Source of the DNA: an uncultured Vampirovibrio sp. | Lineage (GTDB): Bacteria; Cyanobacteriota; Vampirovibrionia; Gastranaerophilales; Gastranaerophilaceae | DNA: 64,000 nucleotides | Assembly (NCBI GenBank): GCA_964531425.1 | Contig: CAZHEI010000002.1 | Location: forward strand, 7,798-71,797 | Direction: 5' to 3' | Shown here: piece after piece, positions 1 through 64,000 of the stretch | Position numbering within the stretch: the first letter of the stretch is position 1 | Layout of the letters: each line of letters begins with the position of its first letter | The notes under the pieces: model-generated | The model's database searches: none | The model's input: the letters and a program-made list of their open reading frames with translations, nothing else | Told to the model about the DNA's origin: nothing | Translations under genes and position numbers: made by a program

Positions 1-326
1 TGTGATAAAAATTTAACCAGTTCCGTTGATTTCGGTTTATTAACTAAATCTCCTGTAAACATAACAAAATCATACGGACCGGATGTATTGATTTGAAAAA
101 CAACATCATCAAGCAATTCCGGTGATTTTTTCAAAAATTTGTATGAAGTATTTTCTTCAAATGAAGAATAATGTGCATCACTAACCTGTGCAATACGCAA
201 ATTATTATTAGCAGCTGTGCACATCTGAGAACTTATCGCAACTGCAACAAGCACTGTTAAAACTAAATTAATAAATTTTTGAAAAAAAGTTTCTCTCTTT
301 TCTTTTTTATAAGATTTTTTACCCAT
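1..326 (-). CDS. Calcineurin-like metallophosphoesterase with N-terminal signal/TM; C-terminus runs off the window
   Basis: Manual translation from ATG at 326: MGKKSYKKEKRETFFQKFINLVLTVLVAVAISSQMCTAANNNLRIAQVSDAH...FVMFTGDLVN (DxH and GDxxN motifs). Confidence 0.85.
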   Translation of the reverse strand, partial: MGKKSYKKEKRETFFQKFINLVLTVLVAVAISSQMCTAANNNLRIAQVSDAHYSSFEENTSYKFLKKSPELLDDVVFQINTSGPYDFVMFTGDLVNKPKSTELVKFLS

Positions 327-445
327 AATAATTATTTATATAATAAAACATTTTCAAAAAAAAATCCAGAACTTAACACGATAAAAAACATATAGCAAAT
401 TTTATTTTTACCATTTTTAATCTAAAAAAACGGAGATTAACAAAA

Positions 446-1039
446 ATGTTAAATAATATCAACCAGACCAGTTTTAAAGCAAAATTTATAACACCTGCTA
501 CGATTAAAGAACTTCATTATAGGAAAGAATCTCAGGACAAAGTAGTATCACTCATTGAACTAAAAGCAAAATCTTTTAAAGATAGGCAGGCTTTATCAAA
601 TGTCGATTCACTGTGGGGAAAAGGAGAAACATTTGCATGTAATATTGCACATGATGCTAATGAGGATAATTTTATAGGAGGAAATAGTCAATATTTTGCT
701 CTCACAACTCAACGCAGACAATTTGAAGAACCCGTTTCTGATAAAATATTAGGAATTGCTGAAGTTTTAAGAGAAAAAGATGACCTTATTCAACTTAAGT
801 ACCTTCAAACCGACCCTGAACACACACATTTTTCATACTATAAAATTTATTCAGGAATAGGAACATCTATATTAAATGCTATAAAGGCTTTATTTCCGGA
901 AGACAGTATTATTCTTAATACAGTCGACTCAGCCAGAGGTTTCTATAAGGACAATGGATTTGTAGAACTTGATAAACTCAGCAATGTTCTAATGTTCAAA
1001 CGTACAAAATCAGCAAGCTGGCCTAAATTAGAAGAGTAG
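446..1039 (+). CDS. GNAT-family acetyltransferase with N-terminal extension
   Basis: C-terminal YSGIGTSIL and ARGFYKDNGF acetyl-CoA motifs; GGAGA RBS; N-terminus MLNNINQTSFKA. Confidence 0.7.
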   Translation: MLNNINQTSFKAKFITPATIKELHYRKESQDKVVSLIELKAKSFKDRQALSNVDSLWGKGETFACNIAHDANEDNFIGGNSQYFALTTQRRQFEEPVSDKILGIAEVLREKDDLIQLKYLQTDPEHTHFSYYKIYSGIGTSILNAIKALFPEDSIILNTVDSARGFYKDNGFVELDKLSNVLMFKRTKSASWPKLEE

Positions 1040-1048
1040 GGCAAGATA

Positions 1049-1078
1049 TTGACTTGATAATATGAATTACATTACAAT
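1049..1078 (+). promoter_or_regulatory. Sigma70-type promoter for 1107..1628
   Basis: TTGACT-N18-TACAAT. Confidence 0.5.
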
Positions 1079-1106
1079 GGAGCAATAAATTATAGGGAGT
1101 ATCTCA

Positions 1107-1628
1107 ATGAATGTATCGTTAAAAACTTTTAGACCTGTTGCTTTAGCCGGATTGTTAAGCTTGTGTGCCTGTAGTGATGTTACCCAAAGAGCTAATGACT
1201 ATATGCAAGATAAACCTTATTCAGAATTCGTAGAGCTTACGAAACCAAGTAACACGACACTTATACAGTCAAGACTTGATTCATTGGCTTATAGAGATAT
1301 TTTTAACGGTACAAAGCTTGCGAATGATTCTGCTTCTGTTGCAGAATTTAATAAAATTGCAGCCAGTTGCCGAGGATATAAGAATGAAGATGATTGTTCT
1401 CAAAGAATAATAGCAATAACAAAGGGGCTAACAGCTCAAGGGGTATTAACAAAAGATTTTACTAAAATAATAGATATTTGCAACTCTTTTGATGGTTTGG
1501 TAAAAGCTAATAAATTTCAACACTATGCTGATTATTATGCTTATAGAAATTTCTTTGCGAAAAAAGGAATTATGACTGATGAGCTCTCAAAGCAATGTGA
1601 TGAGGTCTCAGAAAAAATCAGTCCTTAG
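1107..1628 (+). CDS. Hypothetical lipoprotein
   Basis: Hydrophobic signal with lipobox-like LLSLCAC; GGGAG RBS. Confidence 0.65.
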   Translation: MNVSLKTFRPVALAGLLSLCACSDVTQRANDYMQDKPYSEFVELTKPSNTTLIQSRLDSLAYRDIFNGTKLANDSASVAEFNKIAASCRGYKNEDDCSQRIIAITKGLTAQGVLTKDFTKIIDICNSFDGLVKANKFQHYADYYAYRNFFAKKGIMTDELSKQCDEVSEKISP

Positions 1629-1690
1629 TGAGTAGGTTGCAACAACTCTTTTTAAAATTAAAAATTGAAAGTGGAAAATGGAAAATCGTT

Positions 1691-1764
1691 ACAACCCCAC
1701 CCCTTGAGGGCGGGGAAGAATTTGCCAAAAATTTATTTTTGAGCAAATTCAGGGGCGGGGTTGT
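1691..1764. repeat. REP-like palindrome
   Basis: ACAACCCCACCCCT...GAATTTGC-CAAAAAT/ATTTTTG-GCAAATTC-AGGGGCGGGGTTGT nested inverted repeat. Confidence 0.7.
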
Positions 1765-2026
1765 TCGTAATGACAAACCTGTAAGTTGTACATACTTGCC
1801 CAACAACATTGCTTAAAATGGAGAGTTAAAGGTGAAAATAAGTTGAATAGTTGAAAAGATGAATGGTTGAAAGGTCTATTACAGAGTTTTCAAGATTAAA
1901 AGGCTGGATTTCCAAGCCTTCGGCTTGAAAATGACAACAAGCGAAATTTCCCGACTCACGACTCATGATTCACGAAAAAAACATAACCACTTGGTCACTT
2001 GGTCACCTAGTCACTAAATTTTGCCC

Positions 2027-2062
2027 CCTCACACTAGCCCTCTCCCCCAGGGCGAGGGAAAG
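2027..2062 (+). repeat. REP-like element (CCTCAC...CCCTCTCC...GAGGG family)
   Basis: Similar to the copy at 62348-62382. Confidence 0.65.
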
Positions 2063-2157
2063 TTGCTTGTAACAACTTTATCACTTAGTCACCTTTTTCG
2101 ACTCACGATTCAATATACGAATAAACTTTTGTCGGCTATTCAGGATGATGTTAAAAT

Positions 2158-2193
2158 AAAAAAGACCTATAACCCAGTAGTTACAAGTCTTTT
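2158..2193 (-). terminator. Intrinsic terminator downstream of tRNA-Lys(CTT)
   Basis: Imperfect hairpin AAAAGAC-CTATAAC/GTTACA-AGTCTTTT with T-tract on the minus strand. Confidence 0.6.
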
Positions 2194-2198
2194 CTATA

Positions 2199-2271
2199 TG
2201 GGTGTGGTGGGACTCGAACCCACGACCAAAAGATTAAGAGTCTTCTGCGCTACCAACTGCGCCACGCACCC
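2199..2271 (-). tRNA. tRNA-Lys (anticodon CTT), CCA not encoded
   Basis: GGGTGCG TG GCGC AGTTGGTA GCGC A GAAGA CTCTTAA TCTTT TGGTC GTGGG TTCGAGT CCCAC CACACCC A cloverleaf; C6:A67 mismatch. Confidence 0.95.
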
Positions 2272-2293
2272 GAAAGTATTCAATTTTTAGTTT

Positions 2294-2396
2294 GGATGTT
2301 TTGCAGTTTGGTAGCGGGAACACTTTCGTGTTCGCTTCCTCTCCTCGGACGATACTTAATCGTCCTCGTCGGCAGAGTCAACTGCGCCACGCACCC
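2294..2396 (-). ncRNA. Putative structured RNA in the tRNA-Lys leader (kink-turn + GAAA hairpin, starts with an 18-nt copy of the tRNA 5' end)
   Basis: Helices GGACGAT/ATCGTCC, AACAC-GAAA-GTGTT and GCAGTT/AACTGC read from the sequence. Confidence 0.55.
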
Positions 2397-2549
2397 GTAT
2401 TTAGGATTTGGAGTTCAACATACTTCTTTATTTACCCCCGCACCCGTATGTTTAATTTTCAACAAAACAATATTACCACAAATATATTCTTAAATTCAAG
2501 TAAAACTTATAAATTTACCTTGCTATATTTACCCCTGCTGTATTTACGC

Positions 2550-2891
2550 CTACCATCTTTTAAAAATGAAAAATACCGCAAGTATTATAAACGCAAAACC
2601 TACCAGATAATTCCATTGGAAATCTTCTTTTAAATAAAGTACAGAAAAAATACTGAATACAACAAGAGTTATAACTTCTTGCATAGTTTTCAATTGTGCA
2701 GCTGAAAAATATTCATGCCCAATTCTATTTGCCGGAACCTGAAAACAATATTCAAGTAGTGCAATCCCCCAACTAACAAGTATTACAATCCAAAGAGCTG
2801 TTCCTTTGTATTTTAAATGTCCATACCAAGCAAATGTCATAAATATATTTGAAATGGTCAATAATAACACTGGTAGCAGTTGTCTTAGCAT
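2550..2891 (-). CDS. Small DMT-superfamily membrane protein (DUF486/DMT_6)
   Basis: SNIFMTFAWYGHLK and EYCFQVPANRIG signature. Confidence 0.9.
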   Translation of the reverse strand: MLRQLLPVLLLTISNIFMTFAWYGHLKYKGTALWIVILVSWGIALLEYCFQVPANRIGHEYFSAAQLKTMQEVITLVVFSIFSVLYLKEDFQWNYLVGFAFIILAVFFIFKRW

Positions 2892-3791
2892 CTAAAATCT
2901 TTGCTCCACTTTTGTATTGGCTATGATAAAAGCTGAAATCATAAGTACACAACCAATAATTTCTCTTGCATTCATTACTTCTCCAAGGATTAAAGCACCG
3001 CCAATAACAGCAAATACAGATTCCAGACACAAAATCAGTGATGCAAGGACTGGAAACGTATGTTTTTGCCCATACATTTGCAAAGTATAAGCTACACCAC
3101 AAGCTAAAAAACCTGAATACAAAAGCGGAACTTTACATTCAATCAAATTTGTAAATGATGGATGTTCAAGCAAAAACATTGGTATTAAGGATAAAATACC
3201 AGCTACTAAAAACTGCACACATGAAGCTTTTATCGGATGGACTTTTGAAAATTTATCAACAACTAAGATATGTACACCATAAAACAGTGCCCCAATTAAG
3301 AGCCAGAAATCATATATCGAATACCCGCCATCCGGATGAAAGCATAATAAATACAATCCAATAACAGATAAAAATACACTAAATATAACTCTTTTGGCTA
3401 TTTTTGAGCCCATAAATAGAGAAAAAATCGGTACAAAAATAATATATAACGCTGTTATAAATCCTGCTTTACCGGCTCCAACAAATTGCATACAATACTG
3501 CTGGATTGACATTGCAAAAAACAATGCAACCCCACAAGATATACCGGCTTTTGCAAGCCCAACCCGTTGAACATACTTTCTTTTATCGGTTCTTGTATCA
3601 GGTTTAGAGTATTTTACCCAAAGTATCAATGGAACTAAGCTTAAAGCACCTAAAAAATTTCTAACAGCATTAAAAGTAAATGGACCTATAAACTCCATTC
3701 CGGCTCTTTGAGCAACAAATCCAAGCCCCCAAATAAGAGCGGTTAAAAATAATGCAATATTTCCAGCTAATCTATTTTTCATAAGAAACAT
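2892..3791 (-). CDS. EamA/DMT family transporter
   Basis: About 10 TM segments; ALIWGLGFVAQ and ILCLESVFA motifs. Confidence 0.9.
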   Translation of the reverse strand: MFLMKNRLAGNIALFLTALIWGLGFVAQRAGMEFIGPFTFNAVRNFLGALSLVPLILWVKYSKPDTRTDKRKYVQRVGLAKAGISCGVALFFAMSIQQYCMQFVGAGKAGFITALYIIFVPIFSLFMGSKIAKRVIFSVFLSVIGLYLLCFHPDGGYSIYDFWLLIGALFYGVHILVVDKFSKVHPIKASCVQFLVAGILSLIPMFLLEHPSFTNLIECKVPLLYSGFLACGVAYTLQMYGQKHTFPVLASLILCLESVFAVIGGALILGEVMNAREIIGCVLMISAFIIANTKVEQRF

Positions 3792-3812
3792 TATACACTA
3801 AAAACTTTTCAT

Positions 3813-4844
3813 TTAGTATTCTAGTGCAATTTTCAAAGAAAACTCTGGTTTTTCTTCAAAAAACTTATAAGCATTTTCAATATCTTTAAAGTTAAAAGTT
3901 TGAGTTATTAAAAAATCAGTGTTAATTTTTCCTTCTGAAATGTATTTTAATAATTTTTCAGAATGCCTAGCATCAACACCACCAGTTTTAAATATTAAAT
4001 TTTTCCCATACATATCAGGTAGTGGCAAGCTTTGGGCGTTTTCATACATACCAACAAGAGCAACAATTGCATTAGCTCTGGCAATTTTCCATGCCATTTC
4101 AAAAGTATTTTTACCACCAGCTGCTTCTACTACACAATCAGCTCCTCGCCCCTCTGTTACGTGCTTAATATTCTCTTCAATACAACCTTCGTTTGGATTA
4201 AACAGAATGTCAGCAAGTCCTTGGCTCTTAGCGACCTCAAGTCTTTTATTATCAATATCAATAGCTATAATTTTATTTGCATTCATAACTCTTGCGCTTG
4301 CCATAGTACATAGTCCAACTGGACCAGAACCTATAATTGCAACTGTATCACAAGGTTTTATTTCACAAAGTTCAGCCCCAAAATATCCACTTGCAAGAAC
4401 ATCACCAACAAACAGAGCATTTTTATAACTAACATTTTCAGGCAACTTATTCAATCCCATATCCGCAAATGGCACTCTCACATATTCTGCCTGTGCCCCA
4501 TCAATTTTACAACCGAGCTCCCAGCCTCCATGAACGCAGTTATTTATAAACCCTCTCTTGCAGAAAAAACATTCTCTGCAAAAAGTTTCCACATTCGCAC
4601 TTACTTTATCTCCAATTTTCAAGTTTTTAATATCAGAGCCTAATTCTACTATTTCTCCAACAAATTCGTGTCCAAGAGTAACACCTTGTTTTGCAAGAGG
4701 AACAAAGCCATGCTTTATGTGTAAATCACTTGTACAAATACTTGATAATGTGACTTTTACAATAGCATCCCTAGACTCAAGAATTTGAGGATGTGGCTTT
4801 TCAACCAATTCTATAGTTTTATTTTTCCAGATAAGCGATTTCAT
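3813..4844 (-). CDS. Zinc-dependent (MDR) alcohol dehydrogenase
   Basis: ICTSDLH, GHEFVG, CxxCxxC and GSGPVG; start MKSLIW chosen (ORF extends to 4880). Confidence 0.9.
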   Translation of the reverse strand: MKSLIWKNKTIELVEKPHPQILESRDAIVKVTLSSICTSDLHIKHGFVPLAKQGVTLGHEFVGEIVELGSDIKNLKIGDKVSANVETFCRECFFCKRGFINNCVHGGWELGCKIDGAQAEYVRVPFADMGLNKLPENVSYKNALFVGDVLASGYFGAELCEIKPCDTVAIIGSGPVGLCTMASARVMNANKIIAIDIDNKRLEVAKSQGLADILFNPNEGCIEENIKHVTEGRGADCVVEAAGGKNTFEMAWKIARANAIVALVGMYENAQSLPLPDMYGKNLIFKTGGVDARHSEKLLKYISEGKINTDFLITQTFNFKDIENAYKFFEEKPEFSLKIALEY

Positions 4845-4925
4845 GTTTATTATTATCTCAAAGTGAACAAATTTTTGCAAATTTCGTTATAATAAAGAAT
4901 AGTATATTTAAATTTGGAGGTAGTA

Positions 4926-5669
4926 ATGAAAAAAATATTAGTTAGTGTAGCTGTTTTAGGTTTATTTGCAAGTTTTACGACTCTTTCCACCTCGGCTGTT
5001 ACAGTTAATAATGAGCGAGGAACAATTTCTGTAAGTGCTTCTGCTAATACTGAAGTTGCACCTGACGTCGCAGAAATTTCATTTGCGGTTAAAACAACTG
5101 ATTCAAAATCTATGCAAAAAGCTACAGCGCTTAATAAAGAAATTTCAGACAAAGTTTATTCAGAACTAAAATCTATGATAAATTCTTCAAATGGTGATTA
5201 TATAAAAACATCAGATTTTAGTGCAAATCCTGTTTATACATATTCAAACTCAAAGAAAAATTTTGAGAAATATGAAGTTTCAAATAGAGTAATTGTACAT
5301 ACAAAATCTATTGATAAAGTAGGACAAATGATTGATAATGCAATATCAGCGGGGGCTACAAATGTTGATAATTTAACTTTTTCTGTATCAAACTATGAAG
5401 CGCAATGTAATGATTTGATAACAATTGCAACTAAAAAAACTAAAACTAGAGCTGATGTTGTTGCACAAGCACTTAATACAACAGTTTCAGGATTAAATAA
5501 TATAAGCACAAGTTGTAGTACAAAAAACTTTAATCAACCGAAATTTTATATGGCAAAAAACATGATAGCAGATGTTGCTTCAGAAACTTCTTATGCCGGA
5601 GGTACTACAATTTCAAATGGAGTTGTTAAAATAGAAGCCAATGTTAATGCAAACTTTTTCGTAAAATAG
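4926..5669 (+). CDS. SIMPL-domain (DUF541) secreted protein
   Basis: Signal peptide; ISVSASANTEVAPDVAEISF and IDNAISAGATNV; GGAGG RBS. Confidence 0.85.
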   Translation: MKKILVSVAVLGLFASFTTLSTSAVTVNNERGTISVSASANTEVAPDVAEISFAVKTTDSKSMQKATALNKEISDKVYSELKSMINSSNGDYIKTSDFSANPVYTYSNSKKNFEKYEVSNRVIVHTKSIDKVGQMIDNAISAGATNVDNLTFSVSNYEAQCNDLITIATKKTKTRADVVAQALNTTVSGLNNISTSCSTKNFNQPKFYMAKNMIADVASETSYAGGTTISNGVVKIEANVNANFFVK

Positions 5670-5683
5670 AATCCTCTCAATAG

Positions 5684-5701
5684 GTTACAAAAATTTACAA
5701 A
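5684..5701 (+). promoter_or_regulatory. HLR1-like direct repeat (candidate OmpR/RpaB-type site)
   Basis: GTTACAAA-AA-TTTACAAA, exact fit to (G/T)TTACA(T/A)(T/A)-N2-(G/T)TTACA(T/A)(T/A). Confidence 0.55.
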
Positions 5702-5772
5702 AATTATGCTTAAAAAAATGATTTGTATTTATTCTTTGTAATAGAATAATAATAGGATCTGGGAGGTTTATC

Positions 5773-6816
5773 ATGCCTAAAGTTATAACAATTGGTAGTG
5801 CAACAATGGATGTTTTTGTTGAATGTGATGAAGCTAATATTGTATCAGTTTGTTCTAAAGACAGAAATTCTGATTTTATGAGCTATCCTTATGGCTCAAA
5901 AATTGATATTTCAACATTTTCTTCTAATGTTGGAGGTGGCGGCGTCAATACAGCTTGTAATTTTGGAAATTTGGGCTTTGATACCGGTGCTATTTTCAAG
6001 ATAGGTAAAGATATTTATTCTGAAGGAATATTAGATTTTTTCAAAACGCAAAATGTTAATCTTGATAATATTATACAAAAAGAGGATACATCAACCGGTT
6101 TTTCTATTATTCTTGTAAGTTTTCAGGGGGATAGAACAGTTTTAGCCCATCGAGGAGCAAATGCTCATATTTTAGAATCTGATATAAATTTTGAAGCAAT
6201 AAAAAATGCGGATTTAATTTATATTGCCCCATTAAATGGAGATTCCAACAAGGTTCTTGAGCCAATTGTTGATTATGCAGAAAAACATGATACAAAAATA
6301 TGTTTTAATGCTGGAACGACGAGTATAAAAAGAGGGTTTGAACATTTAAAGAGAATTCTTGATTCTGCGCATGTTGTTGTCATGAATAAAGAAGAAGCTT
6401 CTATGACAACAGGCATAAACGTCAGACCGGATACAAAAACTGAAAAGTTTTCACATGAAATCATTCACAAAGATATAAAAAGGATGCTTCAATCTTTAAA
6501 AATAAAAGATTATCAAGTTGTTGTAATTACAGATGGAAATAAAGGTGCTTATGCTTACGAGGGGAAAAATTTCTACTATTGTCCAATATTTCCATCTGAT
6601 GTTATTTCAACTCTAGGAGCAGGAGATGCTTTTGCCTCTACTTTCTGTGCAACTTTATTTAGAAACAACAATGATATCGGATACGCTTTAATGTGTGGTT
6701 CTGTAAACTCAGCTTCTGTTGTTTCAAAATTTGGTGCGACAGAAGGTTTGCTCACATTTGATGAAATTGATGCTAAATTAGTGAATCATCCGGAATATAC
6801 TTATTTAATAGGTTAG
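5773..6816 (+). CDS. PfkB-family carbohydrate kinase
   Basis: GGGGVNTA and STLGAGDAF motifs. Confidence 0.9.
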   Translation: MPKVITIGSATMDVFVECDEANIVSVCSKDRNSDFMSYPYGSKIDISTFSSNVGGGGVNTACNFGNLGFDTGAIFKIGKDIYSEGILDFFKTQNVNLDNIIQKEDTSTGFSIILVSFQGDRTVLAHRGANAHILESDINFEAIKNADLIYIAPLNGDSNKVLEPIVDYAEKHDTKICFNAGTTSIKRGFEHLKRILDSAHVVVMNKEEASMTTGINVRPDTKTEKFSHEIIHKDIKRMLQSLKIKDYQVVVITDGNKGAYAYEGKNFYYCPIFPSDVISTLGAGDAFASTFCATLFRNNNDIGYALMCGSVNSASVVSKFGATEGLLTFDEIDAKLVNHPEYTYLIG

Positions 6817-6819
6817 ATT

Positions 6820-7443
6820 ATGTTTCAAGTTTTTTCTCCTAATATGTTAAAAACATTTGAACTTTGTCCAATGAAGTTCTATTTTAGGTACGTAAAAAAT
6901 ATTTCTATGCCAACTAATGATGAAATTTTTGAACTTGGTAAAAATATTCACGCATTGGCTTCATACTATTTAAGAAAAGAAAATATTCACAAAATGGAAT
7001 TATCTTTGAATAATAGAGAAAAAGCTATTTGGGAATATCTAAGAGAGCTTGTTTATTTTGGTTATGAAACGATAAACACTGAATATAATTTGTCGGTCAA
7101 AATTGGAGATGTGTTTTTTGGCGGGCGATTGGATGCGCTTGTTAAGAATGGAGAAACTTACTATATACTTGATTATAAAACAGGTTCTGCGCCAAAGAAT
7201 GCAAAATATGATTACCAAACAATGATTTACCTTCTTGCTGTAAGTGAATTTTTTAAAACAAATGATGTAACTTTTGTATATCTTGATTTAAAAAATAAAA
7301 CAGAAGTACCAATTAAGCTTACACCAGATTTAGCTACTGAATATAAGCATAAATTAATAGAAATTGCAAAAAAAATAAACGAAGAAGAGTTCACAAAAAA
7401 ATCAGAAGATTGCAATTGTGAATATAGTATTATCTGTTATTAA
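6820..7443 (+). CDS. PD-(D/E)XK nuclease, RecB/AddB/Cas4-like, probable Fe-S cluster
   Basis: GRLD...ILDYKTG; N-terminal CP and C-terminal CNC...C cysteines. Confidence 0.8.
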   Translation: MFQVFSPNMLKTFELCPMKFYFRYVKNISMPTNDEIFELGKNIHALASYYLRKENIHKMELSLNNREKAIWEYLRELVYFGYETINTEYNLSVKIGDVFFGGRLDALVKNGETYYILDYKTGSAPKNAKYDYQTMIYLLAVSEFFKTNDVTFVYLDLKNKTEVPIKLTPDLATEYKHKLIEIAKKINEEEFTKKSEDCNCEYSIICY

Positions 7444-7455
7444 TGGTTGTTATTT

Positions 7456-7872
7456 CTAATGAATTATTTGAACAGTAATATTTCTTGAACGAGGTTTGTT
7501 ATCAAAATCCAGAAGTACAATTTGTTGCCAAGTGCCAAGATTTAACAATCCTCCTACAAGTGCAATATTCACAGAACTTCCAACCAGCGCCGCTCTTACG
7601 TGTGCATAACCATTTCCATCATGCCAAATTTCATCGTGATGATATTCCATTCCGGTCGGAGCAATTCTTTCGAGCGCTTCTTTCAAATCCTTTATTAAAC
7701 CATCTTCATATTCAATAGTTGTTACAGCGGATGTGCTTCCTTGAATGGATACACAAACCATTGCATCTTTTAGTGCATGTTGATACACACAATTTTGAAC
7801 ATGTTTCGTAATATCAATAATATCATTATTTCCTTCTGTATTGATAGTAAATTTTTCATTAATTATTGCCAT
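7456..7872 (-). CDS. YjbQ/UPF0047 family protein
   Basis: HDGNGYAHVRA and LGTWQQIVLLDFD motifs. Confidence 0.9.
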   Translation of the reverse strand: MAIINEKFTINTEGNNDIIDITKHVQNCVYQHALKDAMVCVSIQGSTSAVTTIEYEDGLIKDLKEALERIAPTGMEYHHDEIWHDGNGYAHVRAALVGSSVNIALVGGLLNLGTWQQIVLLDFDNKPRSRNITVQIIH

Positions 7873-8482
7873 TAGATACCCCTTGTTCGTCCGCAACTAC
7901 GGTTTTGCATTCCGAACTCTTTTTCTTAACCCCTTTATAAACGATAACACAAAATATAATTATTACGACTGTTACAGCTAAAATAATAGACTCTAAATTC
8001 TTTTTAACAGCTTCACCAAAAAACATCAAAACTAAGCTTACAAGAAAAAATCGTGAACCTCTACCTAACAAACTTACAGAGCAGAATTTCCAGAAATTCA
8101 TTTTTAAAATACCACTACCAATAGTGAATATTTTGTATGGAACCGGTGTAAATGCTGAGAAAAAAACCGCAAAAGAGCCATATTCTTCATACATTTTCTC
8201 AACTTGTTCTAATTTGTCTACATGCTTTTTGAATAAAAATTTGAAAGCAGGTCTTCCGCCCCAATAACCTATTGCATAGCCAATTGCTCCACCAACAGCT
8301 GATGCTAAAGTACAAACAAAAGCATAATATAAAGCTTTTTCAGGTTTAGCTAAGTCCATTGCAATAAGTAAAAAATCCGGAGGCGGAATTAAAAAGAAAC
8401 TCTCAACACAAGAGTTGATGGACAATCCTAAAACTCCCATTGCTTGAAACCAATTATTCATACTTACAAATATATCGTGCAT
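7859..8482 (-). CDS. YqaA/DedA-family membrane protein
   Basis: ESFFLIPPPD, FTPVPYKIF and GRGSRF motifs. Confidence 0.88.
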   Translation of the reverse strand: MHDIFVSMNNWFQAMGVLGLSINSCVESFFLIPPPDFLLIAMDLAKPEKALYYAFVCTLASAVGGAIGYAIGYWGGRPAFKFLFKKHVDKLEQVEKMYEEYGSFAVFFSAFTPVPYKIFTIGSGILKMNFWKFCSVSLLGRGSRFFLVSLVLMFFGEAVKKNLESIILAVTVVIIIFCVIVYKGVKKKSSECKTVVADEQGVSNGNN

Positions 8483-8727
8483 TATTCCATTATCCTATAT
8501 AAATTACCTGATTCTTGTATACTAACATTTCCTGTTGGAATTACTAAAACTTCAACCTTTTCGACTCTATTAGAATATTCAATTTCAATAACATCTCCAA
8601 CTTTTAGTTGTTTTGCCGGCTTAGCAGAAACTCCGTTTACTAAAACTCTACCCATATCTGAAACTGTATTTGCTACAGTTCTGCGTTTTATTAATCTTGA
8701 TACTTTTAAAAATTTATCTAATCTCAT
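8482..8727 (-). CDS. Stand-alone S4 RNA-binding protein (YabO/RqcP-Hsp15-like)
   Basis: MRLDKFLKVSRLIKRRTVA...KVGDVIEI. Confidence 0.9.
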   Translation of the reverse strand: MRLDKFLKVSRLIKRRTVANTVSDMGRVLVNGVSAKPAKQLKVGDVIEIEYSNRVEKVEVLVIPTGNVSIQESGNLYRIME

Positions 8728-8728
8728 T

Positions 8729-8950
8729 TTTTACAACCTTTGGGCGGAACACATTTCTTTTAACTACAAGCTTAAATTGTTACTCCTAAGTGTTCCTTTT
8801 GAACAAATTCCTTTCCTATATTCTAATCATTTTACAACCTTTGGGCGGAACACATTTCGTTTAACTACAAGCTTAAATTGTTACCACTAAGTGTTCCTTT
8901 TGAAGAAATTTCTTTCCTATATTCTAACCATTTTACGACCTTCTGGCGGG
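8729..8950. repeat. 101-bp tandem repeat (2 near-identical units + partial third)
   Basis: TTTTAC(A/G)ACC unit starts at 8729, 8830 and 8931. Confidence 0.95.
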
Positions 8951-9002
8951 ACTCATTCCGCATTGCATATATTAACCTATTATCTTAGCTACTTCACGAA
9001 AA

Positions 9003-9060
9003 TGGATTGTTTCGTCGTTACACTCCTCGCAATTGCGAGGGCGTAGCCCGTGGCAATCCA
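9003..9060. repeat. REP/RPE-like palindrome
   Basis: TGGATTG...CCTCGCAATTGCGAGG...CAATCCA; related TGGATT...AATGAC element at 1905-1935. Confidence 0.75.
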
Positions 9061-9112
9061 TACCGACAAATCTGTAATAACTTATTCTCTTATTCACTCA
9101 TTCACTTTCTGT

Positions 9113-9928
9113 TTAAATTCCCTTAACAACCTCTTTTACTAGGATTTTGAATCTGTCTTTTGCAATATTTGCAGCGTGAATTACATCCTCATGGGAAAGT
9201 GCAACCGTGCTTACACCTGCTGCTGAATTGCAAATACAACTAATCCCTATAACATTCATTCCCGCCCATTTTGCGACAATTGCTTCCGGAACGGTAGACA
9301 TACCAACTGCATCAGCTCCAACAACTCTTGCCATCCTAACTTCAGCAGGAGTTTCATAAGATGGTCCTGTAAGAGCCATATAAACACCCTCTTGAGTATC
9401 AATCCCCAGTTTTGCTGCAGTTTTCTTTACTAAATCAATTAACTCAGAAGAATAAACTTCACTCATGTCAGGGAATCTTAATCCCATTGAATCGTCATTT
9501 TGACCAATTAGCGGATTAACGTTCATGTGATTTATATGATCGGTGATAATCATTAAATCTGATGGATTGAAAGCGGGATTTACTCCACCTGCAGCGTTTG
9601 TTAGAATAACTGTTTTTACACCAAGCTTTTTCATAACTTTTATAGGAAATACTACTTTTTGAATAGGATGTCCTTCGTAGTAATGAAATCGACCTTGCAT
9701 CATAACAACTTTTTTCCCGTTAATTTCTGCAAATACCAAGCGACTTTTATGTCCTGAAACGTGTGAGGATTCGAAATTAGGGATTTCGGAATAAGGAATT
9801 GCCAGAGAACAATATTCATCCGCAAGTTCTCCCAATCCTGATCCAAGAACTATTCCTATTTCAGGAACAAAATCACCTAAAGATTCCTTTATCTTTGTTT
9901 GCAAAAAATTAACAGTATTATCTAACAT
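9113..9928 (-). CDS. punA: Purine nucleoside phosphorylase (trimeric type)
   Basis: VLGSGLG, MQGRFHYYEG, GPSYETPAE and GMSTVPE motifs. Confidence 0.93.
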   Translation of the reverse strand: MLDNTVNFLQTKIKESLGDFVPEIGIVLGSGLGELADEYCSLAIPYSEIPNFESSHVSGHKSRLVFAEINGKKVVMMQGRFHYYEGHPIQKVVFPIKVMKKLGVKTVILTNAAGGVNPAFNPSDLMIITDHINHMNVNPLIGQNDDSMGLRFPDMSEVYSSELIDLVKKTAAKLGIDTQEGVYMALTGPSYETPAEVRMARVVGADAVGMSTVPEAIVAKWAGMNVIGISCICNSAAGVSTVALSHEDVIHAANIAKDRFKILVKEVVKGI

Positions 9929-10090
9929 AAATACCTCCTAAACCCCAGATTATACACATAATTTTATAATAAAAATAAATCATCCTCAATTGAGTTTACT
10001 GAAAAATTAACATTGTAACAAATCTAGAGGATTCGAAAACTTTTTAATTTTTCCACAAACTCTCTACTCACAAAAACAACACCTTAAAAA

Positions 10091-10135
10091 AGCCAATACA
10101 CAACCTTCAAATTAATTTAAAATTGTATATTGGCT
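10091..10135 (-). terminator. Hairpin/terminator after the GH13 gene
   Basis: AGCCAATAC-ACAA...TTGT-ATATTGGCT flanked by an A-run. Confidence 0.45.
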
Positions 10136-10149
10136 ATATAGTATAAAAT

Positions 10150-12420
10150 TTAACTTACTTTCTTTAAAATTAGGAAACTGTTTGGTGCAAGTGATAAATT
10201 TTGGTTATAATTGTTAATATCACTTCTTTCGGAATTTGTATATCCCATTCCACCATATTTTATGTCATCGCTGTTAAACACTTCTTTCCAGTTACCACCT
10301 TCCGGAAATCCATAGTAACCATAGCTTGTATTATGGAAACCTTGTCCAAAGTTTTTTATTACCAACAATTCTTCATTGTCCAATTTTAATAAATGAGAAT
10401 GAACATTATGATTACTGTCTTTATATTTTGCGACGATATTTCCTTTTGATAAAGCAGGCATTTCATCAAATAAAGCTCTTAAATCTTGCGTAAATTTAGT
10501 CATTTCCTTTGGTTTATTTTCTAGTCGACCTTCATATTTTACTCTTCCAACTATACAATCAGGACGAGCTACACTTTCAAGTTGGTCATAACCTTTGTCA
10601 TTTATATGTGCTTTATAGTCAAAATCCGTACGAGCTCTTTTTTCTCTATCGTCAGAAAATTCTCTGAAGAACTTAAAGTATGCTAAATCTGCCTCTGTAT
10701 CACCTTGGAAATACATTTTAGGTCCAGGAGTTGTCATTAATATACCAAATGCTAATTTTTGTTTTGCAAAGGCTCCATTAAATGCATCTAATAACTGTTG
10801 TTTTCCTATAAACCTATTTAACCCCATTTCTGATTCTTTTCTGCGCAAATCCCATTCACTCATATTATCAAATTCTTTTGATACAACTATTTCTAATAGT
10901 TCTTGTCCGATTTTAGCAGACCTTTGTCCGTGATTATAATCAACTGAATGATTAATAGCAGAAGTTAAATCTAAAATATCAGAAAATGATTTTGAAATAA
11001 ATTTTGTTCCATCATAATTTCCTACTTCGTCATGACTTAATGCATATTTTACACGATAATGTGAATTATCGATAACATTATCCAAACGATCTAACTCATT
11101 AGCATTTTTATTTGTAAGAGCAGTTTGTACAGGTTCTCTAAAAGGAGAATCCCACTCACTATCAAAACCAATATGTGTTTCAACAGGTGGCCAACCTAAG
11201 ACAACATCATGAGCTCTTTGATCCCAATATTCAACTTCTTCATTGTGTGTAACATTAGGATTGTTATGATAGGATGTGATGTGATGTCTATTTCTCATGT
11301 GATCTTCTGCAATCAAAAATACATCCGGATTATGTTTATTCAGTTCTAATGCAAGTTGTTTTAACGTATAGTCAGACCCCATAAAATTCGGATTAGTTAA
11401 ATCTAACCTTAAACCATCAACTTTATAATTATTAGCCCAGTTTAAAGCTGCATTAACCATCCAATCCCTTACATAACGTCCATTTTTACCTTCATAATTT
11501 AATAGATCGCCACAGTCACAGGAATATGATTTAAGATAATCGCCTGTGAGAGCGAGCAAATTTCCATCAAATCCCATGTGATTTGGAACCATATCCATGA
11601 TTACGTTTAATCCTTTTCCATGTGCGTAATCAATTAGTTCTTTCAATTTATCAGGCTCACCCATTTTTGAATTTGGTGCGAACTTATCAACTCCATCATA
11701 TCCCCATTGTAGAGAATATGTATTTTCTACCGGCATTAATTCTATTGCAGTTGCAAAGCCGTTTTCTACGATTTTGTCTATTCTTGCTTTTGCAGCCTCA
11801 TAAGTACCTTTTTCAGTAGATGTCGGGATATTAATTTCTTCAATTATAAGGTTTTCAAGCCCTCTTAACGGTTCATTTGGCTTTCGAACAATCCTTCTTG
11901 AATCTTTTCCTTCCAACCAATCGGTATTTTCCCAGTTATAATTATCTGTATCGTATATAGTACTCCAGCCATCAATTTCTTTTTGTTCTTTTGAATATGG
12001 ATCTTTTACAAAATTTACATCATTATCTTTTGTAACAACTACAAACCTATAACTATCTCCAGCTTTTGCAAAAATTTTATTTGCTTCAAAAATTCCATCT
12101 CCTTTGTTTTCCATCGGATATAATCTTGATTTATCATCAATAGTTGAGAATGCAGAAGCAACACCTGTTGCAGCAACTATACTTACTAAACGATCTCTCA
12201 GTTTACCCATGTCACCTTGAAATTTACTTGCAACTTCTACAAAAACAGCTTTTGCATCCGGAAATGAAAATAGTTTAAAATTAGTTTTTCCTGATTTTTT
12301 TACATAATTAGCGCCCCAGCTAATGTGCTCAGACCAATTTCTCTTAAAATTGGGATTGCTATTATAATATTGCTTTCTGTTATTTACTCTTTGCTCATTA
12401 TTGATTGAATAAATCTTCAT
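10150..12420 (-). CDS. GH13 alpha-amylase-family enzyme (TreZ/branching-enzyme-like) with N-terminal extension
   Basis: WGYDG, DMVPNH, DGLRLD, IAED and SHDE (catalytic D/E/D intact); AGGAGG RBS before ATG at 12420. Confidence 0.85.
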   Translation of the reverse strand: MKIYSINNEQRVNNRKQYYNSNPNFKRNWSEHISWGANYVKKSGKTNFKLFSFPDAKAVFVEVASKFQGDMGKLRDRLVSIVAATGVASAFSTIDDKSRLYPMENKGDGIFEANKIFAKAGDSYRFVVVTKDNDVNFVKDPYSKEQKEIDGWSTIYDTDNYNWENTDWLEGKDSRRIVRKPNEPLRGLENLIIEEINIPTSTEKGTYEAAKARIDKIVENGFATAIELMPVENTYSLQWGYDGVDKFAPNSKMGEPDKLKELIDYAHGKGLNVIMDMVPNHMGFDGNLLALTGDYLKSYSCDCGDLLNYEGKNGRYVRDWMVNAALNWANNYKVDGLRLDLTNPNFMGSDYTLKQLALELNKHNPDVFLIAEDHMRNRHHITSYHNNPNVTHNEEVEYWDQRAHDVVLGWPPVETHIGFDSEWDSPFREPVQTALTNKNANELDRLDNVIDNSHYRVKYALSHDEVGNYDGTKFISKSFSDILDLTSAINHSVDYNHGQRSAKIGQELLEIVVSKEFDNMSEWDLRRKESEMGLNRFIGKQQLLDAFNGAFAKQKLAFGILMTTPGPKMYFQGDTEADLAYFKFFREFSDDREKRARTDFDYKAHINDKGYDQLESVARPDCIVGRVKYEGRLENKPKEMTKFTQDLRALFDEMPALSKGNIVAKYKDSNHNVHSHLLKLDNEELLVIKNFGQGFHNTSYGYYGFPEGGNWKEVFNSDDIKYGGMGYTNSERSDINNYNQNLSLAPNSFLILKKVS

Positions 12421-12482
12421 ATAATACCTCCTAACACACATGCATTTTTACTTAATTAAAAACTCGTAAAAATTTTTTTTGC

Positions 12483-13379
12483 TTATTTTTCTTCCGAAAC
12501 ATATCCAAAATTTTTCAAAAGTTTATCTTTTTTTCTCCAGTCTTTTTCAACTTTAACTTCAAGAGCTAAAAACACTTTCTTTTCAACAATATCTTCAAGT
12601 TCAATTCTTGCTTCCGTTCCGATTTTCTTTAATAAAGCCCCACCTTTACCTATTAAAATTCCTTTTTGACTCTTTTGTTCGCAATAAATTGTTGCATAAA
12701 TTCTGTCAATATCTTCTTTTTCTTCGTATTTATCTATTGTTATTGCCACAGAGTGCGGAATTTCATCTTGAGTGTTCAACAAAATTTTTTCACGAATAAT
12801 TTCTTCTGTAACAGAGCGCATGCTTTCTTCTGTTACAACATCATCAGGATAAAGTTTTTCACCTTCCGGTAATTTTTTGAAAATATTTGTTAGTAGAGTA
12901 TCTTTATTTCTTCCTGTTTTAGCAGAAATCCTGATAACAGGAACATTTTCATTAAACATTGTTTTGTATGAAATGAGATTTTCTTCTACTTTTTGTTGAT
13001 TTTTTATTTTATCAACTTTATTCATTACAAGAATTATCGGGATTTTCGTATCTTTAAGCAAATTTTCAACAATCCACTTATCACCTTTTCCAGCCGGTTC
13101 TGAGCCATCAACAAGAAATAAAATTAAGTCTGCGTCCGGAACTGCAAATTTTGCTTCATCCATCAAAAATTCACCTAACTTGTTCAGCGGACGATGAATT
13201 CCAGGTGTATCAACAAAAATAACCTGACCTTGAGGTTCTGTTAATATACCTTTAATTCGTTTTCTTGTAGTTTGGGCTTTATCTGTTGTAATAACAATCT
13301 TTTGTCCTAGAATTTGGTTTAAAAGAGTTGATTTACCAACATTAGGTCTGCCTATAATAGTTACAAATCCACATTTCAT
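12483..13379 (-). CDS. era: GTPase Era
   Basis: GRPNVGKS, QTTR, DTPG, NKVD and KH domain GILIGKGG. Confidence 0.97.
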   Translation of the reverse strand: MKCGFVTIIGRPNVGKSTLLNQILGQKIVITTDKAQTTRKRIKGILTEPQGQVIFVDTPGIHRPLNKLGEFLMDEAKFAVPDADLILFLVDGSEPAGKGDKWIVENLLKDTKIPIILVMNKVDKIKNQQKVEENLISYKTMFNENVPVIRISAKTGRNKDTLLTNIFKKLPEGEKLYPDDVVTEESMRSVTEEIIREKILLNTQDEIPHSVAITIDKYEEKEDIDRIYATIYCEQKSQKGILIGKGGALLKKIGTEARIELEDIVEKKVFLALEVKVEKDWRKKDKLLKNFGYVSEEK

Positions 13380-13413
13380 ACTTTAAGTTTAGCATAAAGA
13401 GTTCTTATAGAAT

Positions 13414-13431
13414 ATTACATTTTGTTACAAA
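13414..13431 (+). promoter_or_regulatory. HLR1-like direct repeat
   Basis: ATTACATT-TT-GTTACAAA. Confidence 0.5.
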
Positions 13432-13435
13432 AAGT

Positions 13436-13465
13436 CAATTTTTAAAAAGAAAAATACTTTATATA
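13436..13465 (+). promoter_or_regulatory. Shared bipartite upstream motif, copy 1
   Basis: CAATTTT-N11-ATACTTTATATA, same spacing at 20993 and 53824. Confidence 0.7.
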
Positions 13466-13493
13466 AATATAACGGGATATAAAGGGAAATTTT

Positions 13494-15149
13494 ATGTCAG
13501 GATACTTTACAAACACAACATCATACAATATGCCTTGGATGCAAAATTCAATGCCAACATTTACTCCAAGCTTTACTCCAAATTTTACACCATCATGGGA
13601 TTGGAGTGGAAGTTCATCTATATATGGCTGGGGAAATAGCTCTAGTTCTTCCTCCGGTAGCTCTTCTAATCTTTCATTTGAAGAATATAAAGAAAAGGAA
13701 GCAGAAGAACTTGAAAAGAAATTAAAATCAACTAATAAAAATACAGCAACGACTCAACTTTTGAAAAACGGAGCTTCTATGTATACTACAATGTATACTG
13801 ATGAACAAAGCGGAGCATGTGTTGAAGTATATGCCGATAAAGATGGTAATCCATTAAAATTTAAGGTTGACAGTAACGGGCAGATAGCCTTAGATAGCAA
13901 CGGGAAACCAATAAAAGATTCAAATGGTTCCGTTATGCCTGTTTCAGACTTAAAATCAATAGAAAAAGCAAAAAAGAATTTAGAAAAATCTAAAAAGGAA
14001 GATGGCTCAGCTACAGTAAGTGTAACTGCCGAAGAATATGAAAAGAAAGTTCCGTGGTACAAACGAGCTTTAAGAGCCGGAGGTAACATGCTTCAAGGTA
14101 CGTTTAAAATGGCTAAAAGTTTAGTCGGATATGATGAAAATGGAAAATGGAATCTAGTTAAATGTATTAAAAACGTAGCGGTTTTAGCTGCCGGTGTTGC
14201 TCTTACTGCTGTTTGTCCAGCTGCTGGTCCTGTATTATTATATGCAGGTCTTGGGCTTGGCGCAGCACAAGTAGGAAAAGGTGTATACAAAGCTTGTACT
14301 GCTAAAACCGTTGAAGAAATTGACAATGCTTGGCAAGATGTCGGAGTTGGAGTTGCAACAGTTATCGCATCCAAAGGCGGGATTAAAGGTATGGGAAAAA
14401 CTGCCGGAGTTGATACTTCCGGTTTAAAAATGGTTACAAATGCAGGAAAACTAGTAAAATCACAACCTAAATGGATTTTTGCTAATGGATTTAAAGGTAG
14501 CGGAAAGTCATTTACAACAAATTTAAAAAATCTAAACCCATTTAAATCACAAACTAAAGAAAAGCTTAATCAAGCTGAACATGAATATGTACAAACTAAT
14601 TTAGGAATGAATGATTCAGCGCTTTCTGTAGCAGAAAAAGATGCATTACTTGATAGAGCTATTCAACTTGAACAAGAAATTGCAAATTTAAAAACTGCAA
14701 GAATGAATGAACTTTGCACTTCTCCTACAAAATGGATTAGTAAGCAAAATAGAAAAGCTGTTACAGAGCATACCGGCAAAAACCTTGTAAAATCATATTG
14801 GGATGCTAATACCGCAGGTAAAACTTGCCTAGGCAAAGCTTGGATATCTAAAACAATGTTTGTGGCAGGAAAAGCTACTAAAGGAGCAATGGGTGCCATG
14901 GCGCCGGATTTTATTCTCTGGGACCAAATTCAAAGTGGTTCATATATGACTACATTTATGGGAACAGATATGCTTGCATACAAGCAAAACTATGAAGAAG
15001 GTGCGTTAAATTCTTTGATTGCGCCGGAATCAGTTCAACATTTATCAGCAGAAGAATACGATAACCAATTAGCTTCATTAACCCAACAAGAAAAGGCTAT
15101 AAAAGACCAGCTTGCTACATTGGATAAAAAGAACGGTTCAGCTGCTTAA
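13494..15149 (+). CDS. Orphan protein: Ser/Thr-rich N-terminus, Gly/Ala hydrophobic hairpin, coiled coils (translocator/pore-former-like)
   Basis: 551-aa ORF with RBS; VAVLAAGVALTAVCPAAGPVLLYAGLGLGAAQVG. Confidence 0.75.
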   Translation: MSGYFTNTTSYNMPWMQNSMPTFTPSFTPNFTPSWDWSGSSSIYGWGNSSSSSSGSSSNLSFEEYKEKEAEELEKKLKSTNKNTATTQLLKNGASMYTTMYTDEQSGACVEVYADKDGNPLKFKVDSNGQIALDSNGKPIKDSNGSVMPVSDLKSIEKAKKNLEKSKKEDGSATVSVTAEEYEKKVPWYKRALRAGGNMLQGTFKMAKSLVGYDENGKWNLVKCIKNVAVLAAGVALTAVCPAAGPVLLYAGLGLGAAQVGKGVYKACTAKTVEEIDNAWQDVGVGVATVIASKGGIKGMGKTAGVDTSGLKMVTNAGKLVKSQPKWIFANGFKGSGKSFTTNLKNLNPFKSQTKEKLNQAEHEYVQTNLGMNDSALSVAEKDALLDRAIQLEQEIANLKTARMNELCTSPTKWISKQNRKAVTEHTGKNLVKSYWDANTAGKTCLGKAWISKTMFVAGKATKGAMGAMAPDFILWDQIQSGSYMTTFMGTDMLAYKQNYEEGALNSLIAPESVQHLSAEEYDNQLASLTQQEKAIKDQLATLDKKNGSAA

Positions 15150-16894
15150 TCCGACATTACGCTCATTTCGCAAATCTTGCAATCGAATTTTAGCGGATAA
15201 GTTTTTCCGAATTCATCACGCAAAACGAGATTAACGGGTGCTTTACACATGTTTAATGAATATTTAATACAATGCTTGCAACGCATTAATGGAACTTGTC
15301 GATTTGGCTGTTTGCTCTCAAAGGATGATTCAAGAACTTTGACTCCTGATTTTTCATAAAACATTTTAGCTGCTTTATTATGAACATTCGCTCTATAATC
15401 AACTTCTTTTAAGAAATATTCCGTATGTTCCATTTCTCTTTGAGTTTGTCGGATTTTTGTATTGTAAATATTCAGTCGCTCATTCATTAAATCCTCAAAC
15501 AATTCTCTGCGTAATTTATTAATTTCACTAACCGGCATGAAAGGAAGTTCTGATTCAATATTAATATTTTGAATATAAAAATCACTTTCGCCTGTTTTTG
15601 AAAATTGTTTTATAAAATTATCTTTCATTTTTTGAGGATTTTTTGCTTTTTCATTGCCTAAAATTGATTTGGATATTGAAATATTATCTTCGTCAATAAT
15701 TGTTAAAACTCCGTCTTTAACAGAAATTCTAACTCCAATCTGTCTTTTTACCGGTTTAGCCAGTTCTTTTTCAAAATCGGAATCATAATTTCGCCACAAT
15801 TTATCTCCAACTTTTAGTTTTACTGACTTGTTAGGGGAAATGGTCATTCCTACAACTTTATTAACAAGGAAACCTTCGCCTTTACAATAAATCCCGTCTT
15901 GCGGATGAATTTCTTTGTCGGTTTTTAATTTAAAACAATCTTTTTTTACTTCAATAACTTCACCCAAATACTCACCTTTTGATTTTGGAGATTCTTGATT
16001 GAAACAATTCGTACGACCGTTTAAGAAATATTCCGTAAAACCTCTGTTAAAACTCTTTTCCGGATTTGAAATAAACTGATAAACACTTCTTCCGGAGGAA
16101 GTTCCTTTCCCAAGTTTTTGTCTATAATAAGCCACAATATTCTTAACATAACCTGAATCTTTGAGACGTCCTTCTATTTTAAAAGAACAAACACCTGCAT
16201 TTTTCATTTCATCTAAACAGTTTGAAGCATTAAAATCTTTTAGGCAAAGTGCATAGAAATCTTTTTTTATGATTTTACCATCTGTTGTTTCAACAGTGAA
16301 TTTTTTACGGCAAGGTTGAGCACATTCCCCTCTGTTTGCCGAACGTCCGCCTATGTATTGACTCAAATAACATTGCCCGCTCATAGATACACAAAGTGCT
16401 CCGTGTACAAAAGCTTCTAATTCTAAATTAGGATTCTGTTCATGTATTTGTTTAATTTGTTCAATTGAAAGCTCTCTTGCCAAAATTACTCTTGAAACAC
16501 CAATTTTATTAAAGAATTTAACTTTTTGAGGTAAATAATTGTCGCATTGAGTACTCATGTGGATTGGAATTGGTAAACTTAATTCCATTAATCGTTCAAG
16601 CAGTCCCATATCCTGAATAATTAGTGCATCCACATCAATATCAGAAAGTTGTTTAGCTATATTAATTGCTGTTTCTAATTCAGAATCAGTCAAAATAGTA
16701 TTCATTGTAACAAATACTTTTGCCCAGAATTTGTGTGCATAATCAACAACTTCTTTGATATCTTCCAGTGTATTTGGAACATTTTTACGAGCACCAAATT
16801 TTGGAGCGCCAATATAAACTGCATCTGCTCCACAATTAATTGCCTCAAATGCTGTTTGCTTATCTTTTGCCGGTGCAAGAAGTTCTGTTTGCAT
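15146..16894 (-). CDS. U32 peptidase family (RlhA-like RNA hydroxylase, DUF3656-type extension)
   Basis: ELLAPA, GADAVYIG, HGALCVSMSGQC, NRGECAQPCR and KIEGR motifs. Confidence 0.9.
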   Translation of the reverse strand: MQTELLAPAKDKQTAFEAINCGADAVYIGAPKFGARKNVPNTLEDIKEVVDYAHKFWAKVFVTMNTILTDSELETAINIAKQLSDIDVDALIIQDMGLLERLMELSLPIPIHMSTQCDNYLPQKVKFFNKIGVSRVILARELSIEQIKQIHEQNPNLELEAFVHGALCVSMSGQCYLSQYIGGRSANRGECAQPCRKKFTVETTDGKIIKKDFYALCLKDFNASNCLDEMKNAGVCSFKIEGRLKDSGYVKNIVAYYRQKLGKGTSSGRSVYQFISNPEKSFNRGFTEYFLNGRTNCFNQESPKSKGEYLGEVIEVKKDCFKLKTDKEIHPQDGIYCKGEGFLVNKVVGMTISPNKSVKLKVGDKLWRNYDSDFEKELAKPVKRQIGVRISVKDGVLTIIDEDNISISKSILGNEKAKNPQKMKDNFIKQFSKTGESDFYIQNINIESELPFMPVSEINKLRRELFEDLMNERLNIYNTKIRQTQREMEHTEYFLKEVDYRANVHNKAAKMFYEKSGVKVLESSFESKQPNRQVPLMRCKHCIKYSLNMCKAPVNLVLRDEFGKTYPLKFDCKICEMSVMSD

Positions 16895-16987
16895 ATTTTA
16901 AGCTATCCTTAATTACTTTGTATCAACTAATTTTATCGTATCACTTATAAGCTTTTAATTCTTAGTTTATTTAAGACCGTGACTGAG

Positions 16988-17773
16988 CTACAAGCAATAC
17001 TTTTTCATTGCAGAAACAAATCCGTCTTCAAAAACAGAATCTGTTATATAATCAGCTTCATTTTTTAATTCTTCTGTTGCATTACCCATTGCGACTTTAA
17101 GCCCCCCAGCTTGTAGAAGAGCTATATCATTATTTTGGTCACCGATTGTTAAAATTTCGTCTTTATTTAGGTCCCAATATTTTTGTAAAAACTCTACTGC
17201 ACATTTCTTTGAAGCTTCAGGATTAGAAAATTCTAAAAAATAAGGAGTTGATTTAACAATATACAAATCAGGAAACAATTTTGGCAATTCTTTTTCATAT
17301 TGATTAATTCGTTCCGGATTAGAATAATCTATCGCCAACAATTTATTTATTTTGTCTTTTTTTATTTCACAAAAAGGTTTAACAGTATGTTCTGTATGCA
17401 AGTTATTACAGTATCTTTGGACTTCATAACATTCTGTTTCAGAATACAAAATGTCATCGTTATAAAGATTAATATGAATGTTTTCCTGTTTTGCCCATTT
17501 TAAGACTCTCTCTGCTTGTTCTTCCGTTAAGCATCTTTCATAAAGTTTTTTCCCGTTATGAACAACCAATCCGCCCTGATAAGAAACAACAGGAGTATCT
17601 AATCCTAAATCTTGAGCAATTCTTACAGCTGCAGCATTCATTCTTCCCGTTACAAGAACAACTTTAATTCCCTTTTTGCATAAATCGCTCACGCATTTTT
17701 TTACTCCGGAAGTAAAATCCCCTTCCGGAATTAAAATTGTTCCATCAATATCTGTTGCAACCAATTTAATCAT
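16988..17773 (-). CDS. Cof-type HAD-IIB hydrolase
   Basis: DIDGT, TGR, GDQNND and AMGNA motifs. Confidence 0.92.
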   Translation of the reverse strand: MIKLVATDIDGTILIPEGDFTSGVKKCVSDLCKKGIKVVLVTGRMNAAAVRIAQDLGLDTPVVSYQGGLVVHNGKKLYERCLTEEQAERVLKWAKQENIHINLYNDDILYSETECYEVQRYCNNLHTEHTVKPFCEIKKDKINKLLAIDYSNPERINQYEKELPKLFPDLYIVKSTPYFLEFSNPEASKKCAVEFLQKYWDLNKDEILTIGDQNNDIALLQAGGLKVAMGNATEELKNEADYITDSVFEDGFVSAMKKYCL

Positions 17774-17800
17774 ATAAATCCTCTCTAATGTAGCAATCGT

Positions 17801-18430
17801 TTAGAAAACTTTCCCATGAAAATCTGTCCCGCCTGTTCTAATTAATTCCGGATGATTTTTGGCGATATTCAAAACATCTTTTGCTGTATGAAATTTTACT
17901 ATTTTTCTAAATCTTGGATAAGGATAATAAGTCTCAATCCCATCTAATTCAATTTTTATTAAATCTCGTACTAATTGTTCCAAGCTCAATGCCCAATAAC
18001 ATGCTGGATGGGCTAAAACGGCAATTCCTCCTGCTTCATGAATTGCTTTAATCAAGTTCTTTACATTTCTGTTTGAAAAAAGTCTTGGTATAACATCCTC
18101 TGTATCTTTTTTATTTTTTGCTAAAAAAGGAGTTAGGGCAGAATGATTAATATCTATTCCATAAGCCAACAAGTGAATAAAAACATACCCGAACCAGCAA
18201 TCAAATTCAACACCTGTTAACAAAATACTGTCTTTAACATTTTTATGCGCATCTACTGTATTGTGATCCGTAATTGCAATTAGCTTATAACCTTGAATTT
18301 TTGCCGATTCGATTATTTGGAGGGTGTCTCCTTCCCCATCAGATAAAGAAGTATGTATATGGAGATTTACTCTATTATTTTTATAATCATCCTCTGTAAA
18401 ACTATTCAACAATTCTCTTAAATTTTCCAT
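17801..18430 (-). CDS. PHP-domain metal-dependent phosphoesterase
   Basis: LHIHTSLSDG, ITDHN, LAHP and GGTDFHG motifs. Confidence 0.9.
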   Translation of the reverse strand: MENLRELLNSFTEDDYKNNRVNLHIHTSLSDGEGDTLQIIESAKIQGYKLIAITDHNTVDAHKNVKDSILLTGVEFDCWFGYVFIHLLAYGIDINHSALTPFLAKNKKDTEDVIPRLFSNRNVKNLIKAIHEAGGIAVLAHPACYWALSLEQLVRDLIKIELDGIETYYPYPRFRKIVKFHTAKDVLNIAKNHPELIRTGGTDFHGKVF

Positions 18431-18477
18431 AACTTTATAATACAATAAAGAGATGAAATATTGAAAGGTTTCCACAA

Positions 18478-19497
18478 ATGACTAAGAAAAACAAAACTCT
18501 ACTTGGTATTTTTATAGAATCTATTGGTTTATATTTTTCTAATTTTGATAAATTTGTCAAATACATGACATTTCCGGTTTTAGGACAACTTGGAGGATTA
18601 AGTTTAGTATTTTTGTTGACGTATTTTTATGCAAAAAATATGCCCGCTCTTATCGAAAAATTTCCAAATTTAAATAGCTTTTCTCTATTGCTGGGAGTTG
18701 CGATTCTTCTTATTCTCCCTGGATTATCAATATTTATGAAAGCCTTTTGGGAATATCTTGTTGCTTATGGGGCAGTAAATTCAATGCTTGAAAATATGCT
18801 TAAATCTGGTAAAGTTTACGATTTTGATGCTCACACTGAATTAATAAAAAGAAGAGCAGTTCCTTTTATTGGTTTGTGGTTTTTATTTGGAATATTTTCT
18901 TTGGTTTCAGTAATCCCATTCTTCTGGGTACCATGTGGAGTATTGGCAGTATTTTTTGTATTAGTATTCCAAGTTTTTACTTACGAGCCTGAATTATCCC
19001 CTATCGGTTGTGTAAAAAAAAGTTTGCAACTTGTTAAAGGACATTTTGCTTCAACTTTTATGTTGATAGCACTAGTAGGTGCGTTGACTTATGTTTTAGT
19101 TCCGCAACTTGTCAATATGATATTTAGTTATATAAAATTAACACCGATTCTTGCCGGTTGGTTAACTCCTATTGTTGCAGAGTTTCCTCTAAATGAATGG
19201 AACAATTGGTTATCATATCTTTATATAAAACCAATAAAAGCGGAAGAGATAGCTCTTTTTGCTATAACTACTTATATTGCACAAATTTTTATTCAATATT
19301 CTCTTCCTTTACGTTCAATTTTATGGGGAATGTGGTATAAAGAACTTAACGGTTCTATTCCCAAAACAGTAGAAAAAAAGAAATCATATAAGAGTAAAAA
19401 ACCTAGTGAAAAATTAATGGAAGCTTCTCATAAAAAGTATTCTTCAAAGAAATTAGATAGAAATCTTTTAAAAAGAGCAATGGAAAAAGATGATTAA
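18478..19497 (+). CDS. Hypothetical polytopic membrane protein
   Basis: About 6 TM segments; Lys-rich C-terminal tail. Confidence 0.75.
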   Translation: MTKKNKTLLGIFIESIGLYFSNFDKFVKYMTFPVLGQLGGLSLVFLLTYFYAKNMPALIEKFPNLNSFSLLLGVAILLILPGLSIFMKAFWEYLVAYGAVNSMLENMLKSGKVYDFDAHTELIKRRAVPFIGLWFLFGIFSLVSVIPFFWVPCGVLAVFFVLVFQVFTYEPELSPIGCVKKSLQLVKGHFASTFMLIALVGALTYVLVPQLVNMIFSYIKLTPILAGWLTPIVAEFPLNEWNNWLSYLYIKPIKAEEIALFAITTYIAQIFIQYSLPLRSILWGMWYKELNGSIPKTVEKKKSYKSKKPSEKLMEASHKKYSSKKLDRNLLKRAMEKDD

Positions 19498-20945
19498 TTA
19501 AGTTTGTAAATTCTGAAATTCCACCGGTCTTTTATCGTTGTTTGTAACGTATAATTTTTTTCTACCCATTTTAAGATATCTTGAGCATAATCGACTCCAA
19601 ATTCACGGAAATAGTATGCAGAAGTGTCATAATCATTCAAAATGATATATTCAGGCTTAATAATTTCTAACCTTTTTATTATCAAATATTCGCCAAAGGT
19701 TTCCACATAAAGCGGAATTAATGAATAAAATTTATTATCACTTTTCCTGTTCGCTAAAACATTAATCGCTAAACACTCCGGATAAACGACAATTTTATCA
19801 GTTTTTAAAGTATTTTCGTTGACATATTTAATGACGTTATCCAATTTCATGTTTTTATGGACAAGAGAATTTATATTAAAAGCTCCTATAATTAAACTCC
19901 AGATTATCATTAAGCTAAAAAGGATTTTTCTAAATTTTTCAGGTACCAGTATAAAAAACGAAATTAATATAAACGGCATAAAATACACACCGTAAGACTG
20001 TAGCGTTAATGCAAGAAACACTTTTGCACTTATTAATAAAGTAGTAATAATAAAAAATATTTCGTTACTTTTAAGAGTTTTAAAGCGAATTATTCCAAGT
20101 AATAAAATGACCGGTAATGCCCATATAATAACTTCTTGATACTGAATCCAATAAATCGGACAGAGGAATTTGACAATATTTGTAATATAAATCGGAATCA
20201 ACTCTAATCTAAATGTCAAACCCATTACAGAATAAAACCAATAAAGGGTTTTTGAGCCACTCATTAAGTTAATAATATTTGCGGTTGAAATAATATCATT
20301 TAGTCTTACTCCCTGAATTGTCAAAATACAACCAGTTATAAATATTGGTAAAATTAAAGATATTAAATTTTTCTTCCAATTAACTAACTTTGACCAATAA
20401 ATTAATAAAGGAAACAGAAGTACAAATTCATATTTGCTAAGAATTGCCAATGAATAAAATAAATACATTAAAGGAAATCTTTTAATTAACCCATAGTATA
20501 AAGAAATTAGTACAAAAAGAGCTCCATATAGAATTCCAAATGAATATGGCAAAAATGAATTAAATACATTTGGAGATAAAACTAGTCCTGAAATTAAAAA
20601 AAGAGATATCCCGAAAGAAAAATTTCTATTTAAAAATATTTCTGATAATTTATTTGTTAAAAATATAATAGAACAAGTTGAAAATAATCCGGCAAAATAT
20701 AATGTGTTTAAACTTGTACCAAAGATTTTCATAATAAAGGCATTAATCAAATATGCAAAAGGAGGATAAATTAGGAAAATATCTTTGTATAAAGTTTTTC
20801 CTTCAATCATTTGCTGTGGAATATAAACTTCTCTAAAAGAATCCACCATAATATCGCCGAATTGTCCGTAAAACAGCACAAAAAACAGAATAACAAACAA
20901 TTCCGGCAAAATAATATGCCAGTTATTTTTTATAAAATCTTTCAA
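19494..20945 (-). CDS. GT-C-fold (PMT/ArnT-like) membrane glycosyltransferase
   Basis: DSFREVY...LYKDIFLIYPP first loop, many TMs, SKYE motif; TTG start. Confidence 0.65.
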   Translation of the reverse strand: MKDFIKNNWHIILPELFVILFFVLFYGQFGDIMVDSFREVYIPQQMIEGKTLYKDIFLIYPPFAYLINAFIMKIFGTSLNTLYFAGLFSTCSIIFLTNKLSEIFLNRNFSFGISLFLISGLVLSPNVFNSFLPYSFGILYGALFVLISLYYGLIKRFPLMYLFYSLAILSKYEFVLLFPLLIYWSKLVNWKKNLISLILPIFITGCILTIQGVRLNDIISTANIINLMSGSKTLYWFYSVMGLTFRLELIPIYITNIVKFLCPIYWIQYQEVIIWALPVILLLGIIRFKTLKSNEIFFIITTLLISAKVFLALTLQSYGVYFMPFILISFFILVPEKFRKILFSLMIIWSLIIGAFNINSLVHKNMKLDNVIKYVNENTLKTDKIVVYPECLAINVLANRKSDNKFYSLIPLYVETFGEYLIIKRLEIIKPEYIILNDYDTSAYYFREFGVDYAQDILKWVEKNYTLQTTIKDRWNFRIYKLN

Positions 20946-20992
20946 TTAAATACTCTTTCTACACAAATCTTAACAAAATAATCAAATTTAGG

Positions 20993-21022
20993 CAATTTTG
21001 TAACAAAAAAATACTTTATATA
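20993..21022 (+). promoter_or_regulatory. Shared bipartite upstream motif, copy 2
   Basis: CAATTTT-N11-ATACTTTATATA; contains a TTGTAAC half-site. Confidence 0.7.
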
Positions 21023-21054
21023 AATGTAAAGGTAGTAGTTAAGGTGTTGTAGAA

Positions 21055-21648
21055 ATGACAGTATTACCAGGGTCATTAGATTATTTATATTATAATGGAA
21101 CGCTTGATCATATTCCGTATGAAGCTTATGAAATGGGTCCTGTAACACCATCCGGCATGGCACAAATGTCAGGAATGGGAACGGGAATTGGTATGGAGTA
21201 TGGTATGAACCCAATTGGTGGATATAATATGAATCCTAACTATCAAATGAATGGCTATGGAATGGGTGGATATGTACCAACTTATCAAATGAATGGTTCA
21301 CAATACCTTCAAGCTGCGCAACAAGGAAGTTTGTATAATAATTACACTACTCAAGACAATTTTGTAAACAGATACAATTCTGATATTTCACAAGGACAAA
21401 ATTGTCCAAAAGGAAATTATGGATTTGGAGAAAATGGAAAAAATTTCCGAGAATCAATAATTGAAGCCGCTTCTGCTACAAAAGACACAGTTTCAAGTTC
21501 TCCAAATTGGATTAAAGGAATTTTAGCTGGTGGAATTATGCTGACGACTCTTTGCATGTTGTTCAAAGGGAAAAAGAAACCAATTCCGCAAATTCACAGT
21601 TCCAGTTTATTATCTAAATTAAATCCTAAAAACTGGATAAAAAAATAA
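21055..21648 (+). CDS. Orphan protein: Gly/Met/Tyr/Asn low-complexity region, C-terminal TM and basic tail
   Basis: YQMNG repeated; WIKGILAGGIMLTTLCMLFKGKKK; followed by a terminator. Confidence 0.75.
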   Translation: MTVLPGSLDYLYYNGTLDHIPYEAYEMGPVTPSGMAQMSGMGTGIGMEYGMNPIGGYNMNPNYQMNGYGMGGYVPTYQMNGSQYLQAAQQGSLYNNYTTQDNFVNRYNSDISQGQNCPKGNYGFGENGKNFRESIIEAASATKDTVSSSPNWIKGILAGGIMLTTLCMLFKGKKKPIPQIHSSSLLSKLNPKNWIKK

Positions 21649-21697
21649 AAACACTATATTAACCTTATTAAAATACCTTATTAATTAACCAATTTTC

Positions 21698-21722
21698 ACG
21701 CCTTTTCAAAGGCGTTTTTTTT
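21698..21722 (+). terminator. Intrinsic terminator
   Basis: ACGCCTTT-TC-AAAGGCGT followed by a T-run. Confidence 0.8.
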
Positions 21723-21759
21723 GCTGATAATTTGTCAAGTTGGCAACTATTCATCACCA

Positions 21760-22719
21760 TCAAATAATTACATCGCCCTGTTTTATTTCTAATGAAATAT
21801 AGTTTTTTGTGAAGATTTTATCCCACTTATTATAAAGCCTAACACCTTTCATTCTCAGGACTTTATTATCTCCACACAAAATCCCTATTGTTTTTGTTTG
21901 AGAATCAACTTCTACTATTGTTCCATAATCAGTATAATCGGATTGATTTTCCTCTATGTTTGTTGAATGTGGATTTGGCGATATTGCAGTTATTTTATGG
22001 TAAAAATAGGTTTTATTCCAAGGGTGATTAGCTCTAATTAGTGCATAATTTTCTTCTGCCGTTTTCTTAAAATCCAACTCAAATTCATCAGGATGCGAAT
22101 AATAAGTTGCTTTATCCTCTCTTTGCTGCAACGGGATTATAATATCTTCCTTTAAAGCCTTCAAGAGCTCACAGGCAACTCCTCTTGCCGTAAGTACAGT
22201 TCTCTGTTTTAGACTTTCTCCGGTATCAGAAGGGTATATTTTAATCTCTTCTTGTGCAAGAATAGCACCGCTATCAAAACCTTCATCAATCAAATGAAAA
22301 GTTACACCACTAGTTTGCTCTAAATTCCTAATTGTCCAAAAATAAGGATTTGGACCTCTGTATTTCGGAAGCAATGAGGGATGTGCATTTATTGTCGCAA
22401 TTTTGGGAATATTAAATGTAGCTTTTTCAAATTTTTCCCCCCAAGAACCTACCAAAATTATATCGGGATTGAGTTTTAAAAGTTGTTTGCGGAATTCATT
22501 GGAATTAACACTCTTTGCTTTTATTTCAGGCAAATTATAACTTTTAATATAACTATATTCTACGGAAGGATTGAACATATCCTTGATTGATTTTACAAAC
22601 GGAGAGTATTTTAAAGTATCTTTTCTCAAAACTCCCACAATTTGACAATTCGCATCAAGAGTTGCAGCAATTAAATTTGTAAACATTTCGCCATATCCAA
22701 CAATGACTACTTTAAGCAT
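21760..22719 (-). CDS. Formyltransferase (Fmt/ArnA-like)
   Basis: NAHPSLLPKYRG and DEGFDSG motifs. Confidence 0.8.
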   Translation of the reverse strand: MLKVVIVGYGEMFTNLIAATLDANCQIVGVLRKDTLKYSPFVKSIKDMFNPSVEYSYIKSYNLPEIKAKSVNSNEFRKQLLKLNPDIILVGSWGEKFEKATFNIPKIATINAHPSLLPKYRGPNPYFWTIRNLEQTSGVTFHLIDEGFDSGAILAQEEIKIYPSDTGESLKQRTVLTARGVACELLKALKEDIIIPLQQREDKATYYSHPDEFELDFKKTAEENYALIRANHPWNKTYFYHKITAISPNPHSTNIEENQSDYTDYGTIVEVDSQTKTIGILCGDNKVLRMKGVRLYNKWDKIFTKNYISLEIKQGDVII

Positions 22720-23561
22720 ATTTTCACATCCTTCTCTATTTGATTCTTTAAATCTTCCAAGCTTTCAAATTTTTTTTCATCTCTTATTTTTGAAACAATT
22801 TCGACTCTTAATCTTTGTCCATACAAATTAGATTCATAATTTGGAATATGAACTTCTAAAAGTTCTTCTGCTCCAATTGTTGGTTTTACTCCCCAATTCA
22901 TAATTGCAGGCATGGCTGCAACATATACTTTATAAACACCATAAGGAATTCTAACAATATTTTGGGGATATTTCATGTTTGCAGTTGGGAACCCTAGTTT
23001 TTGTCCTAATTGTGCTCCTTTTATGACCACAGACTCTATAGAAAAATTTCTAGTCAAAAATTTATTAGCTTTTTCTATATTTCCAACTTTCAGCAATTCT
23101 TTAATTCTTGTTGAACTCACAATCTCATTTTCAATTATAGTAGGCGGTGTACAAATATAATTGTAAGATTCCTGATTCTTTCTTAAAAAATCAGGATTTC
23201 CCTGTTTATTTGCGCCAAATGTATGATTAAATCCTGTAATTATTGAAATGGGATTAAATTTATCAATGAGGTCCTTTAAATAATCATCGGCTGAAATCCT
23301 TGCTAAATTTTTGAAATCACGCTCAAAAATATAATCAACCCCCAAGTTTTCAATCAAGTTATAATTATATTCTCTGGGATAAATATATTCAAACGGAGTC
23401 CTAAAATATTCAGCCGGAGATTTAGAAAAAGTTACAAGGACTTTTATTCCCTGTTTTGAATTTTTTATAACATCACGATGACCGGCATGCACACCATCAA
23501 AAAAGCCTAAAATAAGAGCTGAATTTTGTGGAAAACAAGAATTTTCATAGAGAATTTCCAT
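22707..23561 (-). CDS. ribF: Riboflavin kinase/FAD synthetase
   Basis: GFFDGVHAGH, SSTRIK, LGFPTAN and EVH motifs. Confidence 0.93.
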   Translation of the reverse strand: MEILYENSCFPQNSALILGFFDGVHAGHRDVIKNSKQGIKVLVTFSKSPAEYFRTPFEYIYPREYNYNLIENLGVDYIFERDFKNLARISADDYLKDLIDKFNPISIITGFNHTFGANKQGNPDFLRKNQESYNYICTPPTIIENEIVSSTRIKELLKVGNIEKANKFLTRNFSIESVVIKGAQLGQKLGFPTANMKYPQNIVRIPYGVYKVYVAAMPAIMNWGVKPTIGAEELLEVHIPNYESNLYGQRLRVEIVSKIRDEKKFESLEDLKNQIEKDVKICLK

Positions 23562-23564
23562 GAT

Positions 23565-23783
23565 TTACGCAATTACATCAAATTTGCCTTGCTCAATCTG
23601 ACCATGACAAAAATTCTTCCATTCATTTATTGCATCAAAAATTTTACTTTGTTTATCAGCAACATTCTTTCTGGAGTTTAAAGAATTAAATGCAGTTTCA
23701 GTATAATTATCGTTATTTTTACAATGTAAACCTGAATTTAAGACAGTTTGACAACAGTTAAATGAAATAGCAGAAACTTGCAT
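23565..23783 (-). CDS. Small hypothetical protein (MQVSAISFN...)
   Basis: AGGGG RBS before ATG at 23783; upstream TTGCCA-N17-TAAAAT promoter. Confidence 0.6.
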   Translation of the reverse strand: MQVSAISFNCCQTVLNSGLHCKNNDNYTETAFNSLNSRKNVADKQSKIFDAINEWKNFCHGQIEQGKFDVIA

Positions 23784-23864
23784 ATAAACCCCTTTCCTAT
23801 GAGAAAATTTTACCACAACAATTTTTCTTTGGCAATGGGTTTACTGGGTAAATATTTTAAGATT

Positions 23865-24404
23865 TTAAAATAATGCTTTTAAGCCAAGTCCGACAAGGAT
23901 TAGCCCCGCAAATATTTCTAATCCTTTTGTTGGAAGATTTTTTAGTTTACCACCCAATTTAAAACCCGCAAGAGAGTTTGTAAAGGTAATAATCGTTATT
24001 AAAATAGCCGGTTTTAAAATATGATTTCCATAAAGAGATAAAGATATTCCTGCTGAAAACGCATCAATACTGGTTGCAATTCCAATCATAAAAAGGCATG
24101 ACAAACAGATGCAACATTGTTTTTCCTTATCAGTGTCAAAAGCTTCTTTGATGAATTTTAAACCTAAAAAAACGAATATTGTAAAAATTATAATGCTCGC
24201 ATAAGGAGCAATAAAATTTTTAACAAAAGATGTCATGAAATATCCAAGGCATGGCATAATTCCCTGAAATATCCCTGTAAAAGAGGCTAATAATAAAGCA
24301 TTCTTCACTCTGTTATGCCTGAATGACAATCCGTAAGAAAAGGATACAATACAGGCATCAATAGAAAGCGCCAGCGCTAAAAGAAAAATTTCTAAATAAG
24401 TCAT
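23865..24404 (-). CDS. mntP: Manganese efflux pump MntP
   Basis: ALSIDA and ATSIDA duplicated motifs. Confidence 0.85.
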   Translation of the reverse strand: MTYLEIFLLALALSIDACIVSFSYGLSFRHNRVKNALLLASFTGIFQGIMPCLGYFMTSFVKNFIAPYASIIIFTIFVFLGLKFIKEAFDTDKEKQCCICLSCLFMIGIATSIDAFSAGISLSLYGNHILKPAILITIITFTNSLAGFKLGGKLKNLPTKGLEIFAGLILVGLGLKALF

Positions 24405-24415
24405 AGAACTGCTCC

Positions 24416-25825
24416 CTAGAACACATCCGTTTTAATAGGGTTCTTAAATTTAGTAATATTACCTTGAAATAACAATTTAACTGTACCAACCGGACCATTT
24501 CTGTGCTTAGCAATAATAATTTCAGCCTCGCCTTTGTTAGCAGCTTTTTCCGCTTCTTCCTCTTCACTTTCCGCATTTTTGTAATATTCATCACGATAAA
24601 TAAACATTACAATATCAGCATCTTGTTCAATAGAGCCTGATTCTCTTAAGTCTGAAAGCATTGGACGTTTATCTGTTCTACTTTCTACCGCACGTGATAA
24701 TTGTGAAAGTGAAATAATAGGAACATTTAATTCTTTTGCTAAGATTTTCAAACCTCTTGAAATACTTGAAATTTGTTGCATACGGTCTTCTCGTCCGGTG
24801 CCTTCTATTAATTGTAAGTAGTCAATTACAATTAAACCAAGATTTTTTTCAGCCATCGCAAGACGTCGACATTTTGCTCTCAAATCCGTAATTGTACAAC
24901 CTGCTGTATCATCAATATAAATAGGAGCTTGAGAAAATGCATCCATTGCAACCGCTAATTTTTCCCAATCTTTAGTTTGCATATTACCGGTTTTTAAACG
25001 TTGTGTGTCAACCTCTGCTTCTGAACACAGTAATCTTTGAACAAGCTGTTCTTTTGACATTTCTAAAGAAAATATTGCTACCGGAACATTTGCTTTTAGA
25101 GCAACATTTTGTGCAATATTCAATGCAAAGGATGTTTTACCCATTGCCGGACGGGCTGCCAAAATTATCAAATCTGATTTTTGAAGTCCATTTGTCATTG
25201 TGTCCAAATCATAAAAAGCAGTTGGAGTTCCTGTTAATTTGTCTTTATTTTGATAACGTTCTTCAATTTTTGCATAAGTATCATAAACCAAATCTTTAAT
25301 CGGTAACAATGCTTGAGAAGCTTTTTGAGAAGCTATATCAAATATAAGTTTTTCAGCAACTTCCAAAGATTCTTCAATCGGGTTCAAATCATATCCAGTA
25401 CTAATAATTTCAGAACCTGCGTTAATTAAAGAACGCTTGATTGCTTTCTCTTGAACGATTTTTGCATAATATTCAACGTTAGTTGTTGTAATTGTTTTAT
25501 AACTTAAATCATTAATAAAAGCCCGCCCGCCAACTAGTTCTAACTTTTGGTTAATATTTAATACATCTGAAACTGATACGATATCAATTTTATCTTCACC
25601 ATTATAAAGCTGTAGCATAGCTTCATAAACATATCTGTGAGCAGGTTTGTAAAAAGATTCAGGACGTAGATGCTCTACAACTTTGTTCATACAAACCGGA
25701 CTAACAAGAATCGCACCTAAAATAGCCTCCTCTGCATCTATATTTTGTGGCATCATTTCTGATAGTTCTGCATTATTAACTTTTTTTTGCTTTGTTGAAT
25801 ATGATGTAGACATTTTTTCTCTCAT
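24416..25825 (-). CDS. dnaB: Replicative DNA helicase
   Basis: ARPAMGKT, DYLQL, SQLSR and LRESGSIEQDAD motifs. Confidence 0.97.
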   Translation of the reverse strand: MREKMSTSYSTKQKKVNNAELSEMMPQNIDAEEAILGAILVSPVCMNKVVEHLRPESFYKPAHRYVYEAMLQLYNGEDKIDIVSVSDVLNINQKLELVGGRAFINDLSYKTITTTNVEYYAKIVQEKAIKRSLINAGSEIISTGYDLNPIEESLEVAEKLIFDIASQKASQALLPIKDLVYDTYAKIEERYQNKDKLTGTPTAFYDLDTMTNGLQKSDLIILAARPAMGKTSFALNIAQNVALKANVPVAIFSLEMSKEQLVQRLLCSEAEVDTQRLKTGNMQTKDWEKLAVAMDAFSQAPIYIDDTAGCTITDLRAKCRRLAMAEKNLGLIVIDYLQLIEGTGREDRMQQISSISRGLKILAKELNVPIISLSQLSRAVESRTDKRPMLSDLRESGSIEQDADIVMFIYRDEYYKNAESEEEEAEKAANKGEAEIIIAKHRNGPVGTVKLLFQGNITKFKNPIKTDVF

Positions 25826-25903
25826 TTGTAATAGTTGTACTTATACTATATTGCCAGTAACAAAGTTTACTGACAATAGTATGTTAAAGGATGTTAAATA
25901 TTT

Positions 25904-27292
25904 TTAAATATTCGTCAATTTTTCTCTTAAAGATTCAGCAGAACCTTCATACCCTGCTCTGCCCATCAATGCATAAGTATAATTTTTTGCTTGTTCAACT
26001 CCCGGTTGGTTAAAAGTATTAATGTTATAAAGTTCTCCCGCAATTGCTGTTTGAACCTCTAACATATAAAGGAGTTGAGCAATATTATACTCATCAATTT
26101 TTTCAATACTAATTGTCAAAGTCGGACGTGAGCAATCTGCAAGAGCAACTTTTGTCGAATCAGCTTCCGCATTAATTAAATCATTAATCGTCTTACCCCC
26201 CAAATAGCCGATTCCTGTATATTCAAAAATTCTAGGGATTTCTAAAACTGTATCAAAATTTTCAACTCTTATAAATGTGATAACTTTATCATTAGGACCT
26301 TCATTATAAAGTTGAATTTGTGAGTGCTGATCAGTTGCTCCTAACGCTTTTATAGGTGTTGGACCTATATTAACTTTTTCCCCTCTATTATTAAATTCTT
26401 TTCCCAAAGATTCTGCCCACAGTTGGACATACCAATCAGAAACATATTTTAAACGACTCGAATACGGCATCATAACAGAAAGGCGTTTCCCAAGTTTTGT
26501 GTCCATTAAATATTGAATTAATGCTCCTTGTGCTGCAATATTTTGATTTATATCGGTATTTTTCAGTGCCAAATCCATGTCTTTTATACCGTTCATAATT
26601 TGGTCAATATCTAAACCCACCAGCGCAAAAGGAACAAGACCTACTGCTGAAAATACTGAAAATCTACCACCAACATCATCAGGAACAAAGAAAGTCTTAT
26701 AACCTTCTTGATCGGCAAGTTGCCTTAAAATGCCCATTTTTTTATCGGTTGTTGCAACAATATTTTTACGATAATCATCTCCAAGTTCTTGTTGCAACAA
26801 ATCTTTCACAATCATAAATTGTGACATGGTTTCCGCTGTATCACCGGATTTTGTGATAACATTTACTAAAGTTTTCTTTAAATCTAAAACTTGCAACAAT
26901 CCATTGATTGAATCCGGATCAATATTATCCAAAAAGAAAATTCTAGGGAAATCATTTCTTTGTTCTTTCGTTAAAAGATTCCAATAAGGTTTAAGAATAG
27001 CTTCTGTTACAGCTAAACCGCCTAATGCAGAACCGCCGATACCAAGTACTAAAACATTGTCAAAGCGACCTCTTACCATTGAAGCGAATTCTTTTACATA
27101 CCAAACAGTTTCTTCGTTATAACCAAGATTCATCCATTGAAGCCACTGTCCAAGTTTATCTTTTCTTTGATTTAAACCGGTAATAATGTCTGTAATAGTT
27201 TCACGGTAATTGGCAAATTCTTCAGTTAAATTTAAACCATTTTCAGCACCAATCACAGCTACATCAGTATTTCTATAATTAAGCTTAAGCAT
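25904..27292 (-). CDS. pgi: Glucose-6-phosphate isomerase
   Basis: GIGGSALG, VGGRFSV, QLWAESLGK and QPGVE motifs. Confidence 0.95.
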   Translation of the reverse strand: MLKLNYRNTDVAVIGAENGLNLTEEFANYRETITDIITGLNQRKDKLGQWLQWMNLGYNEETVWYVKEFASMVRGRFDNVLVLGIGGSALGGLAVTEAILKPYWNLLTKEQRNDFPRIFFLDNIDPDSINGLLQVLDLKKTLVNVITKSGDTAETMSQFMIVKDLLQQELGDDYRKNIVATTDKKMGILRQLADQEGYKTFFVPDDVGGRFSVFSAVGLVPFALVGLDIDQIMNGIKDMDLALKNTDINQNIAAQGALIQYLMDTKLGKRLSVMMPYSSRLKYVSDWYVQLWAESLGKEFNNRGEKVNIGPTPIKALGATDQHSQIQLYNEGPNDKVITFIRVENFDTVLEIPRIFEYTGIGYLGGKTINDLINAEADSTKVALADCSRPTLTISIEKIDEYNIAQLLYMLEVQTAIAGELYNINTFNQPGVEQAKNYTYALMGRAGYEGSAESLREKLTNI

Positions 27293-27426
27293 GCCCCTAC
27301 AAAACCTTTCATGACGACCCTTATAAGATAATTGTACTATTAACAATTATTTTTTCAAGATATTTATAATCGGTAACATTTAGGAGTAAAACTATGTGTT
27401 AGATGGTATAGTTACAAATGTTTTTA

Positions 27427-28554
27427 CTATATTCTTGTTTTATTCTTTGCCAATTTAGCACGTTTTTTACGTCGCATCAAATCAACAAATGCTTCCAATC
27501 TTGTAATATACCCTGCTTTACCGGTTTGCTCATCCATAATAAGAGCAAGGAGTGGAATGTCGTGTTCTGCTCTAATTGTTGGGAAAATATTTTGTGACAT
27601 AATTTCCGGCATACAAGTAAACGGAGAAATATGAATAATTCCGTCTTTACCTTTTGAATCCGCAAAAACTACATCAGAAATGCATTCCAACGCATCTCCT
27701 CCAATATCTCTCATCAAATACGGTTTTGCCATTCTTTCTGCTCTTTGCAAGTGAGTTTCTTTGTTTTGGAACGCTTTTGGTATAATCGCATCTTTTAAGA
27801 AACTTCCAACTGTTAAACTTCTTCTTGTTTGCACTCCCATTCTGCCAAGTTCTCGTTCAATATTTTGGTTTGAGAATTCATCATTTACAAGATAAATTTC
27901 ACCTGTCAAATCAACATATAAAACTTCTCTGTTTTCATCAATTTCAGTTTTTTCAATTTCTTTCAATGCTTGCTCGTAAGCTTTTTTTAAATCTTTTGTT
28001 GATTCGACTTTATCAATTATTTTTAAAGCTTTCTTATAATTTCTTTCAGCATCTCCAAATTTAACTTCTCTCGCACGATAATATGACAACGCTTTATCTA
28101 AATCATCAATTACAAAAATTTTTCGCATTGTAATGTTAATTGCTCGCATAATAAGAATAGGGTCATTTTTACCGGAAATATCTCTTAAAAAATTATATAA
28201 ACCTTTTATACCATCATACAAAGAAAGCTCAATATAATTTGCGTTGTAACCTAAATCTTTTAGTGTGCTGTAAATGTTATTTCCATATTCTCCTAAACGA
28301 CAAATCCCAGGAGAGGTAATCATTGCAACATAATCGGCACCACCTTCAATTGCTTCAATAAAATTACCTAGAATAAGTTTATATGGAAGACAAATTGCTT
28401 CCGGAGAATTTTTTGTTCCAAATGATAAGGTTTTTTTACTGGTATATGGCGGAATATAAGGTTCTACCCCGATTTTTCTAAGTCCGGCAGCCCAAGCTAT
28501 AGAAATAGTTCCCATGTGTGGAAATGCAACTTTAACTCTTTTTTGTTTAGCCAT
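27427..28554 (-). CDS. CoA-substrate activase / 2-hydroxyacyl-CoA dehydratase-associated protein (DUF2229-like)
   Basis: SPEAICLPYK, GICRLG, PFTCMPE and TRLEAFVD motifs. Confidence 0.75.
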   Translation of the reverse strand: MAKQKRVKVAFPHMGTISIAWAAGLRKIGVEPYIPPYTSKKTLSFGTKNSPEAICLPYKLILGNFIEAIEGGADYVAMITSPGICRLGEYGNNIYSTLKDLGYNANYIELSLYDGIKGLYNFLRDISGKNDPILIMRAINITMRKIFVIDDLDKALSYYRAREVKFGDAERNYKKALKIIDKVESTKDLKKAYEQALKEIEKTEIDENREVLYVDLTGEIYLVNDEFSNQNIERELGRMGVQTRRSLTVGSFLKDAIIPKAFQNKETHLQRAERMAKPYLMRDIGGDALECISDVVFADSKGKDGIIHISPFTCMPEIMSQNIFPTIRAEHDIPLLALIMDEQTGKAGYITRLEAFVDLMRRKKRAKLAKNKTRI

Positions 28555-28647
28555 TTATACTCCCCTTGTATCAGTTTGATTTTATTTTCTAATCAATTTT
28601 CACTTTTTCATTATACTTCAAAAAAATTTTGTTGTATAATTTGATCT

Positions 28648-30438
28648 ATGGGGAGAATTATTCAACTATCAAAAAACGTAATTAATCAAATTGCGGCAGG
28701 TGAAGTTATTGAAAGACCTTATTCTGTTGTAAAAGAACTTGTTGAGAATTCTATTGATGCAGGTTCTACAAGAATAAGTGTTGAAGTTGCAAATGAATGC
28801 CGAGATTTACGGGTTGCTGACAATGGTTCAGGAATTCATCCGGATGACATTTTGCTTGCTTTTTCAAAACATGCGACCAGTAAAATTCAAACAGGAGAAG
28901 ATTTGTATGACATTCATACAATGGGATTCAGAGGGGAAGCTCTTGCGAGTATAATTTCTATTGCAAAATTAACTTGTACGACCAGAACAAAAGATTTTGA
29001 TTACGGAACAAAGGTTGAATGTCAGGATTCAGAAGTTAAACAAGTTAAAACCGGTTGTGCTGTTGGTACAATCATGGAAATCAAGGATTTGTTCTTCAAT
29101 TTGCCTGTAAGATTAAAATTCCTAAAAAGCCCAAAAACCGAATTGTCCTACATTACAGAATTTTTACAATCAATTTCTTTAGTTCATCCGGAAATTTCAT
29201 TTGAATTAAAATTCAATGGTAAAATTGTTTTTAAAACTACAGCTCAAAATGACCAATTACAAACAATAAAAGAAATTTTTTCAAATGAAGTAACAACAAA
29301 TCTTAAACCTGTTTTAAAAACAGACAAGCTTTCAGGTTTGAAAATTTCCGGATTTGTAAGTTCTCCTGATTACACCAGAGCAAGCAAAAAAGATTATTAT
29401 ATGTATGTAAATTCTCGAATTGTTAAATGTCCGGCATTCCAAAAAGCAATTGATATGGTTTACAGAAATCTTATTGGAAACACAAGATATCCGTTTATTG
29501 TTCTAAATCTCGAGATTCCGCCGGTTGATGTTGACGTAAATGTACACCCAACAAAAAAAGAAGTTCGTTATAAAAATCCGAACCAAATATTTAATTTTAT
29601 TTATTCTGCTGTAGATTCTGCGCTCAAGTCTATTAGAGAACAAGAATCTGTTGAAATACAAACGCCTATTGAGGAGTTTGTGCAAAAATCAGAAGAACCA
29701 ATAATCCAAGAAGAAACTTCTGTTCCGGCAACGGAATCAATTTCTGATATTTTTTCAAAAGGAATTGAAGAAGATTCTAAACCGGTTCTTAATATCCCAA
29801 GACCTAAGCTTGAGGTTGTGCAAAAACCTAAAATAGAACTTATATCCGTTCAATCAAAGTTAATAGAAGAACCTGAATTTATTCAGGAAGATGTAATTAT
29901 TGGTCAGTATAAAAAGACTTATATTCTTATTGAAAAAGAAAATGGGCTTGAAGTAGTTGACCAACATATTGCAGATGAAAGATATATTTATGAAAAATTA
30001 AAAGAGTCTAAAAATATTGATTGTCAGCTTTTATTTATTTCTGATGTAATAGAAGTTTCAGCTTCAGACAAGGTTTTGCTTGAATCAAACAAAGAAAAAT
30101 TAAGCAAATTTGGATATGAAATAGATTTTATTTCTGATACAGAGGTTATTTTCAGGAAAGTTCCTCAATTATTGTCAAAAATCTCACCAAAAGAAATTCT
30201 TGCTGATATTTTAGAAAATATGCACGGGAATTTAGATAATATTGAAGAACAAATATTAATCACAACATCTTGCAAAGCTGCGGTTAAGGCAAACACTTAC
30301 TTAAGCCAATACCAAATGGAAGAAATTATCAAAAATTGGAGAACAACAAAGAATCCTGAGACTTGCCCTCATGGAAGACCTATCGCAAAATTCTTTGAGC
30401 ATAAAGATTTGGCAAAATTTTTCCAACGTAATAAATAA
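28648..30438 (+). CDS. mutL: DNA mismatch repair protein MutL
   Basis: IAAGEVIERP, GFRGEAL, DQHIADER and CPHGRP motifs. Confidence 0.97.
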   Translation: MGRIIQLSKNVINQIAAGEVIERPYSVVKELVENSIDAGSTRISVEVANECRDLRVADNGSGIHPDDILLAFSKHATSKIQTGEDLYDIHTMGFRGEALASIISIAKLTCTTRTKDFDYGTKVECQDSEVKQVKTGCAVGTIMEIKDLFFNLPVRLKFLKSPKTELSYITEFLQSISLVHPEISFELKFNGKIVFKTTAQNDQLQTIKEIFSNEVTTNLKPVLKTDKLSGLKISGFVSSPDYTRASKKDYYMYVNSRIVKCPAFQKAIDMVYRNLIGNTRYPFIVLNLEIPPVDVDVNVHPTKKEVRYKNPNQIFNFIYSAVDSALKSIREQESVEIQTPIEEFVQKSEEPIIQEETSVPATESISDIFSKGIEEDSKPVLNIPRPKLEVVQKPKIELISVQSKLIEEPEFIQEDVIIGQYKKTYILIEKENGLEVVDQHIADERYIYEKLKESKNIDCQLLFISDVIEVSASDKVLLESNKEKLSKFGYEIDFISDTEVIFRKVPQLLSKISPKEILADILENMHGNLDNIEEQILITTSCKAAVKANTYLSQYQMEEIIKNWRTTKNPETCPHGRPIAKFFEHKDLAKFFQRNK

Positions 30439-30554
30439 TGTGTATGCGGAGAAAATTGTGAATTATTCGGTGAATTGTAAATATTTCTTAATAATTGCGC
30501 AATTTTTAATATTGAGTTGTTTTAAGTAGATTGTAGTAAATGAAAGGAATTTTT

Positions 30555-38811: not shown

Positions 38812-41800
38812 ATGTACATAAAACAGCTCGAAGTTGACAACTTTAAGTCGTTTGCAAATAAAGTTGAGATACCTATGTTAAAAGGATTTACTACGATTTC
38901 CGGACCAAATGGTTCTGGAAAAAGTAATATCATTGACAGTATTCTTTTTGCACTAGGACTTTCAACTTCTAGAACTTTGCGTGCAGAAAAACTTTTCCAT
39001 TTAATATCAACCTATAACAAAAGAAATGAAGCGTTTGTAAAAGTAACGTTTGGAGAAGCCGGTGGAGATGGTGAACCGGAAGAATTTTCTGTAGCAAGAC
39101 GAATCAGAAAATCTTCTCAAGGATTTAACAGCATTTATTATCTTGATGATAAGATTGTGACCCTTTCAGATATTCATGCAAAATTAGAAAAATATAATAT
39201 TACTCCAAATAGCTATAACGTAATGATGCAAGGCGATGTAATGTCAATTACAAACTGCACCCCTAATGAGCGTAGAAAGATTATTGACGAAATTGCAGGG
39301 GTTGCCGATTTCGACCGTCGGATCGATCAAGCAACAGGAGAATTAGAAACGGTTGAAAAACGTGTTGTAAATTCGACTTTAATTCTGAATGAAGTTAATA
39401 CTCGATTGGAACAGTTAAACGAAGAAAGAGAAGTTGCTTTAAAATATCAAAAGCTTAAAGAAGAAAAAACAGGACTCGAAAGTCAAATAAATACCGTTAA
39501 ATTTTTTGATTTGAGAAGAAATCTTGAAAAAGCTCACGAAAATATTCTTGAATTCACGAAAAAGAAAAAAGAAGAAGAAATGAAATCTAAGGATTTAGAT
39601 GAAAGACTTAAACTTATTCGTGAAAAATATGAAGAAATCTCTGCTACAATTAAGGAAAAAGGCGAAGGTCATCAAATTGAATTAAAACAAAAAGCAGAGG
39701 AAATCAAAGGCGCTATTTCCAGAAAAGAATCCTCTATAACTTATGCTGATAAACAAATTCAAGATAATTTAAAGACTGTTGAAAATACAAAAAACGGTAT
39801 TGAAATTCAGCAAAGTAAGATAAAAGAAGCCGAATTAAAAATTTCTTTGACTCAAGAAAATATCAAAGGAATTGAAGCAAATATCGAAGAGCAAAAGAAA
39901 ATTTTGCACAAAATTCTTGAAGATATGTCAGGCTTGAATGAAACAGCTGAAAAGCATATCGAAAAGAGAAATAATTTAAGAAAAGAACTAGAAACAGAAC
40001 AAGACAAAGAAACAAAACTTATTCAAAAACAGGCTCCTTTGGAAGCTGATTTGTCAACGAAGAAAAAACAACTTGAAGAAACAAGAGTTAAATTATCAGA
40101 ATTAGAAACTTTTAAAGCTAATTTCTCTGAAACAAAAGCTTCAAAAGAGTTGATGATAGAGCAACTTGGAAAAGAACTTGATGATTTCAAGATTATCCTT
40201 AAAAATACATTAGATGAACTGGATAAAACTAAAAATGAAATCACAGATATGGACTATGATTTGCAAGCTGCACGTAAGAAAATTTATCAGCTAGAAGCAA
40301 TTAAGAGTGCTAACGAGGAAGCTAATCTCGGACGTGCTGTCGATACTGTTGTAAATGCAAATATTAGAGGAGTCCATGCTCCATTAATGAAATTGGGAAG
40401 TGTTGATGAAGAATATTCAACAGCTATGGAAATTGCAGTCGGTGGAAGGATGGCAAATATTGTTGTTGACGATGAACATGTCGCTTCAACTTGTATTGAA
40501 CTTTTAAAATCTTCAAATGCAGGACGTGCTACATTTATTCCATTGAATAAAATTGTTAAATGTCCAAAAAGCTTAAATTTACCTAAAGAAAAAGGTGTAA
40601 TTGATTTTGCGATTAATTTGATTGATTTTGATGATGAGTATTTGAATGCATTTTATTATGCTGTTGGCGAAACACTGGTTGTTGAAGATAGAAGTGTTGC
40701 AAACAAATTAATCGGGAAATATCGAATGGTAACACTTTCAGGCGATTTGTTTGAAAAATCAGGCTCAATCACTGGTGGTGCAGTAAGAAAAACCGGTTTA
40801 AAATTTTCACAAAATTCTGATTCTGAAATTGATACATTCAAATCTCGTTTGAGAGAAATGGAAAGTAAATACTCTGCATTGATTTCAAAACGTTCTTCTT
40901 TGGAAAACAAAATGGATGATGTAAGAAGCAAATATTCAGCTTCTACGACTGAATTTAACAAAGCGAAATTAGAATTAACGAATTTGGAAACAAGTTTCTT
41001 AAAAACAGAAACTGAAATAAATGAAAAAAATGAATTCATAAAAGTTACAGAACCTGAAATTACAAACATAGAAAAGACTCTAGATAAAATTGAAGAACAG
41101 CATATTGAAATTTCTGATAAAATGATGACTCTTCAAACAGAAATTGAAGAAGTTGAAAAACTTATGAATGATGCTGATTTGAAAGATTTGAAAGAAAAAA
41201 CTGCCGGAGTTGAAGCAGAAATCAAGCGTTATGAAAAAAATATGGCTGATGCTAATAATGAAATTGAAGGTTTACATCAAAGAATAGATTTTATAAATAC
41301 GACTATAAAAAGCCATAATGATACAATAGAACGTTCATTGACTAACAACAAAGAGCTTGAATTAGATAAAGCAAACTTTTCTGAAGAAATCAAAGGTTTA
41401 AAAGAACAGCTTGATGTTTTAGATGTTCAAATAAAAGAAATTACTGAAAAATTGGGCGAACTTTTAGCACAACGAGATGGTATTAATAAAGATTTGGTTG
41501 ATTTAGAAACTCAAAAGAATTTAAAAGTTTCTGATATTGAAAAAATTGGAGAGCAAATTGAGTCGTTCAAAGCTCGCCGTAGAGAATTAGAGCCACAATT
41601 AGAGGAAACTCGTGCTACTTTAACAGAAGCCGGCGTAAACATTAATGAGTTAACTCCGGTTGAAATGTCAATTGATGAAATTACAAATAAAATTCAGAGA
41701 TTACAACGTCGAATGGATGAATTAGGTGCAGTAAATATGCGTGCATTAGAGGATTATGACAGGGTTCTTGCTCGTCAACAAGAATTGCATAGTCAAATTG

Positions 41801-42315
41801 AGACTTTGAGTTCTGAAAGAGCACAAATTCTTGAAAGAATGAAAGGGTATGAAGACCTTAAAAAAGAAACATTCTTGAAAACCTATAATGCAATCAGCGA
41901 ACAGTTCAAAGAAATTTTCCATAAACTATCTGATGGGGAAGGAACTTTGATTTTGGAAAATGAAGAAAATCCGTTTGCTGCCGGACTTGATATTGAGGCT
42001 CAGCCAAGAGATAAAAAGAAACAAAGGCTTGCCGGTATGTCAGGTGGTGAAAAAGCTTTGACTGCATTATCCTTTGTTTTTGCAATTCAAAGATATATGC
42101 CTGCACCATTCTACGCTTTTGATGAAGTTGATGCAAGCTTAGATGGTATTAATGTTGAAAAACTTGCTCACATTGTTCAAACTCAAGCTGAAACTACGCA
42201 ATTTATTGTTGTTTCACACAGAAAACCAATGATTGAATCAGCAAATCGTACAATTGGAGTTACGCAGAAAGAAAAAGGTATCTCCAAAGTTACAGGTGTA
42301 AAACTTAGAGATTAG
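38812..42315 (+). CDS. smc: Chromosome segregation protein SMC
   Basis: GPNGSGKSN, hinge GRATFIPL, MSGGEK and FDEVD. Confidence 0.97.
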   Translation: MYIKQLEVDNFKSFANKVEIPMLKGFTTISGPNGSGKSNIIDSILFALGLSTSRTLRAEKLFHLISTYNKRNEAFVKVTFGEAGGDGEPEEFSVARRIRKSSQGFNSIYYLDDKIVTLSDIHAKLEKYNITPNSYNVMMQGDVMSITNCTPNERRKIIDEIAGVADFDRRIDQATGELETVEKRVVNSTLILNEVNTRLEQLNEEREVALKYQKLKEEKTGLESQINTVKFFDLRRNLEKAHENILEFTKKKKEEEMKSKDLDERLKLIREKYEEISATIKEKGEGHQIELKQKAEEIKGAISRKESSITYADKQIQDNLKTVENTKNGIEIQQSKIKEAELKISLTQENIKGIEANIEEQKKILHKILEDMSGLNETAEKHIEKRNNLRKELETEQDKETKLIQKQAPLEADLSTKKKQLEETRVKLSELETFKANFSETKASKELMIEQLGKELDDFKIILKNTLDELDKTKNEITDMDYDLQAARKKIYQLEAIKSANEEANLGRAVDTVVNANIRGVHAPLMKLGSVDEEYSTAMEIAVGGRMANIVVDDEHVASTCIELLKSSNAGRATFIPLNKIVKCPKSLNLPKEKGVIDFAINLIDFDDEYLNAFYYAVGETLVVEDRSVANKLIGKYRMVTLSGDLFEKSGSITGGAVRKTGLKFSQNSDSEIDTFKSRLREMESKYSALISKRSSLENKMDDVRSKYSASTTEFNKAKLELTNLETSFLKTETEINEKNEFIKVTEPEITNIEKTLDKIEEQHIEISDKMMTLQTEIEEVEKLMNDADLKDLKEKTAGVEAEIKRYEKNMADANNEIEGLHQRIDFINTTIKSHNDTIERSLTNNKELELDKANFSEEIKGLKEQLDVLDVQIKEITEKLGELLAQRDGINKDLVDLETQKNLKVSDIEKIGEQIESFKARRRELEPQLEETRATLTEAGVNINELTPVEMSIDEITNKIQRLQRRMDELGAVNMRALEDYDRVLARQQELHSQIETLSSERAQILERMKGYEDLKKETFLKTYNAISEQFKEIFHKLSDGEGTLILENEENPFAAGLDIEAQPRDKKKQRLAGMSGGEKALTALSFVFAIQRYMPAPFYAFDEVDASLDGINVEKLAHIVQTQAETTQFIVVSHRKPMIESANRTIGVTQKEKGISKVTGVKLRD

Positions 42316-42453
42316 GCTTTTGCGTTAACTTAAAAAAAATCCCCCTCTGATAATAATAACCAATTTATTTATAGCTGGTTAGGCTATAAATTCATAAAGA
42401 ATGTTTTTCGCTTGTGTTTATGATATTATATTCTTAATTGGAGAGGATGTGTA

Positions 42454-45096
42454 ATGATAAGTTTTTTATTAAAAATGTTGGGGGATCCTAACGAAAAAAA
42501 AGTTAAAAAAATATTAGGGATTATTGATCATATAAATGCACTAGAACCGGAATTAGAAAAACTTTCTGATGAAGAGTTGCGAGCTAAAACCGATGAATTT
42601 AAAGCTATTTTAGCAAAACGCCCAACTTCTGATAATGTAAAAGCCGATAGAATGCTTGAAAAAGAAGCTTTAGATAAAATATTACCGGAAGCTTTTGCGG
42701 TTGTTCGGGAAGCGGGGAAACGTGTTTTAAACATGCGTCATTTTGATGTTCAATTAATTGGTGCATATTTTTTACATAACGGTCATATTGCCGAAATGAG
42801 AACAGGTGAAGGTAAAACGCTTGTTGCGACCCTTTCTGCTTACCTTAATGCCTTAACAGGAAAAGGTGTACATGTTGTTACTGTAAACGATTATCTTGCA
42901 AAACGTGACAGTGAATGGATGGGAAAAATCTATAAATTCCTAGGCTTAACAGTTGGAGTAATTCTTTCAAATCAACATGACGCAGAAGAATTTAACAGAA
43001 AAAGAGCAGCTTATGCTTGTGATATCACCTACGGAACAAACAATGAATTCGGATTTGACTACTTAAGAGATAACATGGCAACATCAAAAGAAGCTCTTGT
43101 TCAAAGACCTTTTAATTATGCAATTATAGACGAAGTTGACAGTATCCTTATTGATGAAGCTCGAACTCCGCTTATTATCAGTGGAAGAGTTGAAAAATCT
43201 GCTGATACATACACTTTGATGGCAAAAGTTGCACCACAACTTGAAAAACAAAAAGATTACGAAGTTGATGAAAAAAATAAAAACGTAATTCTAACTGAAG
43301 AGGGTATTGATAAAGCACAAGAAATTATTGGTTGCAAAGATTTATTTGATATTAATAACCAATATGCCCATGATTTGTTGAACGCTTTAAAAGCTAAAGA
43401 ATTATTTATAAAAGATACTGATTATGTAATAAAAAATGGCGAAATTGTTATTGTAGATGAGTTTACAGGTCGACTCATGCCGGGAAGACGTTGGTCTGAC
43501 GGATTACATCAAGCTATAGAAGCTAAAGAAGGAGTCGAAATTCAAGATGAAACTCAAACTCTTGCAAGCATAACTTTCCAAAATCTGTTTAGACTCTACC
43601 CTAAGCTTTCCGGTATGACAGGTACTGCAATGACAGAAGAAGCTGAATTTGGTAAAATTTATAATTTGGAAGTCACTGCCATTCCTACTAACAAACCTGA
43701 TATCAGAGTTAATTATCCTGATGTTATTTACAAAACAGAAAAAGGTAAGTATGACGCAGTTGTAAATGATATTATAGAGCAAAATAAACTGGGAAGACCG
43801 GTTCTTGTGGGAACAGTTAGTATTGAAAAGTCTGAATACATTTCAGCTCTATTAAATAAAAAAGGTATTAAACATAACGTTTTAAATGCAAAACAACACG
43901 AAAGAGAAGCATATATCATTGCACAAGCAGGTCGTGTAGGAGCAGTAACTATTGCAACAAATATGGCTGGCCGTGGTACTGATATTCTTCTTGGTGGTAA
44001 TGCTGAATTCCTTGCAAAAGAAGAACTTGAAAATAACAGAATTTCTCCTGAAATATCAAATTATGATGAACTTAAGGAAAAAGCTCTTGAAAGAGCAAGA
44101 AAAATTACAGGAGAAGAACATTCAAAAGTTGTTGAATTAGGTGGACTTCACGTAATTGGAACAGAAAGACATGAATCCCGTCGTATTGATAACCAGCTTA
44201 GAGGTCGTGCAGCTCGTCAGGGTGATCCAGGCTCAACAAGATTTTTCTTATCTTTGGAAGATAATCTTATGAGAATCTTTGGTGGGGATAAGATTACAGC
44301 ATTAATGACAATGCTAAATGTGGAAGAAGATATGGCAATTGAATCATCTCTTATAACAAGACAAATTCAATCTGCTCAAAAGAAAGTCGAAACTTATCAC
44401 TTTGATATTCGTAAAAATGTACTTCAATATGATGATGTTATGAATATCCAAAGAGAGAAATTCTATGCTCAAAGACGAAAAGTTCTTGAAGGCAAGAATT
44501 TGACAGAAGATATCAAATTTATGATTGATAAAGAAATTGATAGACTTTTGAAAAGCTATATTACTCCTGAAATGAATCCAGAAGAGTACATTCCGGCTGA
44601 TTTGGAAACGCTTGTCAAAGAATTACACGCAAATATACCTCAACTTTCTTATATCGGAATTGATGATATCAAGAATTATAGATATAACCGAATTTATGAA
44701 TCATTGCGTGATGCTGCTCAAAAGGCTTACAAAGAACACGAAGAAGAAATTATTGGTTTTTATAACTCAATAATGGCTCAGTATGATCCGGAAGCTAAGA
44801 TTCAAGAAATTGCCTCTGACGATAATATAATGAGAAGTCTTGAACGAGATATTCTTTTGAGAGTTGTTGATAATCAATGGATTGACCATTTGCACAACAT
44901 TGATATGCTTAAAGATGGCATTGGATTAAGAGCTTATGGACAAAAAGATCCATTAATAGAATATAAAAAAGAAGCCTATGATTTGTTTAACAAAATGATG
45001 GCAGAAATTCAAAGTAATACGGTTAGATATATTTTCCGTGCAAAATTTGGAATTCAATTTGTGTCTGATGATGGGATTGAAGTTCTAGAACAATAA
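42454..45096 (+). CDS. secA: Preprotein translocase SecA
   Basis: [23 protein letters not shown] and [10 protein letters not shown] motifs. Confidence 0.98.
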
Positions 45097-45112
45097 AAAT
45101 TATCTGATTATA

Positions 45113-45145
45113 AAATCTCGGTAAATTAAACATTTACCGAGATTT
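45113..45145. terminator. Bidirectional terminator between secA and the export-gate operon
   Basis: AAATCTCGGTAAAT-N5-ATTTACCGAGATTT. Confidence 0.8.
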
Positions 45146-45202
45146 ACTTTTGAAATACCATATGAATTTATATATTATACTTTTCACCTTCAAAAATTAA
45201 AA

Positions 45203-45553
45203 TTAGACATCCAAGTCTTCTTCATCCGGTTCCGGCTCCGGTATATCCGGCTCGGCAACAGTTTTTGTTAGTTTTTCATTTAATTCTTGAAGCGTAACTG
45301 ATTTATCCATTTTTTTCAATGCGTTTAAAACAGCAAGCTTATAGTCAGCATCGGCTCTATTTTTAGGATTATCAACAATTTCTCCGATTTTTTGGCCTAA
45401 AAAGCCCATTACAATCACCGCTGGCACTAAAATCATACTTGTTGCAATAATTGCATGACTATCAATCGTCCCAATTTTTACTATTGAGATTGTTCCAATT
45501 ACTAATACTGTAATTACTATAAAGAAATTTCTAAAATTTTCTGTGTGATCCAT
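45203..45553 (-). CDS. Small 2-TM hypothetical protein, last gene of the export-gate operon
   Basis: Start overlaps the PilZ stop; acidic/Pro-rich tail. Confidence 0.75.
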   Translation of the reverse strand: MDHTENFRNFFIVITVLVIGTISIVKIGTIDSHAIIATSMILVPAVIVMGFLGQKIGEIVDNPKNRADADYKLAVLNALKKMDKSVTLQELNEKLTKTVAEPDIPEPEPDEEDLDV

Positions 45554-46146
45554 TATTTTTTGTTCATGTTCTCCATATCTTTTTTCATACAGAATTGAAT
45601 CAACGTCATTTTATCAATATTAGACAAATTAGTGAAACGACCTGAAATCGTGTATAAACCGCTATCACCTTTTTCCACTCTAATAAGTTGATATTTACAT
45701 TTTACCTCTTGTTCGTTACTCAATTTAATTGTAACTTTATATTCTTTTTCAATATCGATATTTTCTTCAGTCCTAAGTTTCATCCCACCTGCAGAAAGAT
45801 CAAGTGTTCTAACTTTATGAGCTTTATTATCAGAAATTAGCTCTAAATCTTCAATAAATTTTATACGTGTAAATTTACGTCTTTGTAGGAATCTATGTTT
45901 AACAGGATTTGCAATTGTTATAACATTATTTTCCAAATTTTGAATATAAGATTCAAAATAAAGATACCCGTTATCTGTTAAAGAATAAAAATCACAAACA
46001 TGGTTTTTTATTAAACCTTCCGGCTTATATTTGAGCTCCATTCTAAATCCGTCTAAATCTACATGGAGAACTCTTCCTTTGTTAGAGTTTTTGAAATCTT
46101 GCGGAACAATAGTTACCAGTTGTTCTTTTTTTATTAATTCTCTCAT
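45553..46146 (-). CDS. PilZ-domain (YcgR-like) c-di-GMP receptor
   Basis: QRRKFTR (RxxxR) and DLSAGG (DxSxxG). Confidence 0.85.
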   Translation of the reverse strand: MRELIKKEQLVTIVPQDFKNSNKGRVLHVDLDGFRMELKYKPEGLIKNHVCDFYSLTDNGYLYFESYIQNLENNVITIANPVKHRFLQRRKFTRIKFIEDLELISDNKAHKVRTLDLSAGGMKLRTEENIDIEKEYKVTIKLSNEQEVKCKYQLIRVEKGDSGLYTISGRFTNLSNIDKMTLIQFCMKKDMENMNKK

Positions 46147-46161
46147 ACTCTTTACCTTTCT

Positions 46162-48270
46162 TTATTTTCTCGCCGGTTCAATTTTTATCATACCAACGGA
46201 TTTAACTTTAACGTTCGGACTTATTTCATTATAAGACATAATTGCAATTTGTGGATATGTTCTTTCCACAAGCTTTCTAAATAACAGTCTTATAGGAGAT
46301 GAACACAAGATAACCGGTTGATTACCTGTTGCTGTAATAGCTTTTTCTAATTCCAGATTCATTTTATCAAATAAAACTCTCGTAAAATTAGGGTCAAGCG
46401 TAACACTTGTTCCATCAGGACTAGCACCTTTTGCAATAGTTGTTTCAACATCAGGAGATAATGTAATAACATAAAGTTCGCCTGTATCAGCAAGATTTTG
46501 TTTGCAAATATTCCTTGCAAGAGCTTGTCTTGCGTGCTCAGTTAAGAAATTAGGATTTTTATTAATTTTAGACTGTAAACTTATTGTTTCTAAAATAGTT
46601 TTCAAATCTCTAACTGCAACCCCTTCTTTAAGTAAATTTTGAATAACAACTTGAATATCTCCAATAGAAATATCTTTCATAATGTCATTGACATATTCTT
46701 CTGAAACTTCTTTTTTTAGATTGTCAATAAGTTGTTGAATATCAAATCTTGAAACAATTTCGTACGCACATTTCTTAATAACTTCTGTTATATGTGTAGA
46801 AATAACAGCAGAAGCTGAAACAACAGTATAACCGGACATTTCTGCTAAATCTTTATCTTTTGCTTCAATCCACAATGCAGGTAAGCCAAATGCCGGTTCA
46901 ATGGCGTGAATACCATTGATTGTTAAGTTTCCAACAGGGTCACCTGCACACATTGCAAGATATCTTTCCGGATAAACTTCTCCTGATTCAAGAGCAACAC
47001 CTTTTAGCTTAATTTGATAAGAATTTGGCGATAACTGCAAATTATCTCGCACTCTGATTGATGGTAAAACAATTCCCAAATCAAGAGCTGTTTGACGTCT
47101 GATTTGCGCAATACGTTCAAGTAAATCTCCGCCCATTTCCACATTCAAAAGCTGTACAAGTCTGTAACCAACTTCAATTTCGATTGTATCAACATTAAGA
47201 AGTTCCATAACGCTCTCTTTAGTAGCTTTTGCTCGTTTTTCTTTTTTGCCGAGTTTTTCTTGTTGTTCTTGCTGAACTTTTTGTGCTTCTTCTGCTTTAA
47301 CTTTTTGGTCTTTTTCTTTTGTCTTAAAGAATGCCATTCCCCCTGCTACGAGAGCAATCAAAAGGAATGGTGCAGTCGGCATGCCCGGAACTATCCCCAT
47401 GAATGCAAGTAAACCGGAAACAACCCCCAAAACTCTTGGGTCAGAGAACATTTCATTCTTAATATCAGTAGAAAGTGATTCATCCTTACCACTTGCACGA
47501 GATACAATCAAACCTGTTGCAGTAGAGATAAGAAGAGCCGGAATTTGTGAAACAAGACCATCCCCAACTGTTAAAATTGTATAGGTATTTAATGCTTGAA
47601 TGATGTCCATTTTGGATTGAACAACACCAATTATCAAACCACCGACGATGTTTACTATTGTAATTACAATACCGGCAGTTGCATCACCTTTTACGAATTT
47701 TGAAGCACCATCCATTGTTCCGTAGAAGTCTGTTTCTCTCTCAAGTTTTCTTCTTCGTTCTTTGGCTTGGTCTTCATTTATTAATCCTGAGTTCAAATCT
47801 GCGTCAATACTCAATTGCTTACCAGGCATTTTATCCAATGTAAAACGAGCAGATACTTCAGCAACACGAGTTGCACCACCTGTAATAACCATAAAGTTGA
47901 TTAATACCAGAATACAAAATATAACTGCACCGACAACGTAATTATCACCAACAACGAAACTTCCAAATGAATCAATAACATTGCCGGCCTCGCCATGCAG
48001 AAGAATTAATCGAGTTGAACTTACGTTTAATCCTAACCTAAATAGAGTTGCAATCAACAAAACCGTAGGAAAAGACGAATAATCAAGTGGTTCCTGAGTA
48101 TACAAACATACAAGTAAAATTACAACTGCTAAAGAAATATTTATTGTAAGCAAGACATCCAAAAGAGGTGCAGGAAGTGGTATAACCATCATACAGACGA
48201 TTACAACCAAACCTATCGCAAGCACGATATCATTATTTTTAAGTATGTTTGATAACTTACTTAACTCCAT
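46162..48270 (-). CDS. flhA: Flagellar type III export gate protein FlhA
   Basis: RLGLNVSSTR, ARFTLDKMPGKQLSIDADL and FYGTMDGASKFVKGD motifs. Confidence 0.96.
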   Translation of the reverse strand: MELSKLSNILKNNDIVLAIGLVVIVCMMVIPLPAPLLDVLLTINISLAVVILLVCLYTQEPLDYSSFPTVLLIATLFRLGLNVSSTRLILLHGEAGNVIDSFGSFVVGDNYVVGAVIFCILVLINFMVITGGATRVAEVSARFTLDKMPGKQLSIDADLNSGLINEDQAKERRRKLERETDFYGTMDGASKFVKGDATAGIVITIVNIVGGLIIGVVQSKMDIIQALNTYTILTVGDGLVSQIPALLISTATGLIVSRASGKDESLSTDIKNEMFSDPRVLGVVSGLLAFMGIVPGMPTAPFLLIALVAGGMAFFKTKEKDQKVKAEEAQKVQQEQQEKLGKKEKRAKATKESVMELLNVDTIEIEVGYRLVQLLNVEMGGDLLERIAQIRRQTALDLGIVLPSIRVRDNLQLSPNSYQIKLKGVALESGEVYPERYLAMCAGDPVGNLTINGIHAIEPAFGLPALWIEAKDKDLAEMSGYTVVSASAVISTHITEVIKKCAYEIVSRFDIQQLIDNLKKEVSEEYVNDIMKDISIGDIQVVIQNLLKEGVAVRDLKTILETISLQSKINKNPNFLTEHARQALARNICKQNLADTGELYVITLSPDVETTIAKGASPDGTSVTLDPNFTRVLFDKMNLELEKAITATGNQPVILCSSPIRLLFRKLVERTYPQIAIMSYNEISPNVKVKSVGMIKIEPARK

Positions 48271-48280
48271 CCTCTTCTAC

Positions 48281-49360
48281 CTAAGTCTCCTTCTTATTAT
48301 TGTACACGTAAGCAAGAATTTCAGCAACAGCTACATATAAATCTGATGGAATTACCCCATCAACCGGCACTGCATTATATAAAGCCCTTGCTACAGGTCT
48401 GTTTTCAACAATTGGAACATTGTTACTTTTTGCAATATCACGAATTTGGAATGCAAGATAGTCCACCCCTTTTGCTACTACTATAGGTGCCGGCGCTTTT
48501 GTCTTATCATATTGAATAGCAACTGCATAGTGAGTTGGGTTTGTAACAACAACATCAGCTTGAGGAACAGCAGACATCATTCTTTGACGAGCCATTTGCA
48601 TTTGAATAGACTTGATTCTTGCCTTAATTTTAGGATCCCCTTCTGTATCCTTATGTTCATCTTTAACTTCTTGTTTTGTCATCTTAATAGATTTTTCGTA
48701 TTCATAAGTTTGATACTTTTTGTCTAAATATCCTAAAATTAGCATTGCCAAGCACATATTTATAATCATGTGGGCTAGAATAGATGCTATAACGCTCAGT
48801 GCTATGTGAAAATCTAATCCGACAAGCCCGAGTAAATCTCCCTTTCTGCTGTTTATAGCTGAATAACCACATGCACAAACAATAACCAGTTTAAGAATTG
48901 ATTTTGCAAATTCTACCATTGAACGGGGTTGAAACGGATTGAACATTCTTTTTGCATTTTCAAGAATTCTTCTTGGACTTAGATTTTCGAGGTTAAATTT
49001 GGCTTTTTCAAGAGCAAAAACATGTCCTACATCCATTCTGACAACAACAATTGCTAAAATTACTAAAAAAGCAAAAAACGGAACGACAATTATGCCTAAA
49101 TATTTAAAATAAGGATACAGCATTCCCACTATACTTGATGTATCAATTGAATCAGGATTAAGATTATTAAATGTATCCTGCATCATTGCAATAATAGTAT
49201 TGTACATGTGCTTCCAAAAAACACCAAGTAAAGCTATTCCGCCAATCATTACCATTGCGGATTCCATATCTTTACTTTTTGCTACATTTCCCCTTTCACG
49301 TTCTTTCGTTCGCCGTCGGGTGGTGGCTTCTTCGGTTTTTTCTGCTGCTTCGTTTCCCAT
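48281..49360 (-). CDS. flhB: Export specificity switch FlhB
   Basis: EKTEEAT, KMTKQEVKDE and intact NPTH autocleavage site. Confidence 0.96.
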   Translation of the reverse strand: MGNEAAEKTEEATTRRRTKERERGNVAKSKDMESAMVMIGGIALLGVFWKHMYNTIIAMMQDTFNNLNPDSIDTSSIVGMLYPYFKYLGIIVVPFFAFLVILAIVVVRMDVGHVFALEKAKFNLENLSPRRILENAKRMFNPFQPRSMVEFAKSILKLVIVCACGYSAINSRKGDLLGLVGLDFHIALSVIASILAHMIINMCLAMLILGYLDKKYQTYEYEKSIKMTKQEVKDEHKDTEGDPKIKARIKSIQMQMARQRMMSAVPQADVVVTNPTHYAVAIQYDKTKAPAPIVVAKGVDYLAFQIRDIAKSNNVPIVENRPVARALYNAVPVDGVIPSDLYVAVAEILAYVYNNKKET

Positions 49361-49411
49361 TTTGTTAAATGTTCAGGCTATTGATTGCCTTTAAGTTTCC
49401 TTTCTTATTTT

Positions 49412-50191
49412 TTAAAATATTGCTGCAATTTTAGTTAAGAATTGTTCTATTATCACTGCCATGTGTTCTGCAATAGGTCGCATAAACATTAACGACAATA
49501 ACATCCCTAAATATATTTTTAATGGTATTGAAACCATGAAAATATTCATTTGTGGCATCATTTTTGATGTAAACCCCAATAAGATATCAGTAATAAATAG
49601 AACTCCAAAAATTGGAAGTGCAATTCCTAATCCAACTGAAAATATTTGACTAGTAATTATTACAATTTGTTCTACCAGACCTGGAGAAAATCCGATAATA
49701 TATCCAACCGGCATACTCTTAAAACTGTTATAAATTGCAGAAAACAGCCATTGATGAGCACCTAACCCTAAAAAAATCATAGATGCTAAATACGTAAAAG
49801 CTTGAGTTAAAACAGGAGAATTACCACCTGAAGTCGGGTTTAGAGCTTGGTCAGCTGATAATCCCATCTGTACGGTAAAAGTATTAACACCTAATTCAAT
49901 TCCAACAAATATAATGTTTGCGCAAAACCCAATTGCAAAACCGATAAGAAATTCTTTAAATAGAATCAAAGTTAATGCCGGAACCGAAGTTGGAACGGCA
50001 AAATTCGTATTCACTTGTACAATTGGAAACAAAATGAATGCAATTGCTGCCGCAAGCCAGATTTTTACTTGTACAGGTATCGGATAGGTTGAAAACAATG
50101 GCGCAGACGAAAAAAGTCCTGACAATCTGGTAAATATTGCCATAAATAAAATGATATTATTTATAGAAAATAGTACATCCAGATTAAACAT
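49412..50191 (-). CDS. fliR: Export gate protein FliR
   Basis: RLSGLF, QMGL and PQMNIF motifs. Confidence 0.93.
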   Translation of the reverse strand: MFNLDVLFSINNIILFMAIFTRLSGLFSSAPLFSTYPIPVQVKIWLAAAIAFILFPIVQVNTNFAVPTSVPALTLILFKEFLIGFAIGFCANIIFVGIELGVNTFTVQMGLSADQALNPTSGGNSPVLTQAFTYLASMIFLGLGAHQWLFSAIYNSFKSMPVGYIIGFSPGLVEQIVIITSQIFSVGLGIALPIFGVLFITDILLGFTSKMMPQMNIFMVSIPLKIYLGMLLSLMFMRPIAEHMAVIIEQFLTKIAAIF

Positions 50192-50192
50192 T

Positions 50193-50465
50193 CTACATTG
50201 CACCTACCAACTGAGGAATCATTGCCATAAATTCATTTACGGTTGTTATAAAAACGCTCATCATCCAAGGCATAAGGAATATTAGCAAAATTACACAACC
50301 AACAATTTTGGGAACAAATGTTAAGGTTGATTCTTGAATTTGCGTAACGGTTTGGAAAATACTTACCATAAGACCAATAACAACCCCGACTAAAAGTACC
50401 GGAACTGACATCTGCAAAGTAAGAATAAACATTTTTTGTAATAAAGTTATAACAATATCTTGCAT
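50193..50465 (-). CDS. fliQ: Export gate protein FliQ
   Basis: FQTVTQIQESTLTFVPK. Confidence 0.95.
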   Translation of the reverse strand: MQDIVITLLQKMFILTLQMSVPVLLVGVVIGLMVSIFQTVTQIQESTLTFVPKIVGCVILLIFLMPWMMSVFITTVNEFMAMIPQLVGAM

Positions 50466-50472
50466 TTTCTTC

Positions 50473-51225
50473 CTACCTCACAAAACTTTCTACCAGTGAT
50501 TTTACTATTAAATACCAACCATCAACCATAACAAACATAATGAGTTTGAAAGGCAGTGCAATCATAGAAGGTGGCAGGAACATCATCCCCATTGAAACCA
50601 ATACTGATGAAACAACGATATCAATAACAAGGAATGGAAGATATACAACAAACCCTATTGTGAAAGCCGTTTTTAATTCACTTAAAATAAAAGATGGCAA
50701 GAGGACATAAGTTGGAACATCTTCTTTTGTTTTTGGTTTTTCGATTTTTGCCATTCTTACAAATAAAGCTAATTCTTTTTCGTGAGTTTGTTTAAACATG
50801 AAATTCCTAATAGGCTGAATTCCTCTATCAAGCGCAGCTTGTTGTGTAATTTGATTTTGCATATACGGTTGTAAGGCTTTTTCGTTAATTTCGTTAAAAG
50901 TTGGAGCCATAATAAAGAACGTTAAAATTAGGGCTAAACTTGTTAAAACCTGATTTGGCGGAAGTGAACCGGCACCTAATGCTTGGCGAGTAAGAGCAAG
51001 AACAACAACCAAACGTACAAAACAAGTTGTCATAATCAAAATACTCGGGGCTAGGGTTAAAATTGTTAACCAAATTAAGATTTGTAATCCATTCGTAAAA
51101 TCTTGCGGTGTGTTTGCAGTTTGCATTCCAATGTTTATATTTGGAAACGTCATTGCTGCACAAGACGGTAACACCGTCAAAAATAATCCGGCAAGTGCAT
51201 ATCCCCATTTTTTTAAGATATTCAT
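50473..51225 (-). CDS. fliP: Export gate protein FliP
   Basis: PPNQVL, SELKTAF and MGMMFLPP motifs; signal peptide. Confidence 0.96.
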   Translation of the reverse strand: MNILKKWGYALAGLFLTVLPSCAAMTFPNINIGMQTANTPQDFTNGLQILIWLTILTLAPSILIMTTCFVRLVVVLALTRQALGAGSLPPNQVLTSLALILTFFIMAPTFNEINEKALQPYMQNQITQQAALDRGIQPIRNFMFKQTHEKELALFVRMAKIEKPKTKEDVPTYVLLPSFILSELKTAFTIGFVVYLPFLVIDIVVSSVLVSMGMMFLPPSMIALPFKLIMFVMVDGWYLIVKSLVESFVR

Positions 51226-51280
51226 TTATTAATTCCTCAAAAATCAACTATTTATAAAGAGCCAAAACTCTCCCTACAAT

Positions 51281-51310
51281 ATTGTATATGATAGAGGTAT
51301 ACTAGAGCAA
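51281..51310 (-). promoter_or_regulatory. Candidate sigma70 promoter for the fliP operon
   Basis: TTGCTC-N18-TACAAT; the -10 lies within palindrome TACAATATTGTA (51275-51286). Confidence 0.35.
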
Positions 51311-51337
51311 ACTTTTAATATTTATTAATATTCCATA

Positions 51338-52444
51338 TTAAAATAATTCTTTAGTTTTAGCTCTTATTTCACTATCTATTTCAAAAATTTCGTCTATTGT
51401 CGGTGATTTAATCGGATTATGTATTTCAAGCATTTTTTCAACAGTATCTATAATATCAAACAGCTTTATCTTTCCATTTAGAAATGCAAAAACTGCTTCT
51501 TCATTTGCAGCATTCATACATACCGGCATAGAACCGCCTATTCGACCACAATCATAAGCGATTTTTAATGCTTTAAACTTATTCCAATCGGGAGCTTCAA
51601 AATCAAGTCTTGCTATTTCTGAAAAACTAAAACTTTTTGACTTGATTCCCTCAAATCGTTCAGGATATGTAATTGCATACTGAATAGGAATATGCATGCT
51701 TGGTAAACCCAATTGCGCAATAACACTACCATCAACATACTCAATTGCAGAATGGACAACGCTTTGGGGATGTACTACAACATCAATTTTATCATAGTCC
51801 ATGCCAAACAAATGATGCGCCTCAATAACTTCAAGACCTTTATTCATAAGAGTTGCACTGTCAACTGTAATTTTTCGTCCCATATTCCAGCGAGGATGCG
51901 CAAGTGCTTGTTCTACAGTAGCATTTTTCATATCCTCAAGAGATTTATGTAAAAATGGCCCGCCTGAAGCTGTTATTATAAGTTTTTCTACTTGTGCAAT
52001 ATCTTTTATACATTGATGAATTGCACAATGTTCACTATCTACCGGAATAATGTTAACACCTTTTTCTTTAGCTAAAGGCATTACAACATCTCCTGCCATA
52101 ACAAGAGTTTCTTTATTCGCTAACGCAATATCTATACCATTATTTATTGCTGTTAGTGTCGGCTTTAAGCCGATTTTACCGGATACCGCAACCAGTATAA
52201 TATCATTATTTTTATCAGAACAAATTTCTTCTAAAGTCTTGAACTCAGCCCCGATAATCAGCTCAGGTTTTGATGCATAAGCATATTTAGGCTTAAATTT
52301 CGAGATTTGTTCATTTAGCAAATCTATATTTGACCCACCAGCAAGCGCAATTATCTCAAACTTGTCAGATAGTTTTTCTATAACCTCTAAAGCTTGTCTT
52401 CCAATTGAACCAGTTGAACCTAAAATACTTATTTTTCTTTTCAT
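51338..52444 (-). CDS. dxr: 1-deoxy-D-xylulose-5-phosphate reductoisomerase
   Basis: LGSTGSIG, ANKE, PVDSEH and NKGLEVIEA motifs. Confidence 0.96.
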   Translation of the reverse strand: MKRKISILGSTGSIGRQALEVIEKLSDKFEIIALAGGSNIDLLNEQISKFKPKYAYASKPELIIGAEFKTLEEICSDKNNDIILVAVSGKIGLKPTLTAINNGIDIALANKETLVMAGDVVMPLAKEKGVNIIPVDSEHCAIHQCIKDIAQVEKLIITASGGPFLHKSLEDMKNATVEQALAHPRWNMGRKITVDSATLMNKGLEVIEAHHLFGMDYDKIDVVVHPQSVVHSAIEYVDGSVIAQLGLPSMHIPIQYAITYPERFEGIKSKSFSFSEIARLDFEAPDWNKFKALKIAYDCGRIGGSMPVCMNAANEEAVFAFLNGKIKLFDIIDTVEKMLEIHNPIKSPTIDEIFEIDSEIRAKTKELF

Positions 52445-52494
52445 AAGTTTATTATAATACAAAAATAAAGTTTGCTTTTATGACAATAAAAAAT

Positions 52495-52567
52495 TGCGCT
52501 TGGCGCGATTCGAACGCGCGACCTATCCCTTAAAAGGGGAGTGCTCTACCTGCTGAGCTACAAGCGC
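52495..52567 (-). tRNA. tRNA-Lys (anticodon TTT), CCA not encoded
   Basis: GCGCTTG TA GCTC AGCAGGTA GAGC A CTCCC CTTTTAA GGGAT AGGTC GCGCG TTCGAAT CGCGC CAAGCGC A. Confidence 0.95.
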
Positions 52568-52644
52568 AAATTTTAATAAAATTTGTAAAACTATTTATTT
52601 TTCAATTACCTTTCGGACTAGCTGGTCTACTGACCACAAGAGCT

Positions 52645-52673
52645 ATGATATCAAGAACAAATTTTACTGTCAA
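52645..52673 (-). promoter_or_regulatory. Sigma70 promoter for tRNA-Lys(TTT)
   Basis: TTGACA-N17-TATCAT with TGn extension. Confidence 0.7.
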
Positions 52674-53688
52674 GCGTTTTTTTATTAACCTTTATTTCTT
52701 CAATAATAGTTTGGACTTCATTCGATATATCGCTTTTGTTTTCAATATTTTCTCTAACGAGTTTTGCAAATTCTGCTTTTTTAAACTCATGCAAACCTTT
52801 TGTCTTAAAGATTTCTTCAAGTATCTTTGCAGTTGGCATATCTTCTGCGAAATCGGATTCAGTAATTTCTACAAAGTTCTCAAAATGAGAGTTCACAGTT
52901 TTGACAATTAAGTTCTTTGGCAACAAATCTTCGAATTCTCCGCATGAAACAAGATGAATTCTGTCTTGAATTCTTAAGCGAGGTTTGATTTGTTGAATAT
53001 TTTCTTCCGCATCTTTATCTAATAGAACAAAAATAGGGCATTTAAGTTCTTGAGAAAGTTCATAATACATTTTTACAACTTGATTTTTCCCACCTGCAGC
53101 AATAACTTGTATACCTTTGGCATAAAAATCATAATCGAGCAGTTTTGAAAAAGCCGGAAGTAAAATTTCTTCCGTTATTCCTTCTACAAGAAGGACTTCT
53201 TCTATAGGATATTTCAACAATTTATTTTCTCGTAAATTTACAATCGATGAATTCAAAAAATCCATATTTTCATCTTGCTTATAAATATTAATTAATTCTT
53301 TCAGCCATCTTAAATTTACAGGACATTCTTCCGGTACTAATTCAATCGCACTAATATAATCAATATTATTATTTAGTAATTTTTTAGTTTCACTATTGTT
53401 TACAAAAACACTGTTTTCATAATTTTTTAAAAATAATATTATTCTATTGTTTAATACCATATTTGCACTAGACTTTGACAAAGAATTATTAAAAATTTCT
53501 GAAACATAATTCGTCAGTAATTCAAAATCCATGTTTGCAATTTCATTTCGTTTTAATTTTGGCTCTAACAAACAGTTTACAAATATATCAGAAAATACTC
53601 TTAAATATTTTTCACGAGTATTTTTGAAACGTGTTAATCTATCAAGTGATATAATTATTTGTTCTTTTGTTAACTTTTTATACTTCAT
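52651..53688 (-). CDS. OLD-family TOPRIM-domain protein lacking an ATPase domain
   Basis: LLVEGITEEILLP, GGK, LLDKD and EFEDLL; no Walker A motif. Confidence 0.7.
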   Translation of the reverse strand: MKYKKLTKEQIIISLDRLTRFKNTREKYLRVFSDIFVNCLLEPKLKRNEIANMDFELLTNYVSEIFNNSLSKSSANMVLNNRIILFLKNYENSVFVNNSETKKLLNNNIDYISAIELVPEECPVNLRWLKELINIYKQDENMDFLNSSIVNLRENKLLKYPIEEVLLVEGITEEILLPAFSKLLDYDFYAKGIQVIAAGGKNQVVKMYYELSQELKCPIFVLLDKDAEENIQQIKPRLRIQDRIHLVSCGEFEDLLPKNLIVKTVNSHFENFVEITESDFAEDMPTAKILEEIFKTKGLHEFKKAEFAKLVRENIENKSDISNEVQTIIEEIKVNKKTLDSKICS

Positions 53689-53787
53689 TTGTAACTATTT
53701 TATAATTTATTTAAAAATTTTTCAAATCTCTAGAATTCAGCAGTATCAATATTTATAGAATAATTATATACTTCTTATCGCAAACCT

Positions 53788-53805
53788 CTTGTAAAGTTTT
53801 GTAAC
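53788..53805 (-). promoter_or_regulatory. HLR1-like direct repeat
   Basis: Minus strand GTTACAAA-AC-TTTACAAG. Confidence 0.5.
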
Positions 53806-53823
53806 GAAATTACTTAAATTGCG

Positions 53824-53853
53824 CAATTTTAGGGAAAAGATATACTTTATATA
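53824..53853 (+). promoter_or_regulatory. Shared bipartite upstream motif, copy 3
   Basis: CAATTTT-N11-ATACTTTATATA. Confidence 0.7.
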
Positions 53854-53891
53854 TGTAAGAGTATAAAAAAACTAAAAGGACACGACGTAAA

Positions 53892-54680
53892 ATGGCACTT
53901 TTGTTAGCAATGTATCAAAAAATGCGCTTGATTCGAGAAAAGAATCAAGTTACATACGATCTAACAAAGTACTCTAGCAAATTAGATAGAGTAACTAAAA
54001 ACATCGAACGTGTTCAAAAAAGATACAACAGTTTGTTTGCTCAGTTAGAATCTCAAGCTAAAATGATGCAATCAAATGCAACAGTAATGTTCCAAAATAT
54101 TGCCGGCATTGGTAATAATTGCGTAAATGTAAACAACTATTCAGGTATGAATGGATTTGTATACAACATTATGGGCAATATGCTTTCACAAGGTGGAATG
54201 AAATACAAAGATGGTAACGGTGAAGATCAAGTATTACCGGGAATGTCACAAAATGATATTCAAGCAATGATGAACGAATACATGTCAAACGGTGGACAGT
54301 TCTTGCGTAAAAAAGATCCAGAAGACGAGACAAAATATTTACAAAATGAATATGAAAATTGGTCACCGGAACAAGTTGCAGCATTTAATCAAGCAATGCG
54401 TGCTGGTCAAATGCAACAACAACAAGCTCAAATGTGGGTTCAAAATCAAAATCAACAATACGGAAATAACATATCCATCTGGTTGGAAAATGCGAAAGCA
54501 CAACTTGAAGCTGAACAGGATGCAGCTCTTGAACCACTCAACTACCAAGAAACAATGTGGGAACTCGAAAAGACACAAGCAGACAACAAACTCAAGAGAA
54601 TCAATGCACAACTCGAATCTTACGACCAACTTGTTTCTCAAGAATCCGAAAAATCGGCTCCAACATTCGGTCTCAGATAA
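53892..54680 (+). CDS. Orphan Gln/Asn/Met-rich coiled-coil protein, probably highly expressed
   Basis: AAAGGA RBS; helical termini; many C-ending codons; own terminator. Confidence 0.85.
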   Translation: MALLLAMYQKMRLIREKNQVTYDLTKYSSKLDRVTKNIERVQKRYNSLFAQLESQAKMMQSNATVMFQNIAGIGNNCVNVNNYSGMNGFVYNIMGNMLSQGGMKYKDGNGEDQVLPGMSQNDIQAMMNEYMSNGGQFLRKKDPEDETKYLQNEYENWSPEQVAAFNQAMRAGQMQQQQAQMWVQNQNQQYGNNISIWLENAKAQLEAEQDAALEPLNYQETMWELEKTQADNKLKRINAQLESYDQLVSQESEKSAPTFGLR

Positions 54681-54701
54681 TAATAATTATCATAATATAT
54701 C

Positions 54702-54733
54702 AAGAAGTCCTCCTAATCGAGGACTTTCTTTTT
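54702..54733 (+). terminator. Intrinsic terminator
   Basis: AAGTCCTC-CTAATC-GAGGACTT followed by a T-tract. Confidence 0.8.
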
Positions 54734-54734
54734 G

Positions 54735-54897
54735 ATTGTGAATAAGTTGTTACGATTTTTTGTGAATAGTGAATAGGAAATAGTGAATTGAGAAAAGGTG
54801 ACTAAGTGATTAAGTGAATAGGTGAATAAGAGGTTACAGGTTTTTTCTTGAAAAACTCTGTAACAATTTTCCACTTTCAATTTTCAATTTATAAAAA
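54735..54897. repeat. Mosaic 7/8-mer intergenic repeat
   Basis: GTGAATA and GTGACTAA units; reverse complement matches 1655-1692, 1879-1895 and 2068-2097. Confidence 0.75.
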
Positions 54898-56376
54898 TTA
54901 AGCTTCTATATTATACATCCCAGGGAATTCATTTTTACCGGTTTTTTGTTTTGTAACCCAATACTGGAATTTTGGAATAAGAGTAGACAAGAACAGTGCT
55001 GCGACTGTAAATCCTGCTGCAAAATTAATTCCACTGAATATAAGATTACTATTTTTAGCTTTTTTCAAGATATCTTTGTTTATTTTCCCGTCTTTTGCGT
55101 GTTTACAGATATCTTTAACATAGTCTTCCATTTGAAATTTTAAGCCATACAATCTGCTATTAGATACATATTTATATGGATCTTTATGTGCACCTTTTGT
55201 GAAGTCATTAAAAACACTGTCTAGTAATTTCGGATTATTGATTTCAGACACATTAATAGCGTCAATAATTTGTTGTTTTGTAACTACTCGAACTCCTTGA
55301 CGTTTTGGCTGTAATTCGGACATAGCCTTAATTCGCTCAAAAATTTCTTTATTTTTAGAGAGTTCAGTTCCTTCCAGTTTAGGAAGTTCTATAACTTTAA
55401 GCGGTTCTGTAGGTTCTTTTCTGAATTTATCCATAAATTTTTCATATCTGCTAAGTTCAGCAGATTCAAATTCTATATCAGTTGGAAGCTTAATTTCACT
55501 TGAATTTTTGCCAAGAACAGCTTTTTTGAACTCTTCTACAGTCATTTCGCCACCTTGACGTTTTAAAAAGTCAGATAAATGTTCATCTAGAATTTTAGTA
55601 GTGTTTGGATTTAATCGGGTTGCTCTACCTGATTCAATGAAATTCAAAAGATTGCCGACATGCCCTTGAGCCCACATGTAGAAGTAAATTGAGCCAATAT
55701 CACGGATAGCGATTTCTCTTCGTTCATCATTATTTCTTGCGCTGTACATTCTACCACTAACCAAACCGGCATCTGTGGAAAGAAGTTTTCCTGTATTTGT
55801 ATTTTCAATGGCATTTGTGAATGCATTGATTGCACCAATTCCACCACCTTTGAATGATGGATTATTTTCTTTTTGATTACTTGATAGTTCAAGATTATCT
55901 TGAGCTTGCGTGTTCTCAGCAATTCTCTTTGATAAATTTTTTGTCAATTTATGATTAAGCGGTGGCACAACAAGTCCAATAAATGCATCAGCAAGAAGAA
56001 TACTTGCAAGGACTTTTATACCTTTTGCAATAGCAACTGTTTTCTTAGAATACCCTTTTGGCGGATGTTCTTTCATAAAGTTTTCAAATGGAGTTCTTAA
56101 CTTATCTGAACCCACATCAAAGTTTTCACCAAACATCTTTTTCAATATAGGGTCGCCCACGTGGTCATTAATAACTTTAACCCCGCCTAACCATACAACA
56201 GCCCCGGTAGTTTCTTCTATCAAACGTTCTCTTGCTTCATTTTCTCCGCCCCTTTTATACGCTTGAAGAGTTCTTCCACCCGTAACAGTACTTTCCAAAC
56301 CTATAATTGGTGCAATCGCATCAGGTTTAGTCATATAAGTTATTGCATTAGATATATGATTTATTATTGGGCTCAA
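54898..56376 (-). CDS. Orphan membrane-associated protein with internal duplication
   Basis: Two GR...A...E.RE modules separated by NPSFKGG; hydrophobic segments; TTG start. Confidence 0.75.
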   Translation of the reverse strand: MSPIINHISNAITYMTKPDAIAPIIGLESTVTGGRTLQAYKRGGENEARERLIEETTGAVVWLGGVKVINDHVGDPILKKMFGENFDVGSDKLRTPFENFMKEHPPKGYSKKTVAIAKGIKVLASILLADAFIGLVVPPLNHKLTKNLSKRIAENTQAQDNLELSSNQKENNPSFKGGGIGAINAFTNAIENTNTGKLLSTDAGLVSGRMYSARNNDERREIAIRDIGSIYFYMWAQGHVGNLLNFIESGRATRLNPNTTKILDEHLSDFLKRQGGEMTVEEFKKAVLGKNSSEIKLPTDIEFESAELSRYEKFMDKFRKEPTEPLKVIELPKLEGTELSKNKEIFERIKAMSELQPKRQGVRVVTKQQIIDAINVSEINNPKLLDSVFNDFTKGAHKDPYKYVSNSRLYGLKFQMEDYVKDICKHAKDGKINKDILKKAKNSNLIFSGINFAAGFTVAALFLSTLIPKFQYWVTKQKTGKNEFPGMYNIEA

Positions 56377-56506
56377 AATTTAAACCTTTCAAATATTCGG
56401 CTATTTTATAAAATGAGTGTAAATATTACTATTTGCTAATTTTAACCCAAAATGTTACAAAAATAAAAAAAAGTTTACAATTGAAAGATGCAACGAGCCA
56501 ATTTGT

Positions 56507-56980
56507 TTACAATAAAGAATCCACTATTTCTCTAAAAGCACCATTCCCGCCTTTGCAAGTTGTTACTTGGATATTATTAATTGTTTGAATCTTATTTACA
56601 GCATCTGGAACTGTAATTGCATATTTTGCTCGACAAAGTGAATCATAATCATTTACATCATCTCCTATGTAAACAAATTCATCATCTGAAAGATTATATT
56701 TCTCTATTATTGAATTCAATACCTCAAGTTTATTACGAATTCCTTGATGAACTTCTTCTATATCAAACTTTTTTGAGATAAGTTCTATTGCAGAATTAGC
56801 TTCGCCGGAAATAATTCCAATTTTAAACCCGTTTTTGCGTAACAACGAAAAAGCCATAACATCTTTGAAATTAAGCTTTCGTGACATTCCGCCGTTTTCA
56901 TCTACATAGACACAGTTATCAGTAACAATGCCATCAAAATCGGTAATAACCATTTTTATCGAGTCAGGTAATTTAATCAT
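56507..56980 (-). CDS. KdsC-like HAD phosphatase (ulosonate-phosphate phosphatase)
   Basis: DFDGIVTD, ISG, IGDDVND and GGNGAFRE motifs. Confidence 0.85.
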   Translation of the reverse strand: MIKLPDSIKMVITDFDGIVTDNCVYVDENGGMSRKLNFKDVMAFSLLRKNGFKIGIISGEANSAIELISKKFDIEEVHQGIRNKLEVLNSIIEKYNLSDDEFVYIGDDVNDYDSLCRAKYAITVPDAVNKIQTINNIQVTTCKGGNGAFREIVDSLL

Positions 56981-56999
56981 TTTACCTCATTTACCCCTT

Positions 57000-57875
57000 C
57001 TATCCCTTTACTCGTCGTAATTTTTCTATAATTGGAAATTCTCTTGGATAAACAATTTTTTGTCCATCTCCAAGTAAATCGGGAACTTGTCTGATATCTC
57101 TAACCATGTGATAAAGACCAGCCATTTCAAGACTGGCAGCTTGATCAGAACCCCAATTTGTTCTATCAACAGTAATATGTCTTTCAACAGAGTTAGCCCC
57201 AAGTGCAACCGCCAATACGGAAGGTGTAACTCCTCTTTCATGTCCGGAGTAACCAATTGGACAGTTAAACTTAGTTTTAAATGTTTCTATAACTTTTAGA
57301 TTAGTTTCTTCTGCATTTGATGGATAAGTTGATGTACAATGATAAATTACCAAATTATCTTCACCAAGAATTTCTACAGCATGATTTATTTCTTCCATTG
57401 AACTCATGCCTGTAGATAATAAAATAGGTTTTCCTTTTGATTTTGTATGTTTTAATAAATTGTCATCCGTAATTGAAGCTGATGCAATTTTGAAACAAGG
57501 TACATCAAATTGGTCTATAAAATCAACTGATTGCTCATCCCAGCAAGACGCAAACCACAGAATTCCTTTTTCCTTGCAATATTTATCAATTTGTTTGTAT
57601 TCTTCTAAACCGAATTCAAGCCCACGTTTTAAATCCCCATTTGTATTTCCAAAAACGCTTTTTCTTTCTTTTGCAAGTTCTTCTTTTGTGTATACAATGT
57701 CAACCGTTCTTTTTTGAAATTTTACAGCATCACAACCTGTTGTAACAGCTATATCTATCATTTTTTTTGCAAGTGCAATTGAACCATTATGGTTAATACC
57801 AATTTCAGCAATTATAAAACAAGGATATCCATCACCGATAATTTTATCAGCTATTTTTACACACTTTGACATCAA
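57000..57875 (-). CDS. NeuB-family nonulosonic acid (phosphate) synthase, short form without SAF domain
   Basis: IAEIGINHNG, VKFQKR, KIAS, STGMS, HCTSTYP, GYSGH and ERHIT motifs. Confidence 0.9.
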   Translation of the reverse strand: MMSKCVKIADKIIGDGYPCFIIAEIGINHNGSIALAKKMIDIAVTTGCDAVKFQKRTVDIVYTKEELAKERKSVFGNTNGDLKRGLEFGLEEYKQIDKYCKEKGILWFASCWDEQSVDFIDQFDVPCFKIASASITDDNLLKHTKSKGKPILLSTGMSSMEEINHAVEILGEDNLVIYHCTSTYPSNAEETNLKVIETFKTKFNCPIGYSGHERGVTPSVLAVALGANSVERHITVDRTNWGSDQAASLEMAGLYHMVRDIRQVPDLLGDGQKIVYPREFPIIEKLRRVKG

Positions 57876-57885
57876 AACTCCTCTT

Positions 57886-58686
57886 CTAATTTAAATATTT
57901 TTTGTATAAAGCAAAATCATCAGGGTCAACGATATGCTCAGATTTTGGCATTTCATTTTCTTCTTCAACAGCAGATTCTTGAGTAAATAAAGAATCTATT
58001 ATTACTTCCGAATTTTCATCTATTTCCACAGGTTCTTTAATATCAGTGTCTTTCATTTCAGATTGAATTTCGTTTTCCTCAACTTCATTCATCGGTTTAT
58101 GTGTTTTTGTTGCTAATTTTGAAAAATTAATAAACGGAATTTCGATTTTTGGAATCTCAATTTTCGGGATTTGAATATTTGGAATTTCAATATGTGAATA
58201 TTCATCACCAGAATCACCAAGTTTAACATTGCCCAAATCTTTAATCAGTTGAATTGCACTTGAAGATGCACCTATAAGCATGCGTTTGCCATCAAGTTCT
58301 ACAACATGAAGAGTTTTATTATTTCCTAATTGAGTAGTTGATATAACAGAAACATGAGAACTCGCAAAATCACCTTGCTGGCGTTTCATTGTTTTAAATC
58401 CAACTTTATTTAACTTCGCATAAAGAATTCCTGTCACATAGATTAGCAACACAACGAAAACTAACGAAAGTACAACAGAAATCATGCTCGGTTCATGCCC
58501 GATAGTTTGTGCACCAAGAGTTGAAACATCAGCTGCACCGCTAACTGTTGCGGCTTGTGCAGATTGTCCGGAATACGATAATGGAGCCGGTAAATCAGGT
58601 AATATTTCAAATTTTTCGACAGCATACGCAACAGCTGTGTTTAAGCTACAAAATACTCCCATACCGTACATTAAAAACTTTTTCAT
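57886..58686 (-). CDS. fliO: FliO-like export-gate assembly protein
   Basis: Signal + single TM, then VISTTQLGNNKTLHVVELDGKRMLIGASSSAIQLI (FliO beta domain). Confidence 0.7.
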   Translation of the reverse strand: MKKFLMYGMGVFCSLNTAVAYAVEKFEILPDLPAPLSYSGQSAQAATVSGAADVSTLGAQTIGHEPSMISVVLSLVFVVLLIYVTGILYAKLNKVGFKTMKRQQGDFASSHVSVISTTQLGNNKTLHVVELDGKRMLIGASSSAIQLIKDLGNVKLGDSGDEYSHIEIPNIQIPKIEIPKIEIPFINFSKLATKTHKPMNEVEENEIQSEMKDTDIKEPVEIDENSEVIIDSLFTQESAVEEENEMPKSEHIVDPDDFALYKKYLN

Positions 58687-58752
58687 TTATTTATACCCAG
58701 ATTTCTGTTATAATTATATCATACATGAAAATTTAAAATAGGTCTACTCGTC

Positions 58753-64000: not shown

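Follow-up and report, generated by a model that had tools for sequence, protein, structure and literature searches.

The bipartite motif CAATTTT-N11-ATACTTTATATA, present in three copies in the window (the whole 64-kb stretch of DNA that was analysed), probably belongs to a dedicated promoter class that is served by an alternative factor of the sigma-70 family and assisted by RpaB. The consensus of the class is G[C/A]AATT, followed after exactly 14 nt by TACTTTATATA(tATAAG). Judged by its sequence, the class marks a previously undescribed co-regulated gene set, and in each genome it is predicted to drive about 60-75 units, most of them monocistronic. A search of the literature found no description of this promoter class.

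The three exact copies lie on the + strand at 13436-13465, 20993-21022 and 53824-53853. With up to three mismatches allowed, 0.31 matches to the motif are expected in the window, and three copies occurred in none of 100 shuffles. The identical, equally spaced boxes of the original prediction are thus exact matches, far above chance. Its distances from the end of each copy to the ATG, 28, 32 and 38 nt for the genes starting at 13494, 21055 and 53892, were borne out, as was the divergent orientation of each gene relative to its upstream neighbour; each gene is also convergent with the downstream one. A position-weight matrix (PWM) derived from the genome-wide copies gave scores of 38.2, 42.4 and 35.6 for sites 1 to 3; the next site in the window scored 11 and the others 1 or less. 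The degenerate copy that had been proposed upstream of the gene at 30555 (30495-30538, + strand, before the gene near 30540) scored -17.1; the motif does not occur there.

At site 1 the core promoter (13434-13475, +) has TCAATT as its -35-like box, 14 nt of spacer and then TACTTTATATA, and takes in the region where transcription is predicted to start. Two HLR1/OmpR-like direct-repeat boxes, ATTACA and GTTACA, 10 bp apart, lie upstream of it (13414-13431, +). The gene that follows (13494-15149, +) encodes an orphan protein of 551 aa without a Pfam family, for which a protein-atlas look-up gave no usable result. Its orthologue in another Melainabacteria metagenome-assembled genome is 51% identical, and both the promoter and the adjoining era gene are kept there. 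In the core promoter of site 2 (20991-21032, +), GGCAATT, the spacer and TACTTTATATA lead into the predicted start region, and a TTAACA box (20970-20975, +) lies at -42 relative to TACTTTAT; the promoter precedes an orphan gene for a 197-aa protein (21055-21648, +) that has a terminator-like hairpin behind it (21698-21715). At site 3, where a phylogenetic footprint also supports the core (53823-53863, +), GCAATT is followed by 14 nt, TACTTTATATA and TGTAAGAG, and the upstream direct repeat (53790-53807, +; TGTAAAGT, 2 nt, TGTAACGA) is kept in 25 species. The third gene (53892-54680, +; terminator-like hairpin at 54704-54727) belongs to a genus-restricted family. For its 262-aa product the predicted fold is a long antiparallel helical hairpin whose tip is small and mixed; a fold search returned no significant match, just generic coiled-coil hairpins.

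In the whole genome 62 sites scored above 14 with the PWM and 76 above 10, whereas shuffled genomes had 0-1. Placement relative to gene starts was clearly not random: 60 of the 62 sites are intergenic, in a genome with 84% coding sequence, and they point towards a nearby start codon or towards a small RNA closed by a terminator. Of the 60 best-scoring sites, 52 have a same-strand ORF that starts 5-111 nt downstream (median about 32 nt). Four further sites stand before ORF-less units closed by intrinsic terminators; at least four units of the class are small RNAs, and comparison of the class small RNAs with Rfam gave no match. This placement and orientation favour the original reading of an alternative sigma promoter or activator site defining a regulon. 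The regulon exceeds the three genes first noted about 20-fold, has an additional upstream box and includes small RNAs.

A dispersed repeat without a regulatory role, such as a miniature mobile element or a REP-like sequence, or chance recurrence of AT-rich words, which are indeed expected to recur at a G+C content of 32%, would leave a different picture. Besides the excess over shuffled genomes and the promoter-like placement and orientation, each copy has its own spacer and flanks, and the genes downstream are unrelated. The encoded proteins are nearly all mutually unrelated, which shows that the class did not arise by duplication. In a footprint of 25 species the three boxes alone were fixed: the spacers varied, GCAATT and GAAATT interchanged between orthologues, and the identity of the downstream protein fell to 32%. 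The explanation by repeats or chance is already contradicted by these observations, and we regard it as extremely improbable.

Exact copies of the motif were present in all 24 genomes searched of the same genus (11-41 copies) and in all 24 of other genera of the family (4-17 copies). Most other families of the order had 2-11 copies, and other orders of the class 0-2; a reversed-motif control gave about zero across the searched genomes. A scan of a viral collection yielded 49 exact matches, by our estimate about the number expected by chance for a collection of that size, and only about 10 of the 49, on phage contigs, had the complete promoter with its flanks. On the evidence of these searches, the class is conserved across this order of gut and rumen Melainabacteria and appears to have been borrowed by its phages.

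According to the mechanism that we propose, a holoenzyme of RNA polymerase with an alternative factor of the sigma-70 family would read G[C/A]AATT as a -35-like element, and the same holoenzyme would read the long -10-like TACTTTATATA exactly 14 nt beyond it. The predicted transcription start lies in the TATAAG stretch after TACTTTATATA, and the leaders would be about 20-30 nt long. The RpaB orthologue would act from upstream boxes where these are present, at about 60% of the sites. A sigma factor usually reads less than the 11-14 nt of the conserved -10 region; a second protein may therefore contact this region.

The unusual length of this block could also fit the operator of a repressor or of another DNA-binding protein, laid over ordinary weak promoters whose shared feature would be co-repression, and a ribbon-helix-helix regulator does belong to the gene set. 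However, there is no sigma-70-like promoter beneath the three window sites. The block has neither dyad nor direct-repeat symmetry and is strictly oriented to the gene, whereas most operators are symmetric, and we consider this explanation improbable.

Hexamers of the form [GT]T[TA]ACA are phased genome-wide at -52, -42 and -32 relative to TACTTTAT. Such phased boxes were found at 37 of the 62 sites (1.5 expected), one or two per site in a phase of about 10 bp, and they lie 20-30 nt ahead of the -35 box. Strict two-repeat HLR1 pairs, (G/T)TTACA(T/A)(T/A) repeated 2 nt apart, occur at only six of the 62 sites (0.04 expected); both the orthologue locus L068 and phage copies contain perfect pairs. 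The box pair has its centre about 44 nt before the T of TACTTTAT, which would correspond to about -57 to -63 if transcription starts 12-18 nt downstream. HLR1 elements centred between -66 and -45 are activating in Synechocystis (Riediger et al. 2019, PMC6525291). An RpaB orthologue is present in the genome (L073:324-1106, - strand); it scored 355.5 bits against the NCBIfam equivalog NF045944 (cut-off 330). With boxes at what would be an RpaB-activating position and the orthologue encoded, RpaB probably tunes or switches the class; by analogy, an RpaB-type regulator would bind the upstream boxes and assist from there.

A distance of the boxes that would be activating (PMC6525291) and the presence of the RpaB orthologue would also suit a mechanism in which the primary sigma factor uses TACTTT as a weak -10 element, and a class II activator at G[C/A]AATT and/or RpaB recruits the polymerase. 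As a minimal TAnnnT, TACTTT still has the two critical bases, A at -11 and T at -7, and no sigma gene is autoregulated through the motif: there was no matrix match near any of the seven sigma genes of the genome. Against this mechanism, the 6-bp box G[C/A]AATT stands alone, without a partner half-site, and the upstream box is absent at 25 of the 62 sites. In 55 of 70 pairs the two core boxes stand exactly 14 nt apart; a spacing fixed to the single base pair is typical of one protein reading both. Moreover, the C of TACTTT and the subsequent TATATA are almost invariant across the sites, at positions that the primary sigma factor does not read base-specifically. We consider recruitment of the primary sigma factor possible but rather unlikely, and prefer the alternative sigma factor.

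Two of the seven sigma genes (L001-L007) are lineage-specific and group-2-like, with substitutions at DNA-contacting positions. Assignment of the motif to one of the seven by phylogenetic profile was not decisive: the profiles fail to separate the candidates, since L001 and L004 orthologues share one distribution and L003 is class-wide, and in f4, a family of the order, an L004-type sigma factor is retained although the motif is absent. L003, the only SigF/J-like sigma factor, is just 32-38% identical between genera that share the identical motif. In a residue co-variation check, the position equivalent to Thr440 of E. coli did not track motif abundance. We favour a lineage-specific group-2-like factor as the reader. 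As a rough ranking, an L004-type group-2-like factor seems the most plausible single candidate, although its chances are below even; the primary sigma factor with an activator comes second, an L001-type factor is somewhat less likely, L003 is unlikely, and an ECF factor is very improbable.

The products of the regulon are almost entirely devoid of Sec signals and membrane segments, and most are predicted from sequence to be lineage-specific soluble proteins. About 60 orphan products have N-termini rich in Gln, Asn and Thr, with charged residues scarce. Some products carry peptidoglycan-hydrolase, ADP-ribosyltransferase or C-terminal glycine-zipper modules. Genes for type VI or contractile-sheath systems were not found in the 87%-complete genome. 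Speculatively, and with a low probability in our judgement, RpaB (with an NblS-type kinase) and a lineage-specific sigma factor might switch a programme in which the orphan products would be the cargo, and the small RNAs the regulators, of a route of non-Sec export, most plausibly the flagellar type III apparatus. If so, this would be the first function of RpaB in the non-photosynthetic gut relatives of cyanobacteria, and the secreted effector set of Melainabacteria would be defined.

Melainabacteria, uncultured non-photosynthetic relatives of cyanobacteria, are common in human and animal guts, and to our knowledge nothing is known of their gene regulation. Why they retained RpaA, RpaB and NblS without photosynthesis has been a puzzle since 2013 (PMC3787301), and a sequence-defined regulon of about 60-75 units makes this question experimentally testable. 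The matrix can also serve as an annotation tool, as it detects real genes and small RNAs that cannot be named by homology search.

The motif was compared with known promoters. It shares with canonical group-1 sigma-70 promoters the bipartite build, a similar centre-to-centre distance and, in TACTTT, a TAnnnT core, but the consensus is another one. The tRNA genes of this genome have canonical TTGACA-N17-TATAAT promoters and a sigma-70 consensus scan flagged none of the three window sites; the motif is therefore distinct from the housekeeping promoter of this organism. Sigma-28 (FliA) recognizes TAAA-N15-GCCGATAA before late flagellar genes. Direct reading of the three sites did not find this consensus. 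FliA is encoded by a separate gene, and none of the nine flagellin genes examined has the motif upstream, which led us to reject a late flagellar promoter. Sigma-54 promoters have GG-N10-GC at -24/-12 and need rpoN; none of the window sites has a GC 10 nt past a GG, and the 87%-complete genome has no Sigma54_DBD match. The scan and the direct reading thus agree with the earlier view that the motif does not fit the sigma-70, sigma-28 or sigma-54 consensus.

Sigma factors of the ECF type, with promoters such as TGAAAC-N16-CGTA, are usually autoregulated. The geometry of these promoters is comparable, the -35 element likewise has an AA core and then a T, and a conserved C stands about 16-17 nt downstream, but our motif has neither AAC nor CGT. 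Two ECF sigma genes are present here, each with a zinc-finger anti-sigma partner, and neither has the motif upstream.

In Nostoc punctiforme, the J-Box promoters of SigJ (GGGaAtacT; Gonzalez et al. 2019, PMC6495340) also represent an alternative-sigma regulon of the cyanobacterial lineage, with about 100 promoters and a long, highly conserved -10 region, and the J-Box hexamer aAtacT is the aATACT that opens the present motif. Where the J-Box has its invariant GGG, an extended -10 that precedes aAtacT, our motif has an A-rich stretch. The J-Box has a weak -35 element, whereas ours is strongly conserved, and in our motif TTATATA follows.

Described HLR1/RpaB promoters have no counterpart of the conserved core G[C/A]AATT-N14-TACTTTATATA, and the boxes found here are mainly GTAACA or TTAACA, not TTTACA, in an organism that is non-photosynthetic. 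The likeness lies in the TTACA-type direct repeats with a periodicity of about 10 bp upstream of the core promoter, and in their distance, which falls within the activating window if transcription starts just past the motif.

An exact-pattern search of the window found CAATTTT-N11-ATACTTTATATA exactly three times, always on the + strand. The copies at 13436-13465, 20993-21022 and 53824-53853 end 28, 32 and 38 nt, respectively, before the ATG codons of three orphan genes: gene 1 (ATG at 13494), gene 2 (21055) and gene 3 (53892). Each of these genes is divergent from its upstream and convergent with its downstream neighbour, and genes 2 and 3 each have a terminator-like hairpin behind them. The housekeeping genes around the sites (era, mutL, fmt) are ordinary bacterial ones. 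With up to three mismatches allowed, 0.31 matches were expected by chance in the window; three were reached in none of 100 shuffles. The original prediction of three identical boxes with identical spacing before orphan genes was borne out by the search and the shuffles, whereas the 'degenerate copy' that it placed near 30.5 kb was rejected as an instance of the motif because its matrix score was -17.

In the draft genome of the host (1.74 Mb in 129 contigs, 32% G+C, 87% complete) the 12-mer alone occurs 25 times, each time with G[C/A]AAT (once TCAAT) at a constant distance upstream. A position-weight matrix detected 62 sites with scores above 14 and 76 with scores above 10; shuffled contigs gave 0-1. 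The consensus consists of an A-rich run, (G)G[C/A]AATT(TTT), about ten variable bases, aA, TACTTTATATA and tATA-AG. The -35-like box reads GCAATT at 47 of the 62 sites and GAAATT at 9, and of the 70 genome-wide pairs of boxes 55 are separated by exactly 14 nt.

Random placement relative to gene starts, the outcome initially set against a promoter, was not seen: 60 of the 62 sites are intergenic, though 84% of the genome is coding. Of the 60 top-scoring sites, 52 have an ORF of 40 or more codons that begins 5-111 nt downstream on the same strand (median about 32 nt). The proteins encoded downstream are almost all mutually unrelated; therefore the feature they share is the promoter, not gene duplication. 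Behind at least four further sites there are ORF-less units ending in intrinsic terminators, and it is difficult to account for a short, terminator-ended unit behind the motif unless the motif is a promoter. It is very probable that the motif class acts as one.

Three of these units are C/A-rich small RNAs of about 95-110 nt, terminator-ended, behind the motif at C9:10102 (+), C27:7126 (-) and C90:4046 (+); those on C9 and C27 are near-identical copies. A fourth, on contig C8 (position ~401, - strand), is C/U-rich, measures about 60 nt and has its own terminator and a motif-class promoter. It is kept in the host genome and in four other genera (loci L069-L072), where, again with a motif-class promoter, it adjoins a sigma gene of the type of L004, one of the group-2-like sigma genes of the host. 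Its 5' part, CUCUCUCUUCUU, is anti-Shine-Dalgarno-like. No Rfam family matched the motif-driven small RNAs.

The scan of the genome and its relatives proposed at the outset yielded 62-76 sites in the host and copies family-wide. Conservation was counted with the exact pattern GCAATT, 13-15 nt, TACTTTATA, for which the reversed pattern, run as a control, gave about 0. The motif was present in 24 of 24 genomes of the same genus (11-41 exact copies per genome), in 24 of 24 from other genera of the family (4-17) and in most genomes of most other families of the order (2-11). One family of the order, f4, showed background only, with no exact copies and 3-4 matches to a looser pattern versus 1-2 for the reversed control. 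Genomes of other orders of the class mostly had none (0-2 exact copies per genome).

The strongest single line of evidence is the phylogenetic footprint at gene 3. Among 25 species of the genus, protein identity falls to 32% and the spacers vary freely, while the blocks TGTAAAG-TTT-TGTAACAA, G[C/A]AATT and TACTTTATATATATAAGAGTATAAAAA before the gene stay unmoved; GCAATT and GAAATT swap for each other between orthologues. In another Melainabacteria MAG gene 1 has a 51%-identical orthologue, which still has era as its neighbour and is preceded by a perfect TTTACA direct repeat and a core with one change. The motif is very probably a real, conserved regulon promoter. The original prediction, an alternative-sigma promoter or activator site defining a regulon, is favoured by this genome-wide, oriented and conserved class.

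In IMG/VR there were 49 single exact matches, which by our own estimate is near the chance number for a collection of that size. About ten AT-rich contigs, however, have the promoter in full, upstream boxes and flanks included, and score 38-47 with the matrix. One of them, L121, has portal, major head and tail genes and is a genuine phage fragment. Its complete tripartite promoter (5981-6011) drives a 96-aa orphan (5662-5952, - strand), which abuts the structural module and is moron-like.

Only about nine of the 52 downstream proteins scanned contain a Pfam domain; the families seen were LysM, glucosaminidase, CHAP, ADP-ribosyltransferase, TPS, ribbon-helix-helix, HD, outer-membrane beta-barrel, HEAT and glycine zipper. 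Nine of the ten regulon proteins of 448-830 aa have none, and several regulon proteins have glycine-zipper-like stretches at their C-terminal ends. A signal-peptide-like N-terminus was found in 1 of 58 regulon proteins versus 288 of 1434 other ORFs, a membrane-like segment in 2 of 58 versus 355 of 1434. Within their first 30 residues Q (1.8-fold), N (1.5-fold), M and T are over-represented, and K, E, R and L under-represented. The gene 3 family comprises more than 200 metagenomic sequences and is confined to the host genus. The AlphaFold2 model of gene 3 (mean pLDDT 84.5) is a long antiparallel hairpin of helices that has a small mixed tip, for which no significant match was found among PDB folds.

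Neither type VI nor contractile-sheath genes turned up in the host genome (87% complete); among the non-Sec routes covered (type VI, contractile sheath and flagellar), the flagellar apparatus is therefore the only one seen. That the regulon proteins are exported at all is speculation. The flagellar gene set is complete. The window holds flhA, flhB, fliR, fliQ and fliP with a PilZ-domain gene, a NeuB-type sialic/pseudaminic acid synthase gene and a FliO-like gene (45203-51225 and 57000-58686), and this export gate is not stand-alone, because the host also has eleven matches to flagellin, genes for rod and hook, and FliF. Short tandem repeats, an ATAGG pentamer run and TTATTCAC-like units, occur at contig ends (C1:1-60) and in flagellin leaders (C51, C33).

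As predicted, the consensus matches none of the sigma-70, sigma-28 and sigma-54 classes. A housekeeping promoter was rejected, since the tRNA genes of the host have canonical upstream promoters (TTGACA, 17 nt, TATAAT) and a sigma-70 consensus scan flagged none of the three window sites. The motif is absent before the nine flagellin genes examined, and no sigma-54 gene was found in the 87% complete genome. Several tRNA genes of different specificity share a leader of about 45 nt with a hairpin (cgaggaagattaagtatcttccgagg-like), located at ~2272-2450 (- strand) in the window and at no fewer than five other tRNA genes (contigs C1, C3, C71, C87 and C104).

Repeats of the type [GT]T[TA]ACA are bound by OmpR-family regulators. 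Such hexamers are concentrated at -52, -42/-41 and -32/-31 from the T of TACTTTAT, about one helical turn apart. At least one hexamer occupies these phased positions at 37 of the 62 sites (1.5 expected) and two do so at nine; strict pairs in the style of HLR1 occur at 6 of the 62 (0.04 expected). In cyanobacteria RpaB binds HLR1, and HLR1 centred at -66 to -45 activates transcription (PMC6525291). The box centre would lie at about -57 to -63 if the predicted start is 12-18 nt past the T of TACTTTAT. Of three OmpR-family regulators in the host (L073, L074, L075), L073 (324-1106, - strand) scored 355.5 bits against the NCBI RpaB equivalog cut-off of 330, a clear RpaB orthologue in a non-photosynthetic genome.

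The host has seven sigma-70-family genes, none with the motif upstream: the primary sigma (L002), two group-2-like sigmas (L001, L004), a SigB/F-type sigma (L003), FliA (L007) and two ECF sigmas (L005, L006), both paired with a zinc-finger anti-sigma of their own. Clear orthologues of L004 (57-67% identical) and L001 (55-60%) occur family-wide, and those of L004 extend to most other families of the order (43-58%); in other orders the best matches are only about 40-52% identical and mostly resemble other sigma paralogues. This distribution parallels that of the motif but does not tell the two apart. Both have K at the position of the -35-contacting R584 (E. coli numbering), and L004 also has T440F, R441K, H455Y and R586C. 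L004 (995-1876, - strand) and its orthologues L076-L089 carry the invariant region 4.2 signature VTKECIRQTE order-wide; the family has IPVY in region 3.0 and matched no NCBIfam equivalog. The substitutions and the order-wide signature weakly favour L004 as the candidate sigma factor; against it, family f4 has an L004-type sigma without the motif. L003, single-copy class-wide, fits an invariant promoter poorly, because it is only 32-38% identical even between genera with identical motifs. The rival reading, in which the primary sigma works with an activator, is still a serious one, since TACTTT has the TAnnnT core. The best mechanism, unproven and in our judgement somewhat better than an even bet, is an alternative sigma that an RpaB-type activator assists.

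In the full-text literature searched on Melainabacteria together with sigma factor/promoter or with RpaB/HLR1, no such promoter is described. The consensus matched none of the sigma-70, sigma-28, sigma-54, ECF and J-Box classes with which it was compared. The J-Box of SigJ in Nostoc is GGGaAtacT, with the -10 hexamer aAtacT and an invariant GGG (PMC6495340). The aATACT opening the -10 box here is the J-Box -10 hexamer (PMC6495340), whereas the invariant GGG is missing. The consensus itself is unmatched among the classes tested; the kind is already known, namely alternative promoter classes that have response-regulator boxes upstream.
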